DNA from: a virus
Lineage: Duplodnaviria; Caudoviricetes
Virus record (IMG/VR): IMGVR_UViG_3300037458_000547
Span: 1,474 to 65,473 of that record
Strand: one strand, 5' to 3'
DNA: 64,000 nt
Notes under the pieces: model-generated
Database searches by the model: none
Seen by the model: the letters and a program-made list of their open reading frames with translations, nothing else
What the model was told of the DNA's origin: nothing
Made by a program: the position numbers and the translations under genes
Shown here: positions 1 to 64,000 of the stretch, piece by piece
Layout: every line of letters starts with the position of its first letter
Numbering within the stretch: the first letter of the stretch is position 1

Positions 1-1
1 G

Positions 2-3000
2 GTCGCGCTGGCAGAGGAGTTCCAGGGCGAGGCCAGCAAGCAGGTCGCCAAGGAGAAGGCCAGGGGCGAGAAACAGGAGGAGCGAGACCGGAAGAAGGCG
101 GAGCGGGAGCGCCAGAAGGCCGAGAAGGACGCGGCCGAGCGCCCGGCCAAGGTGGCCTCGAAGACCAGCCGCTTCAAGAACCGCGCCTTCCGCGAGGCCG
201 CGCAGCTCGAGGCCGTAATGACTGCGGCCGAGCAGGACGGCAACTTCCGCGACAACGCCATGACGGCGGTGACCGGCTACATCGAGCAGCAGAAGGCCGA
301 GGACGGAATCGAGGCCGAGGCATGGTCGAACGTCAAGGCGTTCGTCGGCGAGGTCTCGAAAGAGAACCAGGAGTTCTGGGAGGGCCTGCAGAAAGAGGCC
401 AAGAAGCAGCGTCGCGCCCTGGACCGCCAGAAATACCGCACGCAGGAGGTCTATGACGCCGCCCTGACCGAGGCCCTGCAGGAGGCGGAGCTGCCGATCG
501 ACGCGGAGGAGGCCAAGGCGTTCCGAGCCGGCTGGGATCACATGCTCGCCGGCAAGACGGCCTCGACGCTCACCGGCGACAACATGAAGGCGCGGCGCGA
601 CGGGTACGACGCCGCCAAGAAGTGGGTTAAGCGCACCGCCCAGGGCAAGGCATGGTACGACGGCGCTCCGCTCGAGAAAGAGAAGGCCACCGGGACCCGC
701 GTGAAGCGCCGCATGGACGAGCTGCGTCGCGAAGTCGAGGCGATGACCGACCTCGAGCTGGCCTGGAAGGAGATCGAGAAGGACACCTCGCGCATCGCGC
801 TGTTCAACCCGACGCTGGCCGAGGGCGCCACGCCCGGAACGAAGCGATATGTCGAGGCCCTGCGCGACCGGATCCTGCCGCTCAAGAGCTACATCAAGAA
901 GCAGATCTTCCGGCGCCGCGGCTGGACCTTCGAGAGAAGCCTGCAGGAGGCAGCCAAGCGCGACGCCGCTTACGTCGAGGAGATCAAGAAACAGATCCTC
1001 GCCGTGACCGAGGAATACCAGAAGCTGGTGGGCGAGCTGAACGATTCGCTCGAGGGTTCTGACTCGGTTCTCGATGCGTCGACCAGGCTGACCGCGTACT
1101 ACGTCAAGCGGCCAACGCCGAACTCGCCCTACTCTCCGACCGAGCAGGCGACGAGCCTCGAGCGGTACATGCGCGACCACTTCCGGTGGTGGCACCCGTT
1201 TGTGCGCCCACTCCCGGGAAGCAACTATTACGGGAGCGAGACCCGCAGCCTCGAGGGCAAGGAGCAGGACGCCCCCGAGGAGCGCACCAAGCAGCTGCGC
1301 CACCCGCGCCTGGATCGCGTGATTCGCGAGGGGCGACGCGACATCCGCAAGGGCAAGGACGTTTCCGCCAAGGACTTCAAGGACACCTTCGGCTTCGCTG
1401 ACGTGGACATGGGCGAGTGGGTGCAGTCGCGGGAGTCTCGCGACAACTTCAACTACGCCTTCGATGCGTTCATGGACCTGGCGGACCTGATGGGGATCCC
1501 GCCGTCGGCCATCGGGTTCAACAGGACCCTGCACTTCTCGGTGGGCCGGACGGGCCGCGGCGTCGGCGCGGCCGCTCACTTCAGCGATCGCGAGAAAGTC
1601 GAGAACCCGAAGGCGGGCGAGCCCGACGAAGTCCCGAACATCAACATCACCAAGGAACACGGCGACGGGTCGCTCGCGCACGAGTGGACACACGCGCTCG
1701 ACTGGCTGAACGGCACGGTGGTCGAGGGCCGCAAGCCGACCCTGGCCACGACCGTCGATGTCGTCCAGGCGCTCAAGTACCAGGACAAGGACTGGTCGGC
1801 CGACCTCGAGTCTCAGGCGCTCGATTACCTACGCGGAAAGAAGACCTGGTGGGGCATGCCGGCGGATGCGACGCCGCGGGATCACATGGTCGAGTGGCTG
1901 CGCAACACCCACTTCCAGCGAGAGCCGACCCGGTTCTACAGCGCCGCCCTGAAGCTGGACGGCAACCAGGCCGGCAAATACTGGTCCGACAACATGGAGC
2001 TGATCGCCCGCGCCGGCGAAGCCTACATTGTCGACACGCTGATGGGCCTGCAGCAGGACACCGAGGCGGCGTTCATCGGGCCGCCTAAGCCAGCGATCAA
2101 CAACTACCTGGTGAACCCGGAATTCGCGGGCGACGGCAAGGCGAAGCCGCCCATGTACCGCGGAACGCCGTACCCGATCGGCGACGAGCGGGCGGTGATG
2201 CGCGACATCATGAAGGTCTGGTACGACGCCATCGAGGTGAAGGATGGCAAGCCGACCCTCAAGGAGAACGCGGCCGAACACCTCAACCCAGGCAAGAACT
2301 TCGAGAAGGCCAAGAGCGCCCTGCTGCTGCGCCTCGACGAACTCGAGAGCCAGGTAGCCGCGGAGAAGGCCGAGGAGGCGAAGAAGTCTGAGGAGGAGCG
2401 CCGCCAGCAGCGCGAGAAGGAAGAAGCCGAGCAGCGTGCCCGCGACGAGGCAGAGCGCAAGAAGCGCGAGGAGGCCGGGCGGATGCCGGGATGGTCCGTG
2501 GAGTCGATCCGCGCCGTCCCGGAGTTCATGGACACGCAGCCGGGTCCGCTGGGGATCCACCAGGGCATCTTCAACCTGATGACGCAGCAGCTCGCCTGGG
2601 CGCAGAAGTCCGGCGAGAAGATCACCCCGGCCATGGGGGAGCAGCGCGACTCGAATTGGTTTGAAGCCGTCGGCATCCCTCACGACCACAAGGTTCCGCC
2701 CATCTGGGAGAACCCGCAGGTCGACAGCGAGGACCTGCCCCCCAAGGAAGATCCGAATGCGATCTCCAAGGAGGAGCGCGACAAGCTGATCGAGGACATC
2801 TTCGCCCTGGACGACGAGGCGGAGGAGGCCCCCGGAGAGGAGCCAGAGGCCGACAAGCCCGCGAAGCCGAAGAAGCCCCGCGGCGAGGCCAAGCCCCGCG
2901 AACCGAAACAGCCCGGCGAAAAGCGCGAGCCCAGACCGAAGGCGGCTACGGACAAGACCGCAGGCGAGCTGATCCGCGAAGCCGGTAAGCTCGGCGTGAA

Positions 3001-6000
3001 GGGCATCGACGAGGCTCTGACCGGCCTGGCCGAGCTGTTCGGCGCCAGCAAGGGCGGGCGACTCAACTCGTTCCCGGCCGGCTTCGACCAGGAGGCGTAT
3101 GCGAGGGCCAAGCCGCACTTCCAGGCCGCGCTCGCCGCGTTCAAGGCGGCCGGACGGACGCTGGCCGACTTCATCGCGGTCATCAAGGCAGCCGTCCCGA
3201 AGGAGCTGCGCCCCGGCTACATGGTCATGCTCAAGCAGTACGCTGATGAGCAGGACCTCTATAACGATCTCAGCACGAAGGAGGAGCGCGATGGCCGATC
3301 ATCCATTGAACCGTCTGATCAACAAGGTGCAGCTCCTCAACCAAAACGCCCAGAACAAGGCTTGCCTGGGGATGCTGCCGGAGGGTCGTCTACAGGACCC
3401 GAAGCAGATCCACAGCGTCGGCCTCGCGCTGATGGGGGTGGAGTTCCTGAAGAAGGCGGACTACAAGGACCTCCGGTCACTGGTGCCGGAGCTGGAGGCA
3501 ACGCTGGCGCAGGTCCTGGAGCTGCCCCCGGAGAGGCAGCAGGCGGCGCTGTGGGCGGAGGACGAGGACGGGACACCGGCGGTGTCACCGGCGGAGCTGG
3601 CGCAGATGTCGCGGGAGGAAGCGGCGACAACGCTCCTGCAGAATCTGCTGTAGAGGGGCTGTTCGAGGACTACACCCCAGCCAAGGTCAAGATCGAGGGG
3701 GCGCAGCCGCACCCTGGAGACCTGGTGCAGTCGGCCGCCATGAACTCGGTCGAGCCCCCCGACCCGACCTACACGCCCGACCTTCCGCCCGAGACGATCG
3801 CGCAGGGCAAGCTGTCGATCGCGCAGCTCGAGTCCATCGTCTACGGCAACATGGCGTTCCAGCAGTTCCTGCCGAACGGCGAGCGCATGGGGTTCGCCAT
3901 CGGGGATGGCACGGGTGTCGGCAAAGGCCGCGAGATCGCGGGATTCATCCTCGACCAGTGGCGCCGCGGGAACAAGAAGCACATCTGGGTCACCGAGAAG
4001 ATCGACCTCGGCGCCGACGCGCTGCGCGACATGCTGGGGGTCGGCCTCGACGTGCCGATCCTCATGTACGACCGGCCGAAGAAGTGGCCCAAGCCGGGCC
4101 AGGACAACTTCCGCCCGCTGAACCTGCAGCGCGACAAGAAAGCGCCGCTGCAGTTCGGTGAGGGCGTGGTCATCGTCACCTACGACAACCTGCGCAGCGC
4201 CGGCGGGAGGATCGTCGAGAACCTGACGACCTGGGCCGGCAAGGGCTACGAAGGCATGCTGGTGTTCGACGAGGCGCACTCGCTCGGCAACGCCGTCGCC
4301 AAGAAGGGTCTCCAGCCGAGCAAGAAGGCCGCCGCCGGCATGAGGCTGGCTGAGGGCCTGCGCATGAGCAGGACGCTGTACGTCTCGGCGACCATGGCGA
4401 CCGAGCCGCGCAACCTCGGGTTCCTGCAGCGACTGGGTCTGTGGGGCGACGGAACGGCGTTCGCCAATGCCGCCGATTTCATCGACAACATCTCCTCGCT
4501 CGGCAAGGTAGCGATGGAGACCGTGGCCCGCGACATGAAGGCGCTCGGCCTCTATATCTCGCGCACGCTGTCCTACAAGCCGGTGAAGTTCCAGCCGTTG
4601 CATCACCGGGCTGACGCCGACGAAGCGCAGCTCTATGACGATGCTGCAAAGCTGTGGGACACGCTGCGCACCGAAATCCAGATGGCGATGGCGTGGTCTG
4701 GCCTGGGCGACAACACGATGTCGCAATACTGGGGAGCCCACCAGCGGTTCTTCAACCTGTTCATGACCTCGCTGTCGACTTCCGCCGTCATCGACCAGAT
4801 CAGGGCGGTGACGACCGGAGAGAGTGGCGGGACGGCCGTCGTCCAGCTCGTCAATCACTATGGCTCGATGACCGAGGAAATGGCCGCCAAGGGGCCGGAT
4901 CCGAACGAGTCCGACGAGGAGGCGGAAGACGAGAGCCTGTCGATGACGCCGGCGCAGATCATCGAGAGCTGGATCGAAAAGAAGTTCCCGGTCTACAACT
5001 ACGTTCCGGTGCCCGGGGTCAACCCGAAGACGGGCAAGCCGACCGTGAAGTGGGAGCCCGTAAGGGGCCCGGACGGCAAGCCGATGGAGGTCAAAGAGCT
5101 GGTAGCGCGTCGCGACTACATGCTTGGGCTGGCCCGCAGGCTCGGCAAGAACGCGAAGATGCCCGGCAACCCGATCAACATGATCGTGGAGGCATTCCCG
5201 GACCAGACCGTGGAGGTGTCCGGGCGGAACAAGCGGTATCTGCGCAAGACGGCGAACGGCAAGACCGAGATCATCGAGGAGGTCCGGGCTGACGAGGTAA
5301 TCGCGAAGGAGCTGGAGGACTTCCAGGAGGACCGCAAGCGCATCCTGATCTTCTCCGAGAAGGGCGGCACCGGGTTCTCGTATCACGCCAGCAAGGAGCC
5401 GAAGAACAAGAACCGCCGGCAGCGCCACCATTTCGTTCTGCAGGCCGGCTGGAAGGCCGACAAGACGTTCCAGGGCATGGGGCGCACGCACCGAACCTTC
5501 CAGGAGTCGGCGCCGATCTACTACCTGGTGAAGACCGACATCGAGGCGCAGTCGCGCTTCATCTCGTCGATCGCCAGCCGCCTCGGGCAGCTCGGGGCAC
5601 TCGCCATGGGCGAGCGCAAGGGCGCGAGCCAGGGGCTGTTCCAGGGCGACGAGGACATTCAGGACGAGTACGGCCACCTGGCGCTACAGCAGATCTTCCG
5701 GGACATCTACGATGGTCGCGCCACGATCACGGCGCCACCGGAAAGGACGGGGACGGTAGAGACCGACCTCGAGAACCTGATGATGGCGCTGCGCGTGCCC
5801 GCCGAGAAGATGGGCGACGTGTTCGACATCCTGCGAAGCGCGAACACCGACCAGCGATACGCCCAGGATGTCGCCCGGCAGATGTTCCGCGCTGGCGACA
5901 TGAGCCCGCCAGACCCGCGGAAGATGACCAACCGGGTCCTCGAGGACCTGTCCATCCTGGTCGAGCGCCATCAGTCGGCGCGGCTTGGGCGCACGCGCAC

Positions 6001-9000
6001 GATGCGGTTCAACGAGATCCTGCGCCTGATGGGCAAGGAGCCGTTGCCGCCTCACTCGCAGTGGCAGCCGGGCGTGGCGCCGGACATGCACGACTTCCTC
6101 AACCGATCGCTCGGCCTGACGATCAAGAACACCGACGGCTACGACGGCGTGATGAAGCAGCTGTTCTCGCTGTTCAACGACCGCCGCGAGGACATGATCC
6201 TGCAGGCCAAGGAAAACGGGACCTTCGACGAGGGGCTCGAGCTGATCCCGGCCATCGCGGTCAAGAAAGTCATCGACAAGGTGGTGTCTCGCGAGACGCG
6301 CACCGGGGCGGCGACCCGCTATCTCGAACTCGAGCTGACCCAGAAGGAGACCATCAACACCTTCCAGGAGATCGAGCAGCTTGCCGCTGTATCGGGGCCG
6401 CAGTTCGTCGGCTACTTCCGGGACAACACCGACGGCAAGGTCTTCGCCGTCATCCAGCGCAGGTCGCAGATCGCCGGACAGTCGCGAGGCCAGCGTTGGG
6501 ACGTGACCGGAGCGCCCCGGACGATCGACAACGTGGACAACATCCAGCGCGGCGGCCAGGAGCGGCTGGTGGACAAGGAGGGGCCGACCTTCAAGGGTCA
6601 GGCGTTCTCCGTGCGCAAGGAGCCGGCGGCCGCGAAGTTCGATGCCACCCCATTGATCGTGGCGGCCCGCGAAGGCGGGGTTACCGCCATGCAAGAGAAG
6701 GCCGCCAGGGACTTCCAGGGCTACATCAAGGATCACTCGCCTGCAGAGCAGGCGGTTATGCGCGAGGCTGTCGCCGAGGCCCGTGACCGCATCGCCAAGG
6801 CGTACTCGGCATGGACGGCCTCGCAGGCTGGTCTGGAGCCCGCCGAGAAAATCGCCTTCGCCATGAACTCGTTTGTAGTCTCGAAGAAGGCCGACGGCTA
6901 CCCGGAAACCTTCTGGGCGACCACCCTGATCGAGGTGTTCAATGAGCGCGGCCCGGAGTACGCGGCCGAGTACGTCAAGCGGCAGCTCGGCGAGAACAGC
7001 GGCAGCGAGCTGATGCAGGAGGCGATCAACGAAGCCTGGGCGCGGGTGCAGAAGGAAGCGGTGACGGCCGTCGCCCCGCGGCGCGTGAGGCATTACGAGG
7101 CCCTGAATTCGCCGCGGATCACCTCGGCCCCGACATTCGGATCCAGCACCGCAGACCCGAAGGATCCTCGCAACTGGGCCGAGCGGGCCTGGGGCGATGC
7201 CCTGGCGGCCGCGCCCAAGACCAAGACGGTCACCCAGCACATGATCGCCGGCGCCACCCTGCCGGTGTGGGACAAGTTCGACCCGGGCCAGAAGATCCGC
7301 GTGGGCCGCGTCAAGACTGGTGACGAGACGATTCTGGGTCGGCTCATCAAAGAGGCCGACCTCGATCGCGTGCTGCAGAGACTGGGCGTCAACATCCTCG
7401 GCGAGCTAACGCCGATCAAGTTGATGGGCCGCATCATGCGCGGGCAGAGCGTTGCGCTGGCCAATGGCGTGAAGCTCATGAAGGACCGCTACAACAACGC
7501 CAGCGTGATCCGCCTGTACGTCGACTCCTACGAGGCACGGGCGGCAGAGAAAGTGCTGATGGACGCTGGCTCGCCCGAGCGCATTGCCATGGAGGTGTCC
7601 GGAGTTCGATTCACGACCCGGAAGACCTCATGGGGATCTGAAAACCTGTTCATCTACATCGAGGGCGGCGACTCCCGCGCCATGGAGACGGTTCTAAAGT
7701 GGTCTCCGGCCATGGCCCTGCAGGGCACGATGGCGTCGCGCTCCGGCGCGAAGCCGGCCCGCGGCTCGAGCGTCGCCCAAGTGCGCGAGTGGATCGCGCC
7801 CATGGTGCGGGAGCTGGGCTCGGTGGTGCGCTTCGAGGTAGTCCAGTCGGTGTCTGAGCTGGGTGACGACACCGTGAACTCGGACACCGAGGGCGTCTAC
7901 TGGCGCGGCACGAACGTCGTCTCGCTGGTGGCCGATCAGCTGCCCTCCCAGGGCCGGGCCGCCCGCGTCGCGATCCACGAGGTCTTCGGGCATCTGGCGC
8001 CCGAGGCGCATCCGCTGTTCGCGGACGCGATCGACGGAATCCTGCGGCTCAAGGCGATGGGCCACCAGAAGATCGTGGCCGCCTGGGACAAGGTCGCCGC
8101 GCTCGAGCCCACGCTCGACAAGCGCGACCATGCCGCCGAAGTCCTGGCCCGGATCGCCGAGGCAGGCGTCGAGGTCGCGCCGCTCGAGAAGCTCAAGGCG
8201 AAGATCCTCGGTCTGTTGCGCAAGGTGTTTCCGGGCATCGAGTTCCGCGAGTACGAGGTCCGGGCGTTCATCGCCAACGCCGGCAAGGCGCTCATGAAGC
8301 GGGCGCAGAAGACACAGGCCGGTCTCGAGCGGCGGGCCCGCGGCGGCGACGCCAACGCCCGGGAGTTCCTCGGGCAGCTGTGGGCGGAGGCCAACGGCCC
8401 GTGGATCGAGGAGGGCCGGCGCAATGACGAGCTGACCGACGAGGAGTGGCTCGGCACGCGAGCCCACCTGGATCGCGCCTACTCCCGTTCCGCAGACATG
8501 ACGGCCGACGAGGAGGCGAGCTACGAGCGCCTGTTCGGACGCTCTCGCAAGCCGCTGTCGCTGCGCGACCATGCCCGGGGGTGGGTGCAGCGGCTGAAGA
8601 ACATCGACGCGCTGGAGCTGCGCCAGGGTGTGGTGGACGCCTACGCCTCGGTGAAAGACCTCGAGGAGGGGCAGTACGGCGAGGTCCTCGACGCCGCGGA
8701 CTCCGCCTGGAAGGCCATGCTTGCCACTCGCAACCATGCCTCGGTGATGGCGGCGGTCATGAGCAAGGGCGTGCCGAAGCTGATCGACGGCGTTTACCAG
8801 CCGGTCGCGGGCCGCAAGGGGTTCCTCGAGATCCTTCGGCCGCTGGTCGAGCATTCCGACGGCAACCTGATCGACCACTGGCAGCTGTGGGCAGCCGCCA
8901 ATCGTGCGCAGCGGCTCATCAGCGAGGGCAAAGAGCAGCGCATGTCGATGGTCGACATCCAGCGCGGCCTGGCGCTCGGGGTTCGGTATCCGTTCTTCAG

Positions 9001-11131
9001 GGACGTGCTGACCGACTGGACCGAGTTCAACAAGCAGGCGCTGGACATGGCCCAGGAGGCCGGCATTCTCGACGCCGGGATGCGCAGCATCTGGGAGAAG
9101 GACGACTACGTCCCCTTCTATCGGGTCCTCGACGAGCTGGACGTGATGGCGCCCGGCAAGAAACGCGGGTTCTCAGGGCAAAAGGCGCTCATCAAGAAGC
9201 TGAAAGGCGGCGAGGCGCCGCTCAACGATGTCATCGAGAACATGGTGATGAACACCAGCTCGCTGATCGACCGCAGCTTCAAGAACATCGCCATGCAGCG
9301 CGTCGTGGGTCTGGCCGAGGGGAACGGGATGACGCGCATCCCGAAGGCGGTCCAGGGCGCGATGTTCTCTGAGGACCAGGTGGAGCGGGCCCTGTCGGCG
9401 AACGGCGTGAACATCGACCAGATGACGCCGACCGACCGAGACCGGTACGTCAAGCTGTTCAGGCGCGTCGCTCCGGTCGGCCACAACGTCGTGTCGGTCT
9501 ACCGGGACGGCAAGCCGGAGTTCTTCCAGGTGGAAGACCCGCTGCTGCTGCGCTCGATCCTGGGCCTGGGTGCGGACCAGATCAGCGACGTGTTCAACCT
9601 GTTCGTGGGCGCCAAGCGGTTCCTGACCAGCATGGTCACGGCCGACCCGGCGTTCATGGGCGCGAACCTGATCCGCGACACGCTGGCGAACTGGATCCAG
9701 TCCGGCATCGAGGGCAACCCGCTGAAGGGCGCGATCAAGGGCATGGCCAAGTCCCTCAAGGAGGACGAGTCGGTCTGGCGAATCATGATGGCCGGCGGCG
9801 GCGGCGGCGGGTACTACGACTCGAACCCCGAGGACATTAAGAAGCTGCTGCGCAATCACGTCCCGGCGCACCAGATCAGCGGGTTCATGGACACCATCAT
9901 CAGCCCGAAGCGGCTGTGGAAGGCGTGGCACCGCATCGGCGCCGCGACCGAGAACGCGAATCGCCTGGCGGTCTATGAGGCGGTGAAGAAGGCCGGCGGC
10001 ACCGAGGCCGAGGCGATCTACCAGGCCCGCGACGTGCTGAACTTCACCATGAGCGGCGATCACGCGGCGGTCCGCCACCTGGTCGCGATGGTGCCGTTCA
10101 TGAACGCCCGCATCCAGGGCCTGTACCGCCTCTCTCGAGGCTACAAGGATCACCCGCAGTCGTTCCTGATCCGCGGCCTGTCGCTGATGGCCGCCACCAT
10201 GGCGCTCGCGGCCGCAAACCTCGGCGACGACGAGTACGAGGAGCTGCCGGAGTGGGACAAGGACATCTACTGGCACGTCTTCCTGCCGCCGGATGCAGAA
10301 GGCAAGCGGGCGCACTACCGCATCCCGAAGCCCTTTGAGCTGGGCATCATCTTCGGCACGATTCCGGAGCGGCTGTTCAGGGCGACCTCGGGAGCCGACG
10401 ACACCAAGGATTTCGCTCGCTCGATGGGCCGGGCGATCTCCGACACCCTGGCGTTCAACCCGATCCCGCAGCTGGTCAAGCCGGCAGTGGAGCAGTACGC
10501 CAATCGCTCGATGTTCACGGGCTCGGCGATCGTCGGTCACGCCGAGCAGAACCTGATTCCCGAGAAGCAGTACACGCCCTGGACCTCTGAAACGGCGCGG
10601 GTGATGGCCGAGCTGATGCCTGGGTTTGCGCCCGAGTGGGCCCGCAGCCCGCGGCGCCTCGAGCATGCGGTCCGCGCCTACGCCGGCACCCTGGGCATGT
10701 ATGCGCTGTCGGCGGCCGACTTCTTCACGCGCCGCATCGGCGACTTCCCGGAGCCGCCCACGGGTAAGATCTACGAGATGCCGGTGATCTCGAGGTTCGT
10801 GCGCGACCCCGATCCGCGCATCACCAAGTACAGCGACGAGCTGTACGAGATGCTCGACGAGGCCAATGCGCTGTTCTCGACGGTGAAGCGGCTGCAGAAG
10901 TCCGGCCAGAAGGAGGAAGCCAAGTCCATGCGCGAGGAGAACATCGAGAAGCTGCGGGCGCGGAAGTCGCTCAATGACATCGCCGGCAACGTGCGCAAGC
11001 TCAACAACCAGATCCGGATGACGATGGTCTCCAATCTCGAGCCGGACGAGAAGCGCCGGCGGATCGACCTGCTCACCGAGCGCAAGAACGACCAGATGCG
11101 TCGCATCCAGCGTTTCGAGGGCGTGTTCTGA
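2..11131 (+). CDS. Giant polyvalent (internal virion-type) protein, 5'-partial: LPD1-like zincin peptidase, Strawberry-notch-type SF2 helicase, second HExxH domain, LPD38-like C-terminus
   Basis: Frame is open from base 2 (VALAEEFQG...), so 152 is not the true start. Motifs: GSLAHEWTHALD (~1670-1703); YWSDNMELIARAGEAY and YPIGDER (LPD1-like); GDGTGVGKGRE, FDEAH, YVSAT, QGMGRTHRTFQ (Strawberry notch); AIHEVFGH (~7970); YRIPKPFELG (LPD38-like). Confidence 0.9.
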   Translation, partial: VALAEEFQGEASKQVAKEKARGEKQEERDRKKAERERQKAEKDAAERPAKVASKTSRFKNRAFREAAQLEAVMTAAEQDGNFRDNAMTAVTGYIEQQKAEDGIEAEAWSNVKAFVGEVSKENQEFWEGLQKEAKKQRRALDRQKYRTQEVYDAALTEALQEAELPIDAEEAKAFRAGWDHMLAGKTASTLTGDNMKARRDGYDAAKKWVKRTAQGKAWYDGAPLEKEKATGTRVKRRMDELRREVEAMTDLELAWKEIEKDTSRIALFNPTLAEGATPGTKRYVEALRDRILPLKSYIKKQIFRRRGWTFERSLQEAAKRDAAYVEEIKKQILAVTEEYQKLVGELNDSLEGSDSVLDASTRLTAYYVKRPTPNSPYSPTEQATSLERYMRDHFRWWHPFVRPLPGSNYYGSETRSLEGKEQDAPEERTKQLRHPRLDRVIREGRRDIRKGKDVSAKDFKDTFGFADVDMGEWVQSRESRDNFNYAFDAFMDLADLMGIPPSAIGFNRTLHFSVGRTGRGVGAAAHFSDREKVENPKAGEPDEVPNINITKEHGDGSLAHEWTHALDWLNGTVVEGRKPTLATTVDVVQALKYQDKDWSADLESQALDYLRGKKTWWGMPADATPRDHMVEWLRNTHFQREPTRFYSAALKLDGNQAGKYWSDNMELIARAGEAYIVDTLMGLQQDTEAAFIGPPKPAINNYLVNPEFAGDGKAKPPMYRGTPYPIGDERAVMRDIMKVWYDAIEVKDGKPTLKENAAEHLNPGKNFEKAKSALLLRLDELESQVAAEKAEEAKKSEEERRQQREKEEAEQRARDEAERKKREEAGRMPGWSVESIRAVPEFMDTQPGPLGIHQGIFNLMTQQLAWAQKSGEKITPAMGEQRDSNWFEAVGIPHDHKVPPIWENPQVDSEDLPPKEDPNAISKEERDKLIEDIFALDDEAEEAPGEEPEADKPAKPKKPRGEAKPREPKQPGEKREPRPKAATDKTAGELIREAGKLGVKGIDEALTGLAELFGASKGGRLNSFPAGFDQEAYARAKPHFQAALAAFKAAGRTLADFIAVIKAAVPKELRPGYMVMLKQYADEQDLYNDLSTKEERDGRSSIEPSDQQGAAPQPKRPEQGLPGDAAGGSSTGPEADPQRRPRADGGGVPEEGGLQGPPVTGAGAGGNAGAGPGAAPGEAAGGAVGGGRGRDTGGVTGGAGADVAGGSGDNAPAESAVEGLFEDYTPAKVKIEGAQPHPGDLVQSAAMNSVEPPDPTYTPDLPPETIAQGKLSIAQLESIVYGNMAFQQFLPNGERMGFAIGDGTGVGKGREIAGFILDQWRRGNKKHIWVTEKIDLGADALRDMLGVGLDVPILMYDRPKKWPKPGQDNFRPLNLQRDKKAPLQFGEGVVIVTYDNLRSAGGRIVENLTTWAGKGYEGMLVFDEAHSLGNAVAKKGLQPSKKAAAGMRLAEGLRMSRTLYVSATMATEPRNLGFLQRLGLWGDGTAFANAADFIDNISSLGKVAMETVARDMKALGLYISRTLSYKPVKFQPLHHRADADEAQLYDDAAKLWDTLRTEIQMAMAWSGLGDNTMSQYWGAHQRFFNLFMTSLSTSAVIDQIRAVTTGESGGTAVVQLVNHYGSMTEEMAAKGPDPNESDEEAEDESLSMTPAQIIESWIEKKFPVYNYVPVPGVNPKTGKPTVKWEPVRGPDGKPMEVKELVARRDYMLGLARRLGKNAKMPGNPINMIVEAFPDQTVEVSGRNKRYLRKTANGKTEIIEEVRADEVIAKELEDFQEDRKRILIFSEKGGTGFSYHASKEPKNKNRRQRHHFVLQAGWKADKTFQGMGRTHRTFQESAPIYYLVKTDIEAQSRFISSIASRLGQLGALAMGERKGASQGLFQGDEDIQDEYGHLALQQIFRDIYDGRATITAPPERTGTVETDLENLMMALRVPAEKMGDVFDILRSANTDQRYAQDVARQMFRAGDMSPPDPRKMTNRVLEDLSILVERHQSARLGRTRTMRFNEILRLMGKEPLPPHSQWQPGVAPDMHDFLNRSLGLTIKNTDGYDGVMKQLFSLFNDRREDMILQAKENGTFDEGLELIPAIAVKKVIDKVVSRETRTGAATRYLELELTQKETINTFQEIEQLAAVSGPQFVGYFRDNTDGKVFAVIQRRSQIAGQSRGQRWDVTGAPRTIDNVDNIQRGGQERLVDKEGPTFKGQAFSVRKEPAAAKFDATPLIVAAREGGVTAMQEKAARDFQGYIKDHSPAEQAVMREAVAEARDRIAKAYSAWTASQAGLEPAEKIAFAMNSFVVSKKADGYPETFWATTLIEVFNERGPEYAAEYVKRQLGENSGSELMQEAINEAWARVQKEAVTAVAPRRVRHYEALNSPRITSAPTFGSSTADPKDPRNWAERAWGDALAAAPKTKTVTQHMIAGATLPVWDKFDPGQKIRVGRVKTGDETILGRLIKEADLDRVLQRLGVNILGELTPIKLMGRIMRGQSVALANGVKLMKDRYNNASVIRLYVDSYEARAAEKVLMDAGSPERIAMEVSGVRFTTRKTSWGSENLFIYIEGGDSRAMETVLKWSPAMALQGTMASRSGAKPARGSSVAQVREWIAPMVRELGSVVRFEVVQSVSELGDDTVNSDTEGVYWRGTNVVSLVADQLPSQGRAARVAIHEVFGHLAPEAHPLFADAIDGILRLKAMGHQKIVAAWDKVAALEPTLDKRDHAAEVLARIAEAGVEVAPLEKLKAKILGLLRKVFPGIEFREYEVRAFIANAGKALMKRAQKTQAGLERRARGGDANAREFLGQLWAEANGPWIEEGRRNDELTDEEWLGTRAHLDRAYSRSADMTADEEASYERLFGRSRKPLSLRDHARGWVQRLKNIDALELRQGVVDAYASVKDLEEGQYGEVLDAADSAWKAMLATRNHASVMAAVMSKGVPKLIDGVYQPVAGRKGFLEILRPLVEHSDGNLIDHWQLWAAANRAQRLISEGKEQRMSMVDIQRGLALGVRYPFFRDVLTDWTEFNKQALDMAQEAGILDAGMRSIWEKDDYVPFYRVLDELDVMAPGKKRGFSGQKALIKKLKGGEAPLNDVIENMVMNTSSLIDRSFKNIAMQRVVGLAEGNGMTRIPKAVQGAMFSEDQVERALSANGVNIDQMTPTDRDRYVKLFRRVAPVGHNVVSVYRDGKPEFFQVEDPLLLRSILGLGADQISDVFNLFVGAKRFLTSMVTADPAFMGANLIRDTLANWIQSGIEGNPLKGAIKGMAKSLKEDESVWRIMMAGGGGGGYYDSNPEDIKKLLRNHVPAHQISGFMDTIISPKRLWKAWHRIGAATENANRLAVYEAVKKAGGTEAEAIYQARDVLNFTMSGDHAAVRHLVAMVPFMNARIQGLYRLSRGYKDHPQSFLIRGLSLMAATMALAAANLGDDEYEELPEWDKDIYWHVFLPPDAEGKRAHYRIPKPFELGIIFGTIPERLFRATSGADDTKDFARSMGRAISDTLAFNPIPQLVKPAVEQYANRSMFTGSAIVGHAEQNLIPEKQYTPWTSETARVMAELMPGFAPEWARSPRRLEHAVRAYAGTLGMYALSAADFFTRRIGDFPEPPTGKIYEMPVISRFVRDPDPRITKYSDELYEMLDEANALFSTVKRLQKSGQKEEAKSMREENIEKLRARKSLNDIAGNVRKLNNQIRMTMVSNLEPDEKRRRIDLLTERKNDQMRRIQRFEGVF
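3291..3653 (+). CDS. Nested (overprinted) 120-aa helical protein inside the giant ORF
   Basis: AAGGAGGAG at 3278-3286 precedes ATG 3291. Third-position GC bias moves from the host frame to this frame over exactly this interval. Ends at TAG 3653. Confidence 0.7.
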   Translation: MADHPLNRLINKVQLLNQNAQNKACLGMLPEGRLQDPKQIHSVGLALMGVEFLKKADYKDLRSLVPELEATLAQVLELPPERQQAALWAEDEDGTPAVSPAELAQMSREEAATTLLQNLL

Positions 11132-11202
11132 TGGAGTACATCTCCTGGTTGCTGCTGATTGCGTTAGTGTGGGGGCTGCTGAAAGACCTGAGTCGAGACT
11201 AA
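11131..11202 (+). CDS. 23-aa hydrophobic peptide (MEYISWLLLIALVWGLLKDLSRD)
   Basis: TGATG overlap with the giant ORF stop; one transmembrane-like stretch. Confidence 0.45.
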   Translation: MEYISWLLLIALVWGLLKDLSRD

Positions 11203-11211
11203 GGAGTGACC

Positions 11212-11565
11212 ATGAGACGCATGATCGTGCTGCTGATTGGACTGCTGCCGGTGGTGGCCTTTGCCGCCGAGGACAACACGGTGAGATGGGTATCGCCCAC
11301 GACCTACGAGAACGGCGAGGCGCTGCCTCCGGAGGACATCGCAAAGTTTCTGATCAACGTGACGTGGCAGGGCGAGCCCCAGGCGGTCCTCGAGGCCCCA
11401 GGCAACACAAACGCTTATGTCCACCACGTCAGCTCCCGCGGGCTGTGGTGCTACACGATGCAGACGGTGTCGGTGGACAACCAGGTCTCGGACGTGAGCA
11501 ATCAAGCCTGCAAGACGGTGACGCACGGCAAGCCGAGGCCGCCGACTTCCGTGACGGTTGAGTGA
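11212..11565 (+). CDS. Secreted protein: signal peptide plus fibronectin-type-III-like domain
   Basis: SD AAGGAG; MRRMIVLLIGLLPVVAFA-AE signal; VRWVSPTTYENG...CYTMQTV...SDVSNQAC...PRPPTSVTV pattern. Confidence 0.65.
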   Translation: MRRMIVLLIGLLPVVAFAAEDNTVRWVSPTTYENGEALPPEDIAKFLINVTWQGEPQAVLEAPGNTNAYVHHVSSRGLWCYTMQTVSVDNQVSDVSNQACKTVTHGKPRPPTSVTVE

Positions 11566-11864
11566 GCTACCGCCACCGGGTCTCCCGTGACCACAACCAC
11601 TCGGAGGTCACGGGAGTCCTCGATCAGCTGTTCGTCCCCTACATCGACCTGTCGCCGCTGGGGGACGGCATCCCCGATCTGGTCGTGGACAACCACGGCC
11701 AGCTCGAGCTGTGGGAGGTCAAGAACCCGGCCAACTGGTACGGCAAGAAGGGCCTGAACGCGAACCAGTCCAAGTGGGCGAAGACCTGGCGCGGCAAGCC
11801 GGTGCGCGTGATCCGCACGGTGGACGATGCGCTGATCGCCCTGGGGGTGAAAATCGGGGCTTGA
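11562..11864 (+). CDS. VRR-NUC-like PD-(D/E)xK nuclease
   Basis: GIPDLVV...WEVKNP...LNANQSKW...WRG...VIRTVDDAL. Confidence 0.8.
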   Translation: MSYRHRVSRDHNHSEVTGVLDQLFVPYIDLSPLGDGIPDLVVDNHGQLELWEVKNPANWYGKKGLNANQSKWAKTWRGKPVRVIRTVDDALIALGVKIGA

Positions 11865-11893
11865 AAAGCAAAGGGCCAGTGGTATGCTGGCCC
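11861..11893 (+). promoter_or_regulatory. Sigma70-type promoter with an inverted repeat across the -10
   Basis: TTGAAA-16-TATGCT with an extended-10 TGn; GGGCCAG-N7-CTGGCCC at 11873-11893. Confidence 0.6.
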
Positions 11894-11894
11894 T

Positions 11895-12200
11895 CGCTCG
11901 GTCGCTTAGCAGGCGATTCGAGGGTACTCGCGATACCCCCTCCTGTAGGGTCATTATCCCCACCCTCTCCCCGCCCTGCAAGCACCGGCCGTCTCGAACG
12001 GACGGGCAACACCAGCGTTCGTGACGTAGCCGCCAGACTGGGGGATTCGTCCAACTGGCAGCGCCACGGGTTAGCGGAGAGGGCGCGACGACACCGCAAG
12101 GTGAAAGCAACTCCGCAGCGTCTACCGGCTCCGGCGGGCAGACGCCCGTTCCTCCTGGCCTCGTGCCGGGATGGGACGGGTGCGCCACCTCACCAGCAAG
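11895..12200 (+). ncRNA. Candidate structured RNA or long 5' leader
   Basis: About 300 nt without a credible CDS, containing several stacked stems (see finding). Confidence 0.35.
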
Positions 12201-12210
12201 CAGAAAGGGG

Positions 12211-12528
12211 ATGAAGATGGCAGATGAGCTGAAACCTCAGGTCGATAGCCAATGGTCGAAGGTCGGGGATCTGCCGAAGCTGAACAGGACCCACAATCCC
12301 TATGACCCCCCGTTCCACACGTGGCCACCCGAGGTCCTCGAGGCGTACAAGACCTTCCCGAAGATCAGCGGGACGAACGCCCCGATCAACGATCAGACCT
12401 GGCCGCAGTGGCGCCAGTGGGCGAAGGACTACGCCGATCGCCGCGAGCTGTGGCCCGGCAAGCTGAAGGACTACATCGCGGAGCGGAAGCGTCAGGAGGA
12501 CAAGAAGAAGTCCTCGCAAGGCCAGTAG
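12211..12528 (+). CDS. Hypothetical Trp/Pro-rich protein
   Basis: SD AAAGGGG before ATG; phage-like codon usage. Confidence 0.65.
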   Translation: MKMADELKPQVDSQWSKVGDLPKLNRTHNPYDPPFHTWPPEVLEAYKTFPKISGTNAPINDQTWPQWRQWAKDYADRRELWPGKLKDYIAERKRQEDKKKSSQGQ

Positions 12529-12603
12529 CGTCCGAGCAATACCTAGCAACAGTTATCAGCGGTTAACACCAGTTAACACAGGTTAATTCACCGAAAAGAA
12601 TCC

Positions 12604-12655
12604 TTGACGGCTACGCGCTGGGCATGTAGACTCCTTTCGTCAATTCAATGGAGGG
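12604..12655 (+). promoter_or_regulatory. Early promoter, operator and CAATGGAGGG leader
   Basis: TTGACG-17-TAGACT; operator TACGCGC-TGG-GCATGTA at 12612-12628. Confidence 0.8.
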
Positions 12656-12659
12656 ACCG

Positions 12660-13577
12660 ATGTCAAATCAACTGGTTCGTTACGAAGAATCCCTGTCGAA
12701 GCAGCTCGCTCGGCAGTGGTCGAAGGCCAAGGAGGGGGACCTGAAATGGTCGGCCGAGAAGCAGTACGCCCTCAACATCCTCCGCAAGAACCCGTACCTG
12801 ATGACCTGCACGCCGGAGAGCTTCGCCATGGCGATGCTCGACGTGGCGTTCACCGGCCTGTCGCTCAGCCCGACCCTGGGCCACGCCTACCTGATCCCCT
12901 ACAAGGGCGAGATCCAGTTCAAGCCCAGCTACAAGGGCCTGGAGCATCTCGTCTACCGCGCCGGGACGGTGGTCAGCGTCCAGGCGGTGCTGGTGCGCGA
13001 CGGGGACTCGTTTCAGGTGCAGACCATCAACAACCGGCGGTCGATCCATCACGTCGAGCATGCCAAGCCGGGCGCCAAGGTGATCGCCGCCTACGCCATC
13101 CTGAAGTACGCCAACGGCGGAGAGTACGTCGAGGTCATGAGCGGCCTCGAGCTGGATGCGGTCGAGCGCCAGGCGAAGTCCGTGCCGAAGGGCGGCGCCG
13201 TGTGGGACGGCCCGTGGAAGGGCGAGATGCAGAAGAAGGCCGTGGTTCGCCGCGCTCTCAAGCACGCCCCGCTGGACAACGGTGGCCGCATGGAGAAAGT
13301 TCTGGCGATCTCCGACAAGTACGACCCGGTCGACTTCGAGCCCACGCCGAAACCCGAGGAGACCGGGCCGACCGTGCTGGTCTCCGATCGGCAGGCGCTC
13401 GAGGTTCACGCCATGCTCACCGAGGGCGGCCTGCCCGCGGATCGAGCGGATGCGTGGATGGTCAAGATGGCCGAGGCGCTGGGGTACACGAAGTTCTCCG
13501 AGATCCCCGCGGACCGCTTCGAGGATGCCGCGAAGCGCCTCAAGGATCGGCTCGACAAATGGGGGGCAGCACAGTGA
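12660..13577 (+). CDS. recT: RecT-family single-strand annealing protein
   Basis: CTPESFAMAMLDVAFTGLSL...GHAYLIPY...PSYKGL; W...KGEMQKKAVVRRALK. Start at 12660 follows the GGAGGG SD. Confidence 0.9.
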   Translation: MSNQLVRYEESLSKQLARQWSKAKEGDLKWSAEKQYALNILRKNPYLMTCTPESFAMAMLDVAFTGLSLSPTLGHAYLIPYKGEIQFKPSYKGLEHLVYRAGTVVSVQAVLVRDGDSFQVQTINNRRSIHHVEHAKPGAKVIAAYAILKYANGGEYVEVMSGLELDAVERQAKSVPKGGAVWDGPWKGEMQKKAVVRRALKHAPLDNGGRMEKVLAISDKYDPVDFEPTPKPEETGPTVLVSDRQALEVHAMLTEGGLPADRADAWMVKMAEALGYTKFSEIPADRFEDAAKRLKDRLDKWGAAQ

Positions 13578-13909
13578 CCGCGTTCACCATCACCTTGCTC
13601 AGGCATGCGCCAACCAAGAGCGATACCCGTACATGGATGGTCGGATCCAGCCCTGACTCCGAGACGTGCCTCGAGGAACTTCGCAAGATGATCGAGGAAG
13701 GACACCCTGGGTTGAATGCCGGCGACATCACCATGCTGACGGTGTTGCTCGGATCCTCCGAATTGGAGAGCTGCGGCTGCCTGGGCTGTCTTGCCGCCGC
13801 AATGGGCGGGCTGATCAGGTACACGCCGAAGGAGACCCTTGAGTCCATGGTCAAGCTGATCGGCCAAGGCTGGATCCTCATGGAGGGAAGCGATGAGCGC
13901 CCAAATTGA
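13574..13909 (+). CDS. Hypothetical protein
   Basis: GTGA overlap with the recT stop. Confidence 0.55.
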   Translation: MTAFTITLLRHAPTKSDTRTWMVGSSPDSETCLEELRKMIEEGHPGLNAGDITMLTVLLGSSELESCGCLGCLAAAMGGLIRYTPKETLESMVKLIGQGWILMEGSDERPN

Positions 13910-14237
13910 CTGGGTGGAGGGCGGCCGCCGCAAGCGGGCCGGGATTCGCCAGGCCGTGGATCACGAGCATGAATCGTGGAAGCTGCTGTACCAGGGGACG
14001 GCCACGGGCTACGTCCGGTCTCTCGACAAGGGCGTGACCTTCACTTCAGAGCAGGTTCGCTCGGTCGTCCACAAGACGGCCGGTGAGCCGCACCACCCGA
14101 ACGTCTGGGGAGCCATGTTCAATGGTTGCCTCAGGCAGTGGATCAAGCTGGGCTGGGTAGAGTTCACCGGCCAGTTTCTGGATGCCACTAACAGCCAGGC
14201 CCATCGTCGGGCCATTCGTCTCTACAGAAGGGTCTGA
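13893..14237 (+). CDS. Hypothetical phage protein (PHHPNVWGA motif)
   Basis: SD GGAGGG; coupled to neighbouring genes. Confidence 0.65.
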   Translation: MSAQIDWVEGGRRKRAGIRQAVDHEHESWKLLYQGTATGYVRSLDKGVTFTSEQVRSVVHKTAGEPHHPNVWGAMFNGCLRQWIKLGWVEFTGQFLDATNSQAHRRAIRLYRRV

Positions 14238-14255
14238 CGACCCAGGAGGGGTTTG

Positions 14256-14669
14256 ATGAGCAGGAACTGTCTGAACATCGAGAAGCGCGACCGGCTGCTG
14301 AACTGGATGCGCCTCAACCATGCCCACCTCGAGACCATCTCGAGGCGGGATGCCGCCAAGAAGGCGACCGAGGAACTCGGGTTTCCGGTCACCGAGACCA
14401 ACTGCACCGGGCTGCAGAGCATTACCGGCGTGAAGTTCGCCCGCCAGGCCCGTGATCCGAACAAGCCCAAGCGCAAGCGCAAGGCGACCGCCGAGCAGAA
14501 GATCGAACTGCTGTTCCTCACCATAAAGTCGATGTCGAACATCCTGCATGCGCTGACGCTGTCGCATGCCAAGCTGAGCAAGGAACTCGGCGTGAAGCTC
14601 GACGTTCAGCTCGACGACCTGGCCGAGAACCTGCGCCTTCAGGCGGAGTCCGATACGAGGGTGCAGTGA
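14256..14669 (+). CDS. Hypothetical protein, possible N-terminal HTH
   Basis: SD AGGAGGGG; RRDAAKKATEELGFPVT segment. Confidence 0.6.
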   Translation: MSRNCLNIEKRDRLLNWMRLNHAHLETISRRDAAKKATEELGFPVTETNCTGLQSITGVKFARQARDPNKPKRKRKATAEQKIELLFLTIKSMSNILHALTLSHAKLSKELGVKLDVQLDDLAENLRLQAESDTRVQ

Positions 14670-15307
14670 CCCCCGGGGAGCATGCCCAGCTTCGGCAGCA
14701 CTGCCTGACCGCGTCCCGGGCGAAGCGGCTGCTCACGGGCAGCTACAAGGTCTGGAACACGCTGGCCAAGGAGATGCGGGCCGAGCAGCGTGTTCTCGGC
14801 CGGGCCCCGAAGTCGATCCCGTCCCTGCACTGGGGCGTGAAGCACGAGCCGTGGCTGCGGGCGGAGGTCTGGGAGCGTTACCCGGCATGGGAGATCGAGC
14901 CGGTCGAGTTCCAGATGTTCCACGGGGAACATCCCTTGCTCTCGAGGCATTGCGGAGCCTCTCCGGACGGAAGGGTCCTGCCGAGGGGCTGGGGCTACGA
15001 AGGCAAATGCCCCTACGATCCGGAGATTCATGCCGGCTACCTGGAGCGCACTACGGTCCCGGAGGAGTACATCCCCCAGGTCCAGTGGTCGCTGTGGGTG
15101 ACGGGCTGGCCCGGCTGGATCTTCGCCTCAGGAGACCCGCGCCGCACCGATGACGGCAGGCTACTGGTCCGCGCTGCCGAGCCCGACCTGGCGATGCACC
15201 AGAAGTTCGAGGAGCTGGCCACCCGGTTCCTCGAGAGCTACCTGGCCGGCGAGTCGTTCCAGCCCGTGTCGGGCTCGGCCGCCAAGCTGGCGGAGATGTT
15301 CAAGTGA
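14666..15307 (+). CDS. YqaJ/lambda-exonuclease-family recombination nuclease
   Basis: WGVKHEP; GASPDG...YEGKCP...YIPQVQWSLWVTG; lies downstream of RecT. Confidence 0.88.
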   Translation: MTPGEHAQLRQHCLTASRAKRLLTGSYKVWNTLAKEMRAEQRVLGRAPKSIPSLHWGVKHEPWLRAEVWERYPAWEIEPVEFQMFHGEHPLLSRHCGASPDGRVLPRGWGYEGKCPYDPEIHAGYLERTTVPEEYIPQVQWSLWVTGWPGWIFASGDPRRTDDGRLLVRAAEPDLAMHQKFEELATRFLESYLAGESFQPVSGSAAKLAEMFK

Positions 15308-15549
15308 GCCGCAGCCGCTGCCTGCTGCATCGCACCCGCCTGAAGGCGTTTCAGGCGTTCTGCGAGGAGCGGGGATGGGTGGCCGAGCCCACGAAAGGGA
15401 TCTATGAGGTCCTGAGGATGCGGCACCCGGAGGAGATCGCTCCGATGATCGTCTATCGTCGGATCGAGATTAAGGAGCATCTCACCGTCTACGGGACGGG
15501 GGTGAAGCTCGCCATTGAGTTCGTACATCAGAAACGGAGGGTGACATGA
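15304..15549 (+). CDS. Hypothetical protein
   Basis: GTGA-coupled ORF with typical codon usage. Confidence 0.6.
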   Translation: MSRSRCLLHRTRLKAFQAFCEERGWVAEPTKGIYEVLRMRHPEEIAPMIVYRRIEIKEHLTVYGTGVKLAIEFVHQKRRVT

Positions 15550-16259
15550 CCGAAGTGACCGTACCCGAGACCCCGCGCTCACAGGAGCTGATCGCGGCGG
15601 CCGAAGTGCTGCTCGACCGAGCGGGCAAGTTCCAGGTGATCCAGACTCCGGCCGAGGCGGAGCTGGCCGCGGAATACCGCGCCCGGGTAAATCAGCAGAT
15701 CAAGGACCTCGACGCCGAACGCCTCGACATGGGCGCCGGGCTGCGCGAGACGCTGCTCAAGATCAATACCCGGTTCAACGCCCCGATCGAGGCCCTCAAG
15801 GCCAAGCTGGGCATCGTCGACCTGGCGCTCAAGGGCTACATGGCTCAGCAGCGGGCGCTCGCCGAGGCCGCCGAGCGAGCCCGCCGCGAGCAGGAGGAGG
15901 CTCGCAAGCGGGAGGAGGCTCGTCGCCTGGCCGAGATCGAGGCCGCCCGCAAGGCAGCCGAGGAGGCCAACCTGCCGCCGCCGGAGCCCGAGCCGCTGCC
16001 GGCGCCCATCCCCGATCCGGTCCCGGAGTTCACGACCACCCGGATCGAGGGCTCCTACGGATCCAAGGTCGGCACCCGAGAGGTGTGGAAGTACCGCATC
16101 GCGGACATCAAGAAGGTCCCCGAGCAGTTCCTGGTGCCGGTGGAAGACCGGGTGAACAAGGGGGCCCTGAACGCGCTGGCCCGGTCCATGAAGGACAAGG
16201 CCAAGGTGAAGGGCATCGAGTTCTACGCGGACGAGACGCTGCAATCGAGGGTGTCCTGA
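15546..16259 (+). CDS. Coiled-coil protein of the recombination module
   Basis: Long E/A/R-rich helix, Pro-rich linker, C-terminal W.Y.I.DIKKVP..FL motif. Confidence 0.7.
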   Translation: MTEVTVPETPRSQELIAAAEVLLDRAGKFQVIQTPAEAELAAEYRARVNQQIKDLDAERLDMGAGLRETLLKINTRFNAPIEALKAKLGIVDLALKGYMAQQRALAEAAERARREQEEARKREEARRLAEIEAARKAAEEANLPPPEPEPLPAPIPDPVPEFTTTRIEGSYGSKVGTREVWKYRIADIKKVPEQFLVPVEDRVNKGALNALARSMKDKAKVKGIEFYADETLQSRVS

Positions 16260-16528
16260 TGTTCAGGCGAGACAAGGGGACGATGTGGCCCCAGCCCGAG
16301 AACGTCATCAGCGGGAAGACGCTGATGGACATCATCAAGAACCGGATCGAGGACCCGTTCGTGGAGATGGACGGGCGGACTTATGTCCGGTTCGATCGAA
16401 TCACGGCCACCGGCCGCTTTGCGGTGGTCGGGCTCCGCGGCATCGACCTGTTCTCTGTCCCGATCGACGGCTCGATGCAGGAGACCCTGGTGCTGGAGAT
16501 TCGCGGGCTGGTCGAGGTGACCCCATGA
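16259..16528 (+). CDS. Hypothetical protein
   Basis: TGATG overlap with the upstream gene. Confidence 0.6.
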   Translation: MFRRDKGTMWPQPENVISGKTLMDIIKNRIEDPFVEMDGRTYVRFDRITATGRFAVVGLRGIDLFSVPIDGSMQETLVLEIRGLVEVTP

Positions 16529-17217
16529 GCGACGGCATCATTGCGTTCCACGAGCTGGTCACCGTCAGGTCCTGGACGGACTCGAGTACCCGCGGGCCCT
16601 CGATCAAGGTCGGGCTGTCCTCCCGGGACTCGCTGGCCGCCTTCGAGAAGATCACCCGGCGGGCCGGGAAGCGGGCCGGGCAGCGATTCGCCTCGGTCTG
16701 GCAGATGGACCCGCCGGACGGCGAGGAGGCCCGCAGCATCGACCTGTGGTTCGCCGGCGCCAACTGGGCCCACCAGGACGGCGCCTCGGTGAAATTCTCG
16801 CTGACCGACGAGGGGCTCGACTGGTTCAGGACCGGGCTCCTGCCGATGGAGGCCGACGACAAGCCGGTCCCTTACTGGCTGACGCTGGTGCAGATCGACG
16901 AGGACGAGAAGCCGATCGACCAGGGGAAGGCCGAGCGCCTCGAGGAGGGGCTCAAGGGCGGCCCCAAGAGCAAGCGCGTGGCCATGCTCTGCCAGCAGAA
17001 GGACTTTCAGGCGTATGTCTCGTACCGCACCAACCTGCGCTGCGAGACCATGGAGGATGCGGACGCCTGGGTGAAGGCGCAGACCGGCGTGGCGTCGAAG
17101 CGCGACTTCGACCACAATCCGGACGCCTGGAGCATGTTCGAGGCTCGCGTGATGAGCCCGTTCATCCGCTGGGGAGAGGGGTCGAAGTGGCGTGACGAAG
17201 ACGATGACGATTCGTGA
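16525..17217 (+). CDS. Hypothetical phage protein
   Basis: ATGA overlap; C-terminal GVASKRDFDHN...PFIRW motif. Confidence 0.7.
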   Translation: MSDGIIAFHELVTVRSWTDSSTRGPSIKVGLSSRDSLAAFEKITRRAGKRAGQRFASVWQMDPPDGEEARSIDLWFAGANWAHQDGASVKFSLTDEGLDWFRTGLLPMEADDKPVPYWLTLVQIDEDEKPIDQGKAERLEEGLKGGPKSKRVAMLCQQKDFQAYVSYRTNLRCETMEDADAWVKAQTGVASKRDFDHNPDAWSMFEARVMSPFIRWGEGSKWRDEDDDDS

Positions 17218-17530
17218 ACACTGGGACCGGGTGGCCGACCTGGGTTGCATCCTGTCGGGCGCACAGTCGCCGACGCTGCACCACTGTCACGGCGGGAGCC
17301 TGCGAGAGATCGGTATTCACAAGGGCCTGGGGCAGAAGACCTCGGACTTCCTGGTGATTCCCCTGGCGCCCCGGTTCCATACCGGGGAATATGGGATCGA
17401 CGTGATCCCGGTCTGGGAGTGGGAACACCGCTTCGGCCGGCAGGTCGATCATTTGGACGAGCTGTGTCAGTCGCTGGGCTACAACGTCTGGGAGCTGGCC
17501 GGAGTGAAAAGGAGGGTCGAAGGATGCTGA
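17192..17530 (+). CDS. Ref/DUF968-like HNH-type nuclease
   Basis: VADLGCI...LHH...GLGQKTSDFLVIPLAPRFH. Start could be ATG 17204. Confidence 0.75.
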   Translation: MTKTMTIREHWDRVADLGCILSGAQSPTLHHCHGGSLREIGIHKGLGQKTSDFLVIPLAPRFHTGEYGIDVIPVWEWEHRFGRQVDHLDELCQSLGYNVWELAGVKRRVEGC

Positions 17531-17712
17531 TGCTAGCGCGAAAGGAAGGCGAGGCGATCATGGTCGGGGACGAGATCCGTATCGTGATCGTCAGCGTGGA
17601 GGGCCGGAACATCAAGGTGGGCGTCGAGGCCCCCAGGGACATTCCGGTCCATCGTGAGGAGGTCTACCGGCGGATTCGCAGCAATGGAAGTGGGACTCGA
17701 GCAGCTGATTGA
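17524..17712 (+). CDS. csrA: Carbon storage regulator CsrA/RsmA-family RNA-binding protein
   Basis: MLMLARKEGEAIMVGDEIRIVIVSVEGRNIKVGVEAPRDIPVHREEVYRRI follows the CsrA pattern throughout. Confidence 0.95.
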   Translation: MLMLARKEGEAIMVGDEIRIVIVSVEGRNIKVGVEAPRDIPVHREEVYRRIRSNGSGTRAAD

Positions 17713-18481
17713 CGCGGCCGCGACCCACGAGGACACGGGGCGCGTCGCGGGGCAGCCGAGGGTGGACAATCCCGCGCTGAGGCGCAAGTCGGTGCCTCCG
17801 GAGCCCGGCGAGCCGGAACTGCTGGGAGAGTCAGCGCCGGTCATGGCCGGCGGGCTGCGCCGTCGCCTCCTACAGCGGGAGAATGCCAGGCAGAGGCGCC
17901 TGCACTTCGCTCGCGTGCTGGTTGCAACCGGCTGGGACGCTGAGAAGGCGCTGCTGGATTCCGGCTATTCGGGTCGGGCAGGCAGCAGGAACATCAGCGA
18001 AGCATGCAGCGTCATGCTGAAGCACCCGGACGTGATCTCCGAGGTCGAGCGTCTGCGCCTGGTCCTCGAGCAGCAGGCGGACGTGGCCACGATCGACCTG
18101 GCCAAGGAGTGGGTCTCGATCGCCTCCTCGGACATCTTCGACTACTTCGACGAGGTCGATGACGGAGATGGCGTCAGGCTGGCCCTGAAGCCCAAGGCCG
18201 AGATCAGCAAGGCGGCCCGCCGCTCGGTGAAGGCCGTCAAGATCCGGCGCAACAAGCGCACCACCAAGGACGGCGATCAGATCGAGACCGAGGACATCGA
18301 GGTGCAGCTCTGGGACAAGCATTCGGCCCTCGACTCCCTGGCGAAGATCCAGGGGCTGTACCAGGACAAGAAGGCGGACGCCATCAATAACCTGGCCTCG
18401 AAGATCGCCGAGCGGACCGAGAAGGCTCGCCGGCGCATGGGGCGGACGTTCGACGCCGGGGCCCTCGAGGGGCCGGGTTGA
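17684..18481 (+). CDS. terS: Terminase small subunit
   Basis: AEKALLDSGYS HTH; ASSDIFDYF; EVQLWDKHSALDSLAKIQGLY; lies upstream of TerL. Confidence 0.8.
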   Translation: MEVGLEQLIDAAATHEDTGRVAGQPRVDNPALRRKSVPPEPGEPELLGESAPVMAGGLRRRLLQRENARQRRLHFARVLVATGWDAEKALLDSGYSGRAGSRNISEACSVMLKHPDVISEVERLRLVLEQQADVATIDLAKEWVSIASSDIFDYFDEVDDGDGVRLALKPKAEISKAARRSVKAVKIRRNKRTTKDGDQIETEDIEVQLWDKHSALDSLAKIQGLYQDKKADAINNLASKIAERTEKARRRMGRTFDAGALEGPG

Positions 18482-18495
18482 CCGCTGTGCGGGTA
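18479..18495. promoter_or_regulatory. Operator-like site before the TerL unit
   Basis: TGACCGC-TGT-GCGGGTA; 15 bp (CCGCTGTGCGGGTAG) identical to the 31144-31158 site; overlaps TTGACC. Confidence 0.5.
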
Positions 18496-18535
18496 GCAGA
18501 CAGAATATGACCGGCACAGCAGGTAGGGTTCAGTC

Positions 18536-18742
18536 ATGCACCGGCCGATCGTCATCGCTGGTAGCCTGGCTCAGTTCGCAGACTGGTGCCGGGTCCACCA
18601 GACCAACCCCATCGCCGCGATCTACGTTCGCAGCGAGGCTGAGCTGCGTTCGGCCCTCTGCAAGACCCGGGACGTGTTCCTGTGGGGCGACTACGACCAG
18701 ACCCCGGCGTACCGTGCGTGGCGGCTGAAGCAGGCCGCCTGA
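18536..18742 (+). CDS. Hypothetical protein
   Basis: 68-aa ORF between terS and terL. Confidence 0.55.
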   Translation: MHRPIVIAGSLAQFADWCRVHQTNPIAAIYVRSEAELRSALCKTRDVFLWGDYDQTPAYRAWRLKQAA

Positions 18743-20199
18743 AGGACGACGAGGACCTGCTAGGGGAACTGGTGGCCCGCTGCTATGCGGACCCCGAGCT
18801 GTTCGTCCACACGATGTACCCCTGGGGCGAGCCCGGGACCTTCCTGGCCAACGAAACGGGCCCGGACGAGTGGCAGACCGCCGCTCTCCGGGCCCTGGGC
18901 GAGGAGGTCCGCGAGCAGGAGAACCTCGAGGAGTTGATGAGGCGGGCGATCCGCTTCGCGGTCGCCTCCGGCCACGGTGTCGGCAAGACGGCGTTCGTGG
19001 CGTGGATCATCCAGTGGTTCATCTCCACCCGGCCGTTCCCACAGATCGTGGTGACGGCGAACACCCGCACCCAGCTCACCACCAAGACCTGGCGCGAGCT
19101 GGCCAAGTGGCACTCGGTCTCCCTGAACAGCCACTGGTTCGAGTGGAGCGCGACCCAGTTCAAGCTGGTCGCCCGGCCGGACCTGTGGTTTGCCACGGCT
19201 GTCCCCTGGTCGGTCTCCAATGCCCAGGCATTCGCCGGCACGCACGAGGCCCACGTCCTGATGGTGTTCGACGAGGCGTCGAACATCGAGGACATCATCT
19301 GGGAGACGGCCGAGGGCGCCATGACCACCCCGGGGTCGATGTGGCTGTGCCTCGGCAACCCGGTGAAGAACACGGGCCGCTTCCGGGAGTGCTGGACCCG
19401 GTTCCGGGATCGCTGGACCACCTTCCAGGTGGACGCCCGCAAGGCCAAGAAGGCCAACCAGATCGAGATCCGGCAGTGGATCGAGGACTACGGCCTCGAG
19501 TCGGACTTCGTGAAGACCCGCATCCTGGGCGAGTTCCCGTCCTCCTCGCCCCTGCAGATGATCCCGGTGGACCTGGTGGACGAGGCAGTGGCTCGCGAGG
19601 TGAAGTGGGAGAACATCCCGGTCACCACCCCGAAGCTGATGGGAGTCGACGTGGCCCGCTCGGGCTCGGCCCAGTCGGTCATCCTGTTCCGCCAGGGCCC
19701 GAAGCTGCTGAAGGACATCTACGCCTATCGCATCCCGGACCTGATGCTGCTGGCGGCCCAGGTGGCGAAGAAGATCAACGACTACAAGCCCGACGTGGTG
19801 TTCATCGACGCGACCGGCATGGGCGTCGGGGTCTACGATCGCCTGGTTCAGCTCGGCTTCGATAACGTGGTGGCCATCTACACCGGCGACCGCAAGGAAG
19901 TGCTGGAGAAGCGGGTGTACTACAACCCCCGCATCGAGAGCTGGGCGCGGCTCAAGACGTGGCTGCGCACAGCCGACATCCCCGACCACCGTCCACTGCG
20001 CGAGGACCTCATCGGGCCCGAGTATTTCTTCGATCAGGCACAGCTCATGCGGCTCGAGTCGAAGGAGGACATGGCGGCCCGCGGCATCCCCTCGCCGGAC
20101 TTCGCGGATGCCCTGGCGCTCACCTTCTCGCAGGCCGTTCCCGTGAAGCGCGTTTACGGGCATGATGATGAATACTCGAACGAGCCCGAGGTCGTGTGA
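18682..20199 (+). CDS. terL: Terminase large subunit
   Basis: ASGHGVGKT Walker A; VFDEAS Walker B; GVDVAR, IDATGMG and SPDFADALALTF nuclease motifs. Exact start uncertain. Confidence 0.95.
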   Translation: MGRLRPDPGVPCVAAEAGRLKDDEDLLGELVARCYADPELFVHTMYPWGEPGTFLANETGPDEWQTAALRALGEEVREQENLEELMRRAIRFAVASGHGVGKTAFVAWIIQWFISTRPFPQIVVTANTRTQLTTKTWRELAKWHSVSLNSHWFEWSATQFKLVARPDLWFATAVPWSVSNAQAFAGTHEAHVLMVFDEASNIEDIIWETAEGAMTTPGSMWLCLGNPVKNTGRFRECWTRFRDRWTTFQVDARKAKKANQIEIRQWIEDYGLESDFVKTRILGEFPSSSPLQMIPVDLVDEAVAREVKWENIPVTTPKLMGVDVARSGSAQSVILFRQGPKLLKDIYAYRIPDLMLLAAQVAKKINDYKPDVVFIDATGMGVGVYDRLVQLGFDNVVAIYTGDRKEVLEKRVYYNPRIESWARLKTWLRTADIPDHRPLREDLIGPEYFFDQAQLMRLESKEDMAARGIPSPDFADALALTFSQAVPVKRVYGHDDEYSNEPEVV

Positions 20200-20525
20200 T
20201 GGATCGGTACGGTGTCCTGGCGCAGGCCGCCCCAGTCGCCACGGTGACGGTCAACCTGTACTGGGTTCCGCGAGGCCAGAAGGTCGAGAACGCCCGCATC
20301 ATCTCCTGCAACCGCAGTGCCGTGCCGGCCGCGGTCCGGATCGCCGTCGCACCGGAGGGCGCCGCCGACTCGCTCGAGCAGTTCATTGCCTATGACAAGG
20401 AGGTCCCATCGTTGGATACTGTGGCCTCCGTTGAGATGGTCCTGGGGGAGCGGAGTGTCGTGAGGGTGACATCGGACACGGGTGACGTTTCGTTCACGCT
20501 TTTCGGGAAAGAACAGACCCTGTGA
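20196..20525 (+). CDS. Small beta-rich putative virion protein
   Basis: Coupled to terL; alternating hydrophobic strands. Confidence 0.6.
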   Translation: MMDRYGVLAQAAPVATVTVNLYWVPRGQKVENARIISCNRSAVPAAVRIAVAPEGAADSLEQFIAYDKEVPSLDTVASVEMVLGERSVVRVTSDTGDVSFTLFGKEQTL

Positions 20526-20536
20526 GGAGTTAAGCA

Positions 20537-20947
20537 ATGGCGATCAAGATGTCATCGACGGTGCGTGATGCCCGCCTGGACGCGATCGAGACGGCGATCG
20601 GCGCGACCGCAGTTCTCAAGATCCGCACGGGCGCCCCGCCCACCAACATCTCGGATGCGGACTCGGGCACGGTGCTGGCCACGCTGACGCTGCCCTCAGA
20701 CTGGATGGCGGCGGCCTCCGGCGGCTCGAAGGCCAAGGCCGGGACCTGGGAAGATGCCTCAGCGGATGCCGCGGGGACCGCGGGCCACTTCCGCATCTAC
20801 GCCTCCAACGGCACCACCCAGCACATGCAGGGCACCATCACCAGTGTCGCCGTCGGCACGGGCGACATGCTGCTCGACAACGACGTGCTGGCCTCCGGGC
20901 AGACCGTGACGGTCACGAGCTTCACGCTCACGGACGGCAATGCATAA
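20537..20947 (+). CDS. Putative virion structural protein, paralog A
   Basis: RDARLDAI...FRIY.S.GTT...VGTGD...TDGNA; paralog of 35832-36236. Confidence 0.75.
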   Translation: MAIKMSSTVRDARLDAIETAIGATAVLKIRTGAPPTNISDADSGTVLATLTLPSDWMAAASGGSKAKAGTWEDASADAAGTAGHFRIYASNGTTQHMQGTITSVAVGTGDMLLDNDVLASGQTVTVTSFTLTDGNA

Positions 20948-20973
20948 GTAACCGGTAACGGGCGGCGGCTGCC

Positions 20974-23076
20974 GTGGCCATCAACATCCGCGAGGGTCGC
21001 TGGGGCGTCAGCCGCATCGTGCAGGAGGCGGATGGCGGCTACGCCGTCGCCGCGATGCTGCAGACCCCGCGGCTCGCGGATCAGGTCAGCGCCTACTACC
21101 CGCCCCTACAGGACGGCGTCTACCCAGTCGGGTGGGCGCTGGTTCACCTCGTCGGCAACATCGGCACGCCCGACGCAGACACGCGGCTGCTGCCTGATCG
21201 TCTGACGACGGCGACGGTCGGGGACCTCACGCAGCAGCAGCGGAACACGCTGCGCAACGTCCTCGAGCAAGCCCTCTCCGCCTACAGCTACGTTGACCGC
21301 TACGGCGCCACGATCAACAAGGCGGCGTTTCAGGCGGCGGGCTACTCGCTCTCGACGCCGATCTTCCGGATTCTCCGCGACGTGTACGAGTACCTCGGAC
21401 ACAGCGAGACGCGGCCCGTGCAGGCGGTGCCAGAGTCGCACAACACCGAGTACCTCGACAACTTCTCGACGGACCCGTCGAGCCGGTGGACGGCGGACAG
21501 CGCAACGCTGACGTGGGACAGCGGAAATAGCGAACTCGACAGCTTCCTCACCAGCAACACGCTCTGGCGCTACACCGCAAACGACCCGGGCTCCATCGAG
21601 CATGAGGCGCAGGTTACGCTGCAAAGCCAAGGCACCGCGGGATCTTCAAATCGCACGCCCGGCCCGCTGGTGCGTGGCTCCGCGACGAGCAACGGCTACC
21701 AGATCCACGATAACGGCGACGACGTAATCCCGCTCGCCCGCTGGAATAGCGGGACGCGCACCGCGCTCGCCGCCATCACGGGAAACACCGCCCGTAACCC
21801 CGGAGATTTCCAGACGTTGCGCCTCGCCGCTTCCGGCGCGGCCGGCTCCGCGGTCGTTCTGTCCTATTGGCAGACAGTTCACGGTGCGACCAAGCCGAGC
21901 GATCCAGGGTGGATTGGAGTCGATGAGACACCGGGGTTTACGACGTACTCCGACACCGACGCAACTAACCGGCACGACGATTCTGACGATATTTACTGCG
22001 GAATCGGAGGTAGGTCTGCCGCCTCTGATTCCGACCCGCGCCTGAGCTTCTGGAAGTCGCGGGCGATCAGTGACCGAGGCGGCGGCTCGATCTCGGCCTC
22101 GCTCAGCAAGACGCTGGACACGATCGGGCTCAGCACCTCGATCGAGACGCCGGCCCAGGCCAGCCTGGCGCGGACCCTGGACGGGATCGGGCTCAGCACC
22201 TCGATCGAGACGCCGGCCGTCGCCTCGCTCAGCCGGACCCTGGACGGGATCGGGCTCAGCGCCCAGGGCTCGGTGGGCACGGTCATCAGCGAGGCCACGC
22301 TCAGCCGCACGCTGGACTCCGTCTCGCTCACCACCTCAGTCGAGACACCCGCCAGGGCGACGCTCGCCGGGACGCTGGGCAGCGTTGGACTCACCACCTC
22401 AGTCGAGACCCCGGCTCGAGCCGCCCTGGGCGCCACCCTGGGCGGAGTCACCCTCTCAGCCACGGGCTCCATCGGTCAGCTCGTCAGCGAAGCCTCGCTC
22501 AGTCAGACGCTGGCCTCGATCTCGCTGACGGCGGCCGCGGACACGCCGGCAAAGGGGTCGCTCACCTCCTCGCTGTCGAGCGTCAGTCTGGCGGCCGCGG
22601 TCGACACGCCCGCGAAGGCGACGCTCGCCAGGACGCTCGATGGGGTTGGGCTTGCCGCCACGGGCGTTGTCGGTGGGGTCTCGGAGGCCACGCTCGCCGC
22701 CACGCTGGCCGGCTTGACCCTGGCGGCCGCCGTCGATACGCCCGCTCGGGCATCACTGGCGAGAACACTCGACGGCATCGGGCTGAGCGCGGCCGGAGAG
22801 GTCACCGGTCTGGCGGACATTCAGGCGTCGCTGGCGAAGACGCTGGATGCCGCGACACTGGTCTCTGCCGGCACGATCCGGGTCGCGGCGACGCTGGCCC
22901 GCAGCCTGGACTCCATCGGGCTCAGCGCGACGGCGACGCTCGGAGGGGCAATCGCCAGCGCCGCGATCACGCTGGAGGACGCGAGCCTGTTCGGCCGCGG
23001 CAAGGTCTATGCGGCCGGGACGCCCGGGGTTTCCGGGACGGTCGGCCGCATCCACATGACCGCCTTCATGAGTTGA
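20974..23076 (+). CDS. Fibre/adhesin-like protein: lectin-like beta domain plus Ala/Ser/Thr tandem repeats
   Basis: N-terminal W/G/S/T-rich beta domain; C-terminal repeats of about 20 aa (ASL.RTLDGIGLS..ETP). Confidence 0.65.
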   Translation: MAINIREGRWGVSRIVQEADGGYAVAAMLQTPRLADQVSAYYPPLQDGVYPVGWALVHLVGNIGTPDADTRLLPDRLTTATVGDLTQQQRNTLRNVLEQALSAYSYVDRYGATINKAAFQAAGYSLSTPIFRILRDVYEYLGHSETRPVQAVPESHNTEYLDNFSTDPSSRWTADSATLTWDSGNSELDSFLTSNTLWRYTANDPGSIEHEAQVTLQSQGTAGSSNRTPGPLVRGSATSNGYQIHDNGDDVIPLARWNSGTRTALAAITGNTARNPGDFQTLRLAASGAAGSAVVLSYWQTVHGATKPSDPGWIGVDETPGFTTYSDTDATNRHDDSDDIYCGIGGRSAASDSDPRLSFWKSRAISDRGGGSISASLSKTLDTIGLSTSIETPAQASLARTLDGIGLSTSIETPAVASLSRTLDGIGLSAQGSVGTVISEATLSRTLDSVSLTTSVETPARATLAGTLGSVGLTTSVETPARAALGATLGGVTLSATGSIGQLVSEASLSQTLASISLTAAADTPAKGSLTSSLSSVSLAAAVDTPAKATLARTLDGVGLAATGVVGGVSEATLAATLAGLTLAAAVDTPARASLARTLDGIGLSAAGEVTGLADIQASLAKTLDAATLVSAGTIRVAATLARSLDSIGLSATATLGGAIASAAITLEDASLFGRGKVYAAGTPGVSGTVGRIHMTAFMS
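22080..22960 (+). repeat. Coding tandem repeats (ASLSRTLDGIGLS/TSIETPA units)
   Basis: Recurrent GACGGGATCGGGCTCAGC and ACCTCGATCGAGACGCCGGC strings, in frame. Confidence 0.85.
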
Positions 23077-23130
23077 CCGGTACGCGCAGGGCGCGTAGAC
23101 TGTAACCGTCACCAGCTCATCAACGGAGGG
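23073..23130 (+). promoter_or_regulatory. Early promoter, perfect operator palindrome and leader
   Basis: TTGACC-17-TAGACT; TACGCGC-AGG-GCGCGTA at 23081-23097; CAACGGAGGG at 23121. Confidence 0.85.
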
Positions 23131-23136
23131 ACCATC

Positions 23137-23541
23137 ATGCAGCTCAACGTCACACTCGAGATTCCCGAGACCCATCTGTGCGACCTGCTCACCACCGCAT
23201 GGGAGGGCGGCTCGGACCACTGGACGCCGGCCTACGACGCGAGGTCGGTGCGCCGCAAAGAGCCCGTCGAGGGCGAGATCCTGCGCGAGCTGGACGTGAT
23301 CCGGATCGTCTACCAGACGCCGGACGGGAACGACGAGTTCAACGAGCCCGTGCAGACGAACGAGGTCGGCCCGGAGCAGATTGCGGCCGCCATCGGCGCC
23401 GTCATGAATGGCGCGGTCGAGGTCGGGGACCATATCCGCAAGGACATCGAGAACAACATCAACGAGGTCGGCGCCTGCGACGCGGACACCGCGGACGTGC
23501 TGCTGCAGGTCGCCACCTTCGGCAGCATCATCTATGGTTAG
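23137..23541 (+). CDS. Hypothetical acidic protein
   Basis: First gene after a promoter cassette. Confidence 0.75.
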   Translation: MQLNVTLEIPETHLCDLLTTAWEGGSDHWTPAYDARSVRRKEPVEGEILRELDVIRIVYQTPDGNDEFNEPVQTNEVGPEQIAAAIGAVMNGAVEVGDHIRKDIENNINEVGACDADTADVLLQVATFGSIIYG

Positions 23542-23872
23542 TCGGCGCCAGGTGCTGATGGGGGCCCTGCTCCTTCCTGCGGCTCGATTCCTCGGGCCCT
23601 GTCCATCGAGTCCTCCGGTATGGGCGGCCGGGCTCGACACCGGAGAGGTGAAGCTGTGGGGTCAGCTCCTCGTCGGAAATGAGCCGTGGGGCTCGCCTTT
23701 TGCGCTCGTCGCGGAGCCGGCGACCGAGGGCAGGATCGCGATCAGTTGTCCGGAGAGGATCGAGCTGGAGGCCGCTCCCTGCGGCGGAATGCTCGCCATC
23801 GAGGTGCATGGGGCGCACGGGTTCATCGGGAGGTTCCCCGTCGCGAACCACATCGTCGAGGCGAGCGTCTAG
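23534..23872 (+). CDS. Hypothetical protein with a twin-arginine-like N-terminus
   Basis: MVSRRQVLMGALLLPAA. Confidence 0.5.
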   Translation: MVSRRQVLMGALLLPAARFLGPCPSSPPVWAAGLDTGEVKLWGQLLVGNEPWGSPFALVAEPATEGRIAISCPERIELEAAPCGGMLAIEVHGAHGFIGRFPVANHIVEASV

Positions 23873-23877
23873 TGGTC

Positions 23878-24063
23878 ATGCGGGTCTTTGTGACGCGCCT
23901 GTTCCACTGCCCGGAGTGCGACTCAATCTACGATCTCCCGGTGCCAGAGGGCGACCAGCAGGACGTACACCGGATTTGCAGTCGCTGCTGGCGCCGGTTC
24001 TACGCTGAGTCGGATCGCGACAGCCCCTCTGGGCCTGTTGACGAGTACCCGCTCAGCGAGTAG
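23878..24063 (+). CDS. Small Zn-ribbon protein
   Basis: CPEC...CSRC. Confidence 0.55.
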   Translation: MRVFVTRLFHCPECDSIYDLPVPEGDQQDVHRICSRCWRRFYAESDRDSPSGPVDEYPLSE

Positions 24064-24091
24064 ACTGTAACCGTCACCAAACAATGGAGGG
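24038..24091 (+). promoter_or_regulatory. Early promoter, operator and leader
   Basis: TTGACG-17-TAGACT; TACCCGC-TCA-GCGAGTA at 24046-24062; TAGACTGTAACCGTCACCA identical to the 23096 cassette. Confidence 0.85.
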
Positions 24092-24099
24092 AATGCAAG

Positions 24100-24480
24100 G
24101 TGTACGTCTCCAAAGATGAACGCGAGTTCGAGCTTCAGGTGTTCGACGGCAAGGAATACCGGGCGATCTCCGTGGGCCGGCGGGACGATCTCGAACAAAG
24201 TCTCTACGCGATGGTCGGCAAGGTCCGGCGCCTCGTGGTGCCCGGTAAGCACCCGGCCCGGCCGAAATACCGCAGGCCGGCCCGCTACACCGGCCCGGGG
24301 GCGAGCAAGGACGCTGCGATCCTCGGTTACCTCCAGTGGGCGAAGGCCGCCGGACTGACGCAGGTCCACGCCTACGAGGGGCAGCAACTCCCGGACTTCG
24401 GCATTCAGTACCGGCGCGTGCAGGTCGGCGACTTCCTCGGCCCGGTGACGGAGGACGCGCCCGAGGTCGCCGAGGCATGA
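24100..24480 (+). CDS. Hypothetical protein
   Basis: GTG start after CAATGGAGGG. Confidence 0.65.
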   Translation: MYVSKDEREFELQVFDGKEYRAISVGRRDDLEQSLYAMVGKVRRLVVPGKHPARPKYRRPARYTGPGASKDAAILGYLQWAKAAGLTQVHAYEGQQLPDFGIQYRRVQVGDFLGPVTEDAPEVAEA

Positions 24481-24632
24481 GGACAGCCAAGCTCCCCTGT
24501 GGATGCGTCCACGAACTCGAGCGCGAGAGGTGGGCGCATCTGTGCCCTGCTCACCAGCAGGAATTCACCGAGACCCACCAGAGGTGGGCTGAAGAACACA
24601 AGGAGGCCCGACGTGAGAACCACCGTCAGTGA
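24477..24632 (+). CDS. Small Cys/His protein
   Basis: PCGC...LCPAH; ATGA coupling. Confidence 0.55.
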   Translation: MRTAKLPCGCVHELERERWAHLCPAHQQEFTETHQRWAEEHKEARRENHRQ

Positions 24633-24930
24633 GCTGAAGCTGAAGCTGTGTCACCGGACGCTGGCCAATGACACCTTCGAGACCTGCGAGGGCCCGAGGT
24701 GCATGGCATGGAGGTGGGGCCGGATGCCCGAGAACCGCCGCATGAGCAACTACAGTCAGCGGCGGGCGACCACTGAGCCCGAGCGCCCGGCCTACGTCCC
24801 GGCGTCGTTCATCTTTGTGCCCTTCGACGAGGTGGACGGCACGCACGCGCACTGGCTGGAAACCGACGAGGAGGCGGAGGCGCGGCGCACCGGCTACTGC
24901 GGCCTCGCTGGAGTGCCTGAGCATGCCTGA
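24613..24930 (+). CDS. Hypothetical Cys-containing protein
   Basis: SD AGGAGG; CEGPRCMAWRW...GYCGLAG. Confidence 0.6.
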   Translation: MRTTVSELKLKLCHRTLANDTFETCEGPRCMAWRWGRMPENRRMSNYSQRRATTEPERPAYVPASFIFVPFDEVDGTHAHWLETDEEAEARRTGYCGLAGVPEHA

Positions 24931-25231
24931 TCTCACCACCGAAACTCGACGCATCTGCAAGGGCAACACCTTCTGGCAGAAACGAGTCGCCGGCTCGCAG
25001 GGCGACACCTACACGGTCCTGTGGGGGCCGACTCCAGGTGGACCGTACCAGTACGGCTGGCACTGCGACTGCAAGGGATTCCAGTTCCGTCAGTCCTGCA
25101 AGCACGTTGCCGCTGCTGAGCTGGAACGCTGCACCGCGGGCGAGGACGCCTTCGCCGGCGGCCCGGGGCTCGACTCCGAGACCTGCCCGAAGTGCGGCGG
25201 CGAGACCACCATCATCCAAATCACCACCTGA
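24923..25231 (+). CDS. SWIM zinc-finger protein
   Basis: YTV...WHCDCKGFQFRQSCKHV plus C-terminal CPKCGG. Confidence 0.8.
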   Translation: MPDLTTETRRICKGNTFWQKRVAGSQGDTYTVLWGPTPGGPYQYGWHCDCKGFQFRQSCKHVAAAELERCTAGEDAFAGGPGLDSETCPKCGGETTIIQITT

Positions 25232-25240
25232 GGAGGGGTC

Positions 25241-25984
25241 ATGAAAGAGCAATGGACGGTCGAGTATCGAGATTGGATCGGGCGGAGCAAGCAGGGCTAC
25301 ATGGTGCGCCGCCTGAGGAAGGGCCGCGGCAAGTGGCGCTACCGGTTCGACAAGGTGCCGGAACACGTCAAGACCTTCCTGCACCTCAAGCCCGTCCCGG
25401 TGCGAGGCACCTCGAACATGGTGCTGTCCAGCATCCGCTCGGAGGCCAAACTGCACGAGTGCCGGGTCACCTTCCCGGCGCGGGCCCGGGATCGGTTCCT
25501 GTGCGAGATCGAGTCGCCTCCTCACGAGAGGGGTTACCGGGCCTTCTCGCCGCGCACCCTTGCTCACCTGTTCCACTGGGCGGACAGCCCGGCCGAACTC
25601 TACCGGCTCGCCTACAAGTACACCGATTGCGGCCCGGCCATCGGGTTCAAGCTGGAGGGCAAGGCGCCCATCTACTGCGACTCGCTGCGTGAGCTGGGGA
25701 CGTGGGCGGAGATGACCGGCCGCGGCGAGCGGGTCGAGTACCTGACCGTGAGCAGCATCGTCGAGGGCGTGGACACCGAGACCGAAACCGTCGAGGTCCC
25801 GTGTGAGCCGCTCGACACCCTCGTTTCCCGATGGGGGGAGGCTATCGAGGAAGTGAACCGGCAGGCCAAAGACATCTGGAACGAGACTCACGGCTGCGAG
25901 AAGTGCGGGCCCGAGAGTGAGTGTGGCTATCGCGTCATCAATCCCAAGTGCCGCGCCTGCAAGGGGCGTGGAGTCATCCTGTGA
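25241..25984 (+). CDS. Hypothetical protein with a C-terminal Zn finger
   Basis: SD GAGGAGG; CEKC...CRACKG. Confidence 0.7.
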   Translation: MKEQWTVEYRDWIGRSKQGYMVRRLRKGRGKWRYRFDKVPEHVKTFLHLKPVPVRGTSNMVLSSIRSEAKLHECRVTFPARARDRFLCEIESPPHERGYRAFSPRTLAHLFHWADSPAELYRLAYKYTDCGPAIGFKLEGKAPIYCDSLRELGTWAEMTGRGERVEYLTVSSIVEGVDTETETVEVPCEPLDTLVSRWGEAIEEVNRQAKDIWNETHGCEKCGPESECGYRVINPKCRACKGRGVIL

Positions 25985-26001
25985 TCCCCGATAGGCGGGT
26001 A
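25985..26001. promoter_or_regulatory. Operator-like palindrome
   Basis: TCCCCGA-TAG-GCGGGTA, intergenic. Confidence 0.55.
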
Positions 26002-26104
26002 TCCCCTCAGCGGGTGCGGCGGGATGAGGCGGGCGCCTCGCCGCTGCTGATTTATGCGGTGATTCTGCTGGTAATCGCATTGCTCGGCCTCGCGTTGTGA
26101 GGGC

Positions 26105-26155
26105 TTGCATTCTCACGCGCCGCGAGTAGACTGGAGGCGTGGCAACAACGGAGGG
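26105..26155 (+). promoter_or_regulatory. Early promoter, degenerate operator and leader
   Basis: TTGCAT-16-TAGACT; right half-site GCGAGTA; CAACGGAGGG at 26146. Confidence 0.7.
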
Positions 26156-26158
26156 ACC

Positions 26159-26443
26159 ATGACCAAGAAACCGCCGACAGTGACACTCTGGTATTTCGAG
26201 TTCTGCACGAATGGACTCGGCGTGTGGGACCGAATGTGGGCCGCCTCACGCTCGGAGCTGGCCAAAGAGCGCCAGTGGCTGAAAGACATCAACAGCAAGC
26301 TGGACGACAAGATGACTCCAGGCGACGAGCTGGACGGATCACAGGGGCAGCACGGCCCGGCGCGGTCGGTCAAGGTGGAGCTGACTGCCGAGGGCGTCCT
26401 CCACTTCGCCCAGAACTTCGCGGTTGATCAGGGGAGCTGCTGA
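26159..26443 (+). CDS. Hypothetical protein
   Basis: ATG after CAACGGAGGGACC. Confidence 0.7.
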   Translation: MTKKPPTVTLWYFEFCTNGLGVWDRMWAASRSELAKERQWLKDINSKLDDKMTPGDELDGSQGQHGPARSVKVELTAEGVLHFAQNFAVDQGSC

Positions 26444-26754
26444 TGCCATTCCCCACTGGAGACCTGAGGGGCCGGGTGGAAAAGCTGGAATCCCGGAATG
26501 AAGAATTGGCCCGCGTCCTGCGCGAGGTGTCCGCCGTCATCGACGCAATGCAGGCGCCCGCGGAGATCGACGAGGCATTCCCCGAGGACCCCGACGAGGA
26601 TCGCGCCAGCATCAACGACCAGCATTGCTTCGGCACGTTCAGGAGCTGGGGGCTCACCAACATCGACGGCGCCGACAACGCCCGCCCGGTGGTGATCGAG
26701 TGGCCGGACCTGAGCTGGGCCCGCGACCAGATTACGAAGGTGCTGGCGTCATGA
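26443..26754 (+). CDS. Hypothetical protein
   Basis: TGATG coupling. Confidence 0.6.
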   Translation: MPFPTGDLRGRVEKLESRNEELARVLREVSAVIDAMQAPAEIDEAFPEDPDEDRASINDQHCFGTFRSWGLTNIDGADNARPVVIEWPDLSWARDQITKVLAS

Positions 26755-26933
26755 GCCGCAGGCCCGACATCATGCTGACCCTGCCCGCCCTGCTCGGGCA
26801 TGCCGACCAGCAGGCCGAGGACCGGCTCACCTCTAAGCGTGAGGACGCCTGCCAGTGGATGCGCGAGCGGGGAATCGAGGTCCTCAGCGACCCGCTGCCG
26901 CCGGAGCGGTTCGGGCGGGAGGCGCGGCCATGA
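26751..26933 (+). CDS. Hypothetical protein
   Basis: ATGA coupling. Confidence 0.55.
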   Translation: MSRRPDIMLTLPALLGHADQQAEDRLTSKREDACQWMRERGIEVLSDPLPPERFGREARP

Positions 26934-27211
26934 TCGAGCTGACGTGGCACGCCATCGACGCCGAGGGGGAGGAGGAGTGCGGGGCTTTCGAGGTCCCGGA
27001 GTCCTGCACGCTCGCTGAGCTGGTCGAGGCGGCGCTAGCTGACCTTGAGGAACGCTCCGGGTCCTTCAATGACTACATGGGCGAGCCGGTCGGGTTGCGG
27101 ATTGAGTTCCCGTGCGCCGCTCGCGGCCTGTGGCTGGATGTTTCCGCGCACTTGACATCCCCGCAGGGCGGGGAGCAAGCTAACACCGTCCCAACTCAGA
27201 ACGGAGGTTGA
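26930..27211 (+). CDS. Hypothetical acidic protein
   Basis: SD GGGAGG; ATGA coupling. Confidence 0.55.
   Translation: MIELTWHAIDAEGEEECGAFEVPESCTLAELVEAALADLEERSGSFNDYMGEPVGLRIEFPCAARGLWLDVSAHLTSPQGGEQANTVPTQNGG
27152..27207 (+). promoter_or_regulatory. Promoter, perfect operator palindrome and variant leader
   Basis: TTGACA at 27152; TCCCCGC-AGG-GCGGGGA at 27158-27174; AACGGAGG leader. The -10 is weak. Confidence 0.65.
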
Positions 27212-27213
27212 AA

Positions 27214-27567
27214 ATGGGTGACAGAGTGTTGTTCCAAGTGATCAAGGCGGCAGAGGATTCGGTCGAGTTCTCCCCCGTCATCTACGGCCACAACGCGGGT
27301 GACGCGGCGCCGACCATCGTGGCCCAGCTCGCCATTCAGATGCGCGACCGCATGGGGGATGTGAGCTACTGGGCGGCGCGGCTGGTCGAGGTCCTGTGCC
27401 AGACTGACCCGGGCGGATGCCTCAGCATCGGCATCTGGAACGCAGATGCAATCCTGACCGCGAAGGACTCGCACGGGGACGCCGGGGTGGTCCTCATCAA
27501 CGCCGACAACGGCGCCGCGATGTACCTCGGCGGTTACTACAATGCCGATGGCCGGGAGGTCGAATGA
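27214..27567 (+). CDS. Hypothetical protein
   Basis: SD GGAGG before ATG. Confidence 0.7.
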   Translation: MGDRVLFQVIKAAEDSVEFSPVIYGHNAGDAAPTIVAQLAIQMRDRMGDVSYWAARLVEVLCQTDPGGCLSIGIWNADAILTAKDSHGDAGVVLINADNGAAMYLGGYYNADGREVE

Positions 27568-28019
27568 CCCTCACCATCCGCAACGTGTCCGAGTCCGAGC
27601 GGCTGGAGTTCTTCCCGCGTCACTTTGGCCCGATGGCGATGATGACCGTCGAGGCCCGCGTCTTTCACTACGCGAGGCAGTCCCTGCGCGATGAGCGCAC
27701 CGGTGAGCCGGCCTACGCCGGGGGCGTGTGGGAGTTCTCCGAAGCCAGCAACGGCGCCGGTTGGATGTGGCCCCGATCGGTCCCGGAGCGGGTGGACCTC
27801 GGGCCGGTCGGGGAGCTGGGCGGGGATGTCCGGGGACTCTCCCGGGTGGCCGCCGGCCTCGCGCTGACGTGCATCGCGGTGAACCATGAGCTGTGGCGCC
27901 TGCACGAGGAGCAAGGCGACTGCGCCGCCACGCGCAAGCTGGACGAGCAGTGGCGGCTGTTGATGGAGGCCGCGAGCGAGTGCGATGAGGCAGGGAAGAT
28001 ACTGGAATGGCTCGATTGA
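27564..28019 (+). CDS. KlcA/ArdB-family antirestriction protein
   Basis: [11 protein letters not shown]; Y.GG.WEF...NGAGWMWP; LS..AAGL; terminal A..I..WLD. Confidence 0.8.
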
Positions 28020-28040
28020 GCCTCAGCACAAGCCGCAACG

Positions 28041-28070
28041 GAGGGCGCCCATTCGGGCGCCCTCTTGCTA
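28041..28070 (+). terminator. Perfect 10-bp hairpin, probable intrinsic terminator
   Basis: GAGGGCGCCC-ATTC-GGGCGCCCTC followed by TTGCTATT. Confidence 0.65.
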
Positions 28071-28128
28071 TTGCGCCCCTACCCGCGGGGCGCGTAGCAT
28101 ACAAGCGTGGATGGTCCACAATGGAGGG
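28071..28128 (+). promoter_or_regulatory. Promoter, operator and leader
   Basis: TTGCGC-18-TAGCAT; TACCCGC-GGG-GCGCGTA at 28080-28096; CAATGGAGGG at 28119. Confidence 0.7.
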
Positions 28129-28135
28129 TAGATCA

Positions 28136-28621
28136 ATGCAGCGACAGTTATTCACAAAGGTCGGGCGCCGCTACAAGCCGGCCCCGGCGGAAACCGTGTG
28201 CGAAGCGGCGGCGGCGTATCTGGCCGCGCCCCTGATGCGCGGGCCCGCAATCGTCAACCCCCGGGTTACCCGGGAATATCTGCGCACCCTGCTGGGGATG
28301 CGCGAGCGGGAAGGCTTCGCGGTGGTGTTCCTCGACAACCGGCACCGGGTCATTGCGACTGAGGTGATGTTCGAGGGGACCATTGACGGCGCCAGCGTTC
28401 ACCCGCGGGAAGTGGTCAAAGCGGCTCTCAGGCAAAACGCCGCGGCGATCATCCTCGCCCACAATCACCCGAGCGGGAATCCCGAGCCCAGTGCGGCCGA
28501 CGAGCTGATTACCCAGCGGCTCCGGGATGCGCTGGCACTGGTGGACATCCGGGTACTGGATCATCTGATTGTGGCCCCGGGCGGCTTTGCCGTGTCCTTT
28601 GCCGAGCGGGGGCTGATATGA
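28136..28621 (+). CDS. radC: RadC-like JAB/MPN domain protein
   Basis: [11 protein letters not shown]...[15 protein letters not shown]...[15 protein letters not shown]...LDHLIV. Confidence 0.95.
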
Positions 28622-28851
28622 GCCACTATGACCCCCTGTATGAGGCAATCGAGCGGGGCGATGAGGACTGCTCTCACGCCTTCGCGCACCCGGGCGGGAA
28701 CTCGGCGCTCCGGGCCGCCAGTCGCCGCAATCCCCGCAACCTGCCCTGTCCGACGTGCGGCGAGCCCAATCGCCTGACACCGGCGGACCGCGCCCGCGGG
28801 TATCAGTGCGATGCGTGCGCGGACCGGGCCGAACGTGGATGGGACTACTGA
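28618..28851 (+). CDS. Small Zn-finger protein
   Basis: CPTC...YQCDAC. Confidence 0.7.
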
Positions 28852-29279
28852 TGCTGCGCACCCGGGAACTGGCGGACCTGCTGCGCAGGAACTGGGGACG
28901 GCACCGCCCCTACACCCGGAAGCAACTGATCGAGGTGCTGACCGAGGATGCCCGCCGGCGGCTGCCGCGGATTGATCGGCTGATCAATGAGCGGGCCCAG
29001 TGGCGGGCGCACATTGACGCCAACACCGAGGGCGGGCGCGTGGCTCTCTGCCGCTCCGGGATGGATTGCGACTGCGTGACGTACACCGACGCCCGGGTGA
29101 TCCCGGCGCCGGTGTCGGTCGTGGCGTGGCTCCGGGAGTTCGACCAGCACTGCGAGTGGCTGGACGGCCCGGAATCGACATGGTTCGACAAGCCGAGCCG
29201 GGTCACCGAGGGCCACGAGTCGCGGGATTTAGTCCTGGAGGCGTATGAGGACGGGCATCCGCACGTCATTCACCTGTAA
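28851..29279 (+). CDS. Hypothetical protein
   Basis: TGATG coupling; GMDCDC motif. Confidence 0.65.
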   Translation: MLRTRELADLLRRNWGRHRPYTRKQLIEVLTEDARRRLPRIDRLINERAQWRAHIDANTEGGRVALCRSGMDCDCVTYTDARVIPAPVSVVAWLREFDQHCEWLDGPESTWFDKPSRVTEGHESRDLVLEAYEDGHPHVIHL

Positions 29280-29297
29280 CAACGGAGGGACCAACAG

Positions 29298-29543
29298 ATG
29301 ACACTCATGAAAGCCCTCGACCTGTGCAGGGCGCTCCGCGCTCAGGGACTCCGCCCCCGCAGCTACTCAGGGCGCGGGATGTACGGGAAGGAGTGTGTCG
29401 GGGCCAGCCTCGACAGCGACAGCGACCTCGATACCGAGGGCCTACCTCGGGCAACGTGGGACAGCTTGGGGAAAGGGGTGATCGCCTATTGGCCTGCCGT
29501 GAAGTGGACCCGCGAGTGCGAGCGGATCTACCCGGAGGAATGA
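29298..29543 (+). CDS. Hypothetical protein
   Basis: CAACGGAGGG leader; RSYSGRGMYGKECVG...WDSLGKGVIAYWP. Confidence 0.75.
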   Translation: MTLMKALDLCRALRAQGLRPRSYSGRGMYGKECVGASLDSDSDLDTEGLPRATWDSLGKGVIAYWPAVKWTRECERIYPEE

Positions 29544-29668
29544 TGGAAGCCTTCGCATGGCTGGTCATCCTGACCGTATGGGTCTCCCTGCTCTGGATAG
29601 GCGGAGTGATCGGGGAGTGGATGCTGCACCGCAACAAGAAAGATCCGGGAGGAAATCCGGAGGGGTGA
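29543..29668 (+). CDS. 41-aa single-TM peptide
   Basis: TGATG coupling; MEAFAWLVILTVWVSLLWIGGVIG. Confidence 0.55.
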   Translation: MEAFAWLVILTVWVSLLWIGGVIGEWMLHRNKKDPGGNPEG

Positions 29669-29675
29669 GGTAAGG

Positions 29676-29835
29676 GGAGGTTAAGGACGGTAGGGCCAGC
29701 ATTAAGCTGGTCTTATCGTTTGGGGAGGAGGGACAAGGGATAGGACAGGGACAGCGAGGGACGCGGGGGATGCGGGATGCGTGCAGGACGTAGGGTCTGC
29801 CCGGATGGATTCCCGGGAGCCGGGGGAACTGCGGA
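29676..29835 (+). ncRNA. GGA-dense, G-rich non-coding segment (Csr/Rsm sponge or G-quadruplex candidate)
   Basis: 17 GGA in 160 nt by hand count, six as ANGGA; seven GGG tracts in 29722-29776. Confidence 0.35.
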
Positions 29836-29929
29836 CTATGCTTAGCCGACTGGTATTGACAACTGCCTAATAGTGGAGGACGCTACAGGTGAGGGCCAAT
29901 CCCGGCTCTCACAACGGAGGGTGAGAAGC

Positions 29930-30112
29930 ATGAGAACCGAGAAAGTCCGCTGCCCTATCTGCCGCGGGACTGGTAACCGTGGCCACGGCTTGTGGAACAT
30001 CCTGACGCAGTGCGTCGTGTGCGCCGGCACGGGCAAGGTGGAAGTCCACGCCCGCCGGGAGTCGCGCCGCGACCTCTGGCGCGAGTTCTGCCGCGAGGAG
30101 GCACGACGATGA
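29930..30112 (+). CDS. DnaJ-type zinc-finger miniprotein
   Basis: CPICRGTG...CVVCAGTGK; CAACGGAGGG leader at 29912. Confidence 0.7.
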   Translation: MRTEKVRCPICRGTGNRGHGLWNILTQCVVCAGTGKVEVHARRESRRDLWREFCREEARR

Positions 30113-30426
30113 CCCGCCGCGCTACCCTGCTCGATACCCCCTGCCTCGTGACCCTGACCCGCTACGGGGCCAATGGCGGCCGGAACGTCGCCATCCTGCT
30201 GACGGTGGACGATGAGACCCGCGAGCCCTATGACACCGTGACGACGTGGATACCGGGTTTGGCTGCCGATGAGGTAGCCATACGGGACGATGAGATCCCG
30301 GGCCGGGCCGAGTCCATGATCAAGGCCGAACTGATCTTTCCTCAGGTCCTGAGGCGAGCCCTGTCCGGCTGGATCACGATCCCTGTCTATCGGCTGGTGC
30401 CCGGCGTGGCGGAGGCGGCCAAGTGA
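30109..30426 (+). CDS. Hypothetical protein
   Basis: ATGA coupling. Confidence 0.65.
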   Translation: MTRRATLLDTPCLVTLTRYGANGGRNVAILLTVDDETREPYDTVTTWIPGLAADEVAIRDDEIPGRAESMIKAELIFPQVLRRALSGWITIPVYRLVPGVAEAAK

Positions 30427-30602
30427 GCCGCCCGGATGATGAGAAGGACGCGGCGCGTTACCGCAAGCTCTGCGCCCTTCCCTATCCTGAGGCGGCGCGG
30501 ATCATGCAGTACCTGAAACCGGACTGTGACGCCATGCTGGACAGGTACATTGAGCAATTCGGGCCAGAGCCGGCGGACAAGGCGGCGGAGAAAGTCAAGT
30601 GA
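30423..30602 (+). CDS. Hypothetical 59-aa protein
   Basis: GTGA coupling at both ends (MSRPDDEKDAARYRKL...). Confidence 0.55.
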   Translation: MSRPDDEKDAARYRKLCALPYPEAARIMQYLKPDCDAMLDRYIEQFGPEPADKAAEKVK

Positions 30603-30877
30603 GCCGCGTGCCCTGCCCGAGGTGTCACGGGGAGTGGTACAGGGATCTTGAGCCCGGGACCGGCCTGCCTTACGCCTGCTACCGGTGCGGGAACACGGGC
30701 GAGGTCAATGCTCCTCACGGTGCCTGCCCGGGATGCGGCGAGGCGCTGCTGGAGGGCGAGGGCGAGGCGCTCGGGGGGATCTGCTACGACTGCACCGAGG
30801 ACGCGAAGGGACGCGCCCAGTGGCTCGGAGCGTATGAGGGCGGAGGCCCGACGCTGAGGGGCCAGACAGAGAGGTAG
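30599..30877 (+). CDS. Multi-CxxC zinc-binding protein
   Basis: CPRC, CYRC, CPGC, CYDC. Confidence 0.65.
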   Translation: MSRVPCPRCHGEWYRDLEPGTGLPYACYRCGNTGEVNAPHGACPGCGEALLEGEGEALGGICYDCTEDAKGRAQWLGAYEGGGPTLRGQTER

Positions 30878-30888
30878 AGAGGCGAGGC

Positions 30889-30920
30889 GAGGCCCGGGGG
30901 TCGCAAGGCTCCCGGGCCTC
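30889..30920. terminator. 14-bp hairpin with a GCAA tetraloop
   Basis: GAGGCCCGGG-GGTC-GCAA-GGCT-CCCGGGCCTC; no clear U tract. Confidence 0.5.
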
Positions 30921-31132
30921 ATGCTGTCCGGAAGGAGCGCAGGGGGCGCAGGATCGCAGGGGACCCCCCGAGGGACCGGCGCTCCGCAGCCCGACCCGCG
31001 AGGCGGCCCGGCCCGAAAGGAAATGATCGCGGGGCTTGGCCCTGCTCTACGGGTTCACCCCTCTCTCCTACCCCCCTCCTGGCTTTCCCGCCGGGCCATT
31101 TTTTTTGGGGGAGCATTTTTCCCCAGGACCCC

Positions 31133-31177
31133 TTGACCTCTCCCCGCTGTGCGGGTAGTCTCCTGGTCATGGAGGTG
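31133..31177 (+). promoter_or_regulatory. Promoter and operator
   Basis: TTGACC-17-TAGTCT; TCCCCGC-TGT-GCGGGTA at 31141-31157; SD ATGGAGGT. Confidence 0.8.
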
Positions 31178-31182
31178 ACGCC

Positions 31183-31305
31183 ATGAAACGACCGGATTGG
31201 GTGGTAGATCTGTGGGAAGTGACGCTGGTCCTGGCAGTGCTGCTGTTCGGGTTCTGGCTGATGCAGGGCGGTGGCTACATCCCCGGCTTCGGGAGGGTGG
31301 AATGA
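31183..31305 (+). CDS. 40-aa single-TM peptide
   Basis: MKRPDWVVDLWEVTLVLAVLLFGFWLMQGGG...; strong SD. Confidence 0.6.
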   Translation: MKRPDWVVDLWEVTLVLAVLLFGFWLMQGGGYIPGFGRVE

Positions 31306-31658
31306 AGCCCTGTCCGTGGTGCGGGAGCCGCGAAGGCGAGGTCTTGCAGCCGCCCGGATCGACGTTCCGCTGGCGGGCCTGGGTGTGCGGCTGCGGGGTG
31401 GTGGGCCCCGAGATCCGGATCCAGACCCTGGGCGAGGGGACGAAGGAGGAGTGGGAGGCGCGGGCCCGGCAGGCGGCCATGGCGGCCTGGAACGACCGCA
31501 GGGACGATGCCGAGAAGCTGCGCGACGTGCTGAGGCGGTTCCTGGAGCTGCCGGTGCGGGTCCGGAGCCAGGGCGGCTACATCCGTCTCGACGAGACGCA
31601 GGATGAGCTGCGGCTGTGGGCCGAGGCCATGGAGCTGCTCAAGGGAGGGGCGCCATGA
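31302..31658 (+). CDS. Lar-like (restriction alleviation) Zn-ribbon protein
   Basis: MKPCPWCG...WVCGCGVVGP...A..AWNDR. Confidence 0.6.
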   Translation: MKPCPWCGSREGEVLQPPGSTFRWRAWVCGCGVVGPEIRIQTLGEGTKEEWEARARQAAMAAWNDRRDDAEKLRDVLRRFLELPVRVRSQGGYIRLDETQDELRLWAEAMELLKGGAP

Positions 31659-31855
31659 CTGACCGGATCGAGATCTACCGGACGAGCAGCCAGGTCCCGT
31701 TCGCCAGCGTCGCGTCGTCCTTTCAGCCGCAGAAAGGCGATCTTGTCTACGTCCTGGGTGCGACCTGGAAGGTGGTCGGACTGTCGTTCGCGATCGACGA
31801 CCTCGGCGACCGGGCGCGGATGCGCTGCAACCTGATCGTGAGGAAGGCGCGATGA
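31655..31855 (+). CDS. Hypothetical protein
   Basis: SD GGAGGG; ATGA coupling. Confidence 0.6.
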   Translation: MTDRIEIYRTSSQVPFASVASSFQPQKGDLVYVLGATWKVVGLSFAIDDLGDRARMRCNLIVRKAR

Positions 31856-32028
31856 TCGTCCGCTACGGGGACCTGCACGACGACGAGAAGCATCGCGGCA
31901 AGATCCTGCTGTTCATCCGCGGCCGGTGGGACCCGGATGCCGAACTGGGTCGACTCGAGGAGCTGCTCTCGCTGCGGGCCGCGATCGACCAGTTCCTGTT
32001 CCTGGAGGCGAAACGTGACCGTCCGTGA
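31852..32028 (+). CDS. Hypothetical 58-aa protein
   Basis: ATGA coupling (MIVRYGDLHDD...). Confidence 0.5.
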   Translation: MIVRYGDLHDDEKHRGKILLFIRGRWDPDAELGRLEELLSLRAAIDQFLFLEAKRDRP

Positions 32029-32242
32029 CCCCCCGCCGGATCTCGAGCTGCGGCTCGCCCGGCAGAAGGGCGAGGACTTCGAGTGGGCCTTCAACCGGTT
32101 CATGGACCTGCTCCTGGAGGAGGTCGAGGAGGCGAACTTCGACGACCGGACCCGCGATCGGGTGCGGCTGGCGATCCTTGGCGCGGCCGAGCGGCTGTAC
32201 GGCGAGCATCGCGATCGGCAGGACCAGGGGAAGGCGCCATGA
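32015..32242 (+). CDS. Hypothetical protein
   Basis: SD GGAGG before GTG. Confidence 0.55.
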   Translation: MTVRDPPPDLELRLARQKGEDFEWAFNRFMDLLLEEVEEANFDDRTRDRVRLAILGAAERLYGEHRDRQDQGKAP

Positions 32243-32499
32243 GTGACCTGGAACAGCGGATCGCGGCGCTGCCGGAGTGGCCGGACCCGGATGAGCCAAT
32301 GTTCAAGCAGGAACGACTCGCGTGGTCTAGTGACGCCGCCCTCGCCCGCCTCGCGCTGGCGCTGGAGTGGATCAATACCCGCGTTCCTCACCTAGAGGGA
32401 TGCCCGTGGCGCGGACTGACCCGCGATGCTCAGGGGCTGCTACCTGACTGTCGCTGCGGCCGTGACGCCATGCTCGCCGCGTTGGAGGTGCCGAAGTGA
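32239..32499 (+). CDS. Hypothetical protein ending LAALEVPK
   Basis: ATGA coupling; ends in the junction repeat. Confidence 0.6.
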   Translation: MSDLEQRIAALPEWPDPDEPMFKQERLAWSSDAALARLALALEWINTRVPHLEGCPWRGLTRDAQGLLPDCRCGRDAMLAALEVPK

Positions 32500-32717
32500 A
32501 CAACTGGCAATACAGCGACGCGACTGATGAGATCATTTGCGAAATCTGCGGCGGCAAGCAAGGCGTCGGGATACGCCGGGTGATGTTCGACGGTTTCTGC
32601 TGCAAGCATTGCCTGTATGTCTGGTATGAGGGCGCTGGCGTTGACTCGGACGCGGTGAGAGCCGCCTCACTGAAACGTCAGGAGTCCTTGCTCGCCGCGT
32701 TGGAGGTGCCGAAGTGA
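32496..32717 (+). CDS. Small Cys-rich protein ending LAALEVPK
   Basis: CEICGG...FCCKHC; GTGA start inside the repeat. Confidence 0.6.
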   Translation: MNNWQYSDATDEIICEICGGKQGVGIRRVMFDGFCCKHCLYVWYEGAGVDSDAVRAASLKRQESLLAALEVPK

Positions 32718-33049
32718 GCAATACCCCGAGGACCGACGCATTCTGGTTTGAGCGTAACCGGCGTCCTTCTGACGCGGCATGGCTCAGATACGCACGCACG
32801 CTAGAGCGCGAGCTGGCTGAGAAAAACGATCTAATTACGGGACTGCCGACGATTTGCCGCCGTTATGAGGCGCAGATAGATGGCCTGCGCCGCGAGCTGG
32901 CCGAGGCGCGGTTAGACGGAGAGTGCTATCACAGCTTGTGCGGGCTTATCAGAGCCAACCCAAACGCGCTCGCTGGTGAGCTGTTGGAATGGTTCAAGGG
33001 TGAATCCGCCATCGACGCGGCTATGGTTGCCGAGGAGGTGCCGAAGTGA
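32714..33049 (+). CDS. Hypothetical protein ending EEVPK
   Basis: MSNTPRTDA start; coiled-coil segment. Confidence 0.6.
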   Translation: MSNTPRTDAFWFERNRRPSDAAWLRYARTLERELAEKNDLITGLPTICRRYEAQIDGLRRELAEARLDGECYHSLCGLIRANPNALAGELLEWFKGESAIDAAMVAEEVPK

Positions 33050-33243
33050 GCGCCACGTATTCTCGTGACTACAGGGCGGTATTTCATATGTGCAATTGCG
33101 TCGGGCCGCAAAAGGGCCGACCGCTTTGCCCATGCCGTATGGCTCACGTCATCGTGCGAAACGGCCGCTACATCGAACCCGAGCGCGATCTTGGGCCGGC
33201 GATACCAGATGACCTTCCGAAGCTGGAGGTGCCCCGTGGATGA
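33046..33243 (+). CDS. Small Cys-rich protein ending LEVPRG
   Basis: CNCVGP...PLCPCRM. Confidence 0.6.
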   Translation: MSATYSRDYRAVFHMCNCVGPQKGRPLCPCRMAHVIVRNGRYIEPERDLGPAIPDDLPKLEVPRG

Positions 33244-33895
33244 CTACACCGTGACTTGCGCACGATGCGGGCATGACTTGCCCGTGTCTAAGGCGGCAGC
33301 CGAGGAAGGCGACGAGTGGGAATGCCTGCCGTGCAACAAGATGCACCACGAACTCGACCGCCTGCTCCGCGAACTGGCCGAGGAGCGGACCATGATACTC
33401 AACTACCAGCTTGAGGGTCGCGACGGGAGCGGGATCGACCGCCTAAGCCGCGAGAACACCAGCCTGCGCGAGCAGCTGGCTGCCGCCCAGTCGAAAGAGG
33501 TCTGCACGGTCGCGCACACCGAGGAGTCGCTCGAGTTCTGCCAGGCGTGCAAGATCGAGCAATTGCGCAAAGAGGCCGACGAGGACGCCCTGTTGCGCCA
33601 GCGCATGAGGCGCATCCTGCGGCGGACCGCCGACGCGCTGCACGGCGGCTCCCTGGAGGACGGGTACTGGTCGTGGCACGACCTGCCGGAGATTGCAGAG
33701 CGCCTGCGCCGCGAAGGGAATGAGGCCGCCGAGCGCGAGGCGCTGCTGAAGACCCGGTTGGCAGACGCCCAGGAGAAGATGGCCCGCGTCCTGCGCGACG
33801 GCATCCAGAAGGCCCCCTGCCCGACCCCGAAGCAGTGGAAGCAGATGCAGGACTTCGCGACCGGCTGGCTGGCCGTCGTCGAGAGCGAGCGATGA
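33236..33895 (+). CDS. Zn-finger plus coiled-coil protein
   Basis: CARC...CLPC, CQAC; GTG after GGAGGT. Confidence 0.6.
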   Translation: MDDYTVTCARCGHDLPVSKAAAEEGDEWECLPCNKMHHELDRLLRELAEERTMILNYQLEGRDGSGIDRLSRENTSLREQLAAAQSKEVCTVAHTEESLEFCQACKIEQLRKEADEDALLRQRMRRILRRTADALHGGSLEDGYWSWHDLPEIAERLRREGNEAAEREALLKTRLADAQEKMARVLRDGIQKAPCPTPKQWKQMQDFATGWLAVVESER

Positions 33896-34245
33896 GCGAC
33901 GCGATCGACCGCGCCGCGGCCGCCCTCGGGGCGAGGGTCCACCAGCGCCAGCTCGAGGTCGAGAGCGCCCTGGCGAGGCACTGTCCGGAGTTCCCTCTCG
34001 CCCTGCTGCGCCAGGCGTTCGGGGCCCGCCTGGAGTCGGTGCGGACGCCGGACATCGACTACGGGCCCGATCCGCCGGCGGCAGTGCCCCTGTCGGAGCC
34101 CTGGGTGCGCCCCAAGCCGCCGAAGGGCGACTACCCGGTGGTGGTGGCGCAGATGAGCCCGGAAAAACGCAGATTCCTGCGCCGCAAACGGTTGCCGCGT
34201 GTACGCAGAGCGGGTATGATGAGAGACTATGGACACCACGAATAA
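33892..34245 (+). CDS. Hypothetical protein
   Basis: ATGA coupling; the 3' end overlaps the HTH promoter. Confidence 0.5.
   Translation: MSDAIDRAAAALGARVHQRQLEVESALARHCPEFPLALLRQAFGARLESVRTPDIDYGPDPPAAVPLSEPWVRPKPPKGDYPVVVAQMSPEKRRFLRRKRLPRVRRAGMMRDYGHHE
34192..34220 (+). promoter_or_regulatory. Promoter of the HTH gene with a degenerate operator
   Basis: TTGCCG-17-TATGAT; right half-site GCGGGTA at 34210-34216. Confidence 0.65.
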
Positions 34246-34477
34246 AAGGATCATGGAGATCCGCAACGAGATCGGCCTGACGCGCTCCGAGTTGTCGATC
34301 ATCACCGGCTACTCGCGCTCCTACGTCGACAACTGGCTGACCAGCCCGAAGTCGGCCAACTACCGCGAGGCCCCGGAGAACGCGGTACGGCTGCTGGAGC
34401 TGGAGACCGGCATCGTCAAGCCGCGCTTTGTCGGCCGCCGGCTCAAGACCCTGCAGGTCCTGAGGGACATCGCGTGA
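34229..34477 (+). CDS. XRE/Cro-type HTH transcriptional regulator
   Basis: IRNEIGLTRSELSIITGYSRSYVDNWL; the only clear stand-alone HTH gene in the window. Confidence 0.8.
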   Translation: MDTTNKRIMEIRNEIGLTRSELSIITGYSRSYVDNWLTSPKSANYREAPENAVRLLELETGIVKPRFVGRRLKTLQVLRDIA

Positions 34478-34626
34478 AGGGGCGTCGCGTGATGGAGAAG
34501 AACCGCAGCCACACCAAGAAAGGCCCGGGGCGCATGCCGTTCCATCGGGCGCCCCGGGCCAGCGATGCCGAGCGCCGCTCGCGCAGCCATTTGCCCGGAC
34601 AACCCAACTTCAAGAGGGAGAGCTGA
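34474..34626 (+). CDS. Small basic protein
   Basis: GTGA and TGATG coupling on both sides. Confidence 0.4.
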   Translation: MKGRRVMEKNRSHTKKGPGRMPFHRAPRASDAERRSRSHLPGQPNFKRES

Positions 34627-34769
34627 TGCCCAGCAAGACCAAGAAGCAGGCGAGGTTCATGGCCGCCTGCGCCCACGGGGCGGGCTACAAGACCTGCCCG
34701 CCTGAGAAGGTGGCGCGGGAGTTCAACCAGGCTGACAAGAAGGCCGGGACGCTGAGGAAGAAGAAGTGA
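34626..34769 (+). CDS. Small basic phage protein (MPSKTKKQARFMAACAHG...)
   Basis: SD GAGGGAG; MPSK.KKQ.RFMAA pattern seen in small phage proteins. Confidence 0.65.
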   Translation: MPSKTKKQARFMAACAHGAGYKTCPPEKVAREFNQADKKAGTLRKKK

Positions 34770-35185
34770 AGTCGCTGAACAAGATTCAGCTGATCGGCAA
34801 CGTCGGGAAGGACCCCGAGCTGCGACACACCGGCTCGGGCGTGGCCGTCGCCGAGTTCTCGCTGGCCACCGGCGAGCGGTGGAAGGACAAGCAGACCGGT
34901 GAGGTCAAGGAGCGGACCGAGTGGCACACCATCGTCGCCTGGGACAAGCTCGCCGAGAACGTGAACGTCTATGTCGCCAAGGGCATGCGGATCTACGTCG
35001 AGGGGGCGCTGCGCACCGAGAAGTACGAGAAGGACGGGCAGGCCCACTACCGCACCAAGGTCCAGGCGAAGGACGTGATCTTCCTCGGCTCGACGGGTGA
35101 AAAGACCGACACGGCCAAGCCCGCAGAGAAGCCCGCCGCGAAGCCCGCTCCGGCCGACAACTTCGACGACGACATCCCGTTCTGA
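34766..35185 (+). CDS. ssb: Single-stranded DNA-binding protein
   Basis: LNKIQLIGNVGKDPELR...TEWHTIV...YVEGALRT; C-terminal DDDIPF. Confidence 0.97.
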   Translation: MKSLNKIQLIGNVGKDPELRHTGSGVAVAEFSLATGERWKDKQTGEVKERTEWHTIVAWDKLAENVNVYVAKGMRIYVEGALRTEKYEKDGQAHYRTKVQAKDVIFLGSTGEKTDTAKPAEKPAAKPAPADNFDDDIPF

Positions 35186-35186
35186 C

Positions 35187-35480
35187 ATGAAAGACATCGA
35201 CCGCGAAGAAGGCGTCGTCCGGCTCGACGGGCTGGACGACGCGATCATCGGGCTCGCGTTCCGGCACGTCTCGGTGCCCTCGCCTGTGCTGTGCTACGAC
35301 CAGTCGAAGATCGTCGAGATCCTCATGGTCAGGGACGGCATGACCTTCGAGGAGGCGCAGGAGTTTTTCGAGTTCAACATCGCCTGCCTGTGGGCAGGAG
35401 ATGGCACGCCCATCTTCCTCGAGCCCGCCTCGCTCGATGAGATCGCCGAACACCTTGAGTTCGACAAGGCGAGCGAGTAA
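35187..35480 (+). CDS. Conserved hypothetical phage protein
   Basis: DGLDDAIIG...YD..KI...GMT.EEA.EFFEFNI...GTPIF. Confidence 0.75.
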   Translation: MKDIDREEGVVRLDGLDDAIIGLAFRHVSVPSPVLCYDQSKIVEILMVRDGMTFEEAQEFFEFNIACLWAGDGTPIFLEPASLDEIAEHLEFDKASE

Positions 35481-35489
35481 AAAGGGGCC

Positions 35490-35681
35490 ATGTGGCCCCT
35501 GCTGTTCTGGCCGGACTCGTTCTCAGCCTTCTGGGACGTGACCGGCTCGGATACAGCGGACACCACGACGATCGGGTTCGAGATCTCTCTGGTCGTCAGC
35601 GCGGCAGCGACCTTCCTGAAAGGCATGCCGCTGTGGCTCTGGACGAACCAGGAAAACGACTTCGTGAGGCTCAGTGAATGA
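35490..35681 (+). CDS. Small Trp-rich putative virion peptide
   Basis: LFWPDSFSAFWDV resembles motifs in 42745-43833. Confidence 0.5.
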   Translation: MWPLLFWPDSFSAFWDVTGSDTADTTTIGFEISLVVSAAATFLKGMPLWLWTNQENDFVRLSE

Positions 35682-35863
35682 AGATCGCAGGCATGGTGAC
35701 TCCCCCTGCAGACATGGTGGCCGCGGCGCGACGTGACCTGTCGGCCGACGGTTTCGCACAACTGATGCAGCTCACGGGCGGGAATCCTCCAACCCCCGCG
35801 CAACTCGTGACTGCGGTGGAGGAGGAGCGCAATGGCAATCGGTCTGGCAGTCACCCTTCGTAA
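35678..35863 (+). CDS. Hypothetical protein
   Basis: ATGA coupling. Confidence 0.45.
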   Translation: MKIAGMVTPPADMVAAARRDLSADGFAQLMQLTGGNPPTPAQLVTAVEEERNGNRSGSHPS

Positions 35864-36236
35864 TTCCCGTCTCGACGCGATCACCACCCGGGCGGGCGCC
35901 TCGGCCCTCCTCAGAATCTACTCAGGCACGCGCCCGGCGACGGGCGGCGCGGAGACCACGCTCCTCGCGCAGCTGACCTGCAACTCGACGTTCGCCCCGG
36001 CCGCCGTCAACGGCGTGCTGACGCTGAACTCGATCGCCACCCAGACCTCCGCGGCCGGAACGGGAACCGCCTCCTGGTTCCGCATCTACCGCTCCGATGG
36101 CACCACGCACGTCCTCGACGGCTCGGTGTCCACCATCGCGGTCGGCACGGGGGACCTGCAGCTCGACGATACGGCGATCGTCGCCGGCGGCACGGTCGCC
36201 ATCTCGAGCGCGTCGTTCACCGAGGGCAACGCCTAG
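35832..36236 (+). CDS. Putative virion structural protein, paralog B
   Basis: SD GGAGGAG; RNSRLDAI...FRIY.SDGTT...VGTGD...TEGNA. Confidence 0.75.
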   Translation: MAIGLAVTLRNSRLDAITTRAGASALLRIYSGTRPATGGAETTLLAQLTCNSTFAPAAVNGVLTLNSIATQTSAAGTGTASWFRIYRSDGTTHVLDGSVSTIAVGTGDLQLDDTAIVAGGTVAISSASFTEGNA

Positions 36237-36251
36237 CCCTGAGGAGAGCCC

Positions 36252-36656
36252 ATGGCCCGGAAAGGGACTCCGAAGGGCGGCCTGGACGAAATCACCGAAC
36301 GCGCCTACGTCAATGGCGCGGATTTCACCCTCGTCGCCTACACCAACACGCCCGACTCGCTCGGGGATGACACGGTGGTCGCCGACCTCGTGCAGCCCGC
36401 CCAGAACAACGGCTACGCGCCGATCCTGCTGGACGGCGTCTGGGCGACTGCGGACGGCATCGTGACCTACGATCACGGCACGCCCGACTTCCCGACCTGG
36501 ACAGCCTCAGGCGCCTGGTCGGCCCCGGTAACGGGGGTGGCCGTGATCTTCGGGACGAGAGTCATCCACTTCGTCGACTACAACGACAGCGGCGGTTCCT
36601 GGGTGGCGTCCAACGGCCGCAAGCTCGCGGTGGATATCACCAACATGCTCGGGTAG
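36252..36656 (+). CDS. Putative virion structural beta-protein
   Basis: SD GAGGAG; Gly/Thr/Asp-rich; lies within the fibre module. Confidence 0.65.
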   Translation: MARKGTPKGGLDEITERAYVNGADFTLVAYTNTPDSLGDDTVVADLVQPAQNNGYAPILLDGVWATADGIVTYDHGTPDFPTWTASGAWSAPVTGVAVIFGTRVIHFVDYNDSGGSWVASNGRKLAVDITNMLG

Positions 36657-36659
36657 CCC

Positions 36660-39600
36660 GTGGCCATCCGCTTCAGAAACCGCAAGGGCAGCTTCGGGCA
36701 GACCTCCTCGGCACTGAGCGGCGTGACCGCAGCGGTCCTCGGCGCATACACGCCGGCCTCCCAGAGGATCGGCCAGCTGGCGGCGGCGATCGGCCAGCTC
36801 GCGGCCTCAATGCGCGGCCGCTACGTCGTCAACAGCGAATACTCCGGGTCGCTGTCGGCATCGCTCAGCGGCGCCGCGGCCGCGATGAGGGGCGTCTTTC
36901 AGTCATCCGGGAATCCGCCGCTATGGACTGACAACCTGGGAGATTTCTTCTCGGTCGAGCCGAACACGGCGTTTTCGTACACGTTCACCGCGTCGGACGC
37001 CGATAGCGATCCAATCGTGTTCTCGTATGCAGTGCCTCCGGCGGGCATCGTGATCACAGAGCATCCTCAGGTCGGCAACTCCAGGAGCGTGACCGTCTCG
37101 AGCGCCGGGCTGCCGGTGCCAAGCCCCCCCGCCATTCCGGATAGCTACGAGGTGGCGATCGACTCCCTGGATATCACCACCGACGACATTGCCCAGGTCA
37201 CCGTGGTCGCCAGCGAGGCAGCTGCGTGGACCATTGGCCACGCATTTGCAGAAAACGACGCTCCCCATTACGTCACCGCCAATGCCGACGCGGTGCAGGT
37301 CGACGTACTGAACCGGTGGCCAAACAACAGCGTCAAGTTCGCCCTCATCAGCGCCATCTCTCCGCCCGGGACGATCACGATCCAGGCGGCATCGGCTGCG
37401 CCAACCGGGCCGCTTGTCGCCGAAATCGAGGCCGGCGACGTAGGCGAGACGGGCGTGACCATTGACGGCGAGTTCGTGTCGCTGGGTGCCGCAATAGCGG
37501 GGGCCAGTCTGATCGGCTATGCCGGGCCCCCTGGAGTACGCCCGCCGCAGCCCGGGAAGTTCCGTGACCGGATCTCCGGTCATGTGATGCGCGAGTCGCA
37601 TTACTACGCGCCGGTGACGAGCAAGACCGGGCTCGCGGTCATCTGGTACGTCCGCAAGTACGCCAACGGCCAGGTCGAGGTCGACACCGCCGTCGAGAAC
37701 GGCTGGTTCGGGTTCGCGGCCCAGAATCAGACCTATACGGCTTCGGTCACGGTCAACGGCACGGTTCGGGCGTGGCACGATGGCGTGCTGTCGCGCAGCA
37801 TCGTCCACACGGCGCACTCACGATGGTCAAGGGTGGACTGGGCCGGGTCGCAAACAACCGCCGAGGTGCTGCACGACACGCAGTACCTCATGTCAACGCG
37901 CCTGACCCCGAACTACGGCTGGGAGGTCCCGACGAGCGAGGCGGCCTTCACCGCGGACAACCACGGGCGCACCATTGGCTCGGTGACGGCTGACGAGGCG
38001 AATGCGCCGACACCGATGGACCGCACTTTCTGGCGGCCCGCGCAGGCGGCCGGCGGAGAGAACATCTGCGACCAGATCGGGTTGCTGCCGTCGTGGGAGG
38101 GCGTCTATCTTCGGACGGGCGACCCCCGCGCCCGTCATGCCGTGCTTCTCGGCGGGCGCACATGGCAGCAGTGGATCCAGACGTGGCGGCGCGATGAGCG
38201 GACGCTGGCCCTGCCGAGATTTGATGACGTGTCCAGATTCGAGCGGCTCACGACAAACGAGGAGCGCGAGCATCAGCCGTCCACGGGGTATCTCTCGTAC
38301 CTGCTGACCGGGCGATGCTATTTCCTGGAAACGCAGCAGAACATGGCGGAGTTCAATTTCTTCACCGCGCCGCCCCTTAACCCCTGGCCGGAAAACGAGA
38401 GCGGCGGAAGGGGCGTGGGGCCGAGGCGCGGGATCGTCTCGTCGAACGTCTATTCGACCCGTGGCGTGGCGTGGCCGCTGCGCAACTTCGCCAATGCCTT
38501 GTGCATCACTCCAGATGCCGACCCTTTGCGCGAGGACCTGGCGCTTGGGTGGGTCAACACGATGGACTACTACTGGGGCCTGCAGCGGGACAACACCGCC
38601 ATGAAGAACGACCTCGGGGTGGTTTGGACAACCAGCTGCGACACCTTCTACAGCGACGGGACCAACATCGACGCAGACCCGACGACGATCGTCTTCCCCT
38701 CCGGCGGGGCGCCGATGTACGCGGTCCTGTATGACGACACCCCCGCCGGCAAGAACCTGCTCGGGTATGTGATCCTGAGTGGAGCGGAAGTCGGCGTTGG
38801 CGGGTCCATCCAGATCGACCTGAACTCGACCACCTCAACGACGTGGAAACGCTATCTGGCGTTCGAGCCCCGTGTCGTAGACGGGACGATCAACATCCAC
38901 TCCGACACGTTCAAATACTGCGTCGTCACCTCGAGCTATGTCCCATCCACAAGCCACGCGACCCTGGCGGACGTTAGTGCGTATCGAGTCGCCGGGACAG
39001 CGGACACGACGCTGGCCAACTTCGGGTACGACCCCCTCAATGGCGCTGCATGCGGGTTCGGGTATCTGACGACGCTCGACCCGGCCACCCAGCAGGAGGG
39101 AGACCCGGTGCCCGGCAGGCCGCTCGTGAACCTCGTGAGAATCGGCGCGTGGCAACACTCGTTCATGTCGGCGACGCTCGGCCTTGCGCGGGGATACAAG
39201 CTGGTGATCGGGCAGGCGCAGAGCGATCTCGAGGAGCTGCACGCCTTCAGCGTCCAGTTTCCAATCGGGCGAATGGGGTTCACCTACGACAACAGCGGAT
39301 TCTCGTGGCTCCGGTGCGGGACGTACTACGAGCCCGTCGGTATCTCGTCGATTCCATATCCGTCGCAGAGCCTCCTCAACCCTCCGGCGAGCTTCTTCCC
39401 GTCGTGGCGAGCCTGCTACGAGTTCAACCGGGACTACTGGGGTGCGCTGGACATTGATGACAGCGACACGACCCAGCCGATCTTCTGCAGCTGGGGGAAT
39501 TCGGTCGGCGCATCGCTGCCCGGGTTTGATCCAAGCCCGACGCCAGAGACGATCGACACGTCGAACAACATCACCTCCCTCCCGAGGCTCGTCCCGACGC

Positions 39601-39758
39601 GCTCGATGGTGATGTCGCTGGCACTGGGCGCAGACTACAGCGTGCCAGGGGCGCGTGAGGCTTATGACAAGCTCATGAACTCAGGCGTTTACAGCGACGA
39701 CGCGACAGCCCGGCAGAATCTCGCGAATGCCCCGCGCTACATGGTGACCCCGCGATGA
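36660..39758 (+). CDS. Large fibre-attached glycan lyase/depolymerase-like protein
   Basis: N-terminal L.G..AA anchor repeats; Ig-like segment; VLNRWPNNSVKFA and DQIGLLPSWE...RGVAWPLR segments reminiscent of alpha/alpha-barrel lyases. Enzyme call is tentative. Confidence 0.5.
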   Translation: MAIRFRNRKGSFGQTSSALSGVTAAVLGAYTPASQRIGQLAAAIGQLAASMRGRYVVNSEYSGSLSASLSGAAAAMRGVFQSSGNPPLWTDNLGDFFSVEPNTAFSYTFTASDADSDPIVFSYAVPPAGIVITEHPQVGNSRSVTVSSAGLPVPSPPAIPDSYEVAIDSLDITTDDIAQVTVVASEAAAWTIGHAFAENDAPHYVTANADAVQVDVLNRWPNNSVKFALISAISPPGTITIQAASAAPTGPLVAEIEAGDVGETGVTIDGEFVSLGAAIAGASLIGYAGPPGVRPPQPGKFRDRISGHVMRESHYYAPVTSKTGLAVIWYVRKYANGQVEVDTAVENGWFGFAAQNQTYTASVTVNGTVRAWHDGVLSRSIVHTAHSRWSRVDWAGSQTTAEVLHDTQYLMSTRLTPNYGWEVPTSEAAFTADNHGRTIGSVTADEANAPTPMDRTFWRPAQAAGGENICDQIGLLPSWEGVYLRTGDPRARHAVLLGGRTWQQWIQTWRRDERTLALPRFDDVSRFERLTTNEEREHQPSTGYLSYLLTGRCYFLETQQNMAEFNFFTAPPLNPWPENESGGRGVGPRRGIVSSNVYSTRGVAWPLRNFANALCITPDADPLREDLALGWVNTMDYYWGLQRDNTAMKNDLGVVWTTSCDTFYSDGTNIDADPTTIVFPSGGAPMYAVLYDDTPAGKNLLGYVILSGAEVGVGGSIQIDLNSTTSTTWKRYLAFEPRVVDGTINIHSDTFKYCVVTSSYVPSTSHATLADVSAYRVAGTADTTLANFGYDPLNGAACGFGYLTTLDPATQQEGDPVPGRPLVNLVRIGAWQHSFMSATLGLARGYKLVIGQAQSDLEELHAFSVQFPIGRMGFTYDNSGFSWLRCGTYYEPVGISSIPYPSQSLLNPPASFFPSWRACYEFNRDYWGALDIDDSDTTQPIFCSWGNSVGASLPGFDPSPTPETIDTSNNITSLPRLVPTRSMVMSLALGADYSVPGAREAYDKLMNSGVYSDDATARQNLANAPRYMVTPR

Positions 39759-41185
39759 GCCTAAGGACGCTTCGGTTTTCGGTGAGGGCAGCCAGCCCTA
39801 TCGCGAATACGGTCATTGGCCAGATTGCGGCGGCCATGCCTCCCGGGACGTACTCGTACCAGCTGGCCGATCCTGCATGGCGCTGGCTCGCCGAGACGCA
39901 TCCGGCCCGGCCCGCCGGTAACCAGACCTTCAATGACCCCGTGGATCATTGGGGGCTCGAGACGACCGCTGTGATTCGGGATGCAGACCCGCTTAACGCG
40001 AGGCGGTGGCACGAGAGCTACAACAACCTGCCGGCCAACAGCCGGCAGCTGCTCTGCGGGCTTGGCGGCCCATCGCAGAGCTACTGGGACTCCACTGCCC
40101 ACGAGTGGCTGCATATCGCCGGGACGACGGGATCCGCCGATACCACGCATGGCCTGATGAGGTACAGGGCCGAAACGGACACCTTCAGCAAATACTCCGG
40201 GAGAGGGTATCTCCCAGAGGGAGGGCTCGACCGGACGTATTGCCTGTGGCCAGGGCGCGGAGGGGCCCACAACTTCTCCGGCTGCTCCTTCGATCCCGTG
40301 CGGAGAAGGCTCTACAGGGTACTGGGCCAGCACAATGTCGGAATCGGGTCGCCGGTACAGGTCTGTTATGCGGACCTGGCCGGCATGAACACCGACCCCA
40401 ACAATCGCGGGTGGCTCGGCACGCTCGGCCCAGAGATCCCATCTAACCTGTCGTGGCCGCAATCGCGGTTCGCCCCGGATCGTGGGCCGATGGGGCAGAT
40501 CTTCTGCCTGTTCACGTCAAGCGGCATGACGACGCCGAAGGTGTTTGACGTTGCGACCCAGTCATGGAGTTCTGTCGGGTGGAGTTCGACATTCCCGTCG
40601 CCGCCCGCCGGCAACGACCCGGTTAACGACACCACGCCATTTGTCCCTCGATTCCCGGCGACGATCTACTACGAGGGATACGACTACATCGCCACCCTGG
40701 TTGATGGGGAAAATCAGACCTGGCGCGTTCCGCTGCCGGCAAACCCGTCCGCGACAGATGGCAGCGACATCCCGCCCCCTGAGAAGAACCTGGCGCCGTG
40801 CCCGGTGGCGATGGACGCGAGCGGGTATGCGACAGGCACGCACACGAACCTTACCGCCATGAACGGCAAAATCTACGCCTTTCACAACGACCAAGAATGG
40901 GACCTCGAGAATCCGGTGCGTGACGGAGGGGTCTTTGCGTACACGGTCCCGACGGCTCCCGGCGATCCCGGCAGCTGGGCGCGGGTCGGCGACATCTGGG
41001 ACGAGTCACTGAGGGCGCTGCTGGAGACGCAGGGGACCTCTCTGCTCGACCCGGCCCCGATGGACAGGGCCAGCTACCAATGCACGGCGGCCGCAATTCC
41101 CGAGCTGGGCGTGGTCTTGATCATCTGGCAGCCCTACAGTGTTCACGCAGTCGGCTTTCTGTGGAAGCCGCCGGTCGGAGGTTGA
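39755..41185 (+). CDS. Beta-propeller-like putative receptor-binding protein
   Basis: Repeated (Y/F)D...W strands; visibly more A/T-ending codons. Confidence 0.5.
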   Translation: MSLRTLRFSVRAASPIANTVIGQIAAAMPPGTYSYQLADPAWRWLAETHPARPAGNQTFNDPVDHWGLETTAVIRDADPLNARRWHESYNNLPANSRQLLCGLGGPSQSYWDSTAHEWLHIAGTTGSADTTHGLMRYRAETDTFSKYSGRGYLPEGGLDRTYCLWPGRGGAHNFSGCSFDPVRRRLYRVLGQHNVGIGSPVQVCYADLAGMNTDPNNRGWLGTLGPEIPSNLSWPQSRFAPDRGPMGQIFCLFTSSGMTTPKVFDVATQSWSSVGWSSTFPSPPAGNDPVNDTTPFVPRFPATIYYEGYDYIATLVDGENQTWRVPLPANPSATDGSDIPPPEKNLAPCPVAMDASGYATGTHTNLTAMNGKIYAFHNDQEWDLENPVRDGGVFAYTVPTAPGDPGSWARVGDIWDESLRALLETQGTSLLDPAPMDRASYQCTAAAIPELGVVLIIWQPYSVHAVGFLWKPPVGG

Positions 41186-41929
41186 ATGACCTACCCAGCT
41201 TTTTCGCTGACCGAGAATGTCGGTTGGAGATTCACCGAAGGGGCGTCCGGCCTAAGCCATTCATTCCCGGTGCCGAACACGTCGGCTACGGCCGGGTCAC
41301 TGCTGCTGGCGGTGATCGGGGCGGGTACAGAGCGGGAGTTCACGGGCTGGACCTCAGGCTGGGAGATTCTTTACAGCGAGGCCGCTGCATCATTGGCGGG
41401 CAACACGATCTTGCTGGCGAAAAAGGCCGTCGGCGGAGAAACGGAGCTGAGCGTTACGAGCAGTGGCAACACAAAGGCGAATGCGATCATCTTCGAGATT
41501 ACCGGGTGGCAGGGTGACGACTCGGCCAGCTTCGCCAACAGCCTCATCTGGGGCGTGGCGGAACATCCAATCTCGACGACGGTCCCAAACCCTCCGTCGA
41601 TCGACACGACGGCCGTGCGGGACTACCTGTGCTTGGCGGTCGTCGCGGTGCCTGGCCCCAACACGGGCACTATCGTTGCCGACGGCAACTTTACCGAGGT
41701 CAAGACGCACCTGGATGCCACCAGCGCCGGCGCAAGCCTGTCGGCGTGGTATCGTCAATTCGCTGGAGGCGCCGCGCTTGATCCTGTGGCATTCAGCGGC
41801 TTCGTCACAGCGAGAGACGCGGTGGCGTTCACGATCGCGGTGCTGCCGGAGGTGTCGTCTGGACGGGCCCCATACCTCGGCGGCCTGAGCGGCGGTATGA
41901 TCGAAATGAACGGAAACCTCGGAGGATAG
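41186..41929 (+). CDS. Putative fibre-module beta-protein
   Basis: Two Thr/Ala/Gly-rich strand repeats; atypical codon usage. Confidence 0.6.
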   Translation: MTYPAFSLTENVGWRFTEGASGLSHSFPVPNTSATAGSLLLAVIGAGTEREFTGWTSGWEILYSEAAASLAGNTILLAKKAVGGETELSVTSSGNTKANAIIFEITGWQGDDSASFANSLIWGVAEHPISTTVPNPPSIDTTAVRDYLCLAVVAVPGPNTGTIVADGNFTEVKTHLDATSAGASLSAWYRQFAGGAALDPVAFSGFVTARDAVAFTIAVLPEVSSGRAPYLGGLSGGMIEMNGNLGG

Positions 41930-41933
41930 GGCC

Positions 41934-42743
41934 ATGCTGCTTTCACGCTTCAACGGTTCGACGGGCCTCACCCTCCGGGTGAAGCTGCGCGACTCGAGCC
42001 AGTCAGACGGCCGCGGCCTGGTGAACCTGACGCCCTCCTCGAGCGGCCTGAGGATCAGCACGATCGCCAGCAGCGAGGCCACCGCGGTCGCCTACACGCA
42101 GGCCGGCGGGACCATCGAGACCATCGCGACCCTCGGGGTCTGGGCGGCCCCCACGGCAGGATCCTGCCGCTTCCGCGAGGTCGACGCGACCAACCACCCG
42201 GGCGTGTACGAGCTGCAGTTCGCAGACGCCCGTTTCGCGGTATCCAACTCGAAGCACGTTCTGGTGTCGATCTCCGGCGCCGCGAATCTTGAGCAAACGG
42301 ACTTCGTGATCGACCAGGGCGCGAGCGCCGATGTCCGCCTCTGGAACGGCACGCTGGTTCCGACCCCGCACGCCGCCGGTTACCCGATCGTCACGGTCAA
42401 GGACGGCACCGGAACGGGAGAGATCGACACGGCGAGCGGCCGCGTCCTGCTGACGAACGGCAGCATCACGGCCTCGTCGTTCGCCGCGGGCGCGATCGAC
42501 GCCTCGGCGCTGGCGGCAGATGCCGGCACCGAAATCGCAGCTGCAGTCCTCGCGGCCGTGGTCGAGTCGCAGGGCAGCATCACTCTGGCGCAGGCGGTGC
42601 GGCTCATGCTGGGCGTTCTGGCCGGCGTCACGACGGTCTCGGGGGCAACCTTCACCGTCAAGACCTCGGATGGCGTGGCAACCCGGGCGACCTTCACCCT
42701 CAACGCCAGCAAAGAGCGCACAGCGGTCACGCTGAACCCGTAA
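41934..42743 (+). CDS. Putative virion fibre component
   Basis: ITASSFAAGAIDASALAAD; TLAQAVRLMLGVLAG C-terminal motif. Confidence 0.65.
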   Translation: MLLSRFNGSTGLTLRVKLRDSSQSDGRGLVNLTPSSSGLRISTIASSEATAVAYTQAGGTIETIATLGVWAAPTAGSCRFREVDATNHPGVYELQFADARFAVSNSKHVLVSISGAANLEQTDFVIDQGASADVRLWNGTLVPTPHAAGYPIVTVKDGTGTGEIDTASGRVLLTNGSITASSFAAGAIDASALAADAGTEIAAAVLAAVVESQGSITLAQAVRLMLGVLAGVTTVSGATFTVKTSDGVATRATFTLNASKERTAVTLNP

Positions 42744-42744
42744 T

Positions 42745-43833
42745 GTGGCCAGCCTTTTCTACACCACCAACTTCTGGCCTGAAGAACTCTGGCCAGAAGG
42801 GTTCTGGGGCGACCCTAGCGCAGTAATCACCGGCTCATCCGGGCTGATTGTCGCGGACCTTGGCGGGGTCTCGGCCAATCTGGTCGGCGACTTCGGGGCA
42901 GGGGAGTCGTCCGGAATCCTCGTGTCCGCCCTGGCTGGCGTCACCGCCAGTTTCGGCGGCACGATCGCCTACGTCACGAACTTCGATCTTGACCTGAACA
43001 TCAGCGTCAACACGACGCTGATTGATCAGCCGGCGGTCAGTGGCGCGATCAGCGTCACGCTGGGAGATGACTCTGCTGCGTTCGCTGGCGCCTCCTGGGA
43101 GGGCAGCTTCACGGGAGGCGTGCTGGGTCTGTACGAGACCCTGTGGCCAACAACCTTCTGGGATGTCCGGCTGTTCCCTGACGGGTACTGGCCGAAAGGC
43201 GGTTTCCTCGAGGATATAGCCTCGTCGATCGAGGGATCGTTCTCCGACGCCCCCGGGCAGTACACCAGCTTCATCGCCACGGCGCTCGATCCTGTCACGG
43301 CGCTGCTGAGCGGGCGCTTCACCGAGCGCCAGCAGTTCAACGGTCAGCTGCTGGCGACGCTTGATGGCGCAACGGCGTCCCTGGCCGGAGCCTCGGAGCG
43401 GCCGGTATTCGCGGGGGCGATCTACTCCGACTTTGACGGCGTCTCATCGTCGATCGTCGGCTTGTCGACCCTGGCCGGATCGTACCTTGGCCAGGTGAGA
43501 TCGACGCTGACCGGGGTAGCGGGTCAGCTGCGCGGCGAATACCGGGTCCTGTCGCGAGACGGCGGGATTTACACCGTCCTGGAGGACCTGATTGGCGAGG
43601 CCCTCGGCATCGCGGTCCCCGAGGGGAGCAAGGTCGGCCAGGTCAGGGCCGGGTTGTTTGGTGTCAGCATGCTCGGCGATGGCACCTTCGTCACCCCGAG
43701 GATGCGGGCGAAGCCCGACGTGCCGACGGTGACGGAGATCGACTGGAAAACGCTGTGCGACCAGCACAATCTGGGCCTCCCGGAGGAGGTGGACTATGAA
43801 TTCTCGAACGGACGCAGGTTCTATCAGTCATGA
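42745..43833 (+). CDS. Fibre scaffold-like protein with Trp-rich motifs and L.GV.A repeats
   Basis: NFWPEELWPEGFWG and LWPTTFWDVRLFPDGYWP; repeated L.GV...L.G units. Confidence 0.6.
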   Translation: MASLFYTTNFWPEELWPEGFWGDPSAVITGSSGLIVADLGGVSANLVGDFGAGESSGILVSALAGVTASFGGTIAYVTNFDLDLNISVNTTLIDQPAVSGAISVTLGDDSAAFAGASWEGSFTGGVLGLYETLWPTTFWDVRLFPDGYWPKGGFLEDIASSIEGSFSDAPGQYTSFIATALDPVTALLSGRFTERQQFNGQLLATLDGATASLAGASERPVFAGAIYSDFDGVSSSIVGLSTLAGSYLGQVRSTLTGVAGQLRGEYRVLSRDGGIYTVLEDLIGEALGIAVPEGSKVGQVRAGLFGVSMLGDGTFVTPRMRAKPDVPTVTEIDWKTLCDQHNLGLPEEVDYEFSNGRRFYQS

Positions 43834-44336
43834 GTGAGTACGTTTCGACCGCCCGCGACCTGAAATGCAGAGCCTCGACCGTGCTTCTGGTCAAGCGCAT
43901 GGCCGATCTGCTCGAAAAGCACTACCCGGGGTGGATGTGGTGCGTCCAACCCGACGACCGCGGGGGCGTCATCAACCTGTTTTCGCTGCGGCTGAGCGCA
44001 GAATGGGGCTACCGCTTCCGAATCATGGACATCCAGGGCGATCCGAGGGCCGCGGACCCGAAAATCGTGGCCGCCGGGGGCGAAATTCTCGAGCGTTTCC
44101 GGGTTCCGAGGGGCCTGTACCGCTACGAGGACTGGAAAGAGGCCCCAAAGGACATCGCCGGGCTCGCTCGAGCCGATATTTCCGACAAGAAGGCCAGTAC
44201 GCGGCGATTTCAGCGCGATGAGGCGCTCTCGAACGCCCTGAAGAACGGCATGGCGAAGCTCCAGATCCGCGACACGCCGACGGCGACCGGAACCCACCGC
44301 GAATTGGCCCTGAGACTGGGAGGCAACGATGGCTAA
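43830..44336 (+). CDS. Hypothetical protein upstream of the portal
   Basis: LEKHYPGWMW; AGGEILERF. Confidence 0.7.
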   Translation: MSEYVSTARDLKCRASTVLLVKRMADLLEKHYPGWMWCVQPDDRGGVINLFSLRLSAEWGYRFRIMDIQGDPRAADPKIVAAGGEILERFRVPRGLYRYEDWKEAPKDIAGLARADISDKKASTRRFQRDEALSNALKNGMAKLQIRDTPTATGTHRELALRLGGNDG

Positions 44337-46611
44337 GCAGGACCAGGCGCCCCTGGAGGACGGTCTCGAGGCCGCGCTCGAGGAAGCGGACGAGGGCGGG
44401 TGGATCACGGAGTCGGAGGAGGACCAGCAGTGGGTTCAGAGGTCTCGCGGCGCCTTCGTCGCCTCTGACGAGTGGTTCAACAACTCGATCCGGCGTGACG
44501 TGGAGATGGCGCTGTCCAATTTCCGCTCCAAGCACCCCGCCGGATCGCGCTACAACACCACCTACTACGAGAAGCGGTCGCGCCTGTTCCGCCCCAAGAC
44601 GCGGGCGATGGTGCGCCGCAGCGAAGCGGCGGCCGCCCTGGCGTTCTTCTCGACCGCCGACTGCGTGGCCTGCACGGCCTACAACGACGCCGACCCCAAG
44701 CAGCGCCTGGCCGCGGAGATCCATCAGGCCCTGCTGAACGACCGGATGGAAGATCCGGACATGGCCTGGTTCCTGACCGTGATCGGCGGGGTCCAGGATG
44801 CGCTGACAACGGGCGTGGTCTGCTCACGGCAGACCTGGGAATACCTGTCCGAGACCTTCAGCGGCGACCAGGGCAAGAGCTACGAGGTCGTGCAGCTCGA
44901 CCGCCCCAGCGTTGACCTGATCCCGCTCGAGAACATCCGCATCAGCCCCACCTCGGACTGGCGTCGGCCGATCGAATCGAGCCCATTCGTCATCGAGATG
45001 GTCCCGATGTACGTCTACGAGATCAAGGAGCGGATGAAGCGGCTGGACGCGAATGGCGAGCCGATCTACCGCACGATGCCGGAGGGCATGCTGTACGCGG
45101 CCGTGAAGCAGGACTGGGACTCGATCCGCCGCGCCAGAGAGGGCAACCGGGTCGACAAGTACGATACTGTCAAGAACGTCTCCGATTACGAGACGGTGTG
45201 GGTCCACAAGAACATCATGCGGCGCGGTGGCCGAGACTGGGTGTTCGACACCGTCGGCACCTACCTGATGCTGTCCTCGAGCGTGAAGCCGCTTGAGGAG
45301 GTCTACCATACCGGGCGCCGGCCCTACGCGATGGGCTTCTGTGTCATCGAGACGCATAAGCAGTACCCGAGCAGCCCGGTGATGCTGTCCTCCAACCTGC
45401 AGGAGGAGGCCAACGATCTCGCCAACCTGCGCATCGACAACATCCGCCTGGCGCTGCAGAAGCGGTGGCTGGTCAGGCGCGGCGCCGGCGTGGACACCAA
45501 CTCCCTGATGAGGGGCATCGCCAGCTCGGTCACCTATGCGGCCAACCCGCAGACTGACGTGAAGGAGCTAACCACCAACGACGTGACGCAAAGCTCCTAC
45601 GCGGAGCAGGACCGCATCAATCTCGACTTCGACGAGCTGGTCGGCGCGTTCTCGCAGTCCTCGGTGGCCACCAACCGACACCTGAACCAGACCGTGGGCG
45701 GCATGAACATGCTGTCGGCGGATGCCTCGCAGATCCAGGAATACCAGATCCGCACCGTGGCGGAGACCTGGCTCGAGCCGGTCCTGAAGCAGCTCGTCCA
45801 GCTCGAGTCGGTGTACGAGTCCGACGAGGAGATCCTCAGGAAGGTCGGCGAGCAGCTCGGGGTCAGCGTCGAGGAGATGATGGCGGTCATGCGCGAGCGG
45901 ACCAAGGTCAAGGTGAACGTCGGCTTCAACGCCACCAACCCGGAGAAGCGCATCCAGCGCCTGGCCCTGGGCCTGGCGACGCTCGGCCAGTATTTCCCGC
46001 AGGTCGTCCAGCAGGGCGACACCCGCGAGATCGCCAAGGAGATCTTCGGCGCCCTCGGCTACAAGGACGCCTCGCGCTTCCTGCCGATGCTCAAGCAGCA
46101 GCCCGGCGAGGACCCGCGGATCCAGCAGCTCATGCAGCAGATCGAGCAGCTCACCCAGATGCTGCAGACCAAGCAGCTCGAGAACCAGGCGAAGATCGAC
46201 GTGGCCAACATCAACGCCGAGGCGAAGATCGCGGTCGCCAAGATGCAGGGCGAGATCGAGATGATGAAGCTGCAGTCCGGCAACGACCTCGACCTGCTCA
46301 AGACCAAGCTCAAGGACCGCCTCGAGCAGGTCGATCGCCAGCTCGCCATCGAGGCCCAGGACGTGCGCCGCCGCGAGCTGTACCTGCAGCGCGAGGCGCT
46401 CTCGCACAGCATCCAGCAGGCGGACCGCGAGTACGCGCTCAAGGTCGCCGAGTTCGGCCGCGCCGGCCAGGAAATGGGCGACGAGGAAGACGGCGACGAG
46501 GGGGGCGACGAGGGCGAGGGAGCGGAGGACTTGAAAGGTACTGACAAGGCGGGTACGTTGAGCCGCGGTCAATACGGGTCGGTTCCGCAGATGACAGACG
46601 CGAATGACTGA
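44329..46611 (+). CDS. Portal protein (podovirus/P22-like)
   Basis: 760 aa; FRPKTRAMVR; LQEEANDLANLRIDNIRL; long C-terminal coiled coil; position before scaffold and capsid. Confidence 0.85.
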   Translation: MAKQDQAPLEDGLEAALEEADEGGWITESEEDQQWVQRSRGAFVASDEWFNNSIRRDVEMALSNFRSKHPAGSRYNTTYYEKRSRLFRPKTRAMVRRSEAAAALAFFSTADCVACTAYNDADPKQRLAAEIHQALLNDRMEDPDMAWFLTVIGGVQDALTTGVVCSRQTWEYLSETFSGDQGKSYEVVQLDRPSVDLIPLENIRISPTSDWRRPIESSPFVIEMVPMYVYEIKERMKRLDANGEPIYRTMPEGMLYAAVKQDWDSIRRAREGNRVDKYDTVKNVSDYETVWVHKNIMRRGGRDWVFDTVGTYLMLSSSVKPLEEVYHTGRRPYAMGFCVIETHKQYPSSPVMLSSNLQEEANDLANLRIDNIRLALQKRWLVRRGAGVDTNSLMRGIASSVTYAANPQTDVKELTTNDVTQSSYAEQDRINLDFDELVGAFSQSSVATNRHLNQTVGGMNMLSADASQIQEYQIRTVAETWLEPVLKQLVQLESVYESDEEILRKVGEQLGVSVEEMMAVMRERTKVKVNVGFNATNPEKRIQRLALGLATLGQYFPQVVQQGDTREIAKEIFGALGYKDASRFLPMLKQQPGEDPRIQQLMQQIEQLTQMLQTKQLENQAKIDVANINAEAKIAVAKMQGEIEMMKLQSGNDLDLLKTKLKDRLEQVDRQLAIEAQDVRRRELYLQREALSHSIQQADREYALKVAEFGRAGQEMGDEEDGDEGGDEGEGAEDLKGTDKAGTLSRGQYGSVPQMTDAND

Positions 46612-46951
46612 TCTCGAGGGCTACGGCGGAGAGCCCCAGGGCGCCGAAGCTGAGCTGAGGCGACGCCTTGGCGAGCATGATTTCCTGGTGGACCTGTTCC
46701 AGCTGGGCGAGCAGATGCAGGGGTTCATCGAGACCCCGGCCGGCGCCTTCCTGTTCAAGACGCTGCAGGACAACGTGAACTCCGGGCTGAAGGGTTTGCT
46801 GGGCGAGCCCTCCTGCGACACCGAGTCCGCCCGCAAGCTGTTTGCCCAGGCCAAGACCTCCTGGACGGCCCTGTCGCTGATCCAGGAGACGCTGCAGATG
46901 GGCCGAGTAGCAACCCGAATGATGTCCGAGATGGATGAGGTGACGCCGTGA
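46604..46951 (+). CDS. Small portal-adjacent protein
   Basis: Position typical of podovirus head modules. Confidence 0.65.
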   Translation: MTDLEGYGGEPQGAEAELRRRLGEHDFLVDLFQLGEQMQGFIETPAGAFLFKTLQDNVNSGLKGLLGEPSCDTESARKLFAQAKTSWTALSLIQETLQMGRVATRMMSEMDEVTP

Positions 46952-48105
46952 CAGACGAAACGCAGAACGATCCCGCCGAAGTCGTGACCCAGGTCGTGAC
47001 CGAGGTCCCCGATGGCCCGACCGAGCTTGCGAACCAGGAGGGTCCGGCGGACCCCAACCTGAACCCGCCGCTCACGAGCCGCGCCGCGCCCTCGGACGAC
47101 AAGCCCAAGGCGAAGCCGGAGCCGGCCTACAAGTACGACAAGCGCAAGGAGATCTACGCCCGTCGGTCGCAGATCCAGCAGGCCGAGCAGGCGGCCAGCG
47201 ACGAGATCTTCGACGAGGGCCGGGCGACGACCGCGCTGCCTCGCCCGACCAGCGAGGAACGCGCCGAGCCAGCAACTCATGTTGCAACTGGCGACGAATT
47301 GGTTACCATCAAGGTGTACGGCGAGGAGCGGCGAGTTCCGAAGGCCGAAGTCGATGAAGCAGGCGGCATTGCGGCCTACCAGAAGGCGGCAGCAGCGGCC
47401 GAGAAAGCCCGGATCGAGCAACAGCGGGCGCGACTTCAGGCCGAGGAGCAGCGAATGCTCCGCGTCGCAGAAAATCTGAGGAATGGGCTGGACGAGAACG
47501 GACAGCCACTTGCTCCGAAACCACCCCCTCAGGGCGTTCCGGCAATCAGCAAGGAAGCACTCGAGGCCGCTGTGAAGGGCCTCTATTCGGGAGACGCCGA
47601 GGAAGCGGCGGCCGCGCTCGAGAAGCTGGTCACCCAGATCCAGGGCCGCGCCGGAACCACCAACGAGGTCTCTCCCGAGGTTGTAAGAGCCGTCGAGGCT
47701 CGCGTGCTGGAACGGATGGAGGAACGGGAGACCCTCAGGACCGAGGAGCAGGATGTCGCGGAGGCCAACCGGATCTTCCGGGAGGACTTCAAGGACATCG
47801 CAGATGACCCGGACATGATGCTGTGGGCGAAGGGCCTGGCGAACACGCTGAGCCAAGACCCCGAGTACAGCGGAAAGTCCAGGTCAGAGATCGCCAGGAC
47901 GGTCGGCACTCGCATCCGAGAAAAGCTGGGCCGCCCCGCGCAGAAGTCCGAGCTGGACAGCCGGCGCGAACTCAAGCGCACCCTCCCGTCCCCCAACAGC
48001 GGCTCAGGCCGTGTTCCAGTCCAAGAGCCCAAGCGGTTCCCGACGAACGCTGACTACATTCAACAGCTTCGCCGGAACAGCGGGAGCAATTCAGCTCCGC
48101 GTTGA
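46948..48105 (+). CDS. Capsid scaffolding protein
   Basis: Acidic, helical and low-complexity; immediately before the capsid gene. Confidence 0.75.
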   Translation: MTDETQNDPAEVVTQVVTEVPDGPTELANQEGPADPNLNPPLTSRAAPSDDKPKAKPEPAYKYDKRKEIYARRSQIQQAEQAASDEIFDEGRATTALPRPTSEERAEPATHVATGDELVTIKVYGEERRVPKAEVDEAGGIAAYQKAAAAAEKARIEQQRARLQAEEQRMLRVAENLRNGLDENGQPLAPKPPPQGVPAISKEALEAAVKGLYSGDAEEAAAALEKLVTQIQGRAGTTNEVSPEVVRAVEARVLERMEERETLRTEEQDVAEANRIFREDFKDIADDPDMMLWAKGLANTLSQDPEYSGKSRSEIARTVGTRIREKLGRPAQKSELDSRRELKRTLPSPNSGSGRVPVQEPKRFPTNADYIQQLRRNSGSNSAPR

Positions 48106-48133
48106 ACCGGCCTGACAATGGGAGACTGAAACA

Positions 48134-49129
48134 ATGGCTGGCCAACTCTGGGCAGTGAACGAAAGAGGCGGGTACATGTACTCGGACGAGCTGAGCAACA
48201 CGCTCCGCACGGCCCTGCAGCCCGTCGTGAAATTCCGGCAGTTCTGCGACGCCAAGGACGCCATGGACAAGGGTCTGGGCAAGGGCGATGCGTTCCAGTG
48301 GAACATCTACAGCGACGTGGTCGACGGCGGCACGGAGCTGGCCGAACAGCAGACCATGCCCGAGACCAACTTCACCATCAAGCAGGCGAGCCTGACGGTG
48401 AAGGAGCTGGGCAACTCGGTGCCGTTCAGCGGCCTGCTCGACAACCTGTCGAAGCAGCCGGTGACCGAGATCATCCACAAGGTCCTGAAGAACGACTGCA
48501 AGAAGACGCTGGACGCGCAGGCGTGGGCGCAGTTCGACGCCACCCCGCTCAAGGTTCAGGCGTCCTCGGGCACCTCCACGACGGCAGTCACGGTGGTCGA
48601 GTCGGGCTCGATCGGCCTGACCAACAACGTCGCCTTCGGCAAGGACCACGTCAAGGCGATCGTGGATGCCATGAAGGAGCGCAACATCCCGCCGTACCAG
48701 GGCGACGACTACTACGCCATCGCGTGGCCGTCGACGTTCCGGACCATGAAGAACAGCCTCGAGTCGATCTACCAGTACGTCGAGACGGGGTTCACCCGGA
48801 TCATGAACGGCGAGATCGGCCGCTACGAGAGCATGCGGTTCGTCGAGCAGACGAACATCGCCAAGGGCGGCGCCGAGGACTCCACGACCTACACCCCCCG
48901 GGTGGCCGACCGCTGGAACAACCTGGTGTCGGACTGGATCTACTTCTTCGGCGAGGACACGGTCGCCGAGGCGCTGATCATCCCCGAGGAGATCCGCGGC
49001 AAGATCCCGGGCGACTACGGCCGCAGCCGCGGCGTGGCCTGGTACTATCTGGGCGGCTTCGGGATCGTGCATGGATCGGCCGGTGCGGCCGCCAACCTGC
49101 GCATCATGAAGTGGGAGAGCGCGGCCTGA
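48134..49129 (+). CDS. Major capsid protein (N4-gp56-like HK97 fold)
   Basis: KFRQFCD...GKGDAFQWN...L.E....P...FT...S.TVKELGN; GEIGRYESMRFVE; DYGRSRGVAWYYLGGF; very strong codon bias. Confidence 0.9.
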   Translation: MAGQLWAVNERGGYMYSDELSNTLRTALQPVVKFRQFCDAKDAMDKGLGKGDAFQWNIYSDVVDGGTELAEQQTMPETNFTIKQASLTVKELGNSVPFSGLLDNLSKQPVTEIIHKVLKNDCKKTLDAQAWAQFDATPLKVQASSGTSTTAVTVVESGSIGLTNNVAFGKDHVKAIVDAMKERNIPPYQGDDYYAIAWPSTFRTMKNSLESIYQYVETGFTRIMNGEIGRYESMRFVEQTNIAKGGAEDSTTYTPRVADRWNNLVSDWIYFFGEDTVAEALIIPEEIRGKIPGDYGRSRGVAWYYLGGFGIVHGSAGAAANLRIMKWESAA

Positions 49130-49148
49130 GCCGCGCTGGAGAACAGAC

Positions 49149-49538
49149 ATGGCATACGATCTTCCGGTCCGAGTTTCCTACAGCCTGGGCTCGCAGAACT
49201 TCACGAGCGCGTTCGCGACGGCCCTCAAGCCGCCGAAGGGCGCCAAGGGCGGCCGCGTGGTGGACATCCACCTCCAGCCGTCCGTGACGTTCACTCAGGT
49301 CACCACCCCGGGCTACGTCCGGGTCGGCACCAGCGGCGACGCCGACAAGTACGCGCAGCTCAACTGCGGTGCGGCGGCGGCCACCGACGCCTACAACATG
49401 AGCGACGGCGGCACCTGGGGTGAGACGATCGACCTGGTGCGCGACAGCATCACCCAGGTCGAGGTGGTCACCGTGGCCCCGACCGGCGGCACGCCGGCCG
49501 GCACGGGCATCGTCACCGTCGTCGTCGACTGGTTCTAA
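49149..49538 (+). CDS. Capsid decoration/cement-like protein
   Basis: Follows the capsid gene; strong codon bias; beta-rich. Confidence 0.6.
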   Translation: MAYDLPVRVSYSLGSQNFTSAFATALKPPKGAKGGRVVDIHLQPSVTFTQVTTPGYVRVGTSGDADKYAQLNCGAAAATDAYNMSDGGTWGETIDLVRDSITQVEVVTVAPTGGTPAGTGIVTVVVDWF

Positions 49539-49548
49539 GGAGAAACAC

Positions 49549-49713
49549 ATGGCCACGAGAGAAGCAAACACCCAGGGCGGGACGCTCGAGAGCGGCTGCG
49601 CGTACAAGCAGCCGGCCAAGAGCGAAGCCACCCACAAGCACGGCAACGCACAGCGCCAGACCCCGCAGAGCCCGCCGGCGACCAGCGCCCCGGGCGGCCA
49701 CAAGATCAAGTAA
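49549..49713 (+). CDS. 54-aa low-complexity protein
   Basis: SD AAGGAG. Confidence 0.6.
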   Translation: MATREANTQGGTLESGCAYKQPAKSEATHKHGNAQRQTPQSPPATSAPGGHKIK

Positions 49714-49736
49714 CGGTCTCCTGTGGAGTGACACTC

Positions 49737-49767
49737 AGAGGGGCCGCCCAGTGCGGCCCCTCTTTGT
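49737..49767 (+). terminator. Intrinsic terminator after the capsid genes
   Basis: AGAGGGGCCGC-CCAGT-GCGGCCCCTCT-TTGT. Confidence 0.75.
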
Positions 49768-49779
49768 CTGGAGGCAGCC

Positions 49780-49974
49780 ATGCGGCGATCCGTGCGTGAT
49801 TTCGAGCGTGCCGACCCGATGTACCCCGCGGACTACGGGATCTCGGCGCTGTACGCTGTGGAGGCCATGCGGCCCGAGCAGCCAGTCAGAATCCCGCGGC
49901 AAAGCGAGGTTCGGGCTCAGCAGATGAAGGATGGCGTGATCTGCCGGGACCCGATTCGATATTGGGAGTGGTGA
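49780..49974 (+). CDS. Hypothetical protein
   Basis: SD GGAGG. Confidence 0.55.
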   Translation: MRRSVRDFERADPMYPADYGISALYAVEAMRPEQPVRIPRQSEVRAQQMKDGVICRDPIRYWEW

Positions 49975-49975
49975 C

Positions 49976-50395
49976 ATGGATCTCGACTTCAGCCGAGCTG
50001 CCCTCGTGTACGGCAGCTCCAGGGCCGCTTATTTCCTGAACGGCCAGTATTACACCGCCGACGGCAAGCCGATTAGCTTCGAGGAGGCCGCTCAGCCTGA
50101 CCCCAAAGACCTCGAGGCCGAGGCGGCCAGACAGGCGGCTACCGAGGCCCTCCCCTCTGTGACGACCATCGCCGCTCCGCCGAAGGCAGAGGAGCCGGTG
50201 GCGATCGTCGATCGGCCAGTCGAGCGGACGACCGAGGTCGACGCCAAGTGGGGTGAAGATCGTCAGCTGAGGCTCAAGACGCTGAGCGGCCACATGCTGG
50301 CCACCATGGTCATGAAGGCCGGCGGCACGCCGGCGACCGGGGTCGGCTCGAAGAAGAAGAACATCTCCTGGCTGCTGGAGAACGTGAAGTCGTGA
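49976..50395 (+). CDS. Hypothetical protein
   Basis: SD GGGAG; Ala/Glu-rich linker. Confidence 0.65.
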   Translation: MDLDFSRAALVYGSSRAAYFLNGQYYTADGKPISFEEAAQPDPKDLEAEAARQAATEALPSVTTIAAPPKAEEPVAIVDRPVERTTEVDAKWGEDRQLRLKTLSGHMLATMVMKAGGTPATGVGSKKKNISWLLENVKS

Positions 50396-51057
50396 ACTTC
50401 CGTCAGCTCTGCCAGGACCTCGTCGAGGAGCTGGGCATCTCCGGCGGCACGGGGCCGAACACGGTCGAGAATCAGACCGGCGAGTACGCGAACGTGGTTC
50501 GCTGGATCGCCGAGTCCTCGCTGTGGATCGACAACCTGTGGCGCGACTGGAAGTACCTGTGGGTCCAGTACGAGACCACCCTGACCGGGCAGAGCATCGC
50601 CACCGGCGCCCGCGAGATCGACCGCTCGAGCGTGTGGATCAACGCCGGGACCTACACGGCCCGGCAGCTCGAGTGGCAGGAGTGGCGACTGATGCGGGAG
50701 ACGCTCAATCGCACTCCGGTCACCGGGACGCCCGTGTACTTCTCGGTGGATCCTGCGGGGACGCTGTTCCTGGATCGGCCGGTCACCAGCCTGCCGATCC
50801 GGCTCGAGTTCTGGAAGCGCCCGACGCGCCTGGTCGCAGACAACGATGAGCCCGATCTCCCGGAGGAGTACCACCGCATCATCATCTGCCGGGCGGCGAT
50901 CATGTACGGCAACCGCGAGGCGGCGGCCGAGGTGATCTCCGGCATGGAGGCCGAGTACATCGACCTCCTCGAGAAGCTGCAGAGCGACCAGCTCGAGCCG
51001 TTCCGGAACGAGCGCATGGCCGGTCAGGACACCCCCCTGTACCTGAGGCACCCGTAA
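50392..51057 (+). CDS. Head-tail adaptor-like protein
   Basis: MNFRQLCQDLVEELG...WRDWKYLW...PDLPEEYHRIII..A; position. Confidence 0.7.
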   Translation: MNFRQLCQDLVEELGISGGTGPNTVENQTGEYANVVRWIAESSLWIDNLWRDWKYLWVQYETTLTGQSIATGAREIDRSSVWINAGTYTARQLEWQEWRLMRETLNRTPVTGTPVYFSVDPAGTLFLDRPVTSLPIRLEFWKRPTRLVADNDEPDLPEEYHRIIICRAAIMYGNREAAAEVISGMEAEYIDLLEKLQSDQLEPFRNERMAGQDTPLYLRHP

Positions 51058-53159
51058 TGGACCTGGTCTCGGCACGCAGGTTCACGAGGAAACTCCCGAA
51101 CCTGGTGTCGGACCGCGACAGCTTCCCGTTCCAGGGCGGGCTGAATCTCGTCGACACCCCGCTACAGGTCAGGCCGGGCCAGCTCATGGCCTGTAAGAAC
51201 TACGAGGTGGCGATGCGCGGCGGGTATGAGCGCATCGAGGGATTCGAGCGGCTCGACGGGCGGCCCAAGCCCTCGGAGGCGCTGTACTGGATCCTGTACT
51301 TCGTCGGCGGCAACTCGAACTACTACCCGGCCCTGGGCGCCACCGTGAATGGCGCGACCAGCGGCGCATCGGGCGTCACGATTTCAACGGCCGATTCGAC
51401 TCAGCCCGAGGGGTATCTCGCGCTGCGCTCTGTGAGCGGCACGTTCATCGACGGTGAGAACGTGCGGGTCGGCGGCACTGCCTTTGGCGTGATCCACGGC
51501 ACGCCTACGGCCAACGACGCCTCGACCGACGAGGAGCATGCGGAGTACCTGCACACAGTCCAGGAGTACGCCAGGGCGCAGATCGAGGCGGTCCCCGGAG
51601 AGGGTCCCGTGCTGGGTGTGGCCGTCTACAACGGCGTCGCCTACGCGATCCGCAACAACCTGGGCTCGTCGGCCGCGATCATGCACAAGGCGACCGCTTC
51701 CGGATGGGAGCCCGTCGCCATGGGCCGACGGCTGGCGTTCGACGCGGGCAACACCGCGCCGGCGATCAACGAGACGATTACCGGCGCCAGCGGCGCGACC
51801 GGAGTGGTGCGCAGGATCGTCATCACCAAGGGCGACTGGGATACGCACGACGCCGAGGGGTACTTCATCCTTTCGGGCGTTACCGGGGCGTTCGTCGACA
51901 ATGACACGCTGACCAGCCCGAGCGGAGCTGCGGTGGCGGTTGGGACGGATACCGCTCAGTCGCTGCCCGCCGGCGGCCGCTATGACTTCCGCGTCCACAA
52001 CTTCTATGGCGAGGATGCCCGGAAGCGGCTCTACGGCGTCAACCAGGTCGGCAAGGCATTCGAGTTCCAGAACACTCCGGAGTTCCTGTGCTTCCTCGAG
52101 ACCGGCACGAGTGATGACCGCCCGACCCACCTGGCGATCCACAAGAATCAGCTGTGGCTCAGCTTCCGCGGCGGCTCGATCCAGAAGTCCGGCACTGGCG
52201 AGCCCTCGGACTGGACCGCCATCACCGGCGCGTTCGAGCTGGCGGTAGGCGACAACGTCACGGGGTTGCTCGAGGAAGTGGGCGGGGCGCTGTTCGCGTT
52301 CTCGCGCAACAGCACCCGCGTCATCACCGGCAATGAGGCGGACGGCTATAGCAACGACAACTTCGGCGTTGAGACTGGCGCCTATGAAGGGTCGATCCAG
52401 CGTTTCGGCCAGGGCTTCTTCATCGACGACCGCGGCTTTACGACGCTCGCGGCCGCCCAGGACTTCGGCAACTTCTCCTCGAACAACGTCTCGGCCCTGA
52501 TCGAGCCGCTGATCCGAGAGCTGAAGAACATGATCGTGACCAGCGTCTCGGCACGATCGAAGAACCGCCTGCGCTACTTCTTCTCGAACGGCCGGGTGAT
52601 CTCGGTCGGGTTCATCGGAAAGAAGATCGGCGGATTCACGACCTGCGACTACGGCATCAGCGTCAAGTGCGCCTTCTCCGGCGAAGACGCGGACGGCAAT
52701 GAGCTGCTGCTGATGGGGTCGGAAACTGGGTACGTCTACCAGGCCGACTCCGGCACCTCGTTCGACGGCGAGCCGATCCAGGCGTTCGCCCGCCTGGTGT
52801 TCCACCACTCCGGGGTGCCGTCGCGCATCAAGCGGTATCGCCTTGCGCACGTCGACCTCTCGACTCGCGGGCCCACCTCGCTTCGCGCCACGGTGGACTA
52901 CTCGAATGCCGATCCGACCTCGAGCTTCGAGCCCGTGAAGGACGTGACCATGACCGGCGGCGGCGGCTTCTGGGACGTGTCGAACTGGAACGAATTTCGC
53001 TGGAGCGCCGGAATCCAGGCCCAGGCCACCTTCAAGCTGGAGGGCTCTGGATATAACATCGGGCTCCTGTTCTCGAGCGAGGCAGCAGATGAGCTGCCGC
53101 ACACGCTGAACGGAGTGACCTTCCATGAGTCGATGCGGCGCCTGAACAGGAGTACCTGA
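51057..53159 (+). CDS. Tail nozzle/stabilisation protein (P22 gp10 or tubular-B-like)
   Basis: 700-aa beta-rich protein; FQGGLNLVD; position after the adaptor. Confidence 0.75.
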   Translation: MDLVSARRFTRKLPNLVSDRDSFPFQGGLNLVDTPLQVRPGQLMACKNYEVAMRGGYERIEGFERLDGRPKPSEALYWILYFVGGNSNYYPALGATVNGATSGASGVTISTADSTQPEGYLALRSVSGTFIDGENVRVGGTAFGVIHGTPTANDASTDEEHAEYLHTVQEYARAQIEAVPGEGPVLGVAVYNGVAYAIRNNLGSSAAIMHKATASGWEPVAMGRRLAFDAGNTAPAINETITGASGATGVVRRIVITKGDWDTHDAEGYFILSGVTGAFVDNDTLTSPSGAAVAVGTDTAQSLPAGGRYDFRVHNFYGEDARKRLYGVNQVGKAFEFQNTPEFLCFLETGTSDDRPTHLAIHKNQLWLSFRGGSIQKSGTGEPSDWTAITGAFELAVGDNVTGLLEEVGGALFAFSRNSTRVITGNEADGYSNDNFGVETGAYEGSIQRFGQGFFIDDRGFTTLAAAQDFGNFSSNNVSALIEPLIRELKNMIVTSVSARSKNRLRYFFSNGRVISVGFIGKKIGGFTTCDYGISVKCAFSGEDADGNELLLMGSETGYVYQADSGTSFDGEPIQAFARLVFHHSGVPSRIKRYRLAHVDLSTRGPTSLRATVDYSNADPTSSFEPVKDVTMTGGGGFWDVSNWNEFRWSAGIQAQATFKLEGSGYNIGLLFSSEAADELPHTLNGVTFHESMRRLNRST

Positions 53160-53896
53160 TGTCGAGCCGTTTCTGGACCTTCGTCGCCAACCTGATCCCG
53201 GGCCAGACAGCCCGATCGGAGCAGGTCAATTCCAAGTTCGCCGAGATCGACGAGGCGCTCGAGAAAGTCGCCCTCGAGATGGACCGGTCGATTCGATTCA
53301 CCTACGGCACGCCCACGGAGGCGACCTACCAAAGCACGTTCAGCGACTCGCAGCGTGCCGGCAAGTCGCTTGGGTTCGACGGGGCGGGCGCCCTGACGAT
53401 CCTCAACGCCGGGTTCGTATGGAAGGGCGACTGGCAGCCCTCGACGTTCTACACGGTCAACGACGTGGTGCGGGCGCCGGCGGCCTACAACTACAGCATC
53501 TACCTCTGCGTCTCCGCGCACACCTCGACCAGCTCGTTCAATCCGTCGAGCTGGTCCGTGATGATCGACCTGACCGAGGCCAGAAAGAGCCTGATCCTGC
53601 ACCAGCTGGTCAACGGCCCGCAGAGCAACTACCCGCTGACCGCCGGCCAGGATGTCATGGTGAACGTGTCGGGCGGGGCGGTGAGTTTCCTGCTGCCTGC
53701 CACGCCGAGCATCAGCGACCAGCCCATCAACATCATGCACGTCGGCGGGGTGATCGGTGATAACCCCATCACCATCAACGGCAACGGCAAGGCGATCATG
53801 GGCCTCAATGAGCCGATGATCGTCGACACGTCGAACGCCAGCTTCGGACTGGCGTTCTGCAACGACGCCCTCGGGTGGCGAATCAGGGGCGTCTGA
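53159..53896 (+). CDS. Tail-fibre anchor protein
   Basis: [12 protein letters not shown] attachment region; [17 protein letters not shown] carbohydrate-binding-type motif. Confidence 0.7.
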
Positions 53897-54579
53897 TGAG
53901 CAACTACCTGCAGTGGCGCTACCGCGGGCCGACAGGTCAGCCCGGCCCCACGGGAATCGCTGGACCCCCGGGGCTGACTGGGGACACGGGACCGGTCGGA
54001 CCCCCGGGCCCAGTTGGCCCCGTGGGGCCTGTCGGAACAGCCGGCCCGCCCGGCCCTCCGGGGCCGACCGGAAACCCCGGGCCCATTGGGCCCTCCGGCC
54101 CCCTGGGCCCCACCGGTCTCACGGGTCCCGTCGGCCCCATCGGCCCGGCAGGATCCATTGGTCCGCCCGGACCCACCGGACCCACCGGTCCCGCCGGAAC
54201 TTCAAACGTCCCCGGTCCGCCGGGGCCCGTCGGTCCTTTCGGACCCACCGGCCCTGCTGGCCCCACCGGCCCTGCTGGTGCGGCGGGCCCCACCGGCCCG
54301 ATCGGCCCCACCGGCCCGGCGGGTCCCATCGGTCCATCCGGCGCAACAGGCGCAACGGGTCCCACGGGACTCACGGGCCCCACTGGGCCCGTCGGCCCGA
54401 CTGGACTCACCGGCCTGACCGGGCTCACCGGACCCACCGGCCCGACGGGTCCTCCGGGGCCCCAGGGCAACCCGGGCCCGATTGGACCTACTGGCCCGAC
54501 GGGCCTCACTGGGCCTCCGGGTCCCACCGGTCCCACCGGCCCGATCGGACCGATCGGCCCAGCGGGTCCGCCCGGGTAA
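53896..54579 (+). CDS. Collagen-like protein 1 (almost entirely Gly-X-Y)
   Basis: Short [10 protein letters not shown] head, then about 70 [12 protein letters not shown] triplets up to the stop. Confidence 0.85.
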
Positions 54580-55572
54580 ATGAGCGTCCTGTCGCAGTTC
54601 GATACCCACGAGGTCGGCGTGATCGGCCCCGTGGGACTGATGGGTCCGCGAGGCCAGCAAGGCCCCACCGGACCCACCGGGGCGATCGGCGTGACGGGCC
54701 CGGAAGGCCCGCAAGGGCCGGGCGAAGACCTCGGCATCGCGGGTCCCGTGGGCCCGGTCGGCCCGCAAGGCCCGCCCGGCCCGACAGGTCCTGTCGGCGT
54801 CCGCGGTCCAACGGGACCCAGGGGCCCCGCTGGCCCCCCAGGAATTGGCCCGGTCGGGCCTGTTGGACCTCCAGGACCTCCGGGTGCGTCACCCCCCGGC
54901 CCCCCTGGACCCACGGGCTCGACTGGGCCTTCTGGCCTCACCGGCCCGCCGGGGCCTGTTGGTCCGTCGCCCGCTGGCCCCGCTGGACCGACGGGGCCCG
55001 CTGGCCCGCCGGGACCGACTGGCCTATCGCCGATAGGCCCGACGGGGCCCACGGGGCTCACCGGGCCTGCTGGCCCGACTGGGCCCCAGGGATTAAGAGG
55101 GCCCACGGGGCTCACCGGTCCAACCGGACCCACCGGCCCGACTGGACTCAGCATGCCTGGTCCTGCAGGCCCAAGAGGACCCACCGGCAGCGTTGGCCCG
55201 GTTGGACCGATAGGTCCTGCCGGCCCCACGGGTCCCATGGGCCCTGCGGGACTCAATCTCACGGTTACCCCGAGCAGCAGCGAGGTGACCAGCTCCGGCA
55301 ACACCGGCGCGAGATACGTTCAGTCGACCGTGTTCTCGGCGTCCGAGACCGGCGGGTTCCCGCCCGTGACCTATTCCTGGCACAGCCTCTCGGCGGGAGC
55401 CGAGTTCCTGAATCCGACCAATGCCTCGTCGCAGATCATCCGCGCCCTGGTGGGCCTGTGGGAGATCTATACCGGCGGGGCGACCTGCACCATCACCGAC
55501 TCGAAGGGCAACCAGTCCTCGGAGAACGTGTCGGTGGTGCTGAGAAACTACGGCGTTGGGCCGCAACCGTAA
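54580..55572 (+). CDS. Collagen-like protein 2 with a C-terminal beta (Ig-like) domain
   Basis: Interrupted Gly-Pro-X runs, then [10 protein letters not shown]...[11 protein letters not shown]. Confidence 0.85.
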
Positions 55573-55584
55573 GAGGGTGACACC

Positions 55585-56217
55585 ATGAGCGAACTTCCGT
55601 ATCCGATCCGCCCCGAGCAACAGGTCTTCCTGCCGACCCATGTCCAGTGGTCAGGCGACAACCGCATGTTCTCGCCCGAGGAGTGCAAGCAGATCATCCG
55701 CGCCGGCGAGGAGCTTGGGCTCGGCTTCGCCATGATCGGCAACGGCGGGAACAACACCGGCATCGTCGACAAGAGCTACCGGTGCGTGAAGTCGACCTCG
55801 CTGTGGAGGCAGAAGAAGCAGGACCTGACCTGGGTCTACGATCGCATCGCCTCGAAGATCGCCTGGGCGAATCGCGACTTCTACCGTTTCGACCTCACCG
55901 GGCTCGGCGAGCCGCCGCAGTTCCTCAAGTACGAGGTCCTCGAGGGCGAGCCGCCGGGGCACTACGACTGGCACCAGGACTTCGGCGGAGGGCTGTCCTC
56001 GAACCGCAAGCTGTCGCTGGTGGTCCAGCTCTCCGATCCTGCGGACTACACGGGCTGCCGCCTGCGTCTGATGGACGGCAAGGAATGGGAGCCCCTGTAT
56101 ATCCAGCAGGGCGACGCCTTGTGCTTCCCGAGCTGGGCGCCGCATCGAGTGACTCCGATCGAGTCCGGGGTGCGCTACGCCCTGGCGGTGTGGATCCACG
56201 GACCCCAGTTCAGATGA
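55585..56217 (+). CDS. 2OG-Fe(II) oxygenase, prolyl-4-hydroxylase/PKHD-like
   Basis: YDWHQD (HxD), RKLSLVVQLSDP..Y.G, FPSWAPHRVTPI.SG.RYALAVW. Confidence 0.92.
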   Translation: MSELPYPIRPEQQVFLPTHVQWSGDNRMFSPEECKQIIRAGEELGLGFAMIGNGGNNTGIVDKSYRCVKSTSLWRQKKQDLTWVYDRIASKIAWANRDFYRFDLTGLGEPPQFLKYEVLEGEPPGHYDWHQDFGGGLSSNRKLSLVVQLSDPADYTGCRLRLMDGKEWEPLYIQQGDALCFPSWAPHRVTPIESGVRYALAVWIHGPQFR

Positions 56218-56229
56218 GGAGAGGCCCGG

Positions 56230-56649
56230 TTGAGTACGTTCATTGACGGCAATCTCGATCGCAGCCGGGCGCTCTATCTGCTGGTGATGCAGGATGCGGC
56301 CTACCGCGGCATGGCGGACAACTGGCCGCGCCCTCGCTGGTGCAAGTTTCGCTCAGACAGCGACCACCTCTTTGTGCTGGCGTGGATGAATCGGGCCTGC
56401 GCGGACAGGTTCTATACCCACTGCGATCCGCGCCGGGTCATTGGCCACTGCGATCGCGTGTGTTGGTCGGACGAGAATTCCGCCAAGTACGCCGCGACCG
56501 ACGAGGAGGCCGTGCGGAGGGCTGGCGAGATCGTCGAATGCCACGAGCCGACGCAAAACGGGCTCGTGCGTGTCACGAAGTTCGCCTTCCGCTCCAACAG
56601 CCCGGACCTGTCGGGCTGGTTCGTGTACGGTGAGTGCCCAGATGAATGA
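56230..56649 (+). CDS. Hypothetical Cys/Trp-rich protein
   Basis: SD GAGGAGAGG; TTG start. Confidence 0.6.
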   Translation: MSTFIDGNLDRSRALYLLVMQDAAYRGMADNWPRPRWCKFRSDSDHLFVLAWMNRACADRFYTHCDPRRVIGHCDRVCWSDENSAKYAATDEEAVRRAGEIVECHEPTQNGLVRVTKFAFRSNSPDLSGWFVYGECPDE

Positions 56650-56965
56650 GAAAGACGACTGGGCCTGGCCCGCCTTGATTCACACCCTTCAGCAGGACAT
56701 CTCGCGGCTTCACGCGGCAGTCGAGACCCTGCGGAACGATCATCAGGCGTCACGCGACCGCTACCAGGCCGAGGTCGCGAGGCTGGTGGATCAGCTTCGC
56801 GCCGTTCAGCAGCAGCTCGAGCCGATCGTGAAGGACAGGTCGGCCACCCAGAATGACCGCCGAGAGATCGGCGTGCGCTGGGCCGAGCGGGCCGGCTGGG
56901 GGCTGCTGCTGGGAGTGGGGTATGCGATCTGGCACTACATCACCAACCATCTGCACGCCAAATGA
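56642..56965 (+). CDS. Coiled-coil protein with a C-terminal TM segment (holin-like candidate)
   Basis: Heptad region followed by WAERAGWGLLLGVGYAIWHYI. Confidence 0.55.
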   Translation: MNEKDDWAWPALIHTLQQDISRLHAAVETLRNDHQASRDRYQAEVARLVDQLRAVQQQLEPIVKDRSATQNDRREIGVRWAERAGWGLLLGVGYAIWHYITNHLHAK

Positions 56966-57159
56966 GCGAGTTCCATGCTGTGCTGCTCTCGGACCACCTG
57001 ATGGACGCCCTCAGGGCGCTCAACGAGGTCCGTGAGATCATGGGGAAGGCCCGCGTCGAGCCGCCGCACTACGCGGCCGTGCTGAACGAGGTGACCCAGG
57101 CCGAGCTGGCCATCGCCCGCGTGATCGGGCTGGTGGCCGGCGCCCCTAGCCACAACTGA
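56962..57159 (+). CDS. Hypothetical protein
   Basis: ATGA coupling. Confidence 0.55.
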   Translation: MSEFHAVLLSDHLMDALRALNEVREIMGKARVEPPHYAAVLNEVTQAELAIARVIGLVAGAPSHN

Positions 57160-57168
57160 GGAGCGAAC

Positions 57169-57354
57169 ATGGCAAAGAGCAAAGAGGAAAAGCAGGCCGA
57201 GAAGGAGCGGAAGGCCCAGATCCGGGCGATCGGCTGGGAGCTGCTCTTTCTGACCGCGATGGCGAGTTCCAAGAAAGAGCGGTGGCAGGTCGTCATCGAG
57301 AAGTGGGACGACTGGAAGCAGGTCCTGATTGAACAGGCTGCCGCCGAATATTGA
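57169..57354 (+). CDS. Hypothetical protein
   Basis: SD GAGGAG. Confidence 0.55.
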   Translation: MAKSKEEKQAEKERKAQIRAIGWELLFLTAMASSKKERWQVVIEKWDDWKQVLIEQAAAEY

Positions 57355-57514
57355 GCTGCAGCTCGAGTCCGTCCGCACGAGGATCGAGCTGCTGCGACTG
57401 GCGTGGCTGCAGACCTGCGAAAAGGAGTGCTTCCCTCCCATAGAGAAGGACCTGGAGATTCTGCAGCGCGAGTTCCAGGATCTCGAAGCGATGGTGCGCG
57501 AGGTGGTACGCTGA
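57329..57514 (+). CDS. Hypothetical helical protein
   Basis: Fills the gap; start uncertain. Confidence 0.4.
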   Translation: MNRLPPNIELQLESVRTRIELLRLAWLQTCEKECFPPIEKDLEILQREFQDLEAMVREVVR

Positions 57515-57535
57515 GCCGCGACGCGGAGAACCGAC

Positions 57536-58873
57536 ATGGCAACGAACCCAGAAGACCTGTTCCAGCTGCCCAAGCCGCCGGACCTCGAGCCGCCCAAGCC
57601 CGCGCAGCAGGAGACGGCGTTGTCCGCCCAGGGGGCGAAGGCGCCGACCACGATCAACCCGGAGATGGCCTCGACGGCTCAGCCGCTGTTCGAGGGCACG
57701 CAGACCGACGCGCCGACACTCGGCATGAGCGCCGCGGCCGCGCCCCCCGCGAGAGCCTCCCTGGTATCGACGGGAGGTACAACCACCGAAGGGCCCTTCT
57801 CGCAAGAAGACCGGACCTTCAGGCCCTACATTTCCCGCGTGGACCAGCCCACCGAGACGGTCGCCGGACAGCTCAAGAGCCTGTTCGACGAGGGCAACCC
57901 GCTACTGGTGCAGGCGCGTCAGCGGGCCAGCGCGGCCGCCGCCGGCCGCGGCCTGCAGAACTCGAGCCTGGCGATGGGCGCCTCGCAGCTCGCGCAGATG
58001 AACGCGGCACTGCCGATCGCCCAGCAGGACGCCGCGACCTACTCGCAGCGGGCGATGCAGAACGCGCAGACCATCAACGATTTCCGCATGGCGGAGATGT
58101 CCTATTACCAGGAGCTGGGCAAGCTCAAAGAGCAGGGCAACATCAACGCCTACCTGACCGGCCTGCAGGCGGGCTACGAGAAGGAGCTGGCCACCCTGAA
58201 CGGCCAGATCACCAAGGAGGTCCACAACCTCGACCACGCCAACAGGCTGATCGAGCAGGCCAAGCAGGGCGACATCGACGCCCAGCTGATGGCCGTGAAG
58301 TATGGCTTCGATTCCAAGCTCTCGGCCGAGGAGAACCTGCATCGCCTGTCGCAGATCGCCGCGCAGGGCGACGTGAACGCCAAGCTGCAACTGCAGCAGT
58401 TCAACTTCGACACGATGCTGAAGGACCAGGAGGGCGGGATCCAGCTCAAGCTCGAGGACAAGCGATTCCAGAACAACCAGAACCTGCTGCTGGTCGAGTA
58501 CCAGCAGCGCGGAATCCTGACCGAGCAGGAAGCCCAGGACGAGATGGAGCGCCTCAACCAGCAGCACCAGAACACGCTCGAGCAGATCGAGGCGCAGGCG
58601 GCCGCCACCTCGGACGTGGCCGACAAGGACCGCTCAGCTCAGCTGCAGGCGCAGTACCTCACGGCCGTCGCGGCCCGCCAAGCCTCGGCCTCGGCTGAGA
58701 TCACCCAGATCTACACCACGCCGAAACTCAGCTCGACGCAGCAGAATACCGGTGTCGCGAACGCCTACTCGCGCCTGGACTCCGACCTCTCGGCGCTGGC
58801 CGCCTACTACGCCCAGAGTCCACTGTGGCCGAGCGGCACAGCCCCATCAGGGGGGGCCGCCGGAAACCCTTGA
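57536..58873 (+). CDS. Ejection/pilot-protein candidate
   Basis: Gln/Ala-rich coiled coil; GRGLQNSSLAMGA motif. Confidence 0.7.
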   Translation: MATNPEDLFQLPKPPDLEPPKPAQQETALSAQGAKAPTTINPEMASTAQPLFEGTQTDAPTLGMSAAAAPPARASLVSTGGTTTEGPFSQEDRTFRPYISRVDQPTETVAGQLKSLFDEGNPLLVQARQRASAAAAGRGLQNSSLAMGASQLAQMNAALPIAQQDAATYSQRAMQNAQTINDFRMAEMSYYQELGKLKEQGNINAYLTGLQAGYEKELATLNGQITKEVHNLDHANRLIEQAKQGDIDAQLMAVKYGFDSKLSAEENLHRLSQIAAQGDVNAKLQLQQFNFDTMLKDQEGGIQLKLEDKRFQNNQNLLLVEYQQRGILTEQEAQDEMERLNQQHQNTLEQIEAQAAATSDVADKDRSAQLQAQYLTAVAARQASASAEITQIYTTPKLSSTQQNTGVANAYSRLDSDLSALAAYYAQSPLWPSGTAPSGGAAGNP

Positions 58874-59364
58874 TGGCCCCCGGCGGGACGGCCGCCGGGG
58901 GCGCAGTCAAGACAGGAGGTGGCGGCCCGAAGATCTCGGTACAGGGCGGACTTCCACCCAAGCCCCCGGCCGTAAAGAGCAGCGAGAACCGCGTGTTCAA
59001 TGACATCGGAAAGTACGCCTCCGGTGGCGTCAACCTTCCGGGGACCGCCGGGCAGCTCGCCGACGTGACGGGCTATGACCCGCTGGGTCTCTTTGGCGGC
59101 GGCTCGACCTACAGCTCAAAGGCGGCGAAAAGAGCGTTCGACCCGCTGGGCGTCGTGACCTCCGACAAGAAGCCGCCGCTGCCGGCCAACATCGACCTGC
59201 AGGCCGGGACGGTCGACGTTGGCGATGGTCGCGAGCGGCTGTCCGAGGAGATGACCGCGTACCTCCGCGGCACGGGGCCGCGCCCGAAGAAGACCGACCG
59301 GAACAGGAAGATCCTGAAGCAGATCGACTCGATGCTCGAGTCCGGGTGGAAGTTCCGTGGATGA
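58873..59364 (+). CDS. Gly-rich putative internal virion protein
   Basis: TGATG coupling. Confidence 0.55.
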   Translation: MAPGGTAAGGAVKTGGGGPKISVQGGLPPKPPAVKSSENRVFNDIGKYASGGVNLPGTAGQLADVTGYDPLGLFGGGSTYSSKAAKRAFDPLGVVTSDKKPPLPANIDLQAGTVDVGDGRERLSEEMTAYLRGTGPRPKKTDRNRKILKQIDSMLESGWKFRG

Positions 59365-59840
59365 TCCGCAAGGGGCGCATAGATGACTTCCCCCGGTTCT
59401 GGGAACTCGGCAAGCGACTCCTGGAGCAGACGCCCTACTCGAGGATGGAGATTGATCGCGCCAGCGTTTCCAAGGCGTTCGGTCACTGCGTCAACAGCGC
59501 CCTCGGCTGTTGTTTCGTGGCCGAGCATGGTGGCACACTCACCGGCGTCATCCTGGGAGTGGCCCAGGACCTGTGGTGGTCGCGAAGCAGGAGTGCTTCG
59601 GACCTGATCTTCTACGCCGAAACGCCCGGCGATGGAGCCAAGCTCCTGCGGGCCTTCGAGCGATGGGCATGGAGCGTTCCTCGGGTCGGCGACGTGACGG
59701 TCGCGCAATCCAGCGGGATCGACGTGGACCGAACGGAGGCTCTCTACCGGCGCCATGGATTCAGGAGGGTCGGAGCGGTCTATGTGAAAACGAGGAGCGA
59801 CCATGAGCGGCGTAGTGAAGGGCATCAAGAAGGTCTTTAA
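59361..59840 (+). CDS. GNAT-family acetyltransferase-like protein
   Basis: MIRKG..DD...; FVAEHGGTLTG; KLLRAFERWA; EALYRRHGF. Confidence 0.8.
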   Translation: MIRKGRIDDFPRFWELGKRLLEQTPYSRMEIDRASVSKAFGHCVNSALGCCFVAEHGGTLTGVILGVAQDLWWSRSRSASDLIFYAETPGDGAKLLRAFERWAWSVPRVGDVTVAQSSGIDVDRTEALYRRHGFRRVGAVYVKTRSDHERRSEGHQEGL

Positions 59841-60786
59841 GTCCGTCGTCAACGTCGTCAAGAAGATCTGGAAGCCGCTCCTCATCGCGGCCGCGGTCTA
59901 CTTCACCGCCGGCCTGGCTCTCTCGGCTTTCGCCCCCACCGCAGCATTCGCCGCCTCCATGCCAGGCTTCGCCGGAGGAGGACTGGCCGGAGCTGGAATT
60001 GGCGCCGGCGCGACCGCCGGCACCGGTGTCTTCTCGCAGGCCGCGGCCGCGATGGGCATGGGCTCGCTCGGTTCGGCGGGCGGCCTCGCGGGCGGCGCCC
60101 TTGCGGCGGGCTCCGGCGGCCTCGGGATCTCTGGCGTAGCCGGGGCAACCGCCGCCCAGCTCTCGGCCGCCGGTTTCTCGAGCGCGGCGATCGGCGAAGG
60201 CATCGGCGCTGTCGCGGGCGGTGCCTACGGGGCGGCCGCAGGTTCCGCGGCCACGCTGGCCTCGACCAGCTCGCCCTCGCTCGTCAGCGGCGCACTGGGC
60301 TCGGGCTCGGCGGGCGCCGGCGCTCCTGTTGGAGCTGGCACGGTGCTTGGGCCTGGGGCTGGCGCCGCGCCGGCAGGCACCGGGACTGTCCTGGCCGGAT
60401 CGACTGGAGCTGCCACTGCCCCAACGGGGGCCGCGGCCGGCCTGACGCTCGGCGAGAAGATCCTGTTGGCCTCGAGCGGCACGCAGGCGCTCGGGGCGCT
60501 GATGCAGCCGAACCCCGAGGAGGCCAAGCGGTGGCAGGGCGCCTTCTACGGCACCACCTACAAAGGCGGCGGGCCGGGGCCGATCCCGGGCCCCGGGATG
60601 GAGCCGACTCCGCCCGAGAGCGAGGCGGCCAAGAAGCCGAAGGAGTCCGAGAAGCCCTCCCTGTTCGCGAGCAACATCCGGGCATCGCAGGTCGAGCAGC
60701 CCTCCCAGGGCAAGCAGAAGCCCATGGCGCCGGCCGGCGACCTGTTCCCGCGCCAGAATGCCAAGGTGAGGTACGTCAATGCCTAA
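59803..60786 (+). CDS. Ala/Gly-rich membrane-active ejection-protein candidate
   Basis: Basic KKVFKSVVNVVKK start, then long hydrophobic GxxxG-rich segments. Confidence 0.7.
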   Translation: MSGVVKGIKKVFKSVVNVVKKIWKPLLIAAAVYFTAGLALSAFAPTAAFAASMPGFAGGGLAGAGIGAGATAGTGVFSQAAAAMGMGSLGSAGGLAGGALAAGSGGLGISGVAGATAAQLSAAGFSSAAIGEGIGAVAGGAYGAAAGSAATLASTSSPSLVSGALGSGSAGAGAPVGAGTVLGPGAGAAPAGTGTVLAGSTGAATAPTGAAAGLTLGEKILLASSGTQALGALMQPNPEEAKRWQGAFYGTTYKGGGPGPIPGPGMEPTPPESEAAKKPKESEKPSLFASNIRASQVEQPSQGKQKPMAPAGDLFPRQNAKVRYVNA

Positions 60787-61564
60787 GACGCAGCAGCCCG
60801 GGAGCGAGCGCAAGGCCCGCAGCGTCCAGCGCATGGCGATGGACAACGCCGGCACCGACCTCGAGCGCATGGAAGGGAACATCACCGAGGACGAGGCCAT
60901 TCAACGCAAGGACGCCAGGACGAAAGTGGCCGTCGGCCAGGACCTGTTCAACCGCCCCGGCTACCCAACCGGCCTCCCGCCCGGCGTCGACGCGGCGAGC
61001 CTGCAGGATCCCGGCGAGGAGGCCGTCACCCCCGAGGAGCAGCAGCAGTACGACAAGATCGTGCGCTTCGCGGCGCAGCTGATCTACAAGAACCCGCGGC
61101 AGACGCTGGCCGCCATGAATCAGGCCGACCTGCCGATCCATCAGGCCGTGGGCCGGCACGCGGCGAACATCGCCCAGGTGATCGAGAACACCGCCAAGGC
61201 GAATAAGGAGCAGCTCGACCCGGACGTGCTGTGGCATGCCGGCTCCGAGGTGATCGAGATGCTCATGGACCTGGGCGTGCAGGCCAAGGCGTTCCCCCTC
61301 GACCCGGAGAGCGAGCAGTACCAGCAGGAAGCCGCCATGGCGCTCATGGAGGCCGAGAAGGCTGTCGGTGAGCGGGCCCTCAAGGACCCGAAGAAGGGCA
61401 GGGCGATCTCGGCCGAGGCCAGCGACGTGTGGGCCTGGAACATCGCCAAGGAGGTCGACTCCGGCCAGGCGTCCCCGCAGTACACGCAGATGGTCGAACA
61501 GTCCCGCCAGGCCAACAGCCCGGTTCGAGCGGGAGTGCAGGCCGCCCTGAGGAGACCGCAATGA
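60779..61564 (+). CDS. Putative internal virion protein
   Basis: Helical; located in the ejectosome block. Confidence 0.65.
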   Translation: MPKTQQPGSERKARSVQRMAMDNAGTDLERMEGNITEDEAIQRKDARTKVAVGQDLFNRPGYPTGLPPGVDAASLQDPGEEAVTPEEQQQYDKIVRFAAQLIYKNPRQTLAAMNQADLPIHQAVGRHAANIAQVIENTAKANKEQLDPDVLWHAGSEVIEMLMDLGVQAKAFPLDPESEQYQQEAAMALMEAEKAVGERALKDPKKGRAISAEASDVWAWNIAKEVDSGQASPQYTQMVEQSRQANSPVRAGVQAALRRPQ

Positions 61565-62448
61565 CCAACTGGGCAGGCGCCGTCGAGACCTTCGGCAAGG
61601 GACTCTTTGCCGTTGGCATGAAGGTCGCGCAGCGCGAGGACGACGAGATCGCCTTCATGCGCCAGAAGGCGCTGCAGGAGCTGGGGATCCAGGCACAGAA
61701 AGATCTGCAGGCCCAGAACCAGGAGTTCCTGAAGGGGCAGGCGACGGCGAGCCAGGAGCATGCCAAGGAGATGTTCGGCATGGAGACGGCGGCCCGCGCC
61801 GGCGAGCAGCAGGCCGGGTTCGCGCACGCCGAGGCGATGGCGGAGGACGCCAAGAAGTGGGATGCGCAGCGCGACGCGACCATGCGCAGCTTCCAGCTGA
61901 AGCTGAAGGAGTCGGAGACGCTGGATGATGTGATCCGGTCGACGAACGCGCAGCTTGGGGACATCGGCAAGAGCATCGACTCCTGGGAGCAGGAGCTGAT
62001 GAGCGCCCGCAGCGAGGGGGCGGACGATGCCACGATCGCCAGCTACCAGCGCCGCATCGACGCGCTCTACGCGCAGCAGGAGCAGGTTCGAGGCGCCGGC
62101 CAGGCGGCCGTCTCGAGGCTGACTGGCGGCAAGCCGGTACAGCCCGGCCCGACCAAGGAGGCGGCCGCGGAGAAGGCCGCCGGCAAGCCGGCCACCAGCA
62201 TGACGCCGCCGCAGAAAGGCCCGCCGCCCGGCGGGTACACGGGCCGGACGGGCGCGGCCGCTCCAGCGACCCAGCCGCAAGGCAGCACGCTGTTCGACTC
62301 CATCCTCGGGCCGCAGCCAGACACCGCCGAGATCAACCGCCGGATCGCTTCCGGGGTGGGCTCGTGGGCTGGCAGAACGCTCGCAGACCCCAACAACCCG
62401 ACGGGCAATATCAACCGGGACATCTACACCCGCCTTTTCGGGGAGTAG
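61561..62448 (+). CDS. Putative internal virion protein
   Basis: SD GAGGAG; Gln/Ala/Glu coiled coil. Confidence 0.7.
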   Translation: MTNWAGAVETFGKGLFAVGMKVAQREDDEIAFMRQKALQELGIQAQKDLQAQNQEFLKGQATASQEHAKEMFGMETAARAGEQQAGFAHAEAMAEDAKKWDAQRDATMRSFQLKLKESETLDDVIRSTNAQLGDIGKSIDSWEQELMSARSEGADDATIASYQRRIDALYAQQEQVRGAGQAAVSRLTGGKPVQPGPTKEAAAEKAAGKPATSMTPPQKGPPPGGYTGRTGAAAPATQPQGSTLFDSILGPQPDTAEINRRIASGVGSWAGRTLADPNNPTGNINRDIYTRLFGE

Positions 62449-62451
62449 CTG

Positions 62452-64000
62452 GTGGCCGCCAACCTGTTCGATCCCCAAGGGCCACGGCTGGCAACGGACC
62501 CGTACACCGGCGAGACCTTCGAGGTCTCCCCGGAGATCGACGCCCAGTTCCTGCCGCTGCGGCCGCGGGCGCCGCTCGAGGACCTCGAGCCCGCCCCACC
62601 GGAGCCGATGACCCCGGAGTGGTCCGACTACGGCCGCCTCATCATGCGGGGCGGAGCGGGTCTGGGCGCCGGCGCCGGCTGGGTCCTGAAAGCGATCGGA
62701 CTCGAGGACGTGGGCGGGGCGATCGAGACCCTCGGCAACGATGCCGTGGACTACTGGACGCAGAGCCTGTCTCCGGCCATGCAGAAGGAGATGGCCAAGC
62801 AGTTTGTCGTCCAGAACCCGGAGACGGGCGAGTACGAGTGGGGTGACGCGGGCCTGAGGACGGCGGCGGCGATGGGCGCTGAGTCGGTTCTCGGAACGAT
62901 GGCCGGCATGGGCGTGGGCGGCGGGATCACCAAGGTCCTGCAGGCGTTCGCCAATCCGGTCGGACGCGCTGCTCTGCAGACGGCCGTCCAGCAGGGCACC
63001 CGGACCGGGGCCACGGCTGCCCAGGCGGCCCGTGCCGCAGCGGCTGCCAAGAAGCTCGCGGTGGTCGACTCGGTGATCGGCGCGGCCGGCTTCGGCGCCG
63101 GCGAGGGCGCGGTGTCCGCGATGACCTCGGCCCCCTCGGCCTACGAGATGGTCAAGAACATGGACCCGGCGAAGCTCGCGACCAACGAGCGGTATCGCCA
63201 GGTGTTCGACTCGACCGACGAGAATATGACCTGGGAGGAGCGCCACGCCTACGCTGCTGACACGGTGGCGATGGAGGCGGCCTCTGTGGCCGGGTTCCAG
63301 GCGGGCCTCACCACGAGCCTCCTGGGCGCTCCTATGGGCGCCTTCTTCGGGCGCCTCATCGGCAAGGGCGCGGCCTCGGCGCTCTCCAAGACGCCCCTGC
63401 GGGCGGCCGCGACCGGTGCGCTCGGCGAGTCGGCCCAGGAGTTCGCGCAGTCCGGCACCGAGCAGCTCATCGCCAACAAGGCGGCGATCGGGGCCGGCGA
63501 CAAGGATAAGGACCTGTTCGAGGGCGTCCTGAACCAGGCGGTCGGCGGCGCGGTCGCCGGCGCGGTCATGGGCGGACCCTTCGGCCTGTACGAGGGCCGC
63601 CAGAACCAGCTGGCGCAGCCGCCTACTACTCAGCCCCCGGCGGGCGCGACTACCCCGCCCGTCATCCCCCCCGCGGCAGGGACTCCCCCGCCTGGGGCTG
63701 TTCCGCCGACGGTTCCGCCCGGGACTCCCCCTGGCGTTTCGCCGCCGGCGCCCGCCGCGCCAGGTGCGCCGCCGCCCGTGCAGCCGGCAACACCGCAGGC
63801 CCCGGCGGCCATCCAGTACCCGGCGGGCATGGATCCGCGCAGCAAGCCGACGGTCGAGCCGCTGGTGCAGAAAGCGCTCGCCGCCGGCGTCGATCCAGTG
63901 GTTCTCCAGGAGACGGTCAACGCGCTCGAAAAGCGCGGCCAGCTGCTGCCGACCCTCAAGAGGCTGAACGACCTGATCGCGGACGCCGGGCAGCAGCCTG
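62452..64000 (+). CDS. 3'-partial large internal virion protein, probably the N-terminus of the giant polyvalent protein
   Basis: GTG after GGGAG; open to the window end and absent from the ORF track; Ala/Gly amphipathic helices with GESAQEFAQSGTEQ, then a Pro-rich linker. Confidence 0.75.
   Translation, partial: MAANLFDPQGPRLATDPYTGETFEVSPEIDAQFLPLRPRAPLEDLEPAPPEPMTPEWSDYGRLIMRGGAGLGAGAGWVLKAIGLEDVGGAIETLGNDAVDYWTQSLSPAMQKEMAKQFVVQNPETGEYEWGDAGLRTAAAMGAESVLGTMAGMGVGGGITKVLQAFANPVGRAALQTAVQQGTRTGATAAQAARAAAAAKKLAVVDSVIGAAGFGAGEGAVSAMTSAPSAYEMVKNMDPAKLATNERYRQVFDSTDENMTWEERHAYAADTVAMEAASVAGFQAGLTTSLLGAPMGAFFGRLIGKGAASALSKTPLRAAATGALGESAQEFAQSGTEQLIANKAAIGAGDKDKDLFEGVLNQAVGGAVAGAVMGGPFGLYEGRQNQLAQPPTTQPPAGATTPPVIPPAAGTPPPGAVPPTVPPGTPPGVSPPAPAAPGAPPPVQPATPQAPAAIQYPAGMDPRSKPTVEPLVQKALAAGVDPVVLQETVNALEKRGQLLPTLKRLNDLIADAGQQP

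What the first reader, a model, noticed from the sequence alone, without database searches (positions are those of the whole stretch)
3278..3653. Overprinted 120-aa gene hidden inside the giant polyvalent protein
Seen: over 3291-3653 the giant ORF turns into a Gly/Ala/Pro/Gln low-complexity linker with many A/T-ending codons (GAT GGC CGA TCA TCC ATT GAA...), unlike the rest of the gene. The shifted frame reads MADHPLNRLINKVQLLNQNAQNKACLGMLPEG...EEAATTLLQNLL* with mostly G/C-ending codons and an AAGGAGGAG SD just before the ATG. It sits between the peptidase half and the helicase. Inference: it is a real, separately translated helical protein. It could be an inhibitor or chaperone genetically locked to the toxic peptidase or helicase, so effector and control cannot be separated by recombination.
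Basis: partly seen in the sequence, partly recalled or inferred. Interest (0 to 1): 0.85.

Follow-up and report, generated by a model that had tools for sequence, protein, structure and literature searches.

The report
Hidden gene inside giant phage gene
A real, unannotated gene for a small folded acidic protein is written in a shifted reading frame inside the floppy linker of a giant (about 4,700-residue) phage protein, and about 80 related phage genomes keep the same two-frame layout; what the small protein does is unknown.

Summary
Over 3291-3653 codon bias switches from the giant frame to the +1 frame; nowhere else in the 11-kb ORF does this happen.

The +1 frame (ATG 3291 to TAG 3653, 120 aa) evolves under purifying selection (dN/dS 0.16-0.40). 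The giant frame over the same bases drifts as a Gly/Ala/Pro spacer but never acquires a stop.

A profile of the small protein finds a +1-frame ORF at the same site, just before the Strawberry-notch helicase domain, in 71 of 80 related viral contigs and in one plasmid. Eight more contigs carry an unrelated ORF of similar size starting at the same ATG; the 80th is cut off there. Three free-standing homologues exist.

AlphaFold2 gives a confident all-helical model (pLDDT 89) with no match in the structure libraries searched, and no Pfam or PHROG family fits.

An ATG start in 59 of 63 loci, a Shine-Dalgarno motif in 46 of 63, and stops just upstream of the ATG point to separate initiation. Translation is not shown.

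The "inhibitor or chaperone locked to the enzyme" idea is untested, and the free-standing copies weaken it.

Earlier notes of this scan report the same layout on other DNA, with other nested families. I found no paper describing it.

The parts
3291..3653 (+). Nested gene, +1 frame relative to the giant gene: ATG 3291, TAG 3651-3653, 120 aa (P0001). Acidic (pI 4.8), predicted as an eight-helix globular protein.
   Evidence: -: ORF and GC by codon position 0.73/0.36/0.87.
- dN/dS 0.16-0.40.
- pLDDT 89.1.
- family members.
- pI.
3278..3286 (+). Shine-Dalgarno-like AAGGAGGAG; the GGAGG core lies 6 nt upstream of the nested ATG. In the giant frame it encodes K-E-E.
   Evidence: -.
- among close relatives only AAGG and the ATG are invariant.
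- across 63 distinct viral loci, 46 have GGAG/GAGG/AGGA at -17..-5, against 10.5% at control ATGs.
- the context is ctGGAGGnnnnnnnn-ATG.
3290..3652 (+). The same DNA read in the giant frame: a 120-residue Gly/Ala/Pro-rich, probably disordered linker of the polyvalent protein (P0002 aa ~1047-1167).
   Evidence: -: GC3 0.355.
- 58% G+A+P, 7% hydrophobic.
- dN/dS 1.6-3.0 in this frame.
- never interrupted by a stop in any relative.
2..11131 (+). Window part of the giant polyvalent protein gene. Pfam domains on P0002: LPD1, AAA_34, Helicase_C_4 and LPD38.
   Evidence: -.
- the full-length relative P0007 is 4,685 aa.
62449..64000 (+). 5' part of the same giant gene, which runs across the ends of the linear record. 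This stretch is 72% identical to P0007 aa 1-401, and window base 2 onward matches P0007 aa 968 onward.
2939..3286 (+). Conserved helical domain just upstream of the nested gene (P0002 aa ~930-1045). In most homologues it precedes an N6-adenine methyltransferase domain. It is probably the LPD36 domain of Iyer et al. 2017; that identification was not tested.
   Evidence: -: conserved in more than 55 giant homologues.
- description of LPD36.
3707..6241 (+). Strawberry-notch-type helicase module: AAA_34 at aa 1186-1496 and Helicase_C_4 at aa 1673-2030. Its conserved N-terminal lead-in starts at the nested stop codon.

Best explanation
Bases 3291-3653 encode two proteins on the same strand.

In the +1 frame they carry a complete small gene with a Shine-Dalgarno motif, ATG and TAG. 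It encodes a 120-residue, acidic, globular all-helical protein of a family not found in Pfam, PHROGs or the structure libraries searched.

In the giant frame the same bases are read through as a Gly/Ala/Pro-rich flexible tether. The tether joins the N-terminal half of a ~4,700-residue virion-type polyvalent protein to its Strawberry-notch helicase.

Selection acts on the amino-acid sequence of the small protein. On the giant frame it acts only to keep the frame open and its length roughly constant.

Inferred, not shown:
- The small protein is made by internal initiation on the giant gene's mRNA. The ribosome-binding site and ATG are built into the last conserved residues before the linker: L-L-E-G-V-R-D/N in relatives that have the methyltransferase, K-E-E-R-D here.
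- Function (weak inference): a non-enzymatic binding protein, because no conserved catalytic-type residues are seen, that works in the same anti-defence setting as the methylase-helicase dyad. It is not strictly dependent on that dyad.
- Origin: the linker is best seen as the small gene read in another frame, not as an older linker that was later overprinted.
For: 1. Codon bias switches frame exactly at the ATG and at the stop, and only here in the 11-kb ORF.
2. Among five close relatives, variable sites by nested codon position are 32/21/53. dN/dS is 0.16-0.40 in the nested frame, 1.6-3.0 in the giant frame, and 0.07-0.17 in the giant frame just downstream. Three further clades give 0.14-0.53, apart from one pair at 0.73.
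3. Both frames are open in every relative, and a 3-nt deletion in L003 preserves both.
4. Profile searches find members only 23-36% identical at the same site and in the same +1 frame.
5. An iterated profile hits 71 of 80 IMG/VR loci, most at E below 1e-12, always just before the helicase. Nothing else among 7,772 ORFs scores better than E 0.27. Reversed decoys reach 0.19 at best and shuffled decoys 0.68. The loci include phages of 36-48% GC.
6. With 10 sequences AlphaFold2 gives pLDDT 89.1 and pTM 0.80.
7. Three free-standing homologues have the other frames closed. In L015 the similarity to giant genes covers exactly the small ORF.
8. 59 of 63 distinct loci start with ATG and 46 of 63 have a Shine-Dalgarno motif, against 10.5% of control ATGs. 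Alt-frame stops lie 1-8 codons before the ATG in about half of them.
9. This clade lost the ~440-aa methyltransferase domain but kept the nested gene and its start context.
Against: - There is no direct evidence of translation; no Ribo-seq, proteomics or RNA data could be obtained.
- The Shine-Dalgarno motif and ATG also encode conserved residues of the giant protein. Their conservation is therefore confounded. Among the closest relatives the motif degrades to AAGGCAGAA.
- dN/dS estimates on overlapping frames are biased, and the pairwise estimates are not phylogenetically independent.
- The iterated profile was built from the loci it then scores, although the decoys were clean.
- No function is indicated by any library.
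Confidence: 0.87

Rival explanations
1. Programmed +1 ribosomal frameshifting. Ribosomes on the giant frame slip into the nested frame near 3290 and terminate at 3653. The product would be a truncated N-terminal polyprotein carrying this helical domain at its C-terminus, not a free 13-kDa protein.
For: - In the window the nested frame is open upstream to 3099.
- A purine-rich Shine-Dalgarno-like element inside a coding region can stimulate +1 shifts, as in prfB (own knowledge).
- Both frames are conserved.
Against: - In many loci a stop in the nested frame lies only 1-8 codons upstream of the ATG, which leaves no room for entry. L001 has one 18 nt upstream.
- ATG is present at the profile's N-terminus in 59 of 63 loci.
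- Free-standing homologues begin at the equivalent Met.
- No conserved slippery motif is apparent.
Confidence: 0.06
2. A chance open frame. In 66% GC DNA long ORFs in alternative frames are common, so the 120-codon frame is not a gene.
For: - The window has dozens of spurious alternative-frame ORFs of 80 aa or more.
- Stop-free +1 runs elsewhere in the related loci reach a 99th percentile of 158 codons.
Against: - Coding-type GC3 periodicity moves into this frame.
- Purifying selection acts in this frame.
- A specific sequence family is conserved down to 20% identity, including in phages of 36-48% GC.
- The fold prediction is confident.
- Free-standing homologues exist.
Confidence: 0.02
3. The giant ORF is not one protein. 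It would be two or three genes (N-terminal half, small gene, helicase half), and the stop-free giant frame across the small gene would be incidental read-through of no consequence.
For: - Gene callers on short contigs call the small gene and restart the helicase part at a conserved ATG 87 nt after the nested stop.
- The linker evolves without sequence constraint.
- The giant frame would be open by chance in 20-45% of cases.
Against: - There is no stop codon in the giant frame across the segment in any of 79 loci, including low-GC ones.
- The three free-standing copies have 1-3 stops in that frame, as chance predicts.
- The two flanks are always in the same frame, and indels keep it.
- Without a stop, ribosomes translating the upstream part must read through.
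Confidence: 0.04
4. Assembly or sequencing error. Two compensating indels would make a normal in-frame helical domain of the giant protein look out of frame.
For: None beyond the formal possibility for a single metagenomic contig.
Against: - The same layout, with a conserved in-frame stop at the end of the small ORF, appears in independent assemblies from many samples.
- None of 120 giant homologues contains the small protein's sequence in frame.
Confidence: 0.01

Closest known systems
Rz/Rz1 embedded spanin genes of phage lambda (own knowledge; not re-examined here)
   Same: A complete small gene lies wholly inside a larger phage gene, on the same strand and in the +1 frame. It has its own start signals, and both frames are maintained.
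   Different: - In lambda both products are known to be translated and to form one complex; here translation and partnership are unproven.
- In lambda both frames encode constrained sequence. Here one frame is a free-drifting disordered tether of a ~4,700-residue protein.
- The nested family here also exists as free-standing genes.
Hepatitis B virus polymerase 'spacer' overlapping the preS region of the envelope gene
   Same: The dispensable, disordered tether between two enzymatic domains of a large protein shares its DNA with a second gene in another frame. The tether tolerates whatever the other frame requires.
   Different: - That is an animal virus with a compact, fully overlapping genome. 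This is a 65-kb dsDNA phage under no comparable size pressure.
- The nested gene here lies wholly inside the linker, and different lineages hold different small genes at the same slot.
DNA methylase-helicase dyad of polyvalent proteins, archetype P1 DarB (Iyer et al. 2017, PMC5512222)
   Same: The host gene belongs to this class. It has the LPD1 and LPD38 domains and an SWI2/SNF2-type (Strawberry notch) helicase. Most homologues have the N6-adenine methyltransferase (NPPF) just before the linker.
   Different: - This phage's protein has lost the methyltransferase domain: no NPP[YFW] motif.
- The paper does not mention a linker or an overlapping gene.
- P1 darB itself has no comparable nested gene. 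Its 177-codon +1 ORF reads as non-coding over a structured stretch.
Nested +1-frame genes in giant methylase-helicase genes reported by earlier notes of this scan, some called TnpV-like (AI notes)
   Same: The layout is the same: the nested gene is coextensive with the methyltransferase-helicase linker, unannotated, and conserved in dozens of elements.
   Different: - The family in this window has no Pfam TnpV hit: 66 members at E up to 0.01 and 10 members at E up to 10.
- It is also unrelated, by hhalign, to a second set of nested ORFs at the same site and to the one in Bacteroides phage BS-TP4.

Membership tests
Embedded out-of-frame gene pair (Rz/Rz1-type architecture) | The small ORF lies wholly inside the larger ORF, on the same strand and out of frame. 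| tested here: met
   3291-3653 lies inside 2-11131 in the +1 frame. The same holds in 71 of 80 viral loci.
Embedded out-of-frame gene pair (Rz/Rz1-type architecture) | The nested gene has its own translation start signals. | tested here: met
   In the window, AAGGAGGAG precedes the ATG. Across distinct loci, 59 of 63 start with ATG and 46 of 63 have a Shine-Dalgarno motif, against 10.5% of control ATGs. These signals are confounded with conserved residues of the giant protein.
Embedded out-of-frame gene pair (Rz/Rz1-type architecture) | Both products are actually translated. | not testable with these tools
   No expression data could be obtained. The claim is inferred from selection in the nested frame and from the never-interrupted giant frame.
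Embedded out-of-frame gene pair (Rz/Rz1-type architecture) | The two products act together. | tested here: inconclusive
   No data bear on this either way. Free-standing homologues without a giant gene show that co-occurrence is not obligatory.
Polyvalent protein with methylase-helicase dyad (DarB-like; Iyer et al. 2017) | SWI2/SNF2-type helicase module. | tested here: met
   AAA_34 at E 5e-94 and Helicase_C_4 at E 3.5e-57.
Polyvalent protein with methylase-helicase dyad (DarB-like; Iyer et al. 2017) | EcoKI/TaqI-like adenine methyltransferase with NPP(Y/F), N-terminal to the helicase. | tested here: not met
   P0002 has no [DNS]PP[YFW] motif. The ~440-aa NPPF-bearing insert found in most homologues is replaced here by the linker alone. 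This is a dyad-derived protein that has lost the methylase.
Polyvalent protein with methylase-helicase dyad (DarB-like; Iyer et al. 2017) | Polyvalent-specific LPD domains in the same polypeptide. | tested here: met
   LPD1 at E 3.8e-7 and LPD38 at E 4.7e-42.
TnpV (Pfam TnpV family), suggested for nested genes elsewhere by earlier scan notes | Significant match to the Pfam TnpV model. | tested here: not met
   There is no TnpV hit among 66 family members at E up to 0.01, nor among 10 members at E up to 10. Remote homology below HMMER's reach is not excluded.
The small-protein family defined here (alignment A5) | Full-length match to the family profile: motifs LN..P.N..A...L, L..LQL..WGLE and P..AA..LL..L; 100-150 aa. 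| tested here: met
   P0001 is a seed member. Relatives score E 1e-15 to 1e-67 in whole-library searches. Alignment A5 has 66 sequences.

The most novel reading that the evidence does not exclude
The methylase-helicase linker of these giant phage proteins is not a linker that happened to be overprinted. It is a small accessory gene that the giant ORF reads through in another frame, perhaps a fusion scar of an ancestral methylase / small gene / helicase operon.

The slot then behaves as an exchangeable cassette site. Different lineages hold unrelated small genes starting at the same embedded ATG: the family found here, the A6 set, the acidic Bacteroides-phage type, and the TnpV-like genes of earlier notes. 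Copies move in and out as discrete ORFs; in L015 the homology ends exactly at the ORF borders.

The small acidic proteins would be functional partners or regulators of the ejected anti-restriction machine, or anti-defence factors in their own right.
Probability: 0.3. Interest if true: 0.85.

Novelty: new variant of a known kind. Interest (0 to 1): 0.76.

Why it matters
- Long same-strand overlapping genes are thought rare in large dsDNA phages, and gene callers suppress them. Here one is conserved across a whole class of giant virion-type anti-defence genes, and every giant-gene record whose annotation I could examine lacks it (the cultured Bacteroides phage BS-TP4 and a plasmid).
- It adds a new small-protein family with a confident model that matched nothing in PDB or BFVD. 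It sits at the heart of the methylase-helicase anti-restriction module.
- It shows a way for two genes to share DNA at almost no cost: one product needs only a floppy tether.
- It also means that 'low-complexity linkers' in giant phage and plasmid proteins deserve a frame-by-frame check.
- A silent-in-one-frame mutation makes the question directly testable.

Tried and rejected
**Searches with the single protein P0001**
- tblastn against GenBank phages and PLSDB plasmids, and a pattern scan of IMG/VR, found nothing.
- Alignment A3 as a pattern query found nothing in IMG/VR or JGI metagenomes and was unusable for genome contigs. Members were reached only through called proteins on short contigs and by scanning giant-gene loci with a local HMM.

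**Fold and family searches**
- Foldseek against PDB and BFVD gave a best E of 1.3. VIA-align wide gave a best Z of 3.7.
- The PDB sequence profile search gave a best E of 0.18.
- PHROGs and Pfam gave only scattered single-member hits.
- The ESM Atlas gave a best score of 0.82, which is uninformative.

**Complex prediction**
- The small protein against the helicase module (aa 1166-2030) returned no verdict, score 0.00. This is evidence neither way.

**Ideas tested and dropped**
- The small protein as a frameshifted remnant of the methyltransferase or another in-frame domain: it does not occur in frame in any of 120 giant homologues.
- P1 darB as a model: its 177-codon +1 ORF before the helicase is not coding-like.
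- Alphaproteobacterial plasmid methyltransferase/helicase genes of ~1,400 aa: no nested ORF.
- Neighbours of the free-standing copies: no informative Pfam hits.
- Homology between family A5 and the second ORF set A6: hhalign probability 0.1%.

- The careful tree did not finish, so only a quick tree is available.
Full report
**1. The observation**

The window is bases 1474-65473 of a 65,473-nt IMG/VR virus record. It is 66% GC, and all coding-type ORFs lie on the + strand.

One ORF runs from the window's first bases to 11131. Pfam finds LPD1, AAA_34, Helicase_C_4 and LPD38 in it. These are the domains of a 'polyvalent protein' with a Strawberry-notch helicase.

The ORF that is open at the window's end (62449-64000) is 72% identical to residues 1-401 of a 4,685-residue relative. 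Window base 2 onward matches residue 968 onward of that relative. The gene therefore runs across the ends of the record and encodes about 4,700 residues.

At 3291-3653 there is an ATG-to-TAG ORF of 120 codons in the +1 frame. AAGGAGGAG precedes it at 3278-3286.

GC by codon position over this stretch:
- nested frame: 0.73/0.36/0.87
- giant frame: 0.87/0.73/0.36
- giant gene overall: 0.65/0.44/0.89

No other 240-nt window of the 11-kb ORF has giant-frame GC3 below 0.70, and the switch coincides with the ATG and the stop. In the giant frame the stretch is 58% Gly+Ala+Pro and 7% hydrophobic.

**2. Close relatives: which frame is under selection**

A word-indexed protein search found four called proteins of 119-120 aa, 79-88% identical, on short Logan contigs. 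A 65,030-nt relative also carries the ORF.

- In all of them both frames are open. The ATG and TAG are invariant, and a 3-nt deletion in L003 preserves both frames.
- Variable sites by nested codon position are 32/21/53.
- Nei-Gojobori dN/dS is 0.16-0.40 in the nested frame and 1.6-3.0 in the giant frame over the same bases. It is 0.07-0.17 in the giant frame just downstream.
- Three further clades found later give 0.14-0.53 in the nested frame, apart from one pair at 0.73.
- Synonymous divergence in the nested frame (0.25-0.41) is lower than downstream (0.50-0.96). That is what a second constraint, keeping the other frame open, would produce.

These pairwise estimates are not independent and are biased by the overlap. 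I use them as direction, not magnitude.

**3. Distant relatives: a family, always at the same site**

An exhaustive profile search and a second word search found proteins of 108-125 aa only 23-36% identical to the window's. Their contigs show two situations.

- *Nested.* L008, L010/L014 and L012/L013 carry the ORF nested in a homologous giant gene at the same junction, in the +1 frame, with both frames open.
- *Free-standing.* L009, L011 and L015 carry it alone, with stops in the other frames. Two of these lie near integrases, and one lies beside a HigB/HTH pair.

Given each small protein and the phage's codon usage, the giant frame would be open by chance in 20-45% of simulations. The free-standing copies have 1-3 stops in that frame, as expected; the nested ones have none.

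**4. What the giant homologues show**

Among 120 giant homologues, none contains the small protein's sequence in frame.

Most have a ~440-aa insert between the conserved helical domain and the helicase. It carries methyltransferase motifs I and IV (xPxAGxGxL, NPPF). A ~120-residue Gly/Ala/Pro/Arg-rich linker follows it. This is the 'DNA methylase-helicase dyad' of Iyer et al. 2017, whose paper mentions neither a linker nor an overlap.

The window's clade has lost the methyltransferase: no NPP[YFW] motif. It has kept the linker.

The -1-frame translation of free-standing L015 matches the linker of giants P0008 and P0009. The match covers exactly 1548-1919, which is the small ORF, with no methylase or helicase remnants around it.

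**5. Survey of viral contigs**

An alignment of 14 giants retrieved 80 IMG/VR loci. I ran a local HMM of the small family against all 7,772 stop-to-stop ORFs of these loci.

- The best hit in nearly every locus was a 110-160-codon ORF on the + strand, in the +1 frame, just before the helicase.
- After iteration, 71 of 80 loci scored E below 1e-3, most below 1e-12.
- Controls: no other ORF scored better than E 0.27. Reversed decoys reached 0.19 at best and composition-preserving shuffles 0.68.
- All 71 are spanned by a giant frame open for at least 300 nt, usually kilobases, on both sides.
- The loci include phages of 36-48% GC, where GC-driven open frames are not an explanation.

Of the other nine loci, one is truncated. 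Eight carry a ~117-codon +1 ORF starting at the same embedded ATG but with unrelated sequence.

So 79 of 79 examinable loci have a linker, and every linker carries a +1 ORF. Four giant homologues with only a ~17-residue spacer have no room for one.

Other collections:
- One conjugative plasmid, Thioflavicoccus pTHIMO01, has a family member at E 1e-15 in a disrupted giant gene.
- Alphaproteobacterial ~1,400-aa methylase/helicases have none.
- No cultured phage in the GenBank phage collection has this helicase.
- The cultured Bacteroides phage BS-TP4 has a related giant gene. Its longest +1 ORF (121 codons, acidic, unannotated) lies between the NPPF motif and the helicase. It belongs to yet another sequence family.

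**6. Is it a folded protein, and how is it made?**

With five close sequences AlphaFold2 gave pLDDT 66.7. With ten diverse ones it gave pLDDT 89.1 and pTM 0.80, with eight helices. The gain with diversity indicates a co-varying, foldable family.

No match was found in PDB or BFVD, nor in PDB sequences, Pfam or PHROGs. The family is acidic, with a median pI of 4.9. It has no conserved catalytic-type residues, so a binding role is more likely than an enzymatic one.

Start signals across 63 distinct loci:
- 59 start with ATG at the profile's N-terminus.
- 46 have GGAG/GAGG/AGGA at -17..-5, against 10.5% of other ATGs.
- The common context is ctGGAGGnnnnnnnn-ATG. In the giant frame this encodes L-L-E-G-V-R-D/N at the end of the methyltransferase domain.
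- About half of the loci have a nested-frame stop 1-8 codons upstream of the ATG. This leaves no room for frameshift entry.

Together with free-standing homologues that begin at the same Met, this favours internal initiation. The signals are confounded with conserved residues of the giant protein, and translation itself is not shown.

**7. Origin and function (inference)**

The ordered, constrained frame is the small gene. The disordered, unconstrained frame belongs to the giant protein. In the usual overprinting picture this marks the linker as the derived reading (own knowledge of the overprinting literature).

Three observations fit this view:
- Linker and nested ORF always co-occur.
- Free-standing copies fall on both sides of the best-supported split of a quick tree (SH-aLRT 98).
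- Unrelated ORFs occupy the same slot in different lineages.

They fit either an old fusion of methylase and helicase genes that reads through an intervening small gene, or a slot that exchanges small-gene cassettes.

A complex prediction with the helicase module gave no verdict.

**8. Novelty**

Full-text searches found no description of an overlapping gene in polyvalent or methylase-helicase genes.

Earlier AI notes of this scan report the same layout on other genomes, some with TnpV-like nested genes. The family here is not TnpV by Pfam.

Architecturally this is an embedded out-of-frame gene, as in Rz/Rz1. The closest functional analogy is the hepatitis B polymerase spacer over preS. The kind is therefore known.

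What is new:
- the host gene class and the small-protein family;
- the near-universal conservation across this class;
- the pairing of a structured small gene with a giant protein's floppy tether.

Noticed in passing
window 62449-64000 and 2-11131: The giant polyvalent gene runs across the ends of the linear record. The 3'-open ORF at the window's end is its N-terminus (72% identical to P0007 aa 1-401). The assembly is therefore probably a circularly permuted or terminally redundant genome cut inside this gene.
   Followed up: partly
window 2939-3653 (P0002 aa ~930-1167): This clade has lost the ~440-aa N6-adenine methyltransferase domain (NPPF) that most homologues carry between the conserved helical domain and the linker. 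It kept the nested gene with its SD/ATG context.
   Followed up: yes
L046, L050, L052, L084, L088, L089, L093, L095 (e.g. L084:4726-5097): Eight IMG/VR loci (45-59% GC) carry a different ~117-aa acidic +1 ORF that starts at the same ATG, embedded in the L-E-G-x-R-N-E motif. hhalign finds no relation to the main family.
   Followed up: partly
L101:7749-8111 (PQ571277.1, about 10026-10388): Cultured Bacteroides phage BS-TP4: the giant CDS gp3 holds an unannotated 121-codon acidic +1 ORF between its NPPF methyltransferase motif and the helicase. It is the longest +1 ORF in the 14.6 kb examined, belongs to another sequence family, and offers a possible experimental system.
   Followed up: partly
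L015:1549-1920 and neighbours: A free-standing homologue sits in a small integrase-bearing element next to a HigB-like toxin and an HTH protein. Its DNA similarity to giant genes P0008 and P0009 ends exactly at the ORF borders, as if the small gene moved as a cassette.
   Followed up: partly
L096:3186-3893 (NC_019941.1, Thioflavicoccus mobilis pTHIMO01): A family member (E 1e-15) lies in the +1 frame of an unannotated stretch upstream of fragments annotated as 'strawberry notch C-terminal domain' and 'zincin-like metallopeptidase', beside an IS66. This looks like a disrupted giant polyvalent gene on a conjugative plasmid.
   Followed up: no
L100:10469-17236 (phage P1 darB): P1 darB has a 177-codon stop-free +1 run just before the helicase Walker A motif. 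It translates to Ser/Arg/Thr-rich sequence over a normally structured part of DarB and shows no frame switch, so it is probably not a gene.
   Followed up: yes
window 3740-3742 (alignment A1 columns ~509-511): A conserved in-frame ATG 87 nt after the nested stop is what gene callers use to start the 'helicase gene' on short contigs. The Met is invariant in 14 giant homologues. Whether it also serves as an internal start is unknown.
   Followed up: no

Follow-up and report, generated by a model that had tools for sequence, protein, structure and literature searches.

CAAYGGAGGG at early-gene starts of a csrA-encoding phage: a candidate start-associated sequence on PeSL-like cassettes

In phage T4, RegA is a translational repressor of early mRNAs and RegB is an endonuclease that cuts GGAG in early ribosome sites. 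About 1% of phages, F116 and DC1/Bcep22 among them, have been found to carry csrA, and the known targets of CsrA/RsmA control possess several sites, often in hairpin loops (PMC4066749, PMC7366521, PMC9928087). Cluster K mycobacteriophages carry the start-associated sequence (SAS), GGGATAGGAGCCC, a short asymmetric repeat that occurs in one orientation a few bases before start codons, is limited to the non-structural genome part, precedes different gene families across related phages, and consists of a Shine-Dalgarno core with well-conserved flanks unable to pair with 16S rRNA (PMC3203893). Promoter-early stem-loops (PeSLs) of T4-type phages are small repeats carrying a strong early promoter of the sigma-70-like type; they cluster among non-essential early genes, at the borders of indels and replacements between close relatives (PMC2839356, PMC4122927). 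We analyzed a 64,000-nucleotide window of an uncultured wetland phage, in which the sequence CAAYGGAGGG (hereafter, the tag) has all of the above SAS properties, and the cassettes that carry it share those of PeSLs. With a probability of about 50%, the tag is a start-associated sequence on PeSL-like cassettes that mark gene-exchange junctions. The initial annotation had made silencing by phage CsrA its main proposal and had mentioned a resemblance to start-associated sequences and a possible recombination handle as side remarks, which are best supported by the evidence described below.

An exact pattern search recovered the eight previously noted copies of CAAYGGAGGG, agreeing in both count and position. 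All of them are on the + strand, as are the window genes, cassettes and tag sites described below, and dinucleotide shuffles contain 0.29 copies on average and 2 at most. As had been proposed, seven of the eight serve as the Shine-Dalgarno sequence of the next gene, with a start codon 3-9 nt downstream: 12646-12655 (RecT, start 12660), 23121-23130 (start 23137), 24082-24091 (GTG start 24100), 26146-26155 (start 26159), 28119-28128 (RadC, start 28136), 29280-29289 (start 29298) and 29912-29921 (start 29930). At 31640-31654 a ninth copy, CAAGGGAGGG, in which position 4 is G, forms the ribosome site before ATG 31655, and a variant tag, GAACGGAGGT (27199-27213; it reads ACGGAGGT from 27201), precedes ATG 27214. 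The genes that are tagged or adjoin tags have typical early functions (RecT, ArdA, RadC, SSB). No gene from 36 kb onward is preceded by CAAYGGAGGG, and the ribosome sites in this part are mostly (T)GAGGAG or AGGAG. The claim that late genes use ordinary Shine-Dalgarno sequences holds in this respect, but about half of the late sites still contain A(N)GGA or AGGA.

The remaining exact copy (28036-28045) was rejected as a ribosome site, being instead the 5' arm of a hairpin that resembles a terminator (28036-28065) and lies directly 3' of ardA; in it, 28040-28050 pairs with 28055-28065 over 11 bp (-29 kcal/mol, z -4.4). REL and L032, the two closest relatives of the phage, possess hairpins at the equivalent place after ardA, with stem sequences that differ from that in the window.

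At five copies the tag terminates a repeated cassette composed of TTGACN, 17 nt with a palindrome, TAGACT, 12-19 nt, the tag and ATG. A promoter scan identified eight promoter-like sites against 1.9 expected, including those at 12604, 23073 and 24038. The recT cassette (12604-12659), whose orthologs are kept in REL and L032, consists of TTGACG (12604), a 17-nt spacer holding a near-palindrome, TAGACT (12627-12632), and a short leader with CAATGGAGGG before ATG 12660. The cassette of a 134-aa gene (23073-23136) has TTGACC, a spacer with the perfect palindrome TACGCGC-AGG-GCGCGTA, TAGACT (23096-23101) and the tag before ATG 23137, and that of a 126-aa gene (24038-24099) has TTGACG, 17 nt, TAGACT (24061-24066) and the tag before GTG 24100. 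In RNA libraries of two studies, contigs start at 24089 and 24090, a weak hint from shallow data that may derive from DNA. The two other cassettes belong to a 94-aa gene (26103-26158; CTTGCA, spacer, TAGACT at 26127-26132, tag, ATG 26159) and to radC (28066-28135; the -35-like TTGCGC, the palindrome TACCCGC-GGG-GCGCGTA, the -10 element TAGCAT at 28095-28100, tag, ATG 28136). The promoter-like module before the variant tag is different, with TTGACA followed by a long spacer containing CCCCGC..GCGGGG. The tag at 29280 has no promoter before it and comes immediately after the stop codon (TAA) of the preceding gene; it precedes an 81-aa gene, the REL ortholog of which carries the tag CAAAGGAGGG. 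Upstream of the tag at 29912 is a hairpin, also present in REL but with a different stem sequence. The gene after this tag is not csrA; it encodes a 60-aa CxxC protein, which follows the tag in all three tag-bearing phages.

The tag leaders are unstructured, with fold z-scores near 0. The initial annotation had suggested that an upstream CCGT pairs with A(C/T)GG in three leaders; CCGT is indeed present at 23106, 24071 and 27186, but no minimum-energy fold contains the CCGU:A(C/U)GG pairing, and these leaders are no more stably folded than shuffles (z 0.12, 0.48 and -0.85, respectively). Were the transcript to begin at the conserved CGT(C/G), 7 nt downstream of TAGACT, it would not include the CC of CCGT.

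Start-placed tags number 28 in three phages (8 in the window phage, 11 in REL and 9 in L032), and the fragment L034 contains one more; none were found in L007, L008 and L010-L012. Four tag genes of the window phage have tag-bearing orthologs in REL, while the other tagged genes lack a tag-bearing counterpart; therefore, unrelated genes share the same tag. The REL ortholog of the 92-aa gene is preceded by the looser CAAATGGAGGT instead of the tag. In seven orthologous leader sets, chosen among tag-carrying leaders, the nine fixed tag bases agree in all 135 pairwise comparisons, whereas the flanking 12 nt upstream and 4 nt downstream show 41-42% agreement; tag position 4 changes even between orthologs. 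The tag is thus under selection beyond that on a plain Shine-Dalgarno sequence.

This constraint is tied to translation, since the spacing between the -10 element and the tag is variable (12-19 nt) while the start codon follows the tag by 3-9 nt. The tag genes have a mean predicted 16S-tail pairing energy of -10.6 kcal/mol, compared with medians of -8.7 for the other genes of the early region and -8.1 for the late genes. Thus CAA-N-GGAGGG may be a clade-specific start signal common to a defined set of early, non-structural genes, in which a strong GGAGG Shine-Dalgarno core is combined with the invariant flanks C1, A2, A3 and G10, and which would support strong translation. Most tags would represent the 3' end of a regulatory cassette of ~60-75 bp, and the others would act alone inside operons. 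The cassette would comprise a sigma-70-type promoter (TTGACN, 17 nt, TAGACT) with a palindromic operator in its spacer, a transcription start predicted 7 nt downstream of the -10 element, on the G of CGT(C/G), and an unstructured leader of 20-29 nt ending in the tag. Such a cassette would drive high, co-ordinated early expression, and its obvious switch would be the operator, not the tag. In this reading, the ribosome alone would read the flanks. However, C1, A2 and G10 are unable to pair with the 16S 3' end, except G10 via a bulged A, and a purely ribosomal reading leaves these invariant bases unexplained, and a trans-acting reader is possible.

The visible candidate reader is CsrA. The phage does encode a genuine CsrA, as the initial annotation stated (PF02599, 77 bits; L2, L4, R6 and R44 kept), and 88 phage records contain a CsrA homolog. 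The 62-aa csrA gene (17524-17712; ribosome site AAAAGGAGGG) lies directly before terS, also as stated, and its 3' end overlaps terS (Terminase_2; 17684-18481, in agreement with the gene calls of relatives) by 29 nt, an arrangement that recurs in six related phages. No Shine-Dalgarno sequence of its own was found at a usable distance from terS, so terS probably starts through translational coupling to csrA. Phage or host CsrA might bind A(C/T)GGA, occlude the ribosome site and stop early translation as CsrA accumulates, a RegA-like temporal switch made from a captured CsrA; judged from the sequences, we consider this unlikely. The protein is conserved in the clade with its RNA-binding residues; in every tag a primary CsrA site overlaps the Shine-Dalgarno sequence, as had been noted (ACGGA, ATGGA or AAGGA, all listed in PMC4066749), and the free position 4 matches the N of A(N)GGA. 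csrA sits in an operon headed by a tagged gene, the REL csrA is itself preceded by the tag, a GGA-rich non-coding stretch lies at 29650-29835, and the tag can be presented in a hairpin loop in a few leaders (REL 17393, REL 20886, window 29912). Since no RegA or RegB homolog was found in the complete record, CsrA is also the only recognisable RNA-binding regulator. Nevertheless, nothing computable ties CsrA to the tag. The expected co-occurrence is one-sided: every tag-bearing phage found has csrA, but L007 and L008 have csrA without the tag. They also keep the csrA-terS overlap, which is therefore older than the tag, and their recurrent sites are TAGGAG or GTGGAGG, the latter not an A(N)GGA site. 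With predicted start sites, none of the five cassette leaders passes the three-site criterion of CSRA_TARGET, because each 20-29 nt leader holds one independent GGA, the second being part of the overlapping GGAGGGA; a lone site overlapping a Shine-Dalgarno sequence is usually a false positive (PMC4066749). Loop presentation of GGA is inconsistent (unpaired probability from 0.05 to 0.98). The invariant C1, A2 and G8-G10 are not CsrA determinants, with C1, A2 and G10 outside the CsrA/RsmE consensus, and the minimal site fails to separate early from late genes, as 15 of 31 late ribosome sites have A(N)GGA or AGGA.

That neither 16S pairing nor the CsrA consensus explains the invariant flanks argues for another phage or host factor, a small protein or RNA, that would recognise the whole ten-base sequence in the mRNA and act specifically on early messages, whether by activating or repressing their translation or by cutting them, in functional analogy to T4 RegB. 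The same argument was made for the Cluster K sequence (PMC3203893), and the three tag-bearing phages share many uncharacterised small genes, such as that for the CxxC protein. We regard such a factor as quite doubtful: no candidate reader was identified, RegA and RegB homologs are absent, and an antisense RNA is unlikely given that the tag complement shows no excess over chance on the + strand. The repeated cassettes could instead supply short homologies to RecT and the YqaJ exonuclease, both encoded by the phage, for the shuffling of cargo genes, with the tag kept mainly at the DNA level as part of a recombination handle; PeSL cassettes provide a precedent (PMC2839356). The 61-bp cassette at window 24038-24098 matches L032 (13697-13756, 82%) on its own, the genes on either side being unrelated; compared with REL and L032, radC is inserted precisely between its cassette and the following gene; and homology blocks start at -35 elements, at 12603 and at 23067 (the latter with REL). 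However, 10 bp offers little for annealing, and in a handle one would expect length to be conserved rather than one 10-mer, while the rest of the leader is 41% identical; moreover, cassette-free tags still lie at the exact ribosome-site distance from starts, and gene borders end homology blocks in any case. A DNA-level role as the main reason for conservation is therefore very unlikely. The same junction cases also count for the start-associated reading, under which the cassette, being repeated, would mark the points at which cargo is gained, lost or exchanged between related phages.

Silencing through CsrA and the tag would follow the same logic as T4 RegA and RegB, in which a phage factor ends early expression via a common ribosome-site sequence; homologs of both are absent from the complete record of the window phage. 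As in CsrA/RsmA control (PMC4066749, PMC7366521, PMC9928087), a true CsrA occurs together with a primary A(N)GGA over the ribosome site, but the leaders have one independent site, mostly single-stranded, csrA is also present in relatives without the tag, and binding to the tag is only putative. One cassette (28036-28135) resembles PeSLs in having a terminator hairpin directly before the promoter. It is the only one of the five with a stem-loop, and the operator palindrome and the ribosome-site tag are not defining parts of PeSLs. The SAS is unrelated in sequence and has 13 bases, compared with 10 here. The setting here also differs (65% GC, a TTGACN/TAGACT promoter of the sigma-70 type, and a host that is probably Gram-negative), and the window phage has no integrase, whereas phages of Cluster K, for example Adephagia, are temperate. 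About half of SAS copies have an inverted repeat attached upstream, presumed to be a site for a DNA-binding protein (PMC3203893), which parallels the spacer palindrome of the cassettes, although the inverted repeat here lies inside a recognisable promoter.

The ten-base motif CAAYGGAGGG, referred to here as the tag, occurs eight times in the window, exclusively on the plus strand (0.29 copies expected), and seven of these exact copies are followed by a start codon 3–9 nt downstream; the initial annotation, too, had counted seven of eight as ribosome sites. The eighth copy, at 28036, lies immediately 3' of ardA, where it forms the 5' arm of a strong hairpin. The variant ACGGAGGT at 27201 is also a ribosome site, and a ninth start-placed copy, CAAGGGAGGG at 31640, carries G at position 4, ruling out a rule that this base is never G. 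All copies are confined to 12.6–31.7 kb, and none is found among the structural genes, whose ribosome sites are AGGAG or (T)GAGGAG. At five non-tag genes (20537, 25241, 36252, 57169 and 61561) the site reads c(c)TGAGGAG, the TGA of the upstream gene forming part of it.

The window corresponds to bases 1474–65473 of a complete (CheckV) 65,473-bp IMG/VR record from wetland metagenomes, with 65% GC and nearly every gene on the plus strand. The genome encodes a giant polyvalent protein (2–11131), RecT (12660–13577), a YqaJ exonuclease (14666–15307), CsrA (17524–17712) followed by TerS, TerL (18682–20199), a block of small genes including ardA (27417–28019), radC (28136–28621) and ssb (34766–35185), the portal (44329–46611) and the major head protein (48134–49129). 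A search of the record for integrases and resolvases identified none. Fibre-like and early genes occupy the approximately 24 kb between terL and the portal gene; in the more distant relatives L010–L012, the early genes part terS from terL, and terL adjoins the portal module. A promoter-like site without the palindrome (TTGACC, 17 nt, CAGAAT; 18478–18535) is located between terS and the 68-aa gene preceding terL, and the related metagenome phage REL has TTGACC, 18 nt and CATAAT at the equivalent place between terS and terL. As judged by sequence comparison, no deposited phage is close to this one: TerL identity to any of them is at most 51%, only two TerL relatives (both distant) are present in IMG/VR, and megablast of 24 kb of the window against 50,697 phage records gave no match. 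The closest cellular CsrA homologues (52–59%) belong to gammaproteobacterial MAGs (Congregibacter, Lysobacterales), which is only a hint of a gammaproteobacterial host; the phage belongs to a lineage of high-GC podophages whose host is probably Gram-negative.

By aligning the upstream regions, we found that five tag copies form the end of a repeated promoter-operator-leader module, the cassette. The module consists of TTGACN, a 17-nt spacer with a palindrome, TAGACT, a leader of 12–19 nt, the tag, 3–9 nt and the start codon; the palindrome TACGCGC-AGG-GCGCGTA is perfect at 23079–23097. Consensus matches to TTGACN-17-TAGACT are located at 12604, 23073 and 24038; weaker ones occur near 26103 and 28066, and the −10 element of the cassette at 28095 is TAGCAT instead of TAGACT. 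A consensus scan of 11.5–31.4 kb returned 8 promoter-like sites versus 1.9 expected, the cassette promoters among them. A CGT(C/G) sequence is conserved 5 nt after the −10 element, and transcription starting at its G would give 5' UTRs of only 20–29 nt. With this predicted start the CC of CCGT would not be transcribed from the cassette promoters. The hairpin between CCGT and the ACGG of the tag, as proposed previously, does not appear in the predicted structures, and shuffled sequences fold as well as the leaders do. The phage sequence is present at 100% identity in four wetland metatranscriptome runs, as shallow contigs (depth 2–5) scattered across the region. Some of them start near tags (12657, 24089/24090 and 27202); transcript starts and ends cannot be claimed from these contigs, as one runs across a promoter and DNA may be present in the libraries.

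A second class of promoter-like sites comprises TTGACA or TTGACT, a stretch of 22–23 nt with a CCCCGC..GCGGGG-type palindrome, and a TA-rich hexamer. These sites were observed at ∼27153–27214 and 29856–29929 in the window, in the REL leader of 20902, and in the leaders of 17249 and 20169 in L032, another related phage. Their spacer exceeds the standard sigma-70 length, and they may represent an activator-dependent module or a different operator. A hairpin immediately 5' of the tag (29889–29938 in the window, ∼23975–24020 in REL) is retained in both phages, with stem sequences that differ. Its 3' arm (UCUCA or CCUCA) could alternatively pair with UGAGA right after the tag, so that the tag would sit in a loop; this would be a possible alternative-structure switch for the one gene that follows the 29912 tag. 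The tag also precedes, in all three phages, a 60-aa CxxC..CxxC protein (29930–30112) that matches the DnaJ zinc-finger domain and Anti-TRAP (which inhibits an RNA-binding protein) only weakly, with every match under the Pfam cut-offs.

Relatives of the phage were collected through TerL homologues in a large protein collection, and two more through CsrA homologues. The repeat is genuine, under selection and specific to the clade. Within seven orthologous leader sets picked among tag-bearing leaders (recT, a 134-aa gene, the post-ardA cassette, the CxxC gene and three more), no difference at the nine fixed tag bases occurs in 135 pairwise comparisons, versus 41–42% identity in the 12 nt upstream and 4 nt downstream; one REL orthologue carries the looser CAAATGGAGGT. 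Position 4 varies between orthologues (T, C and A in recT). The C1, A2 and G10 bases are invariant in 29 copies, and all 20 sites have G at position 10, although this position was outside the search pattern. In a duplex model with the 16S tail, A3 and GGAGG are paired, G10 pairs only via a bulged A, and C1 and A2 are unpaired; the predicted 16S pairing averages −10.6 kcal/mol for the tag versus medians of −8.7 and −8.1 at other phage sites. These alignments indicate that the constraint on the tag extends past GGAGG. Tag-bearing orthologues exist in REL for only four tag genes of the window, thus the same tag precedes unrelated genes. Moreover, the distance from tag to promoter varies and that from tag to start codon does not, which points to a constraint on translation initiation.

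The candidate reader suggested by the initial annotation, a CsrA encoded by the phage itself, is present. The 62-aa product matches Pfam PF02599 with 77 bits (cut-off 27) over model positions 1–52 of 53 and aligns over its full length with E. coli CsrA (1Y00) and RsmE (2JPP) with an E-value of 8e-16, and four phage copies all keep the RNA-binding residues L2, L4, R6 and R44. CsrA genes on phages were catalogued previously without an assigned function (PMC7366521); we counted 88 phage records with a CsrA homologue. In six phages csrA ends within the 5' part of terS. The two genes share 29 nt in four of them (17684–17712 in the window, 8984–9012 in L004, 10158–10186 in L032 and 4903–4931 in L034) and 4–8 nt in the other two (8940–8943 in L007 and 9003–9010 in L008). 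The terS gene of the window lacks a usably spaced Shine-Dalgarno site, suggesting that the small terminase is translationally coupled to CsrA.

All four tag bearers possess csrA: the present phage; REL (65,030 bp, found in dozens of runs, TerL 87% identical), with 11 start tags and one terminator copy; L032 (CsrA 74%), with 9 start tags; and the fragment L034 (CsrA 81%), with one start tag; csrA overlaps terS in each relative. L007 and L008 (TerL 68% and 69%) retain the csrA-terS overlap and have no start tag, using TAGGAG and GTGGAGG, respectively, as ribosome sites. In L010–L012 (TerL ∼58%) there is neither a tag nor a csrA adjoining terS. We found no csrA-less relative with the tag, and positive support for CsrA control was likewise absent. 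Scans for the cassette added no new clade member and no csrA-less tag bearer, as the pattern GTAGACT-N10-22-tag gave only 17 single, unrelated chance matches in IMG/VR, and GCGCGTAGACT-N10-22-tag gave only 2 unrelated matches in JGI metagenome contigs.

A cis-acting tag without dedicated CsrA control is our main reading, with a probability of about 0.5. That the tag is instead the control site through which the phage CsrA silences early-gene translation appears unlikely. A true CsrA is encoded within an operon whose first gene is tagged, and the ACGGA, ATGGA or AAGGA of the tag overlies the ribosome site; the tag-less csrA bearers argue against such control, as does the recurrent GTGGAGG of L008, which does not conform to A(N)GGA. 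According to the CSRA_TARGET criteria, targets have A(N)GGA at or near the Shine-Dalgarno sequence and at least three sites, paired less than 60 nt apart, and a loop-presented GGA marks high affinity (PMC4066749). A(N)GGA overlaps or is near the Shine-Dalgarno sequence in all 8 tag genes but also in 15 of 31 late genes; A(N)GGA or AGGA is thus present in half of the late ribosome sites. Between the predicted transcription start and +30, the cassette leaders contain one or two GGA sites, the second being the overlapping GGAGGGA, and none of the five passes the three-site criterion. A blind window of −200 to +30 passes 6 of 8 tag genes versus 19 of 65 controls, which is not independent evidence since up to two of the sites come from the tag. 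The predicted probability of an unpaired GGA varies between 0.05 and 0.98, and a loop presentation of the tag, possible in a few leaders, is predicted in ∼4 of 20. Finally, the invariant flanks of the tag are outside the CsrA/RsmE consensus.

The fuller version, in which a lytic clade turned a captured CsrA into an early-to-late translational switch acting via the tag, is more doubtful still. CsrA produced from the early operon and coupled to terS would shut off about ten tagged early mRNAs, adding a post-transcriptional layer on top of the operator-controlled promoters, and a GGA-rich non-coding RNA at 29650–29835 might serve as a buffer. This G-rich, GGA-packed region separates the 81-aa gene block from the CxxC gene (28 GGA in 395 nt); the orthologous REL spacer is also GGA-rich (18 GGA in 520 nt) and cannot be aligned with it. 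A single RNA-library contig covers 29722–29919, and no Rfam family, CsrB/RsmZ types included, was detected in the window at gathering scores. Similarly doubtful is a different factor reading the invariant flanks, for which the bases conserved beyond 16S pairing speak. For the T4-type regulators RegA and RegB (PF01818, PF10715), the complete record gives no hit at E ≤ 1, so an RNA-binding regulator other than CsrA is not recognizable. An antisense partner was rejected, the complement of the tag being at chance level on the plus strand, with one 9-mer inside a gene at 20425.

Least probable is that the tag is kept mainly as a DNA-level handle. As part of the main reading, the cassettes also mark gene-exchange junctions. 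In the comparison with REL and L032, two blocks of homology start at −35 elements, one in the recT cassette and one in the 23.1-kb cassette. The cassette at 24038–24098 (61 bp) matches L032 13697–13756 on its own (82%), the flanking genes being unrelated. The radC gene (28145–28624) is an exact insert between the start codon of a cassette and a 77-aa gene, which the same cassette drives directly, without radC, in REL (21910–21920) and L032 (18210). In L008, radC is located elsewhere, 3' of terL. The terminator hairpin after ardA is found in three phages with differing stems (28040–28065 in the window, 10741–10766 in L014 and 18114–18146 in L032), and a clear U-run follows it in L032 only. The phage also encodes RecT and YqaJ.

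The footprint of the tag is clean, with nine invariant bases in leaders otherwise diverged almost to random, its promoter and operator context is defined, and a candidate reader is encoded in the same genome; the roles of the tags and of the phage csrA are therefore testable. If the tag is a strong ribosome site only, it provides a useful annotation rule for the clade and little besides. The cassettes are also a concrete example of how related phages exchange cargo genes with early and anti-defence roles, ArdA and RadC among them. In this respect they resemble the PeSL of T4-type phages (PMC2839356): the repeated cassette contains a sigma-70-like early promoter, identified here by consensus match, and lies at the borders of indels and replacements, with two clear cases (the radC insert and 24038–24098). 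Unlike PeSL, only one cassette of the window (28036–28135) contains a stem-loop terminator, and a terminator scan showed no enrichment (7 found versus 8.0 expected).

The tag itself, usually found inside such a cassette, is best described as a start-associated sequence (SAS) in the sense of the Cluster K mycobacteriophages, in which conserved start sequences beyond the Shine-Dalgarno element were already described (PMC3203893). Both are short, asymmetric, one-orientation repeats a few bases before start codons; both are restricted to non-structural genes, precede genes of different families across related phages, and have conserved positions that exceed 16S pairing. The Cluster K sequence, GGGATAGGAGCCC (PMC3203893), differs from the tag, as does the phage lineage; the tag is an analogue of SAS rather than a member of that set, now found in an unrelated lineage of high-GC podophages that probably infects a Gram-negative host.

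Follow-up and report, generated by a model that had tools for sequence, protein, structure and literature searches.

In the early region of an uncultured phage that encodes its own CsrA, a non-coding spacer between two gene cassettes carries an exceptional concentration of GGA triplets, all on the sense strand. Our preferred, though tentative, explanation is that this tract is transcribed and may serve in cis as a CsrA landing pad or decoy embedded within an mRNA. Ranked just behind it, and nearly as likely, is that the tract is a G-rich simple repeat. The tract is not a free-standing small-RNA gene of the CsrB/Rsm type, which a sequence-only reading of the same DNA had put forward alongside a G-quadruplex. 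The strand bias, a hairpin that depends on G·U pairs, an excess of GGA that is not confined to the repeats, and a csrA gene in the genome suggest a function that is exerted at the RNA level and is specific to GGA, for which CsrA binding is the obvious candidate.

The DNA that was analysed (the window, 64 kb) covers positions 1474-65473 of a 65,473-nt IMG/VR virus record. It has a G+C content of 66%, and nearly all of its called genes lie on the + strand. A giant ORF occupies its left edge, and genes for RecT and a YqaJ-type recombinase, the portal, the major capsid protein and tail proteins were recognised elsewhere in it. There was no DNA similarity to GenBank phages, and the matches of the CsrA and capsid proteins were scattered over taxa and gave no usable host. 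Three landmarks outside the spacer matter for what follows:

17524-17712, + strand: csrA, 62 aa (PF02599, 77 bits, E 7.5e-23)
directly 3' of csrA: small terminase subunit gene (Terminase_2 match), followed by terL
20.2-34.2 kb: accessory block of small genes, including those for an ArdA-like protein and RadC

The csrA gene lies 12 kb upstream of the GGA tract, and its product is intact, with L2, L4, R6 and the VHREE motif kept, which bears out the earlier claim that the phage has a csrA of its own. At 17524-18478, csrA stands ahead of terS and terL at the early-to-packaging junction. The csrA leader has one GGA in its Shine-Dalgarno sequence and another that runs over the start codon (AAGGAUG), in apparent resemblance to autoregulated csrA genes.

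The tract itself sits in a 261-nt gap (29669-29929) within a one-directional array of early, anti-defence genes. Eight of the ten proteins encoded around it are 40-105 aa long, the two larger ones being the ArdA-like protein and RadC, and in profile searches these neighbours match ArdA, RadC, zinc-ribbon families or nothing. Promoters of the phage follow the format TTGAC-N17-TAGACT (at 12604, 23073, 24038 and 31133), and the leader CAAYGGAGGG is common to eight of its genes. The remaining cassette boundaries consist of stop codon, hairpin, promoter and leader with no insert, so the tract amounts to approximately 130 nt of extra sequence between a hairpin and a decayed promoter. Read 5' to 3', the spacer is made up of a stop codon, a 15-bp hairpin, GGGAY-type repeats, a non-repetitive GGA-rich part, a promoter remnant that has a -35 element only, and the leader of the next gene. 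Its features, with those of its immediate flanks, are as follows:

29540-29668, + strand: ORF of 42 aa from the ORF listing, single-pass membrane protein, last of the upstream gene block
29644-29661, + strand: 5-bp hairpin whose 8-nt loop, GAGGAAAU, presents GGA (-6.9 kcal/mol)
29686-29721, + strand: hairpin of 15 bp, four of them G·U, U-rich on its 3' side (-23.1 kcal/mol)
29722-29781, + strand: G-tract core of degenerate GGGAY(N2-3) units
29748-29776, + strand: canonical G-quadruplex motif, four G3+ tracts with loops of 4-7 nt
29782-29835, + strand: non-repetitive GGA-rich part, which includes GCAGGACGU
within 29782-29835, + strand: CCCGG/CCGGG hairpin with a AUGGAUUC loop (-9.6 kcal/mol)
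29835-29862, - strand: sigma-70-like promoter match facing the tract (TTGTCA, 16 nt, CATAGT; 9 of 12 positions, a consensus match only)
29856-29861, + strand: TTGACA, a perfect -35 hexamer that lacks an acceptable -10 at a spacing of 16-19 nt
29872-29886, + strand: within the leader of the next gene, small hairpin whose loop is GAGGA (P(unpaired) 0.98 for the GGA at 29878)
29889-29913, + strand: leader hairpin just 5' of the ribosome-binding site (-16.9 kcal/mol)
29912-29921, + strand: leader and Shine-Dalgarno sequence CAACGGAGGG, containing ACGGA and common to seven other early genes
29930-30112, + strand: 60-aa CxxCxGxG zinc-finger gene, the first 3' of the spacer (weak DnaJ_CXXCXGXG match; phrog_8027)

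The 42-aa ORF has an ATGA overlap with an 81-aa gene and a third-position G+C of approximately 76% by our own count, and its final 30 nt already lie inside the GGA-rich zone. By comparison with the four TTGAC-N17-TAGACT promoters, the TTGACA at 29856 is a degenerate copy of the phage promoter cassette. Elsewhere in the phage, one further copy of CAACGGAGGG (28036-28064) is no ribosome-binding site but the 5' arm of a hairpin, of 10 bp and rich in G+C, which closes the cassette of the ArdA-like gene.

The intergenic, non-coding status assigned to the tract from the letters alone held up, as stops occur in all three + frames and there is no plausible ORF in the gap 29669-29929, where coding capacity was rejected over six frames. 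On the minus strand the sole open stretch has no start codon until 29702, and a small internal ATG frame has a low third-position G+C (own count). A tRNA/tmRNA scan returned no match.

The counts that drew attention to this segment were likewise reproduced, i.e., 17 GGA (and one TCC) in 29676-29835, six ANGGA motifs starting at 29683, 29729, 29736, 29747, 29757 and 29805, seven G3+ tracts in 29722-29776, and a purine skew (G74 A34 C28 T24, 67.5% purine). No other 160-nt segment of the 64 kb has a higher GGA density (mean 3.68, sd 2.06, max 17), and the sole 120-nt G-over-C skew above 0.45 in the window spans 29576-29840. This excess is no by-product of G-richness, because shuffles that preserve dinucleotides (9.3±1.9 GGA) reached 17 in 0 of 2000 cases; mononucleotide shuffles gave 7.3±2.1. 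Among G-runs of at least two, 17 of the 22 in the tract are followed by A, compared with 29% across the whole window (binomial P ~4e-6), and the same holds for 6 of 7 in the non-repetitive part at 29782-29835 (P ~0.003). All 17 motifs lie on the sense strand, and nearly every called gene of this genome is on +.

The gap as a whole has 7.7 GGA per 100 nt, against 0-4.3 in the 18 other gaps of the phage. When AGGA/ARGGA motifs were counted in the manner of CSRNA_FIND, gap by gap, this gap scored 7 within 60 nt and 8 within 120 nt; the next best reached 4-5, and the mean over the window was 0.84±1.03. The seven that share one 60-nt span have motif positions 29727-29786, which reach just beyond the core. 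By this count the gap is the outlier of the phage.

Folding of the + strand of the tract gave z = -2.2, whereas the minus-strand fold (z = -0.98) was no better than shuffles. The hairpin at 29686-29721, the one helix that the centroid structure of the tract (160 nt) retains, has -23.1 kcal/mol on + compared with -10.5 on the minus strand. It has an 8-bp core stem followed by UUAUCGUU (5 of 8 U by our own reading), yet the U-rich side takes part in the extended stem and the terminator scan did not flag the hairpin, and we consider it a candidate leaky terminator, processing site or 5' stabiliser. Downstream of it, 14 of the 15 GGAs in 29722-29835 have a P(unpaired) of 0.6-0.9, as the tract has little C with which they could pair. 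Most GGAs are thus predicted to be unpaired, but only about three are found in defined loops, at 29651 (P(unpaired) 0.97), 29775 and 29878.

Kulkarni et al. (2006) gave five defining features of CsrA-sequestering sRNAs (PMC1488887). The tract is intergenic, and its AGGA/ARGGA concentration exceeds that of the other intergenic regions; together with motifs that are dense on one strand and predicted to be mostly unpaired, and a csrA in the same genome, this is what it has in common with CsrB, CsrC, RsmY and RsmZ. Unlike these RNAs, the tract is embedded in an operon. It has no promoter-like site on + (consensus scan of 29000-30500), no GacA/UvrY box (TGTAAG-N6-CTTACA) nearby within 3 mismatches, and nothing terminator-like on + between 29835 and 29930, in agreement with the caveat already raised that a dedicated promoter and terminator are absent. 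The sole terminator-like hairpin on +, at 29686-29721, is 5' of 15 of the 17 motifs, and the tract would therefore be poorly transcribed if termination there were efficient. While the known sponges present one motif per hairpin loop, the motifs of the tract are 3-11 nt apart, a spacing that leaves no room for one CsrA subunit on every motif. An Rfam scan at the gathering threshold gave no match. The top near-miss of a permissive scan over 4227 families was RsmY, whose 15.3 bits (E 0.2) fall far short of the cut-off of 57, with 29693-29715 of the hairpin aligned in place of the RsmY terminator; this resemblance is driven by composition and is not membership. Furthermore, CSRNA_FIND discards gaps that are built of repeat units of at least 7 bp (PMC1488887), an exclusion that fits the tract in part. 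On these grounds, membership of the CsrB/Rsm sponge family is unsupported.

Relatives were sought through the neighbouring 81-aa, 105-aa and 143-aa proteins and TerL, and yielded only single-gene relatives with no synteny; records G001-G003 have one or two genes in common with the phage. The major capsid protein had 175 matches in IMG/VR, of which the best, in record G006, has 79% identity. The structural genes of G006 are syntenic with those of the phage, and its terL is followed directly by a homologue of the gene at 34229; G006 thus does not have the accessory block at 20.2-34.2 kb, and the block, including the tract, is lineage-specific. No tract was present in the five records fetched among the capsid relatives, and the conservation that had been proposed as a check was found in none of the relatives compared. 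The nearest known relative of a flanking gene, P0001 (89% identity), is on a 928-nt JGI contig. The block that is missing from G006 (20200-34230, 14 kb) holds the fibre module and the anti-defence cassettes, and G006 has a stretch of its own, of ~13 kb, between the homologue of 17192-17530 and terL.

Association with csrA was assessed in 32 CsrA-encoding IMG/VR contigs obtained with a single query, and 14 whole records of CsrA phages (759 kb) were read. GGA-dense candidates in these phages were judged by eye, the open-frame filter being uninformative at this G+C. None of the 14 records had a comparable non-coding sense-strand tract; the GGA-dense segments in them encode acidic or Gly-rich repeats, apart from a (GGGANT)n array in one record and a GGA-rich gene end in another. 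The idea of a complete phage-encoded Csr circuit, with sponge and repressor together, is not supported as a rule for CsrA phages, and no general association of such tracts with csrA was seen in these records.

Three stretches met in these comparisons are described here in their own right. The (GGGANT)n array (~29990-30085 of the CsrA-encoding record G021) has tandem GGGAAT/GGGATT and GGGAGT hexamers, is G-quadruplex-prone, and has the csrA of that record on the opposite strand. In a second CsrA-encoding phage (G011, ~67500-67720), there are 14 GGA in 160 nt (ACGGA, AUGGA, AGGGA) in a stretch that spans the end of a zinc-finger gene and the non-coding part that follows, just before a TTGAC site. 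The third stretch is on an unrelated metagenome contig that has only the 81-aa gene family in common with the phage (L038:5240-5470); it is ~220 nt of almost C-free purine with 21 GGA per 160 nt, consists of ACAGGAUGU, GAGGAUGU and (GGGGATAAGGATGGGA)n units followed by repeated CTTACAT, and its motifs fit the CsrA consensus better than those of the phage tract.

The mechanism we favour would work as follows. The tract would be part of an early mRNA that spans several genes, as a non-coding spacer which is poor in C and specific to this lineage. It may have grown by local duplication of short GGGAY-type units, at a site flanked by the closing hairpin of one early cassette and by the leader and decayed promoter of the cassette that follows. 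Transcription would reach it by read-through, probably from a promoter-like site with weak hexamers near 28080. In the + RNA the tract would follow the stable 15-bp hairpin and be largely unpaired, so that about 15 GGA would be exposed, 8 of them of the AGGA/ARGGA class. The putative partner is the phage's own 62-aa CsrA or the CsrA of the host, and any binding of CsrA by the tract is predicted from the motifs. By one option the tract would hold CsrA away from the A(C/U)GGA leaders of the early genes, and by the other it would recruit CsrA to the downstream block at 29930-30877. Against a landing pad count the absence of a transcription unit of its own, the hairpin upstream, the crowded and repeat-like motifs, and the fact that neither conservation nor a general association with csrA was seen in the records compared. 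A wider version is possible but more doubtful, namely that the phage has a self-contained Csr module in which its own CsrA, encoded beside the packaging genes, the early leaders with A(C/U)GGA at the ribosome-binding site and the operon-embedded GGA array would act together. The array would then buffer CsrA and so set the time at which the early, anti-defence genes are shut off.

A point in favour of a landing pad is the leader that follows the tract, whose ACGGA is listed among primary CsrA sites (PMC4066749). The gene at 29930 has the features of a CSRA_TARGET in the same source, i.e., ACGGA in the Shine-Dalgarno zone and at least three sites, with pairs 10-60 nt apart. As in CsrA-repressed leaders such as those of glgC, pgaA and hag (PMC4066749), A(N)GGA lies over the Shine-Dalgarno sequence, and additional sites, including one that a hairpin loop presents, lie 10-60 nt upstream. 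The tract differs from described leaders of this kind in that it has far more motifs, most of which are 100-200 nt upstream of the start codon and behind a large hairpin. The next intergenic region (30878-31182) has a strong hairpin at 30889-30921, then the GGA motifs AAGGA, CAGGA, GGGGA and AGGGA, and after these a canonical terminator with a U8 run (~31080-31106) and the promoter at 31133, a layout that is more sRNA-like or 3'UTR-like than that of the GGA tract.

The explanation that comes almost level with a CsrA landing pad is that the tract is a heptamer-like, G-rich simple-sequence repeat, a product of slippage during replication that no partner recognises by its sequence. Any effects would then be those of G-quadruplexes or R-loops, e.g., pausing or insulating transcription between cassettes. 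Small tandem duplications are present in the core, (GGACAG)x2 and (GGGATGC)x2, and TRF reports periods of 9 and 7 at low score; 9 of 9 G-runs in the core (29722-29781) are followed by A, in units of 5-9 nt. G4Hunter values reach 1.5-1.8 in three adjacent stretches, and in the G4-aware minimum free energy structure the G-tracts at 29722-29750 form a G4. The heptamer repeats of Xanthomonas and Nostoc, GGGAATC and GGGGA(C/T)T, form G-quadruplexes (Rehm et al. 2015, PMC4692102), and the tract resembles these GGGNATC-like repeats in the G3-A start of its units, in having at least four G3 tracts (seven G3+ in 29722-29776), in its non-coding location between co-oriented ORFs 54 nt past the upstream stop codon, and in rapid turnover between relatives. 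It is missing in the relatives of the phage, and another CsrA phage has the (GGGANT)n array.

However, the tract units are GGGAYNN with breaks, irregular in length, and the longest in-phase heptamer run is 3. There is no GGGAATC or GGGGAYT unit and no run of two or more tandem heptamers of the family. The Xanthomonas and Nostoc repeats are a dispersed family, whereas this tract is a single locus, the sole one of its kind in 64 kb, and has extra GGAs outside the repeat, where the excess persists in 6 of 7 G-runs. As for the quadruplex that had been proposed as an alternative, one canonical motif is present on the + strand, at 29748-29776, but this is not distinctive; the window has 14 such motifs, which makes a single one in the tract weak evidence.

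Much less likely than either of these is a DNA-level control region, in which the GGGAY repeats, 75-135 bp upstream of the 29856 promoter, would be sites for a regulator, from the phage or its host, by which this promoter is activated or insulated. The extra ~130 nt lie exactly upstream of this promoter and are absent from the other cassette boundaries, and with a perfect -35 but no -10 the promoter would need help. But the motifs are strictly on one strand, irregularly spaced and free of dyad symmetry, no candidate regulator emerged, and no GGGAY arrays are found upstream of the other promoters of the phage.

We give slightly less weight again to a role in mRNA housekeeping, whereby a C-poor, Shine-Dalgarno-like stretch behind a 5' hairpin would block Rho loading across the lengthy untranslated gap, or would hold 30S subunits and so stabilise or pre-load the downstream message. 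The base composition (G74 vs C28, the sole such skew in the window), three GGAGG copies with no start codons downstream and the stable hairpin on the 5' side are consistent with this. Most of the motifs, however, are GGGAY, which by our own reasoning would pair poorly with the anti-Shine-Dalgarno sequence, and other untranslated gaps of 300-880 nt in the phage have no such bias.

It is quite improbable that the minus strand is the functional one, giving a C-rich antisense RNA of ~190 nt that would run from the promoter-like match at 29862-29835 to 29661-29644, which scores as a terminator-like site when read on that strand. The CCCUCC stretches of such an RNA could pair with GGAGGG leaders. 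These are the sole promoter-like and terminator-like matches in 29000-30500, both are on the minus strand, and they bracket the tract in the right order. Yet they are consensus matches only, the stem is 5 bp with -6.9 kcal/mol, the minus strand does not keep the long hairpin, its fold has z = -0.98, and nearly all called genes are on +.

A VIPR guide-RNA array of alternating GGY/NN pentamers read by a RAMP-like Vipr protein, which the tract recalls in being a phage-borne, purine- and G-rich, gene-free and repeat-like stretch, can be dismissed, as there is no 5-nt period (no lag-5 signal; longest in-phase GGYNN run 2 on + and 1 on minus, compared with the 9-16 tandem YNNGG units of vrRNA arrays, doi 10.64898/2026.04.26.720920), the G-runs end in A and not in a pyrimidine, GGY units are lacking, and no Vipr gene was recognised nearby among neighbours that are 40-105 aa long in eight of ten cases and otherwise the ArdA-like protein and RadC.

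CsrA homologues occur in phage genomes, as the 32 IMG/VR contigs recovered with a single query illustrate, and a limited literature search found neither a virus-encoded Csr decoy nor a decoy embedded in an mRNA as opposed to a free sRNA. Should the tract be no more than a simple repeat rich in G, the lesson would be that GGA density beside a csrA gene is insufficient to call a sponge. If the spacer truly binds CsrA, it would be a phage-borne target or decoy for phage CsrA and an example of a decoy that is embedded in an mRNA instead of being a free sRNA, and it would offer a way into the question of how the phage turns off its early anti-defence genes.
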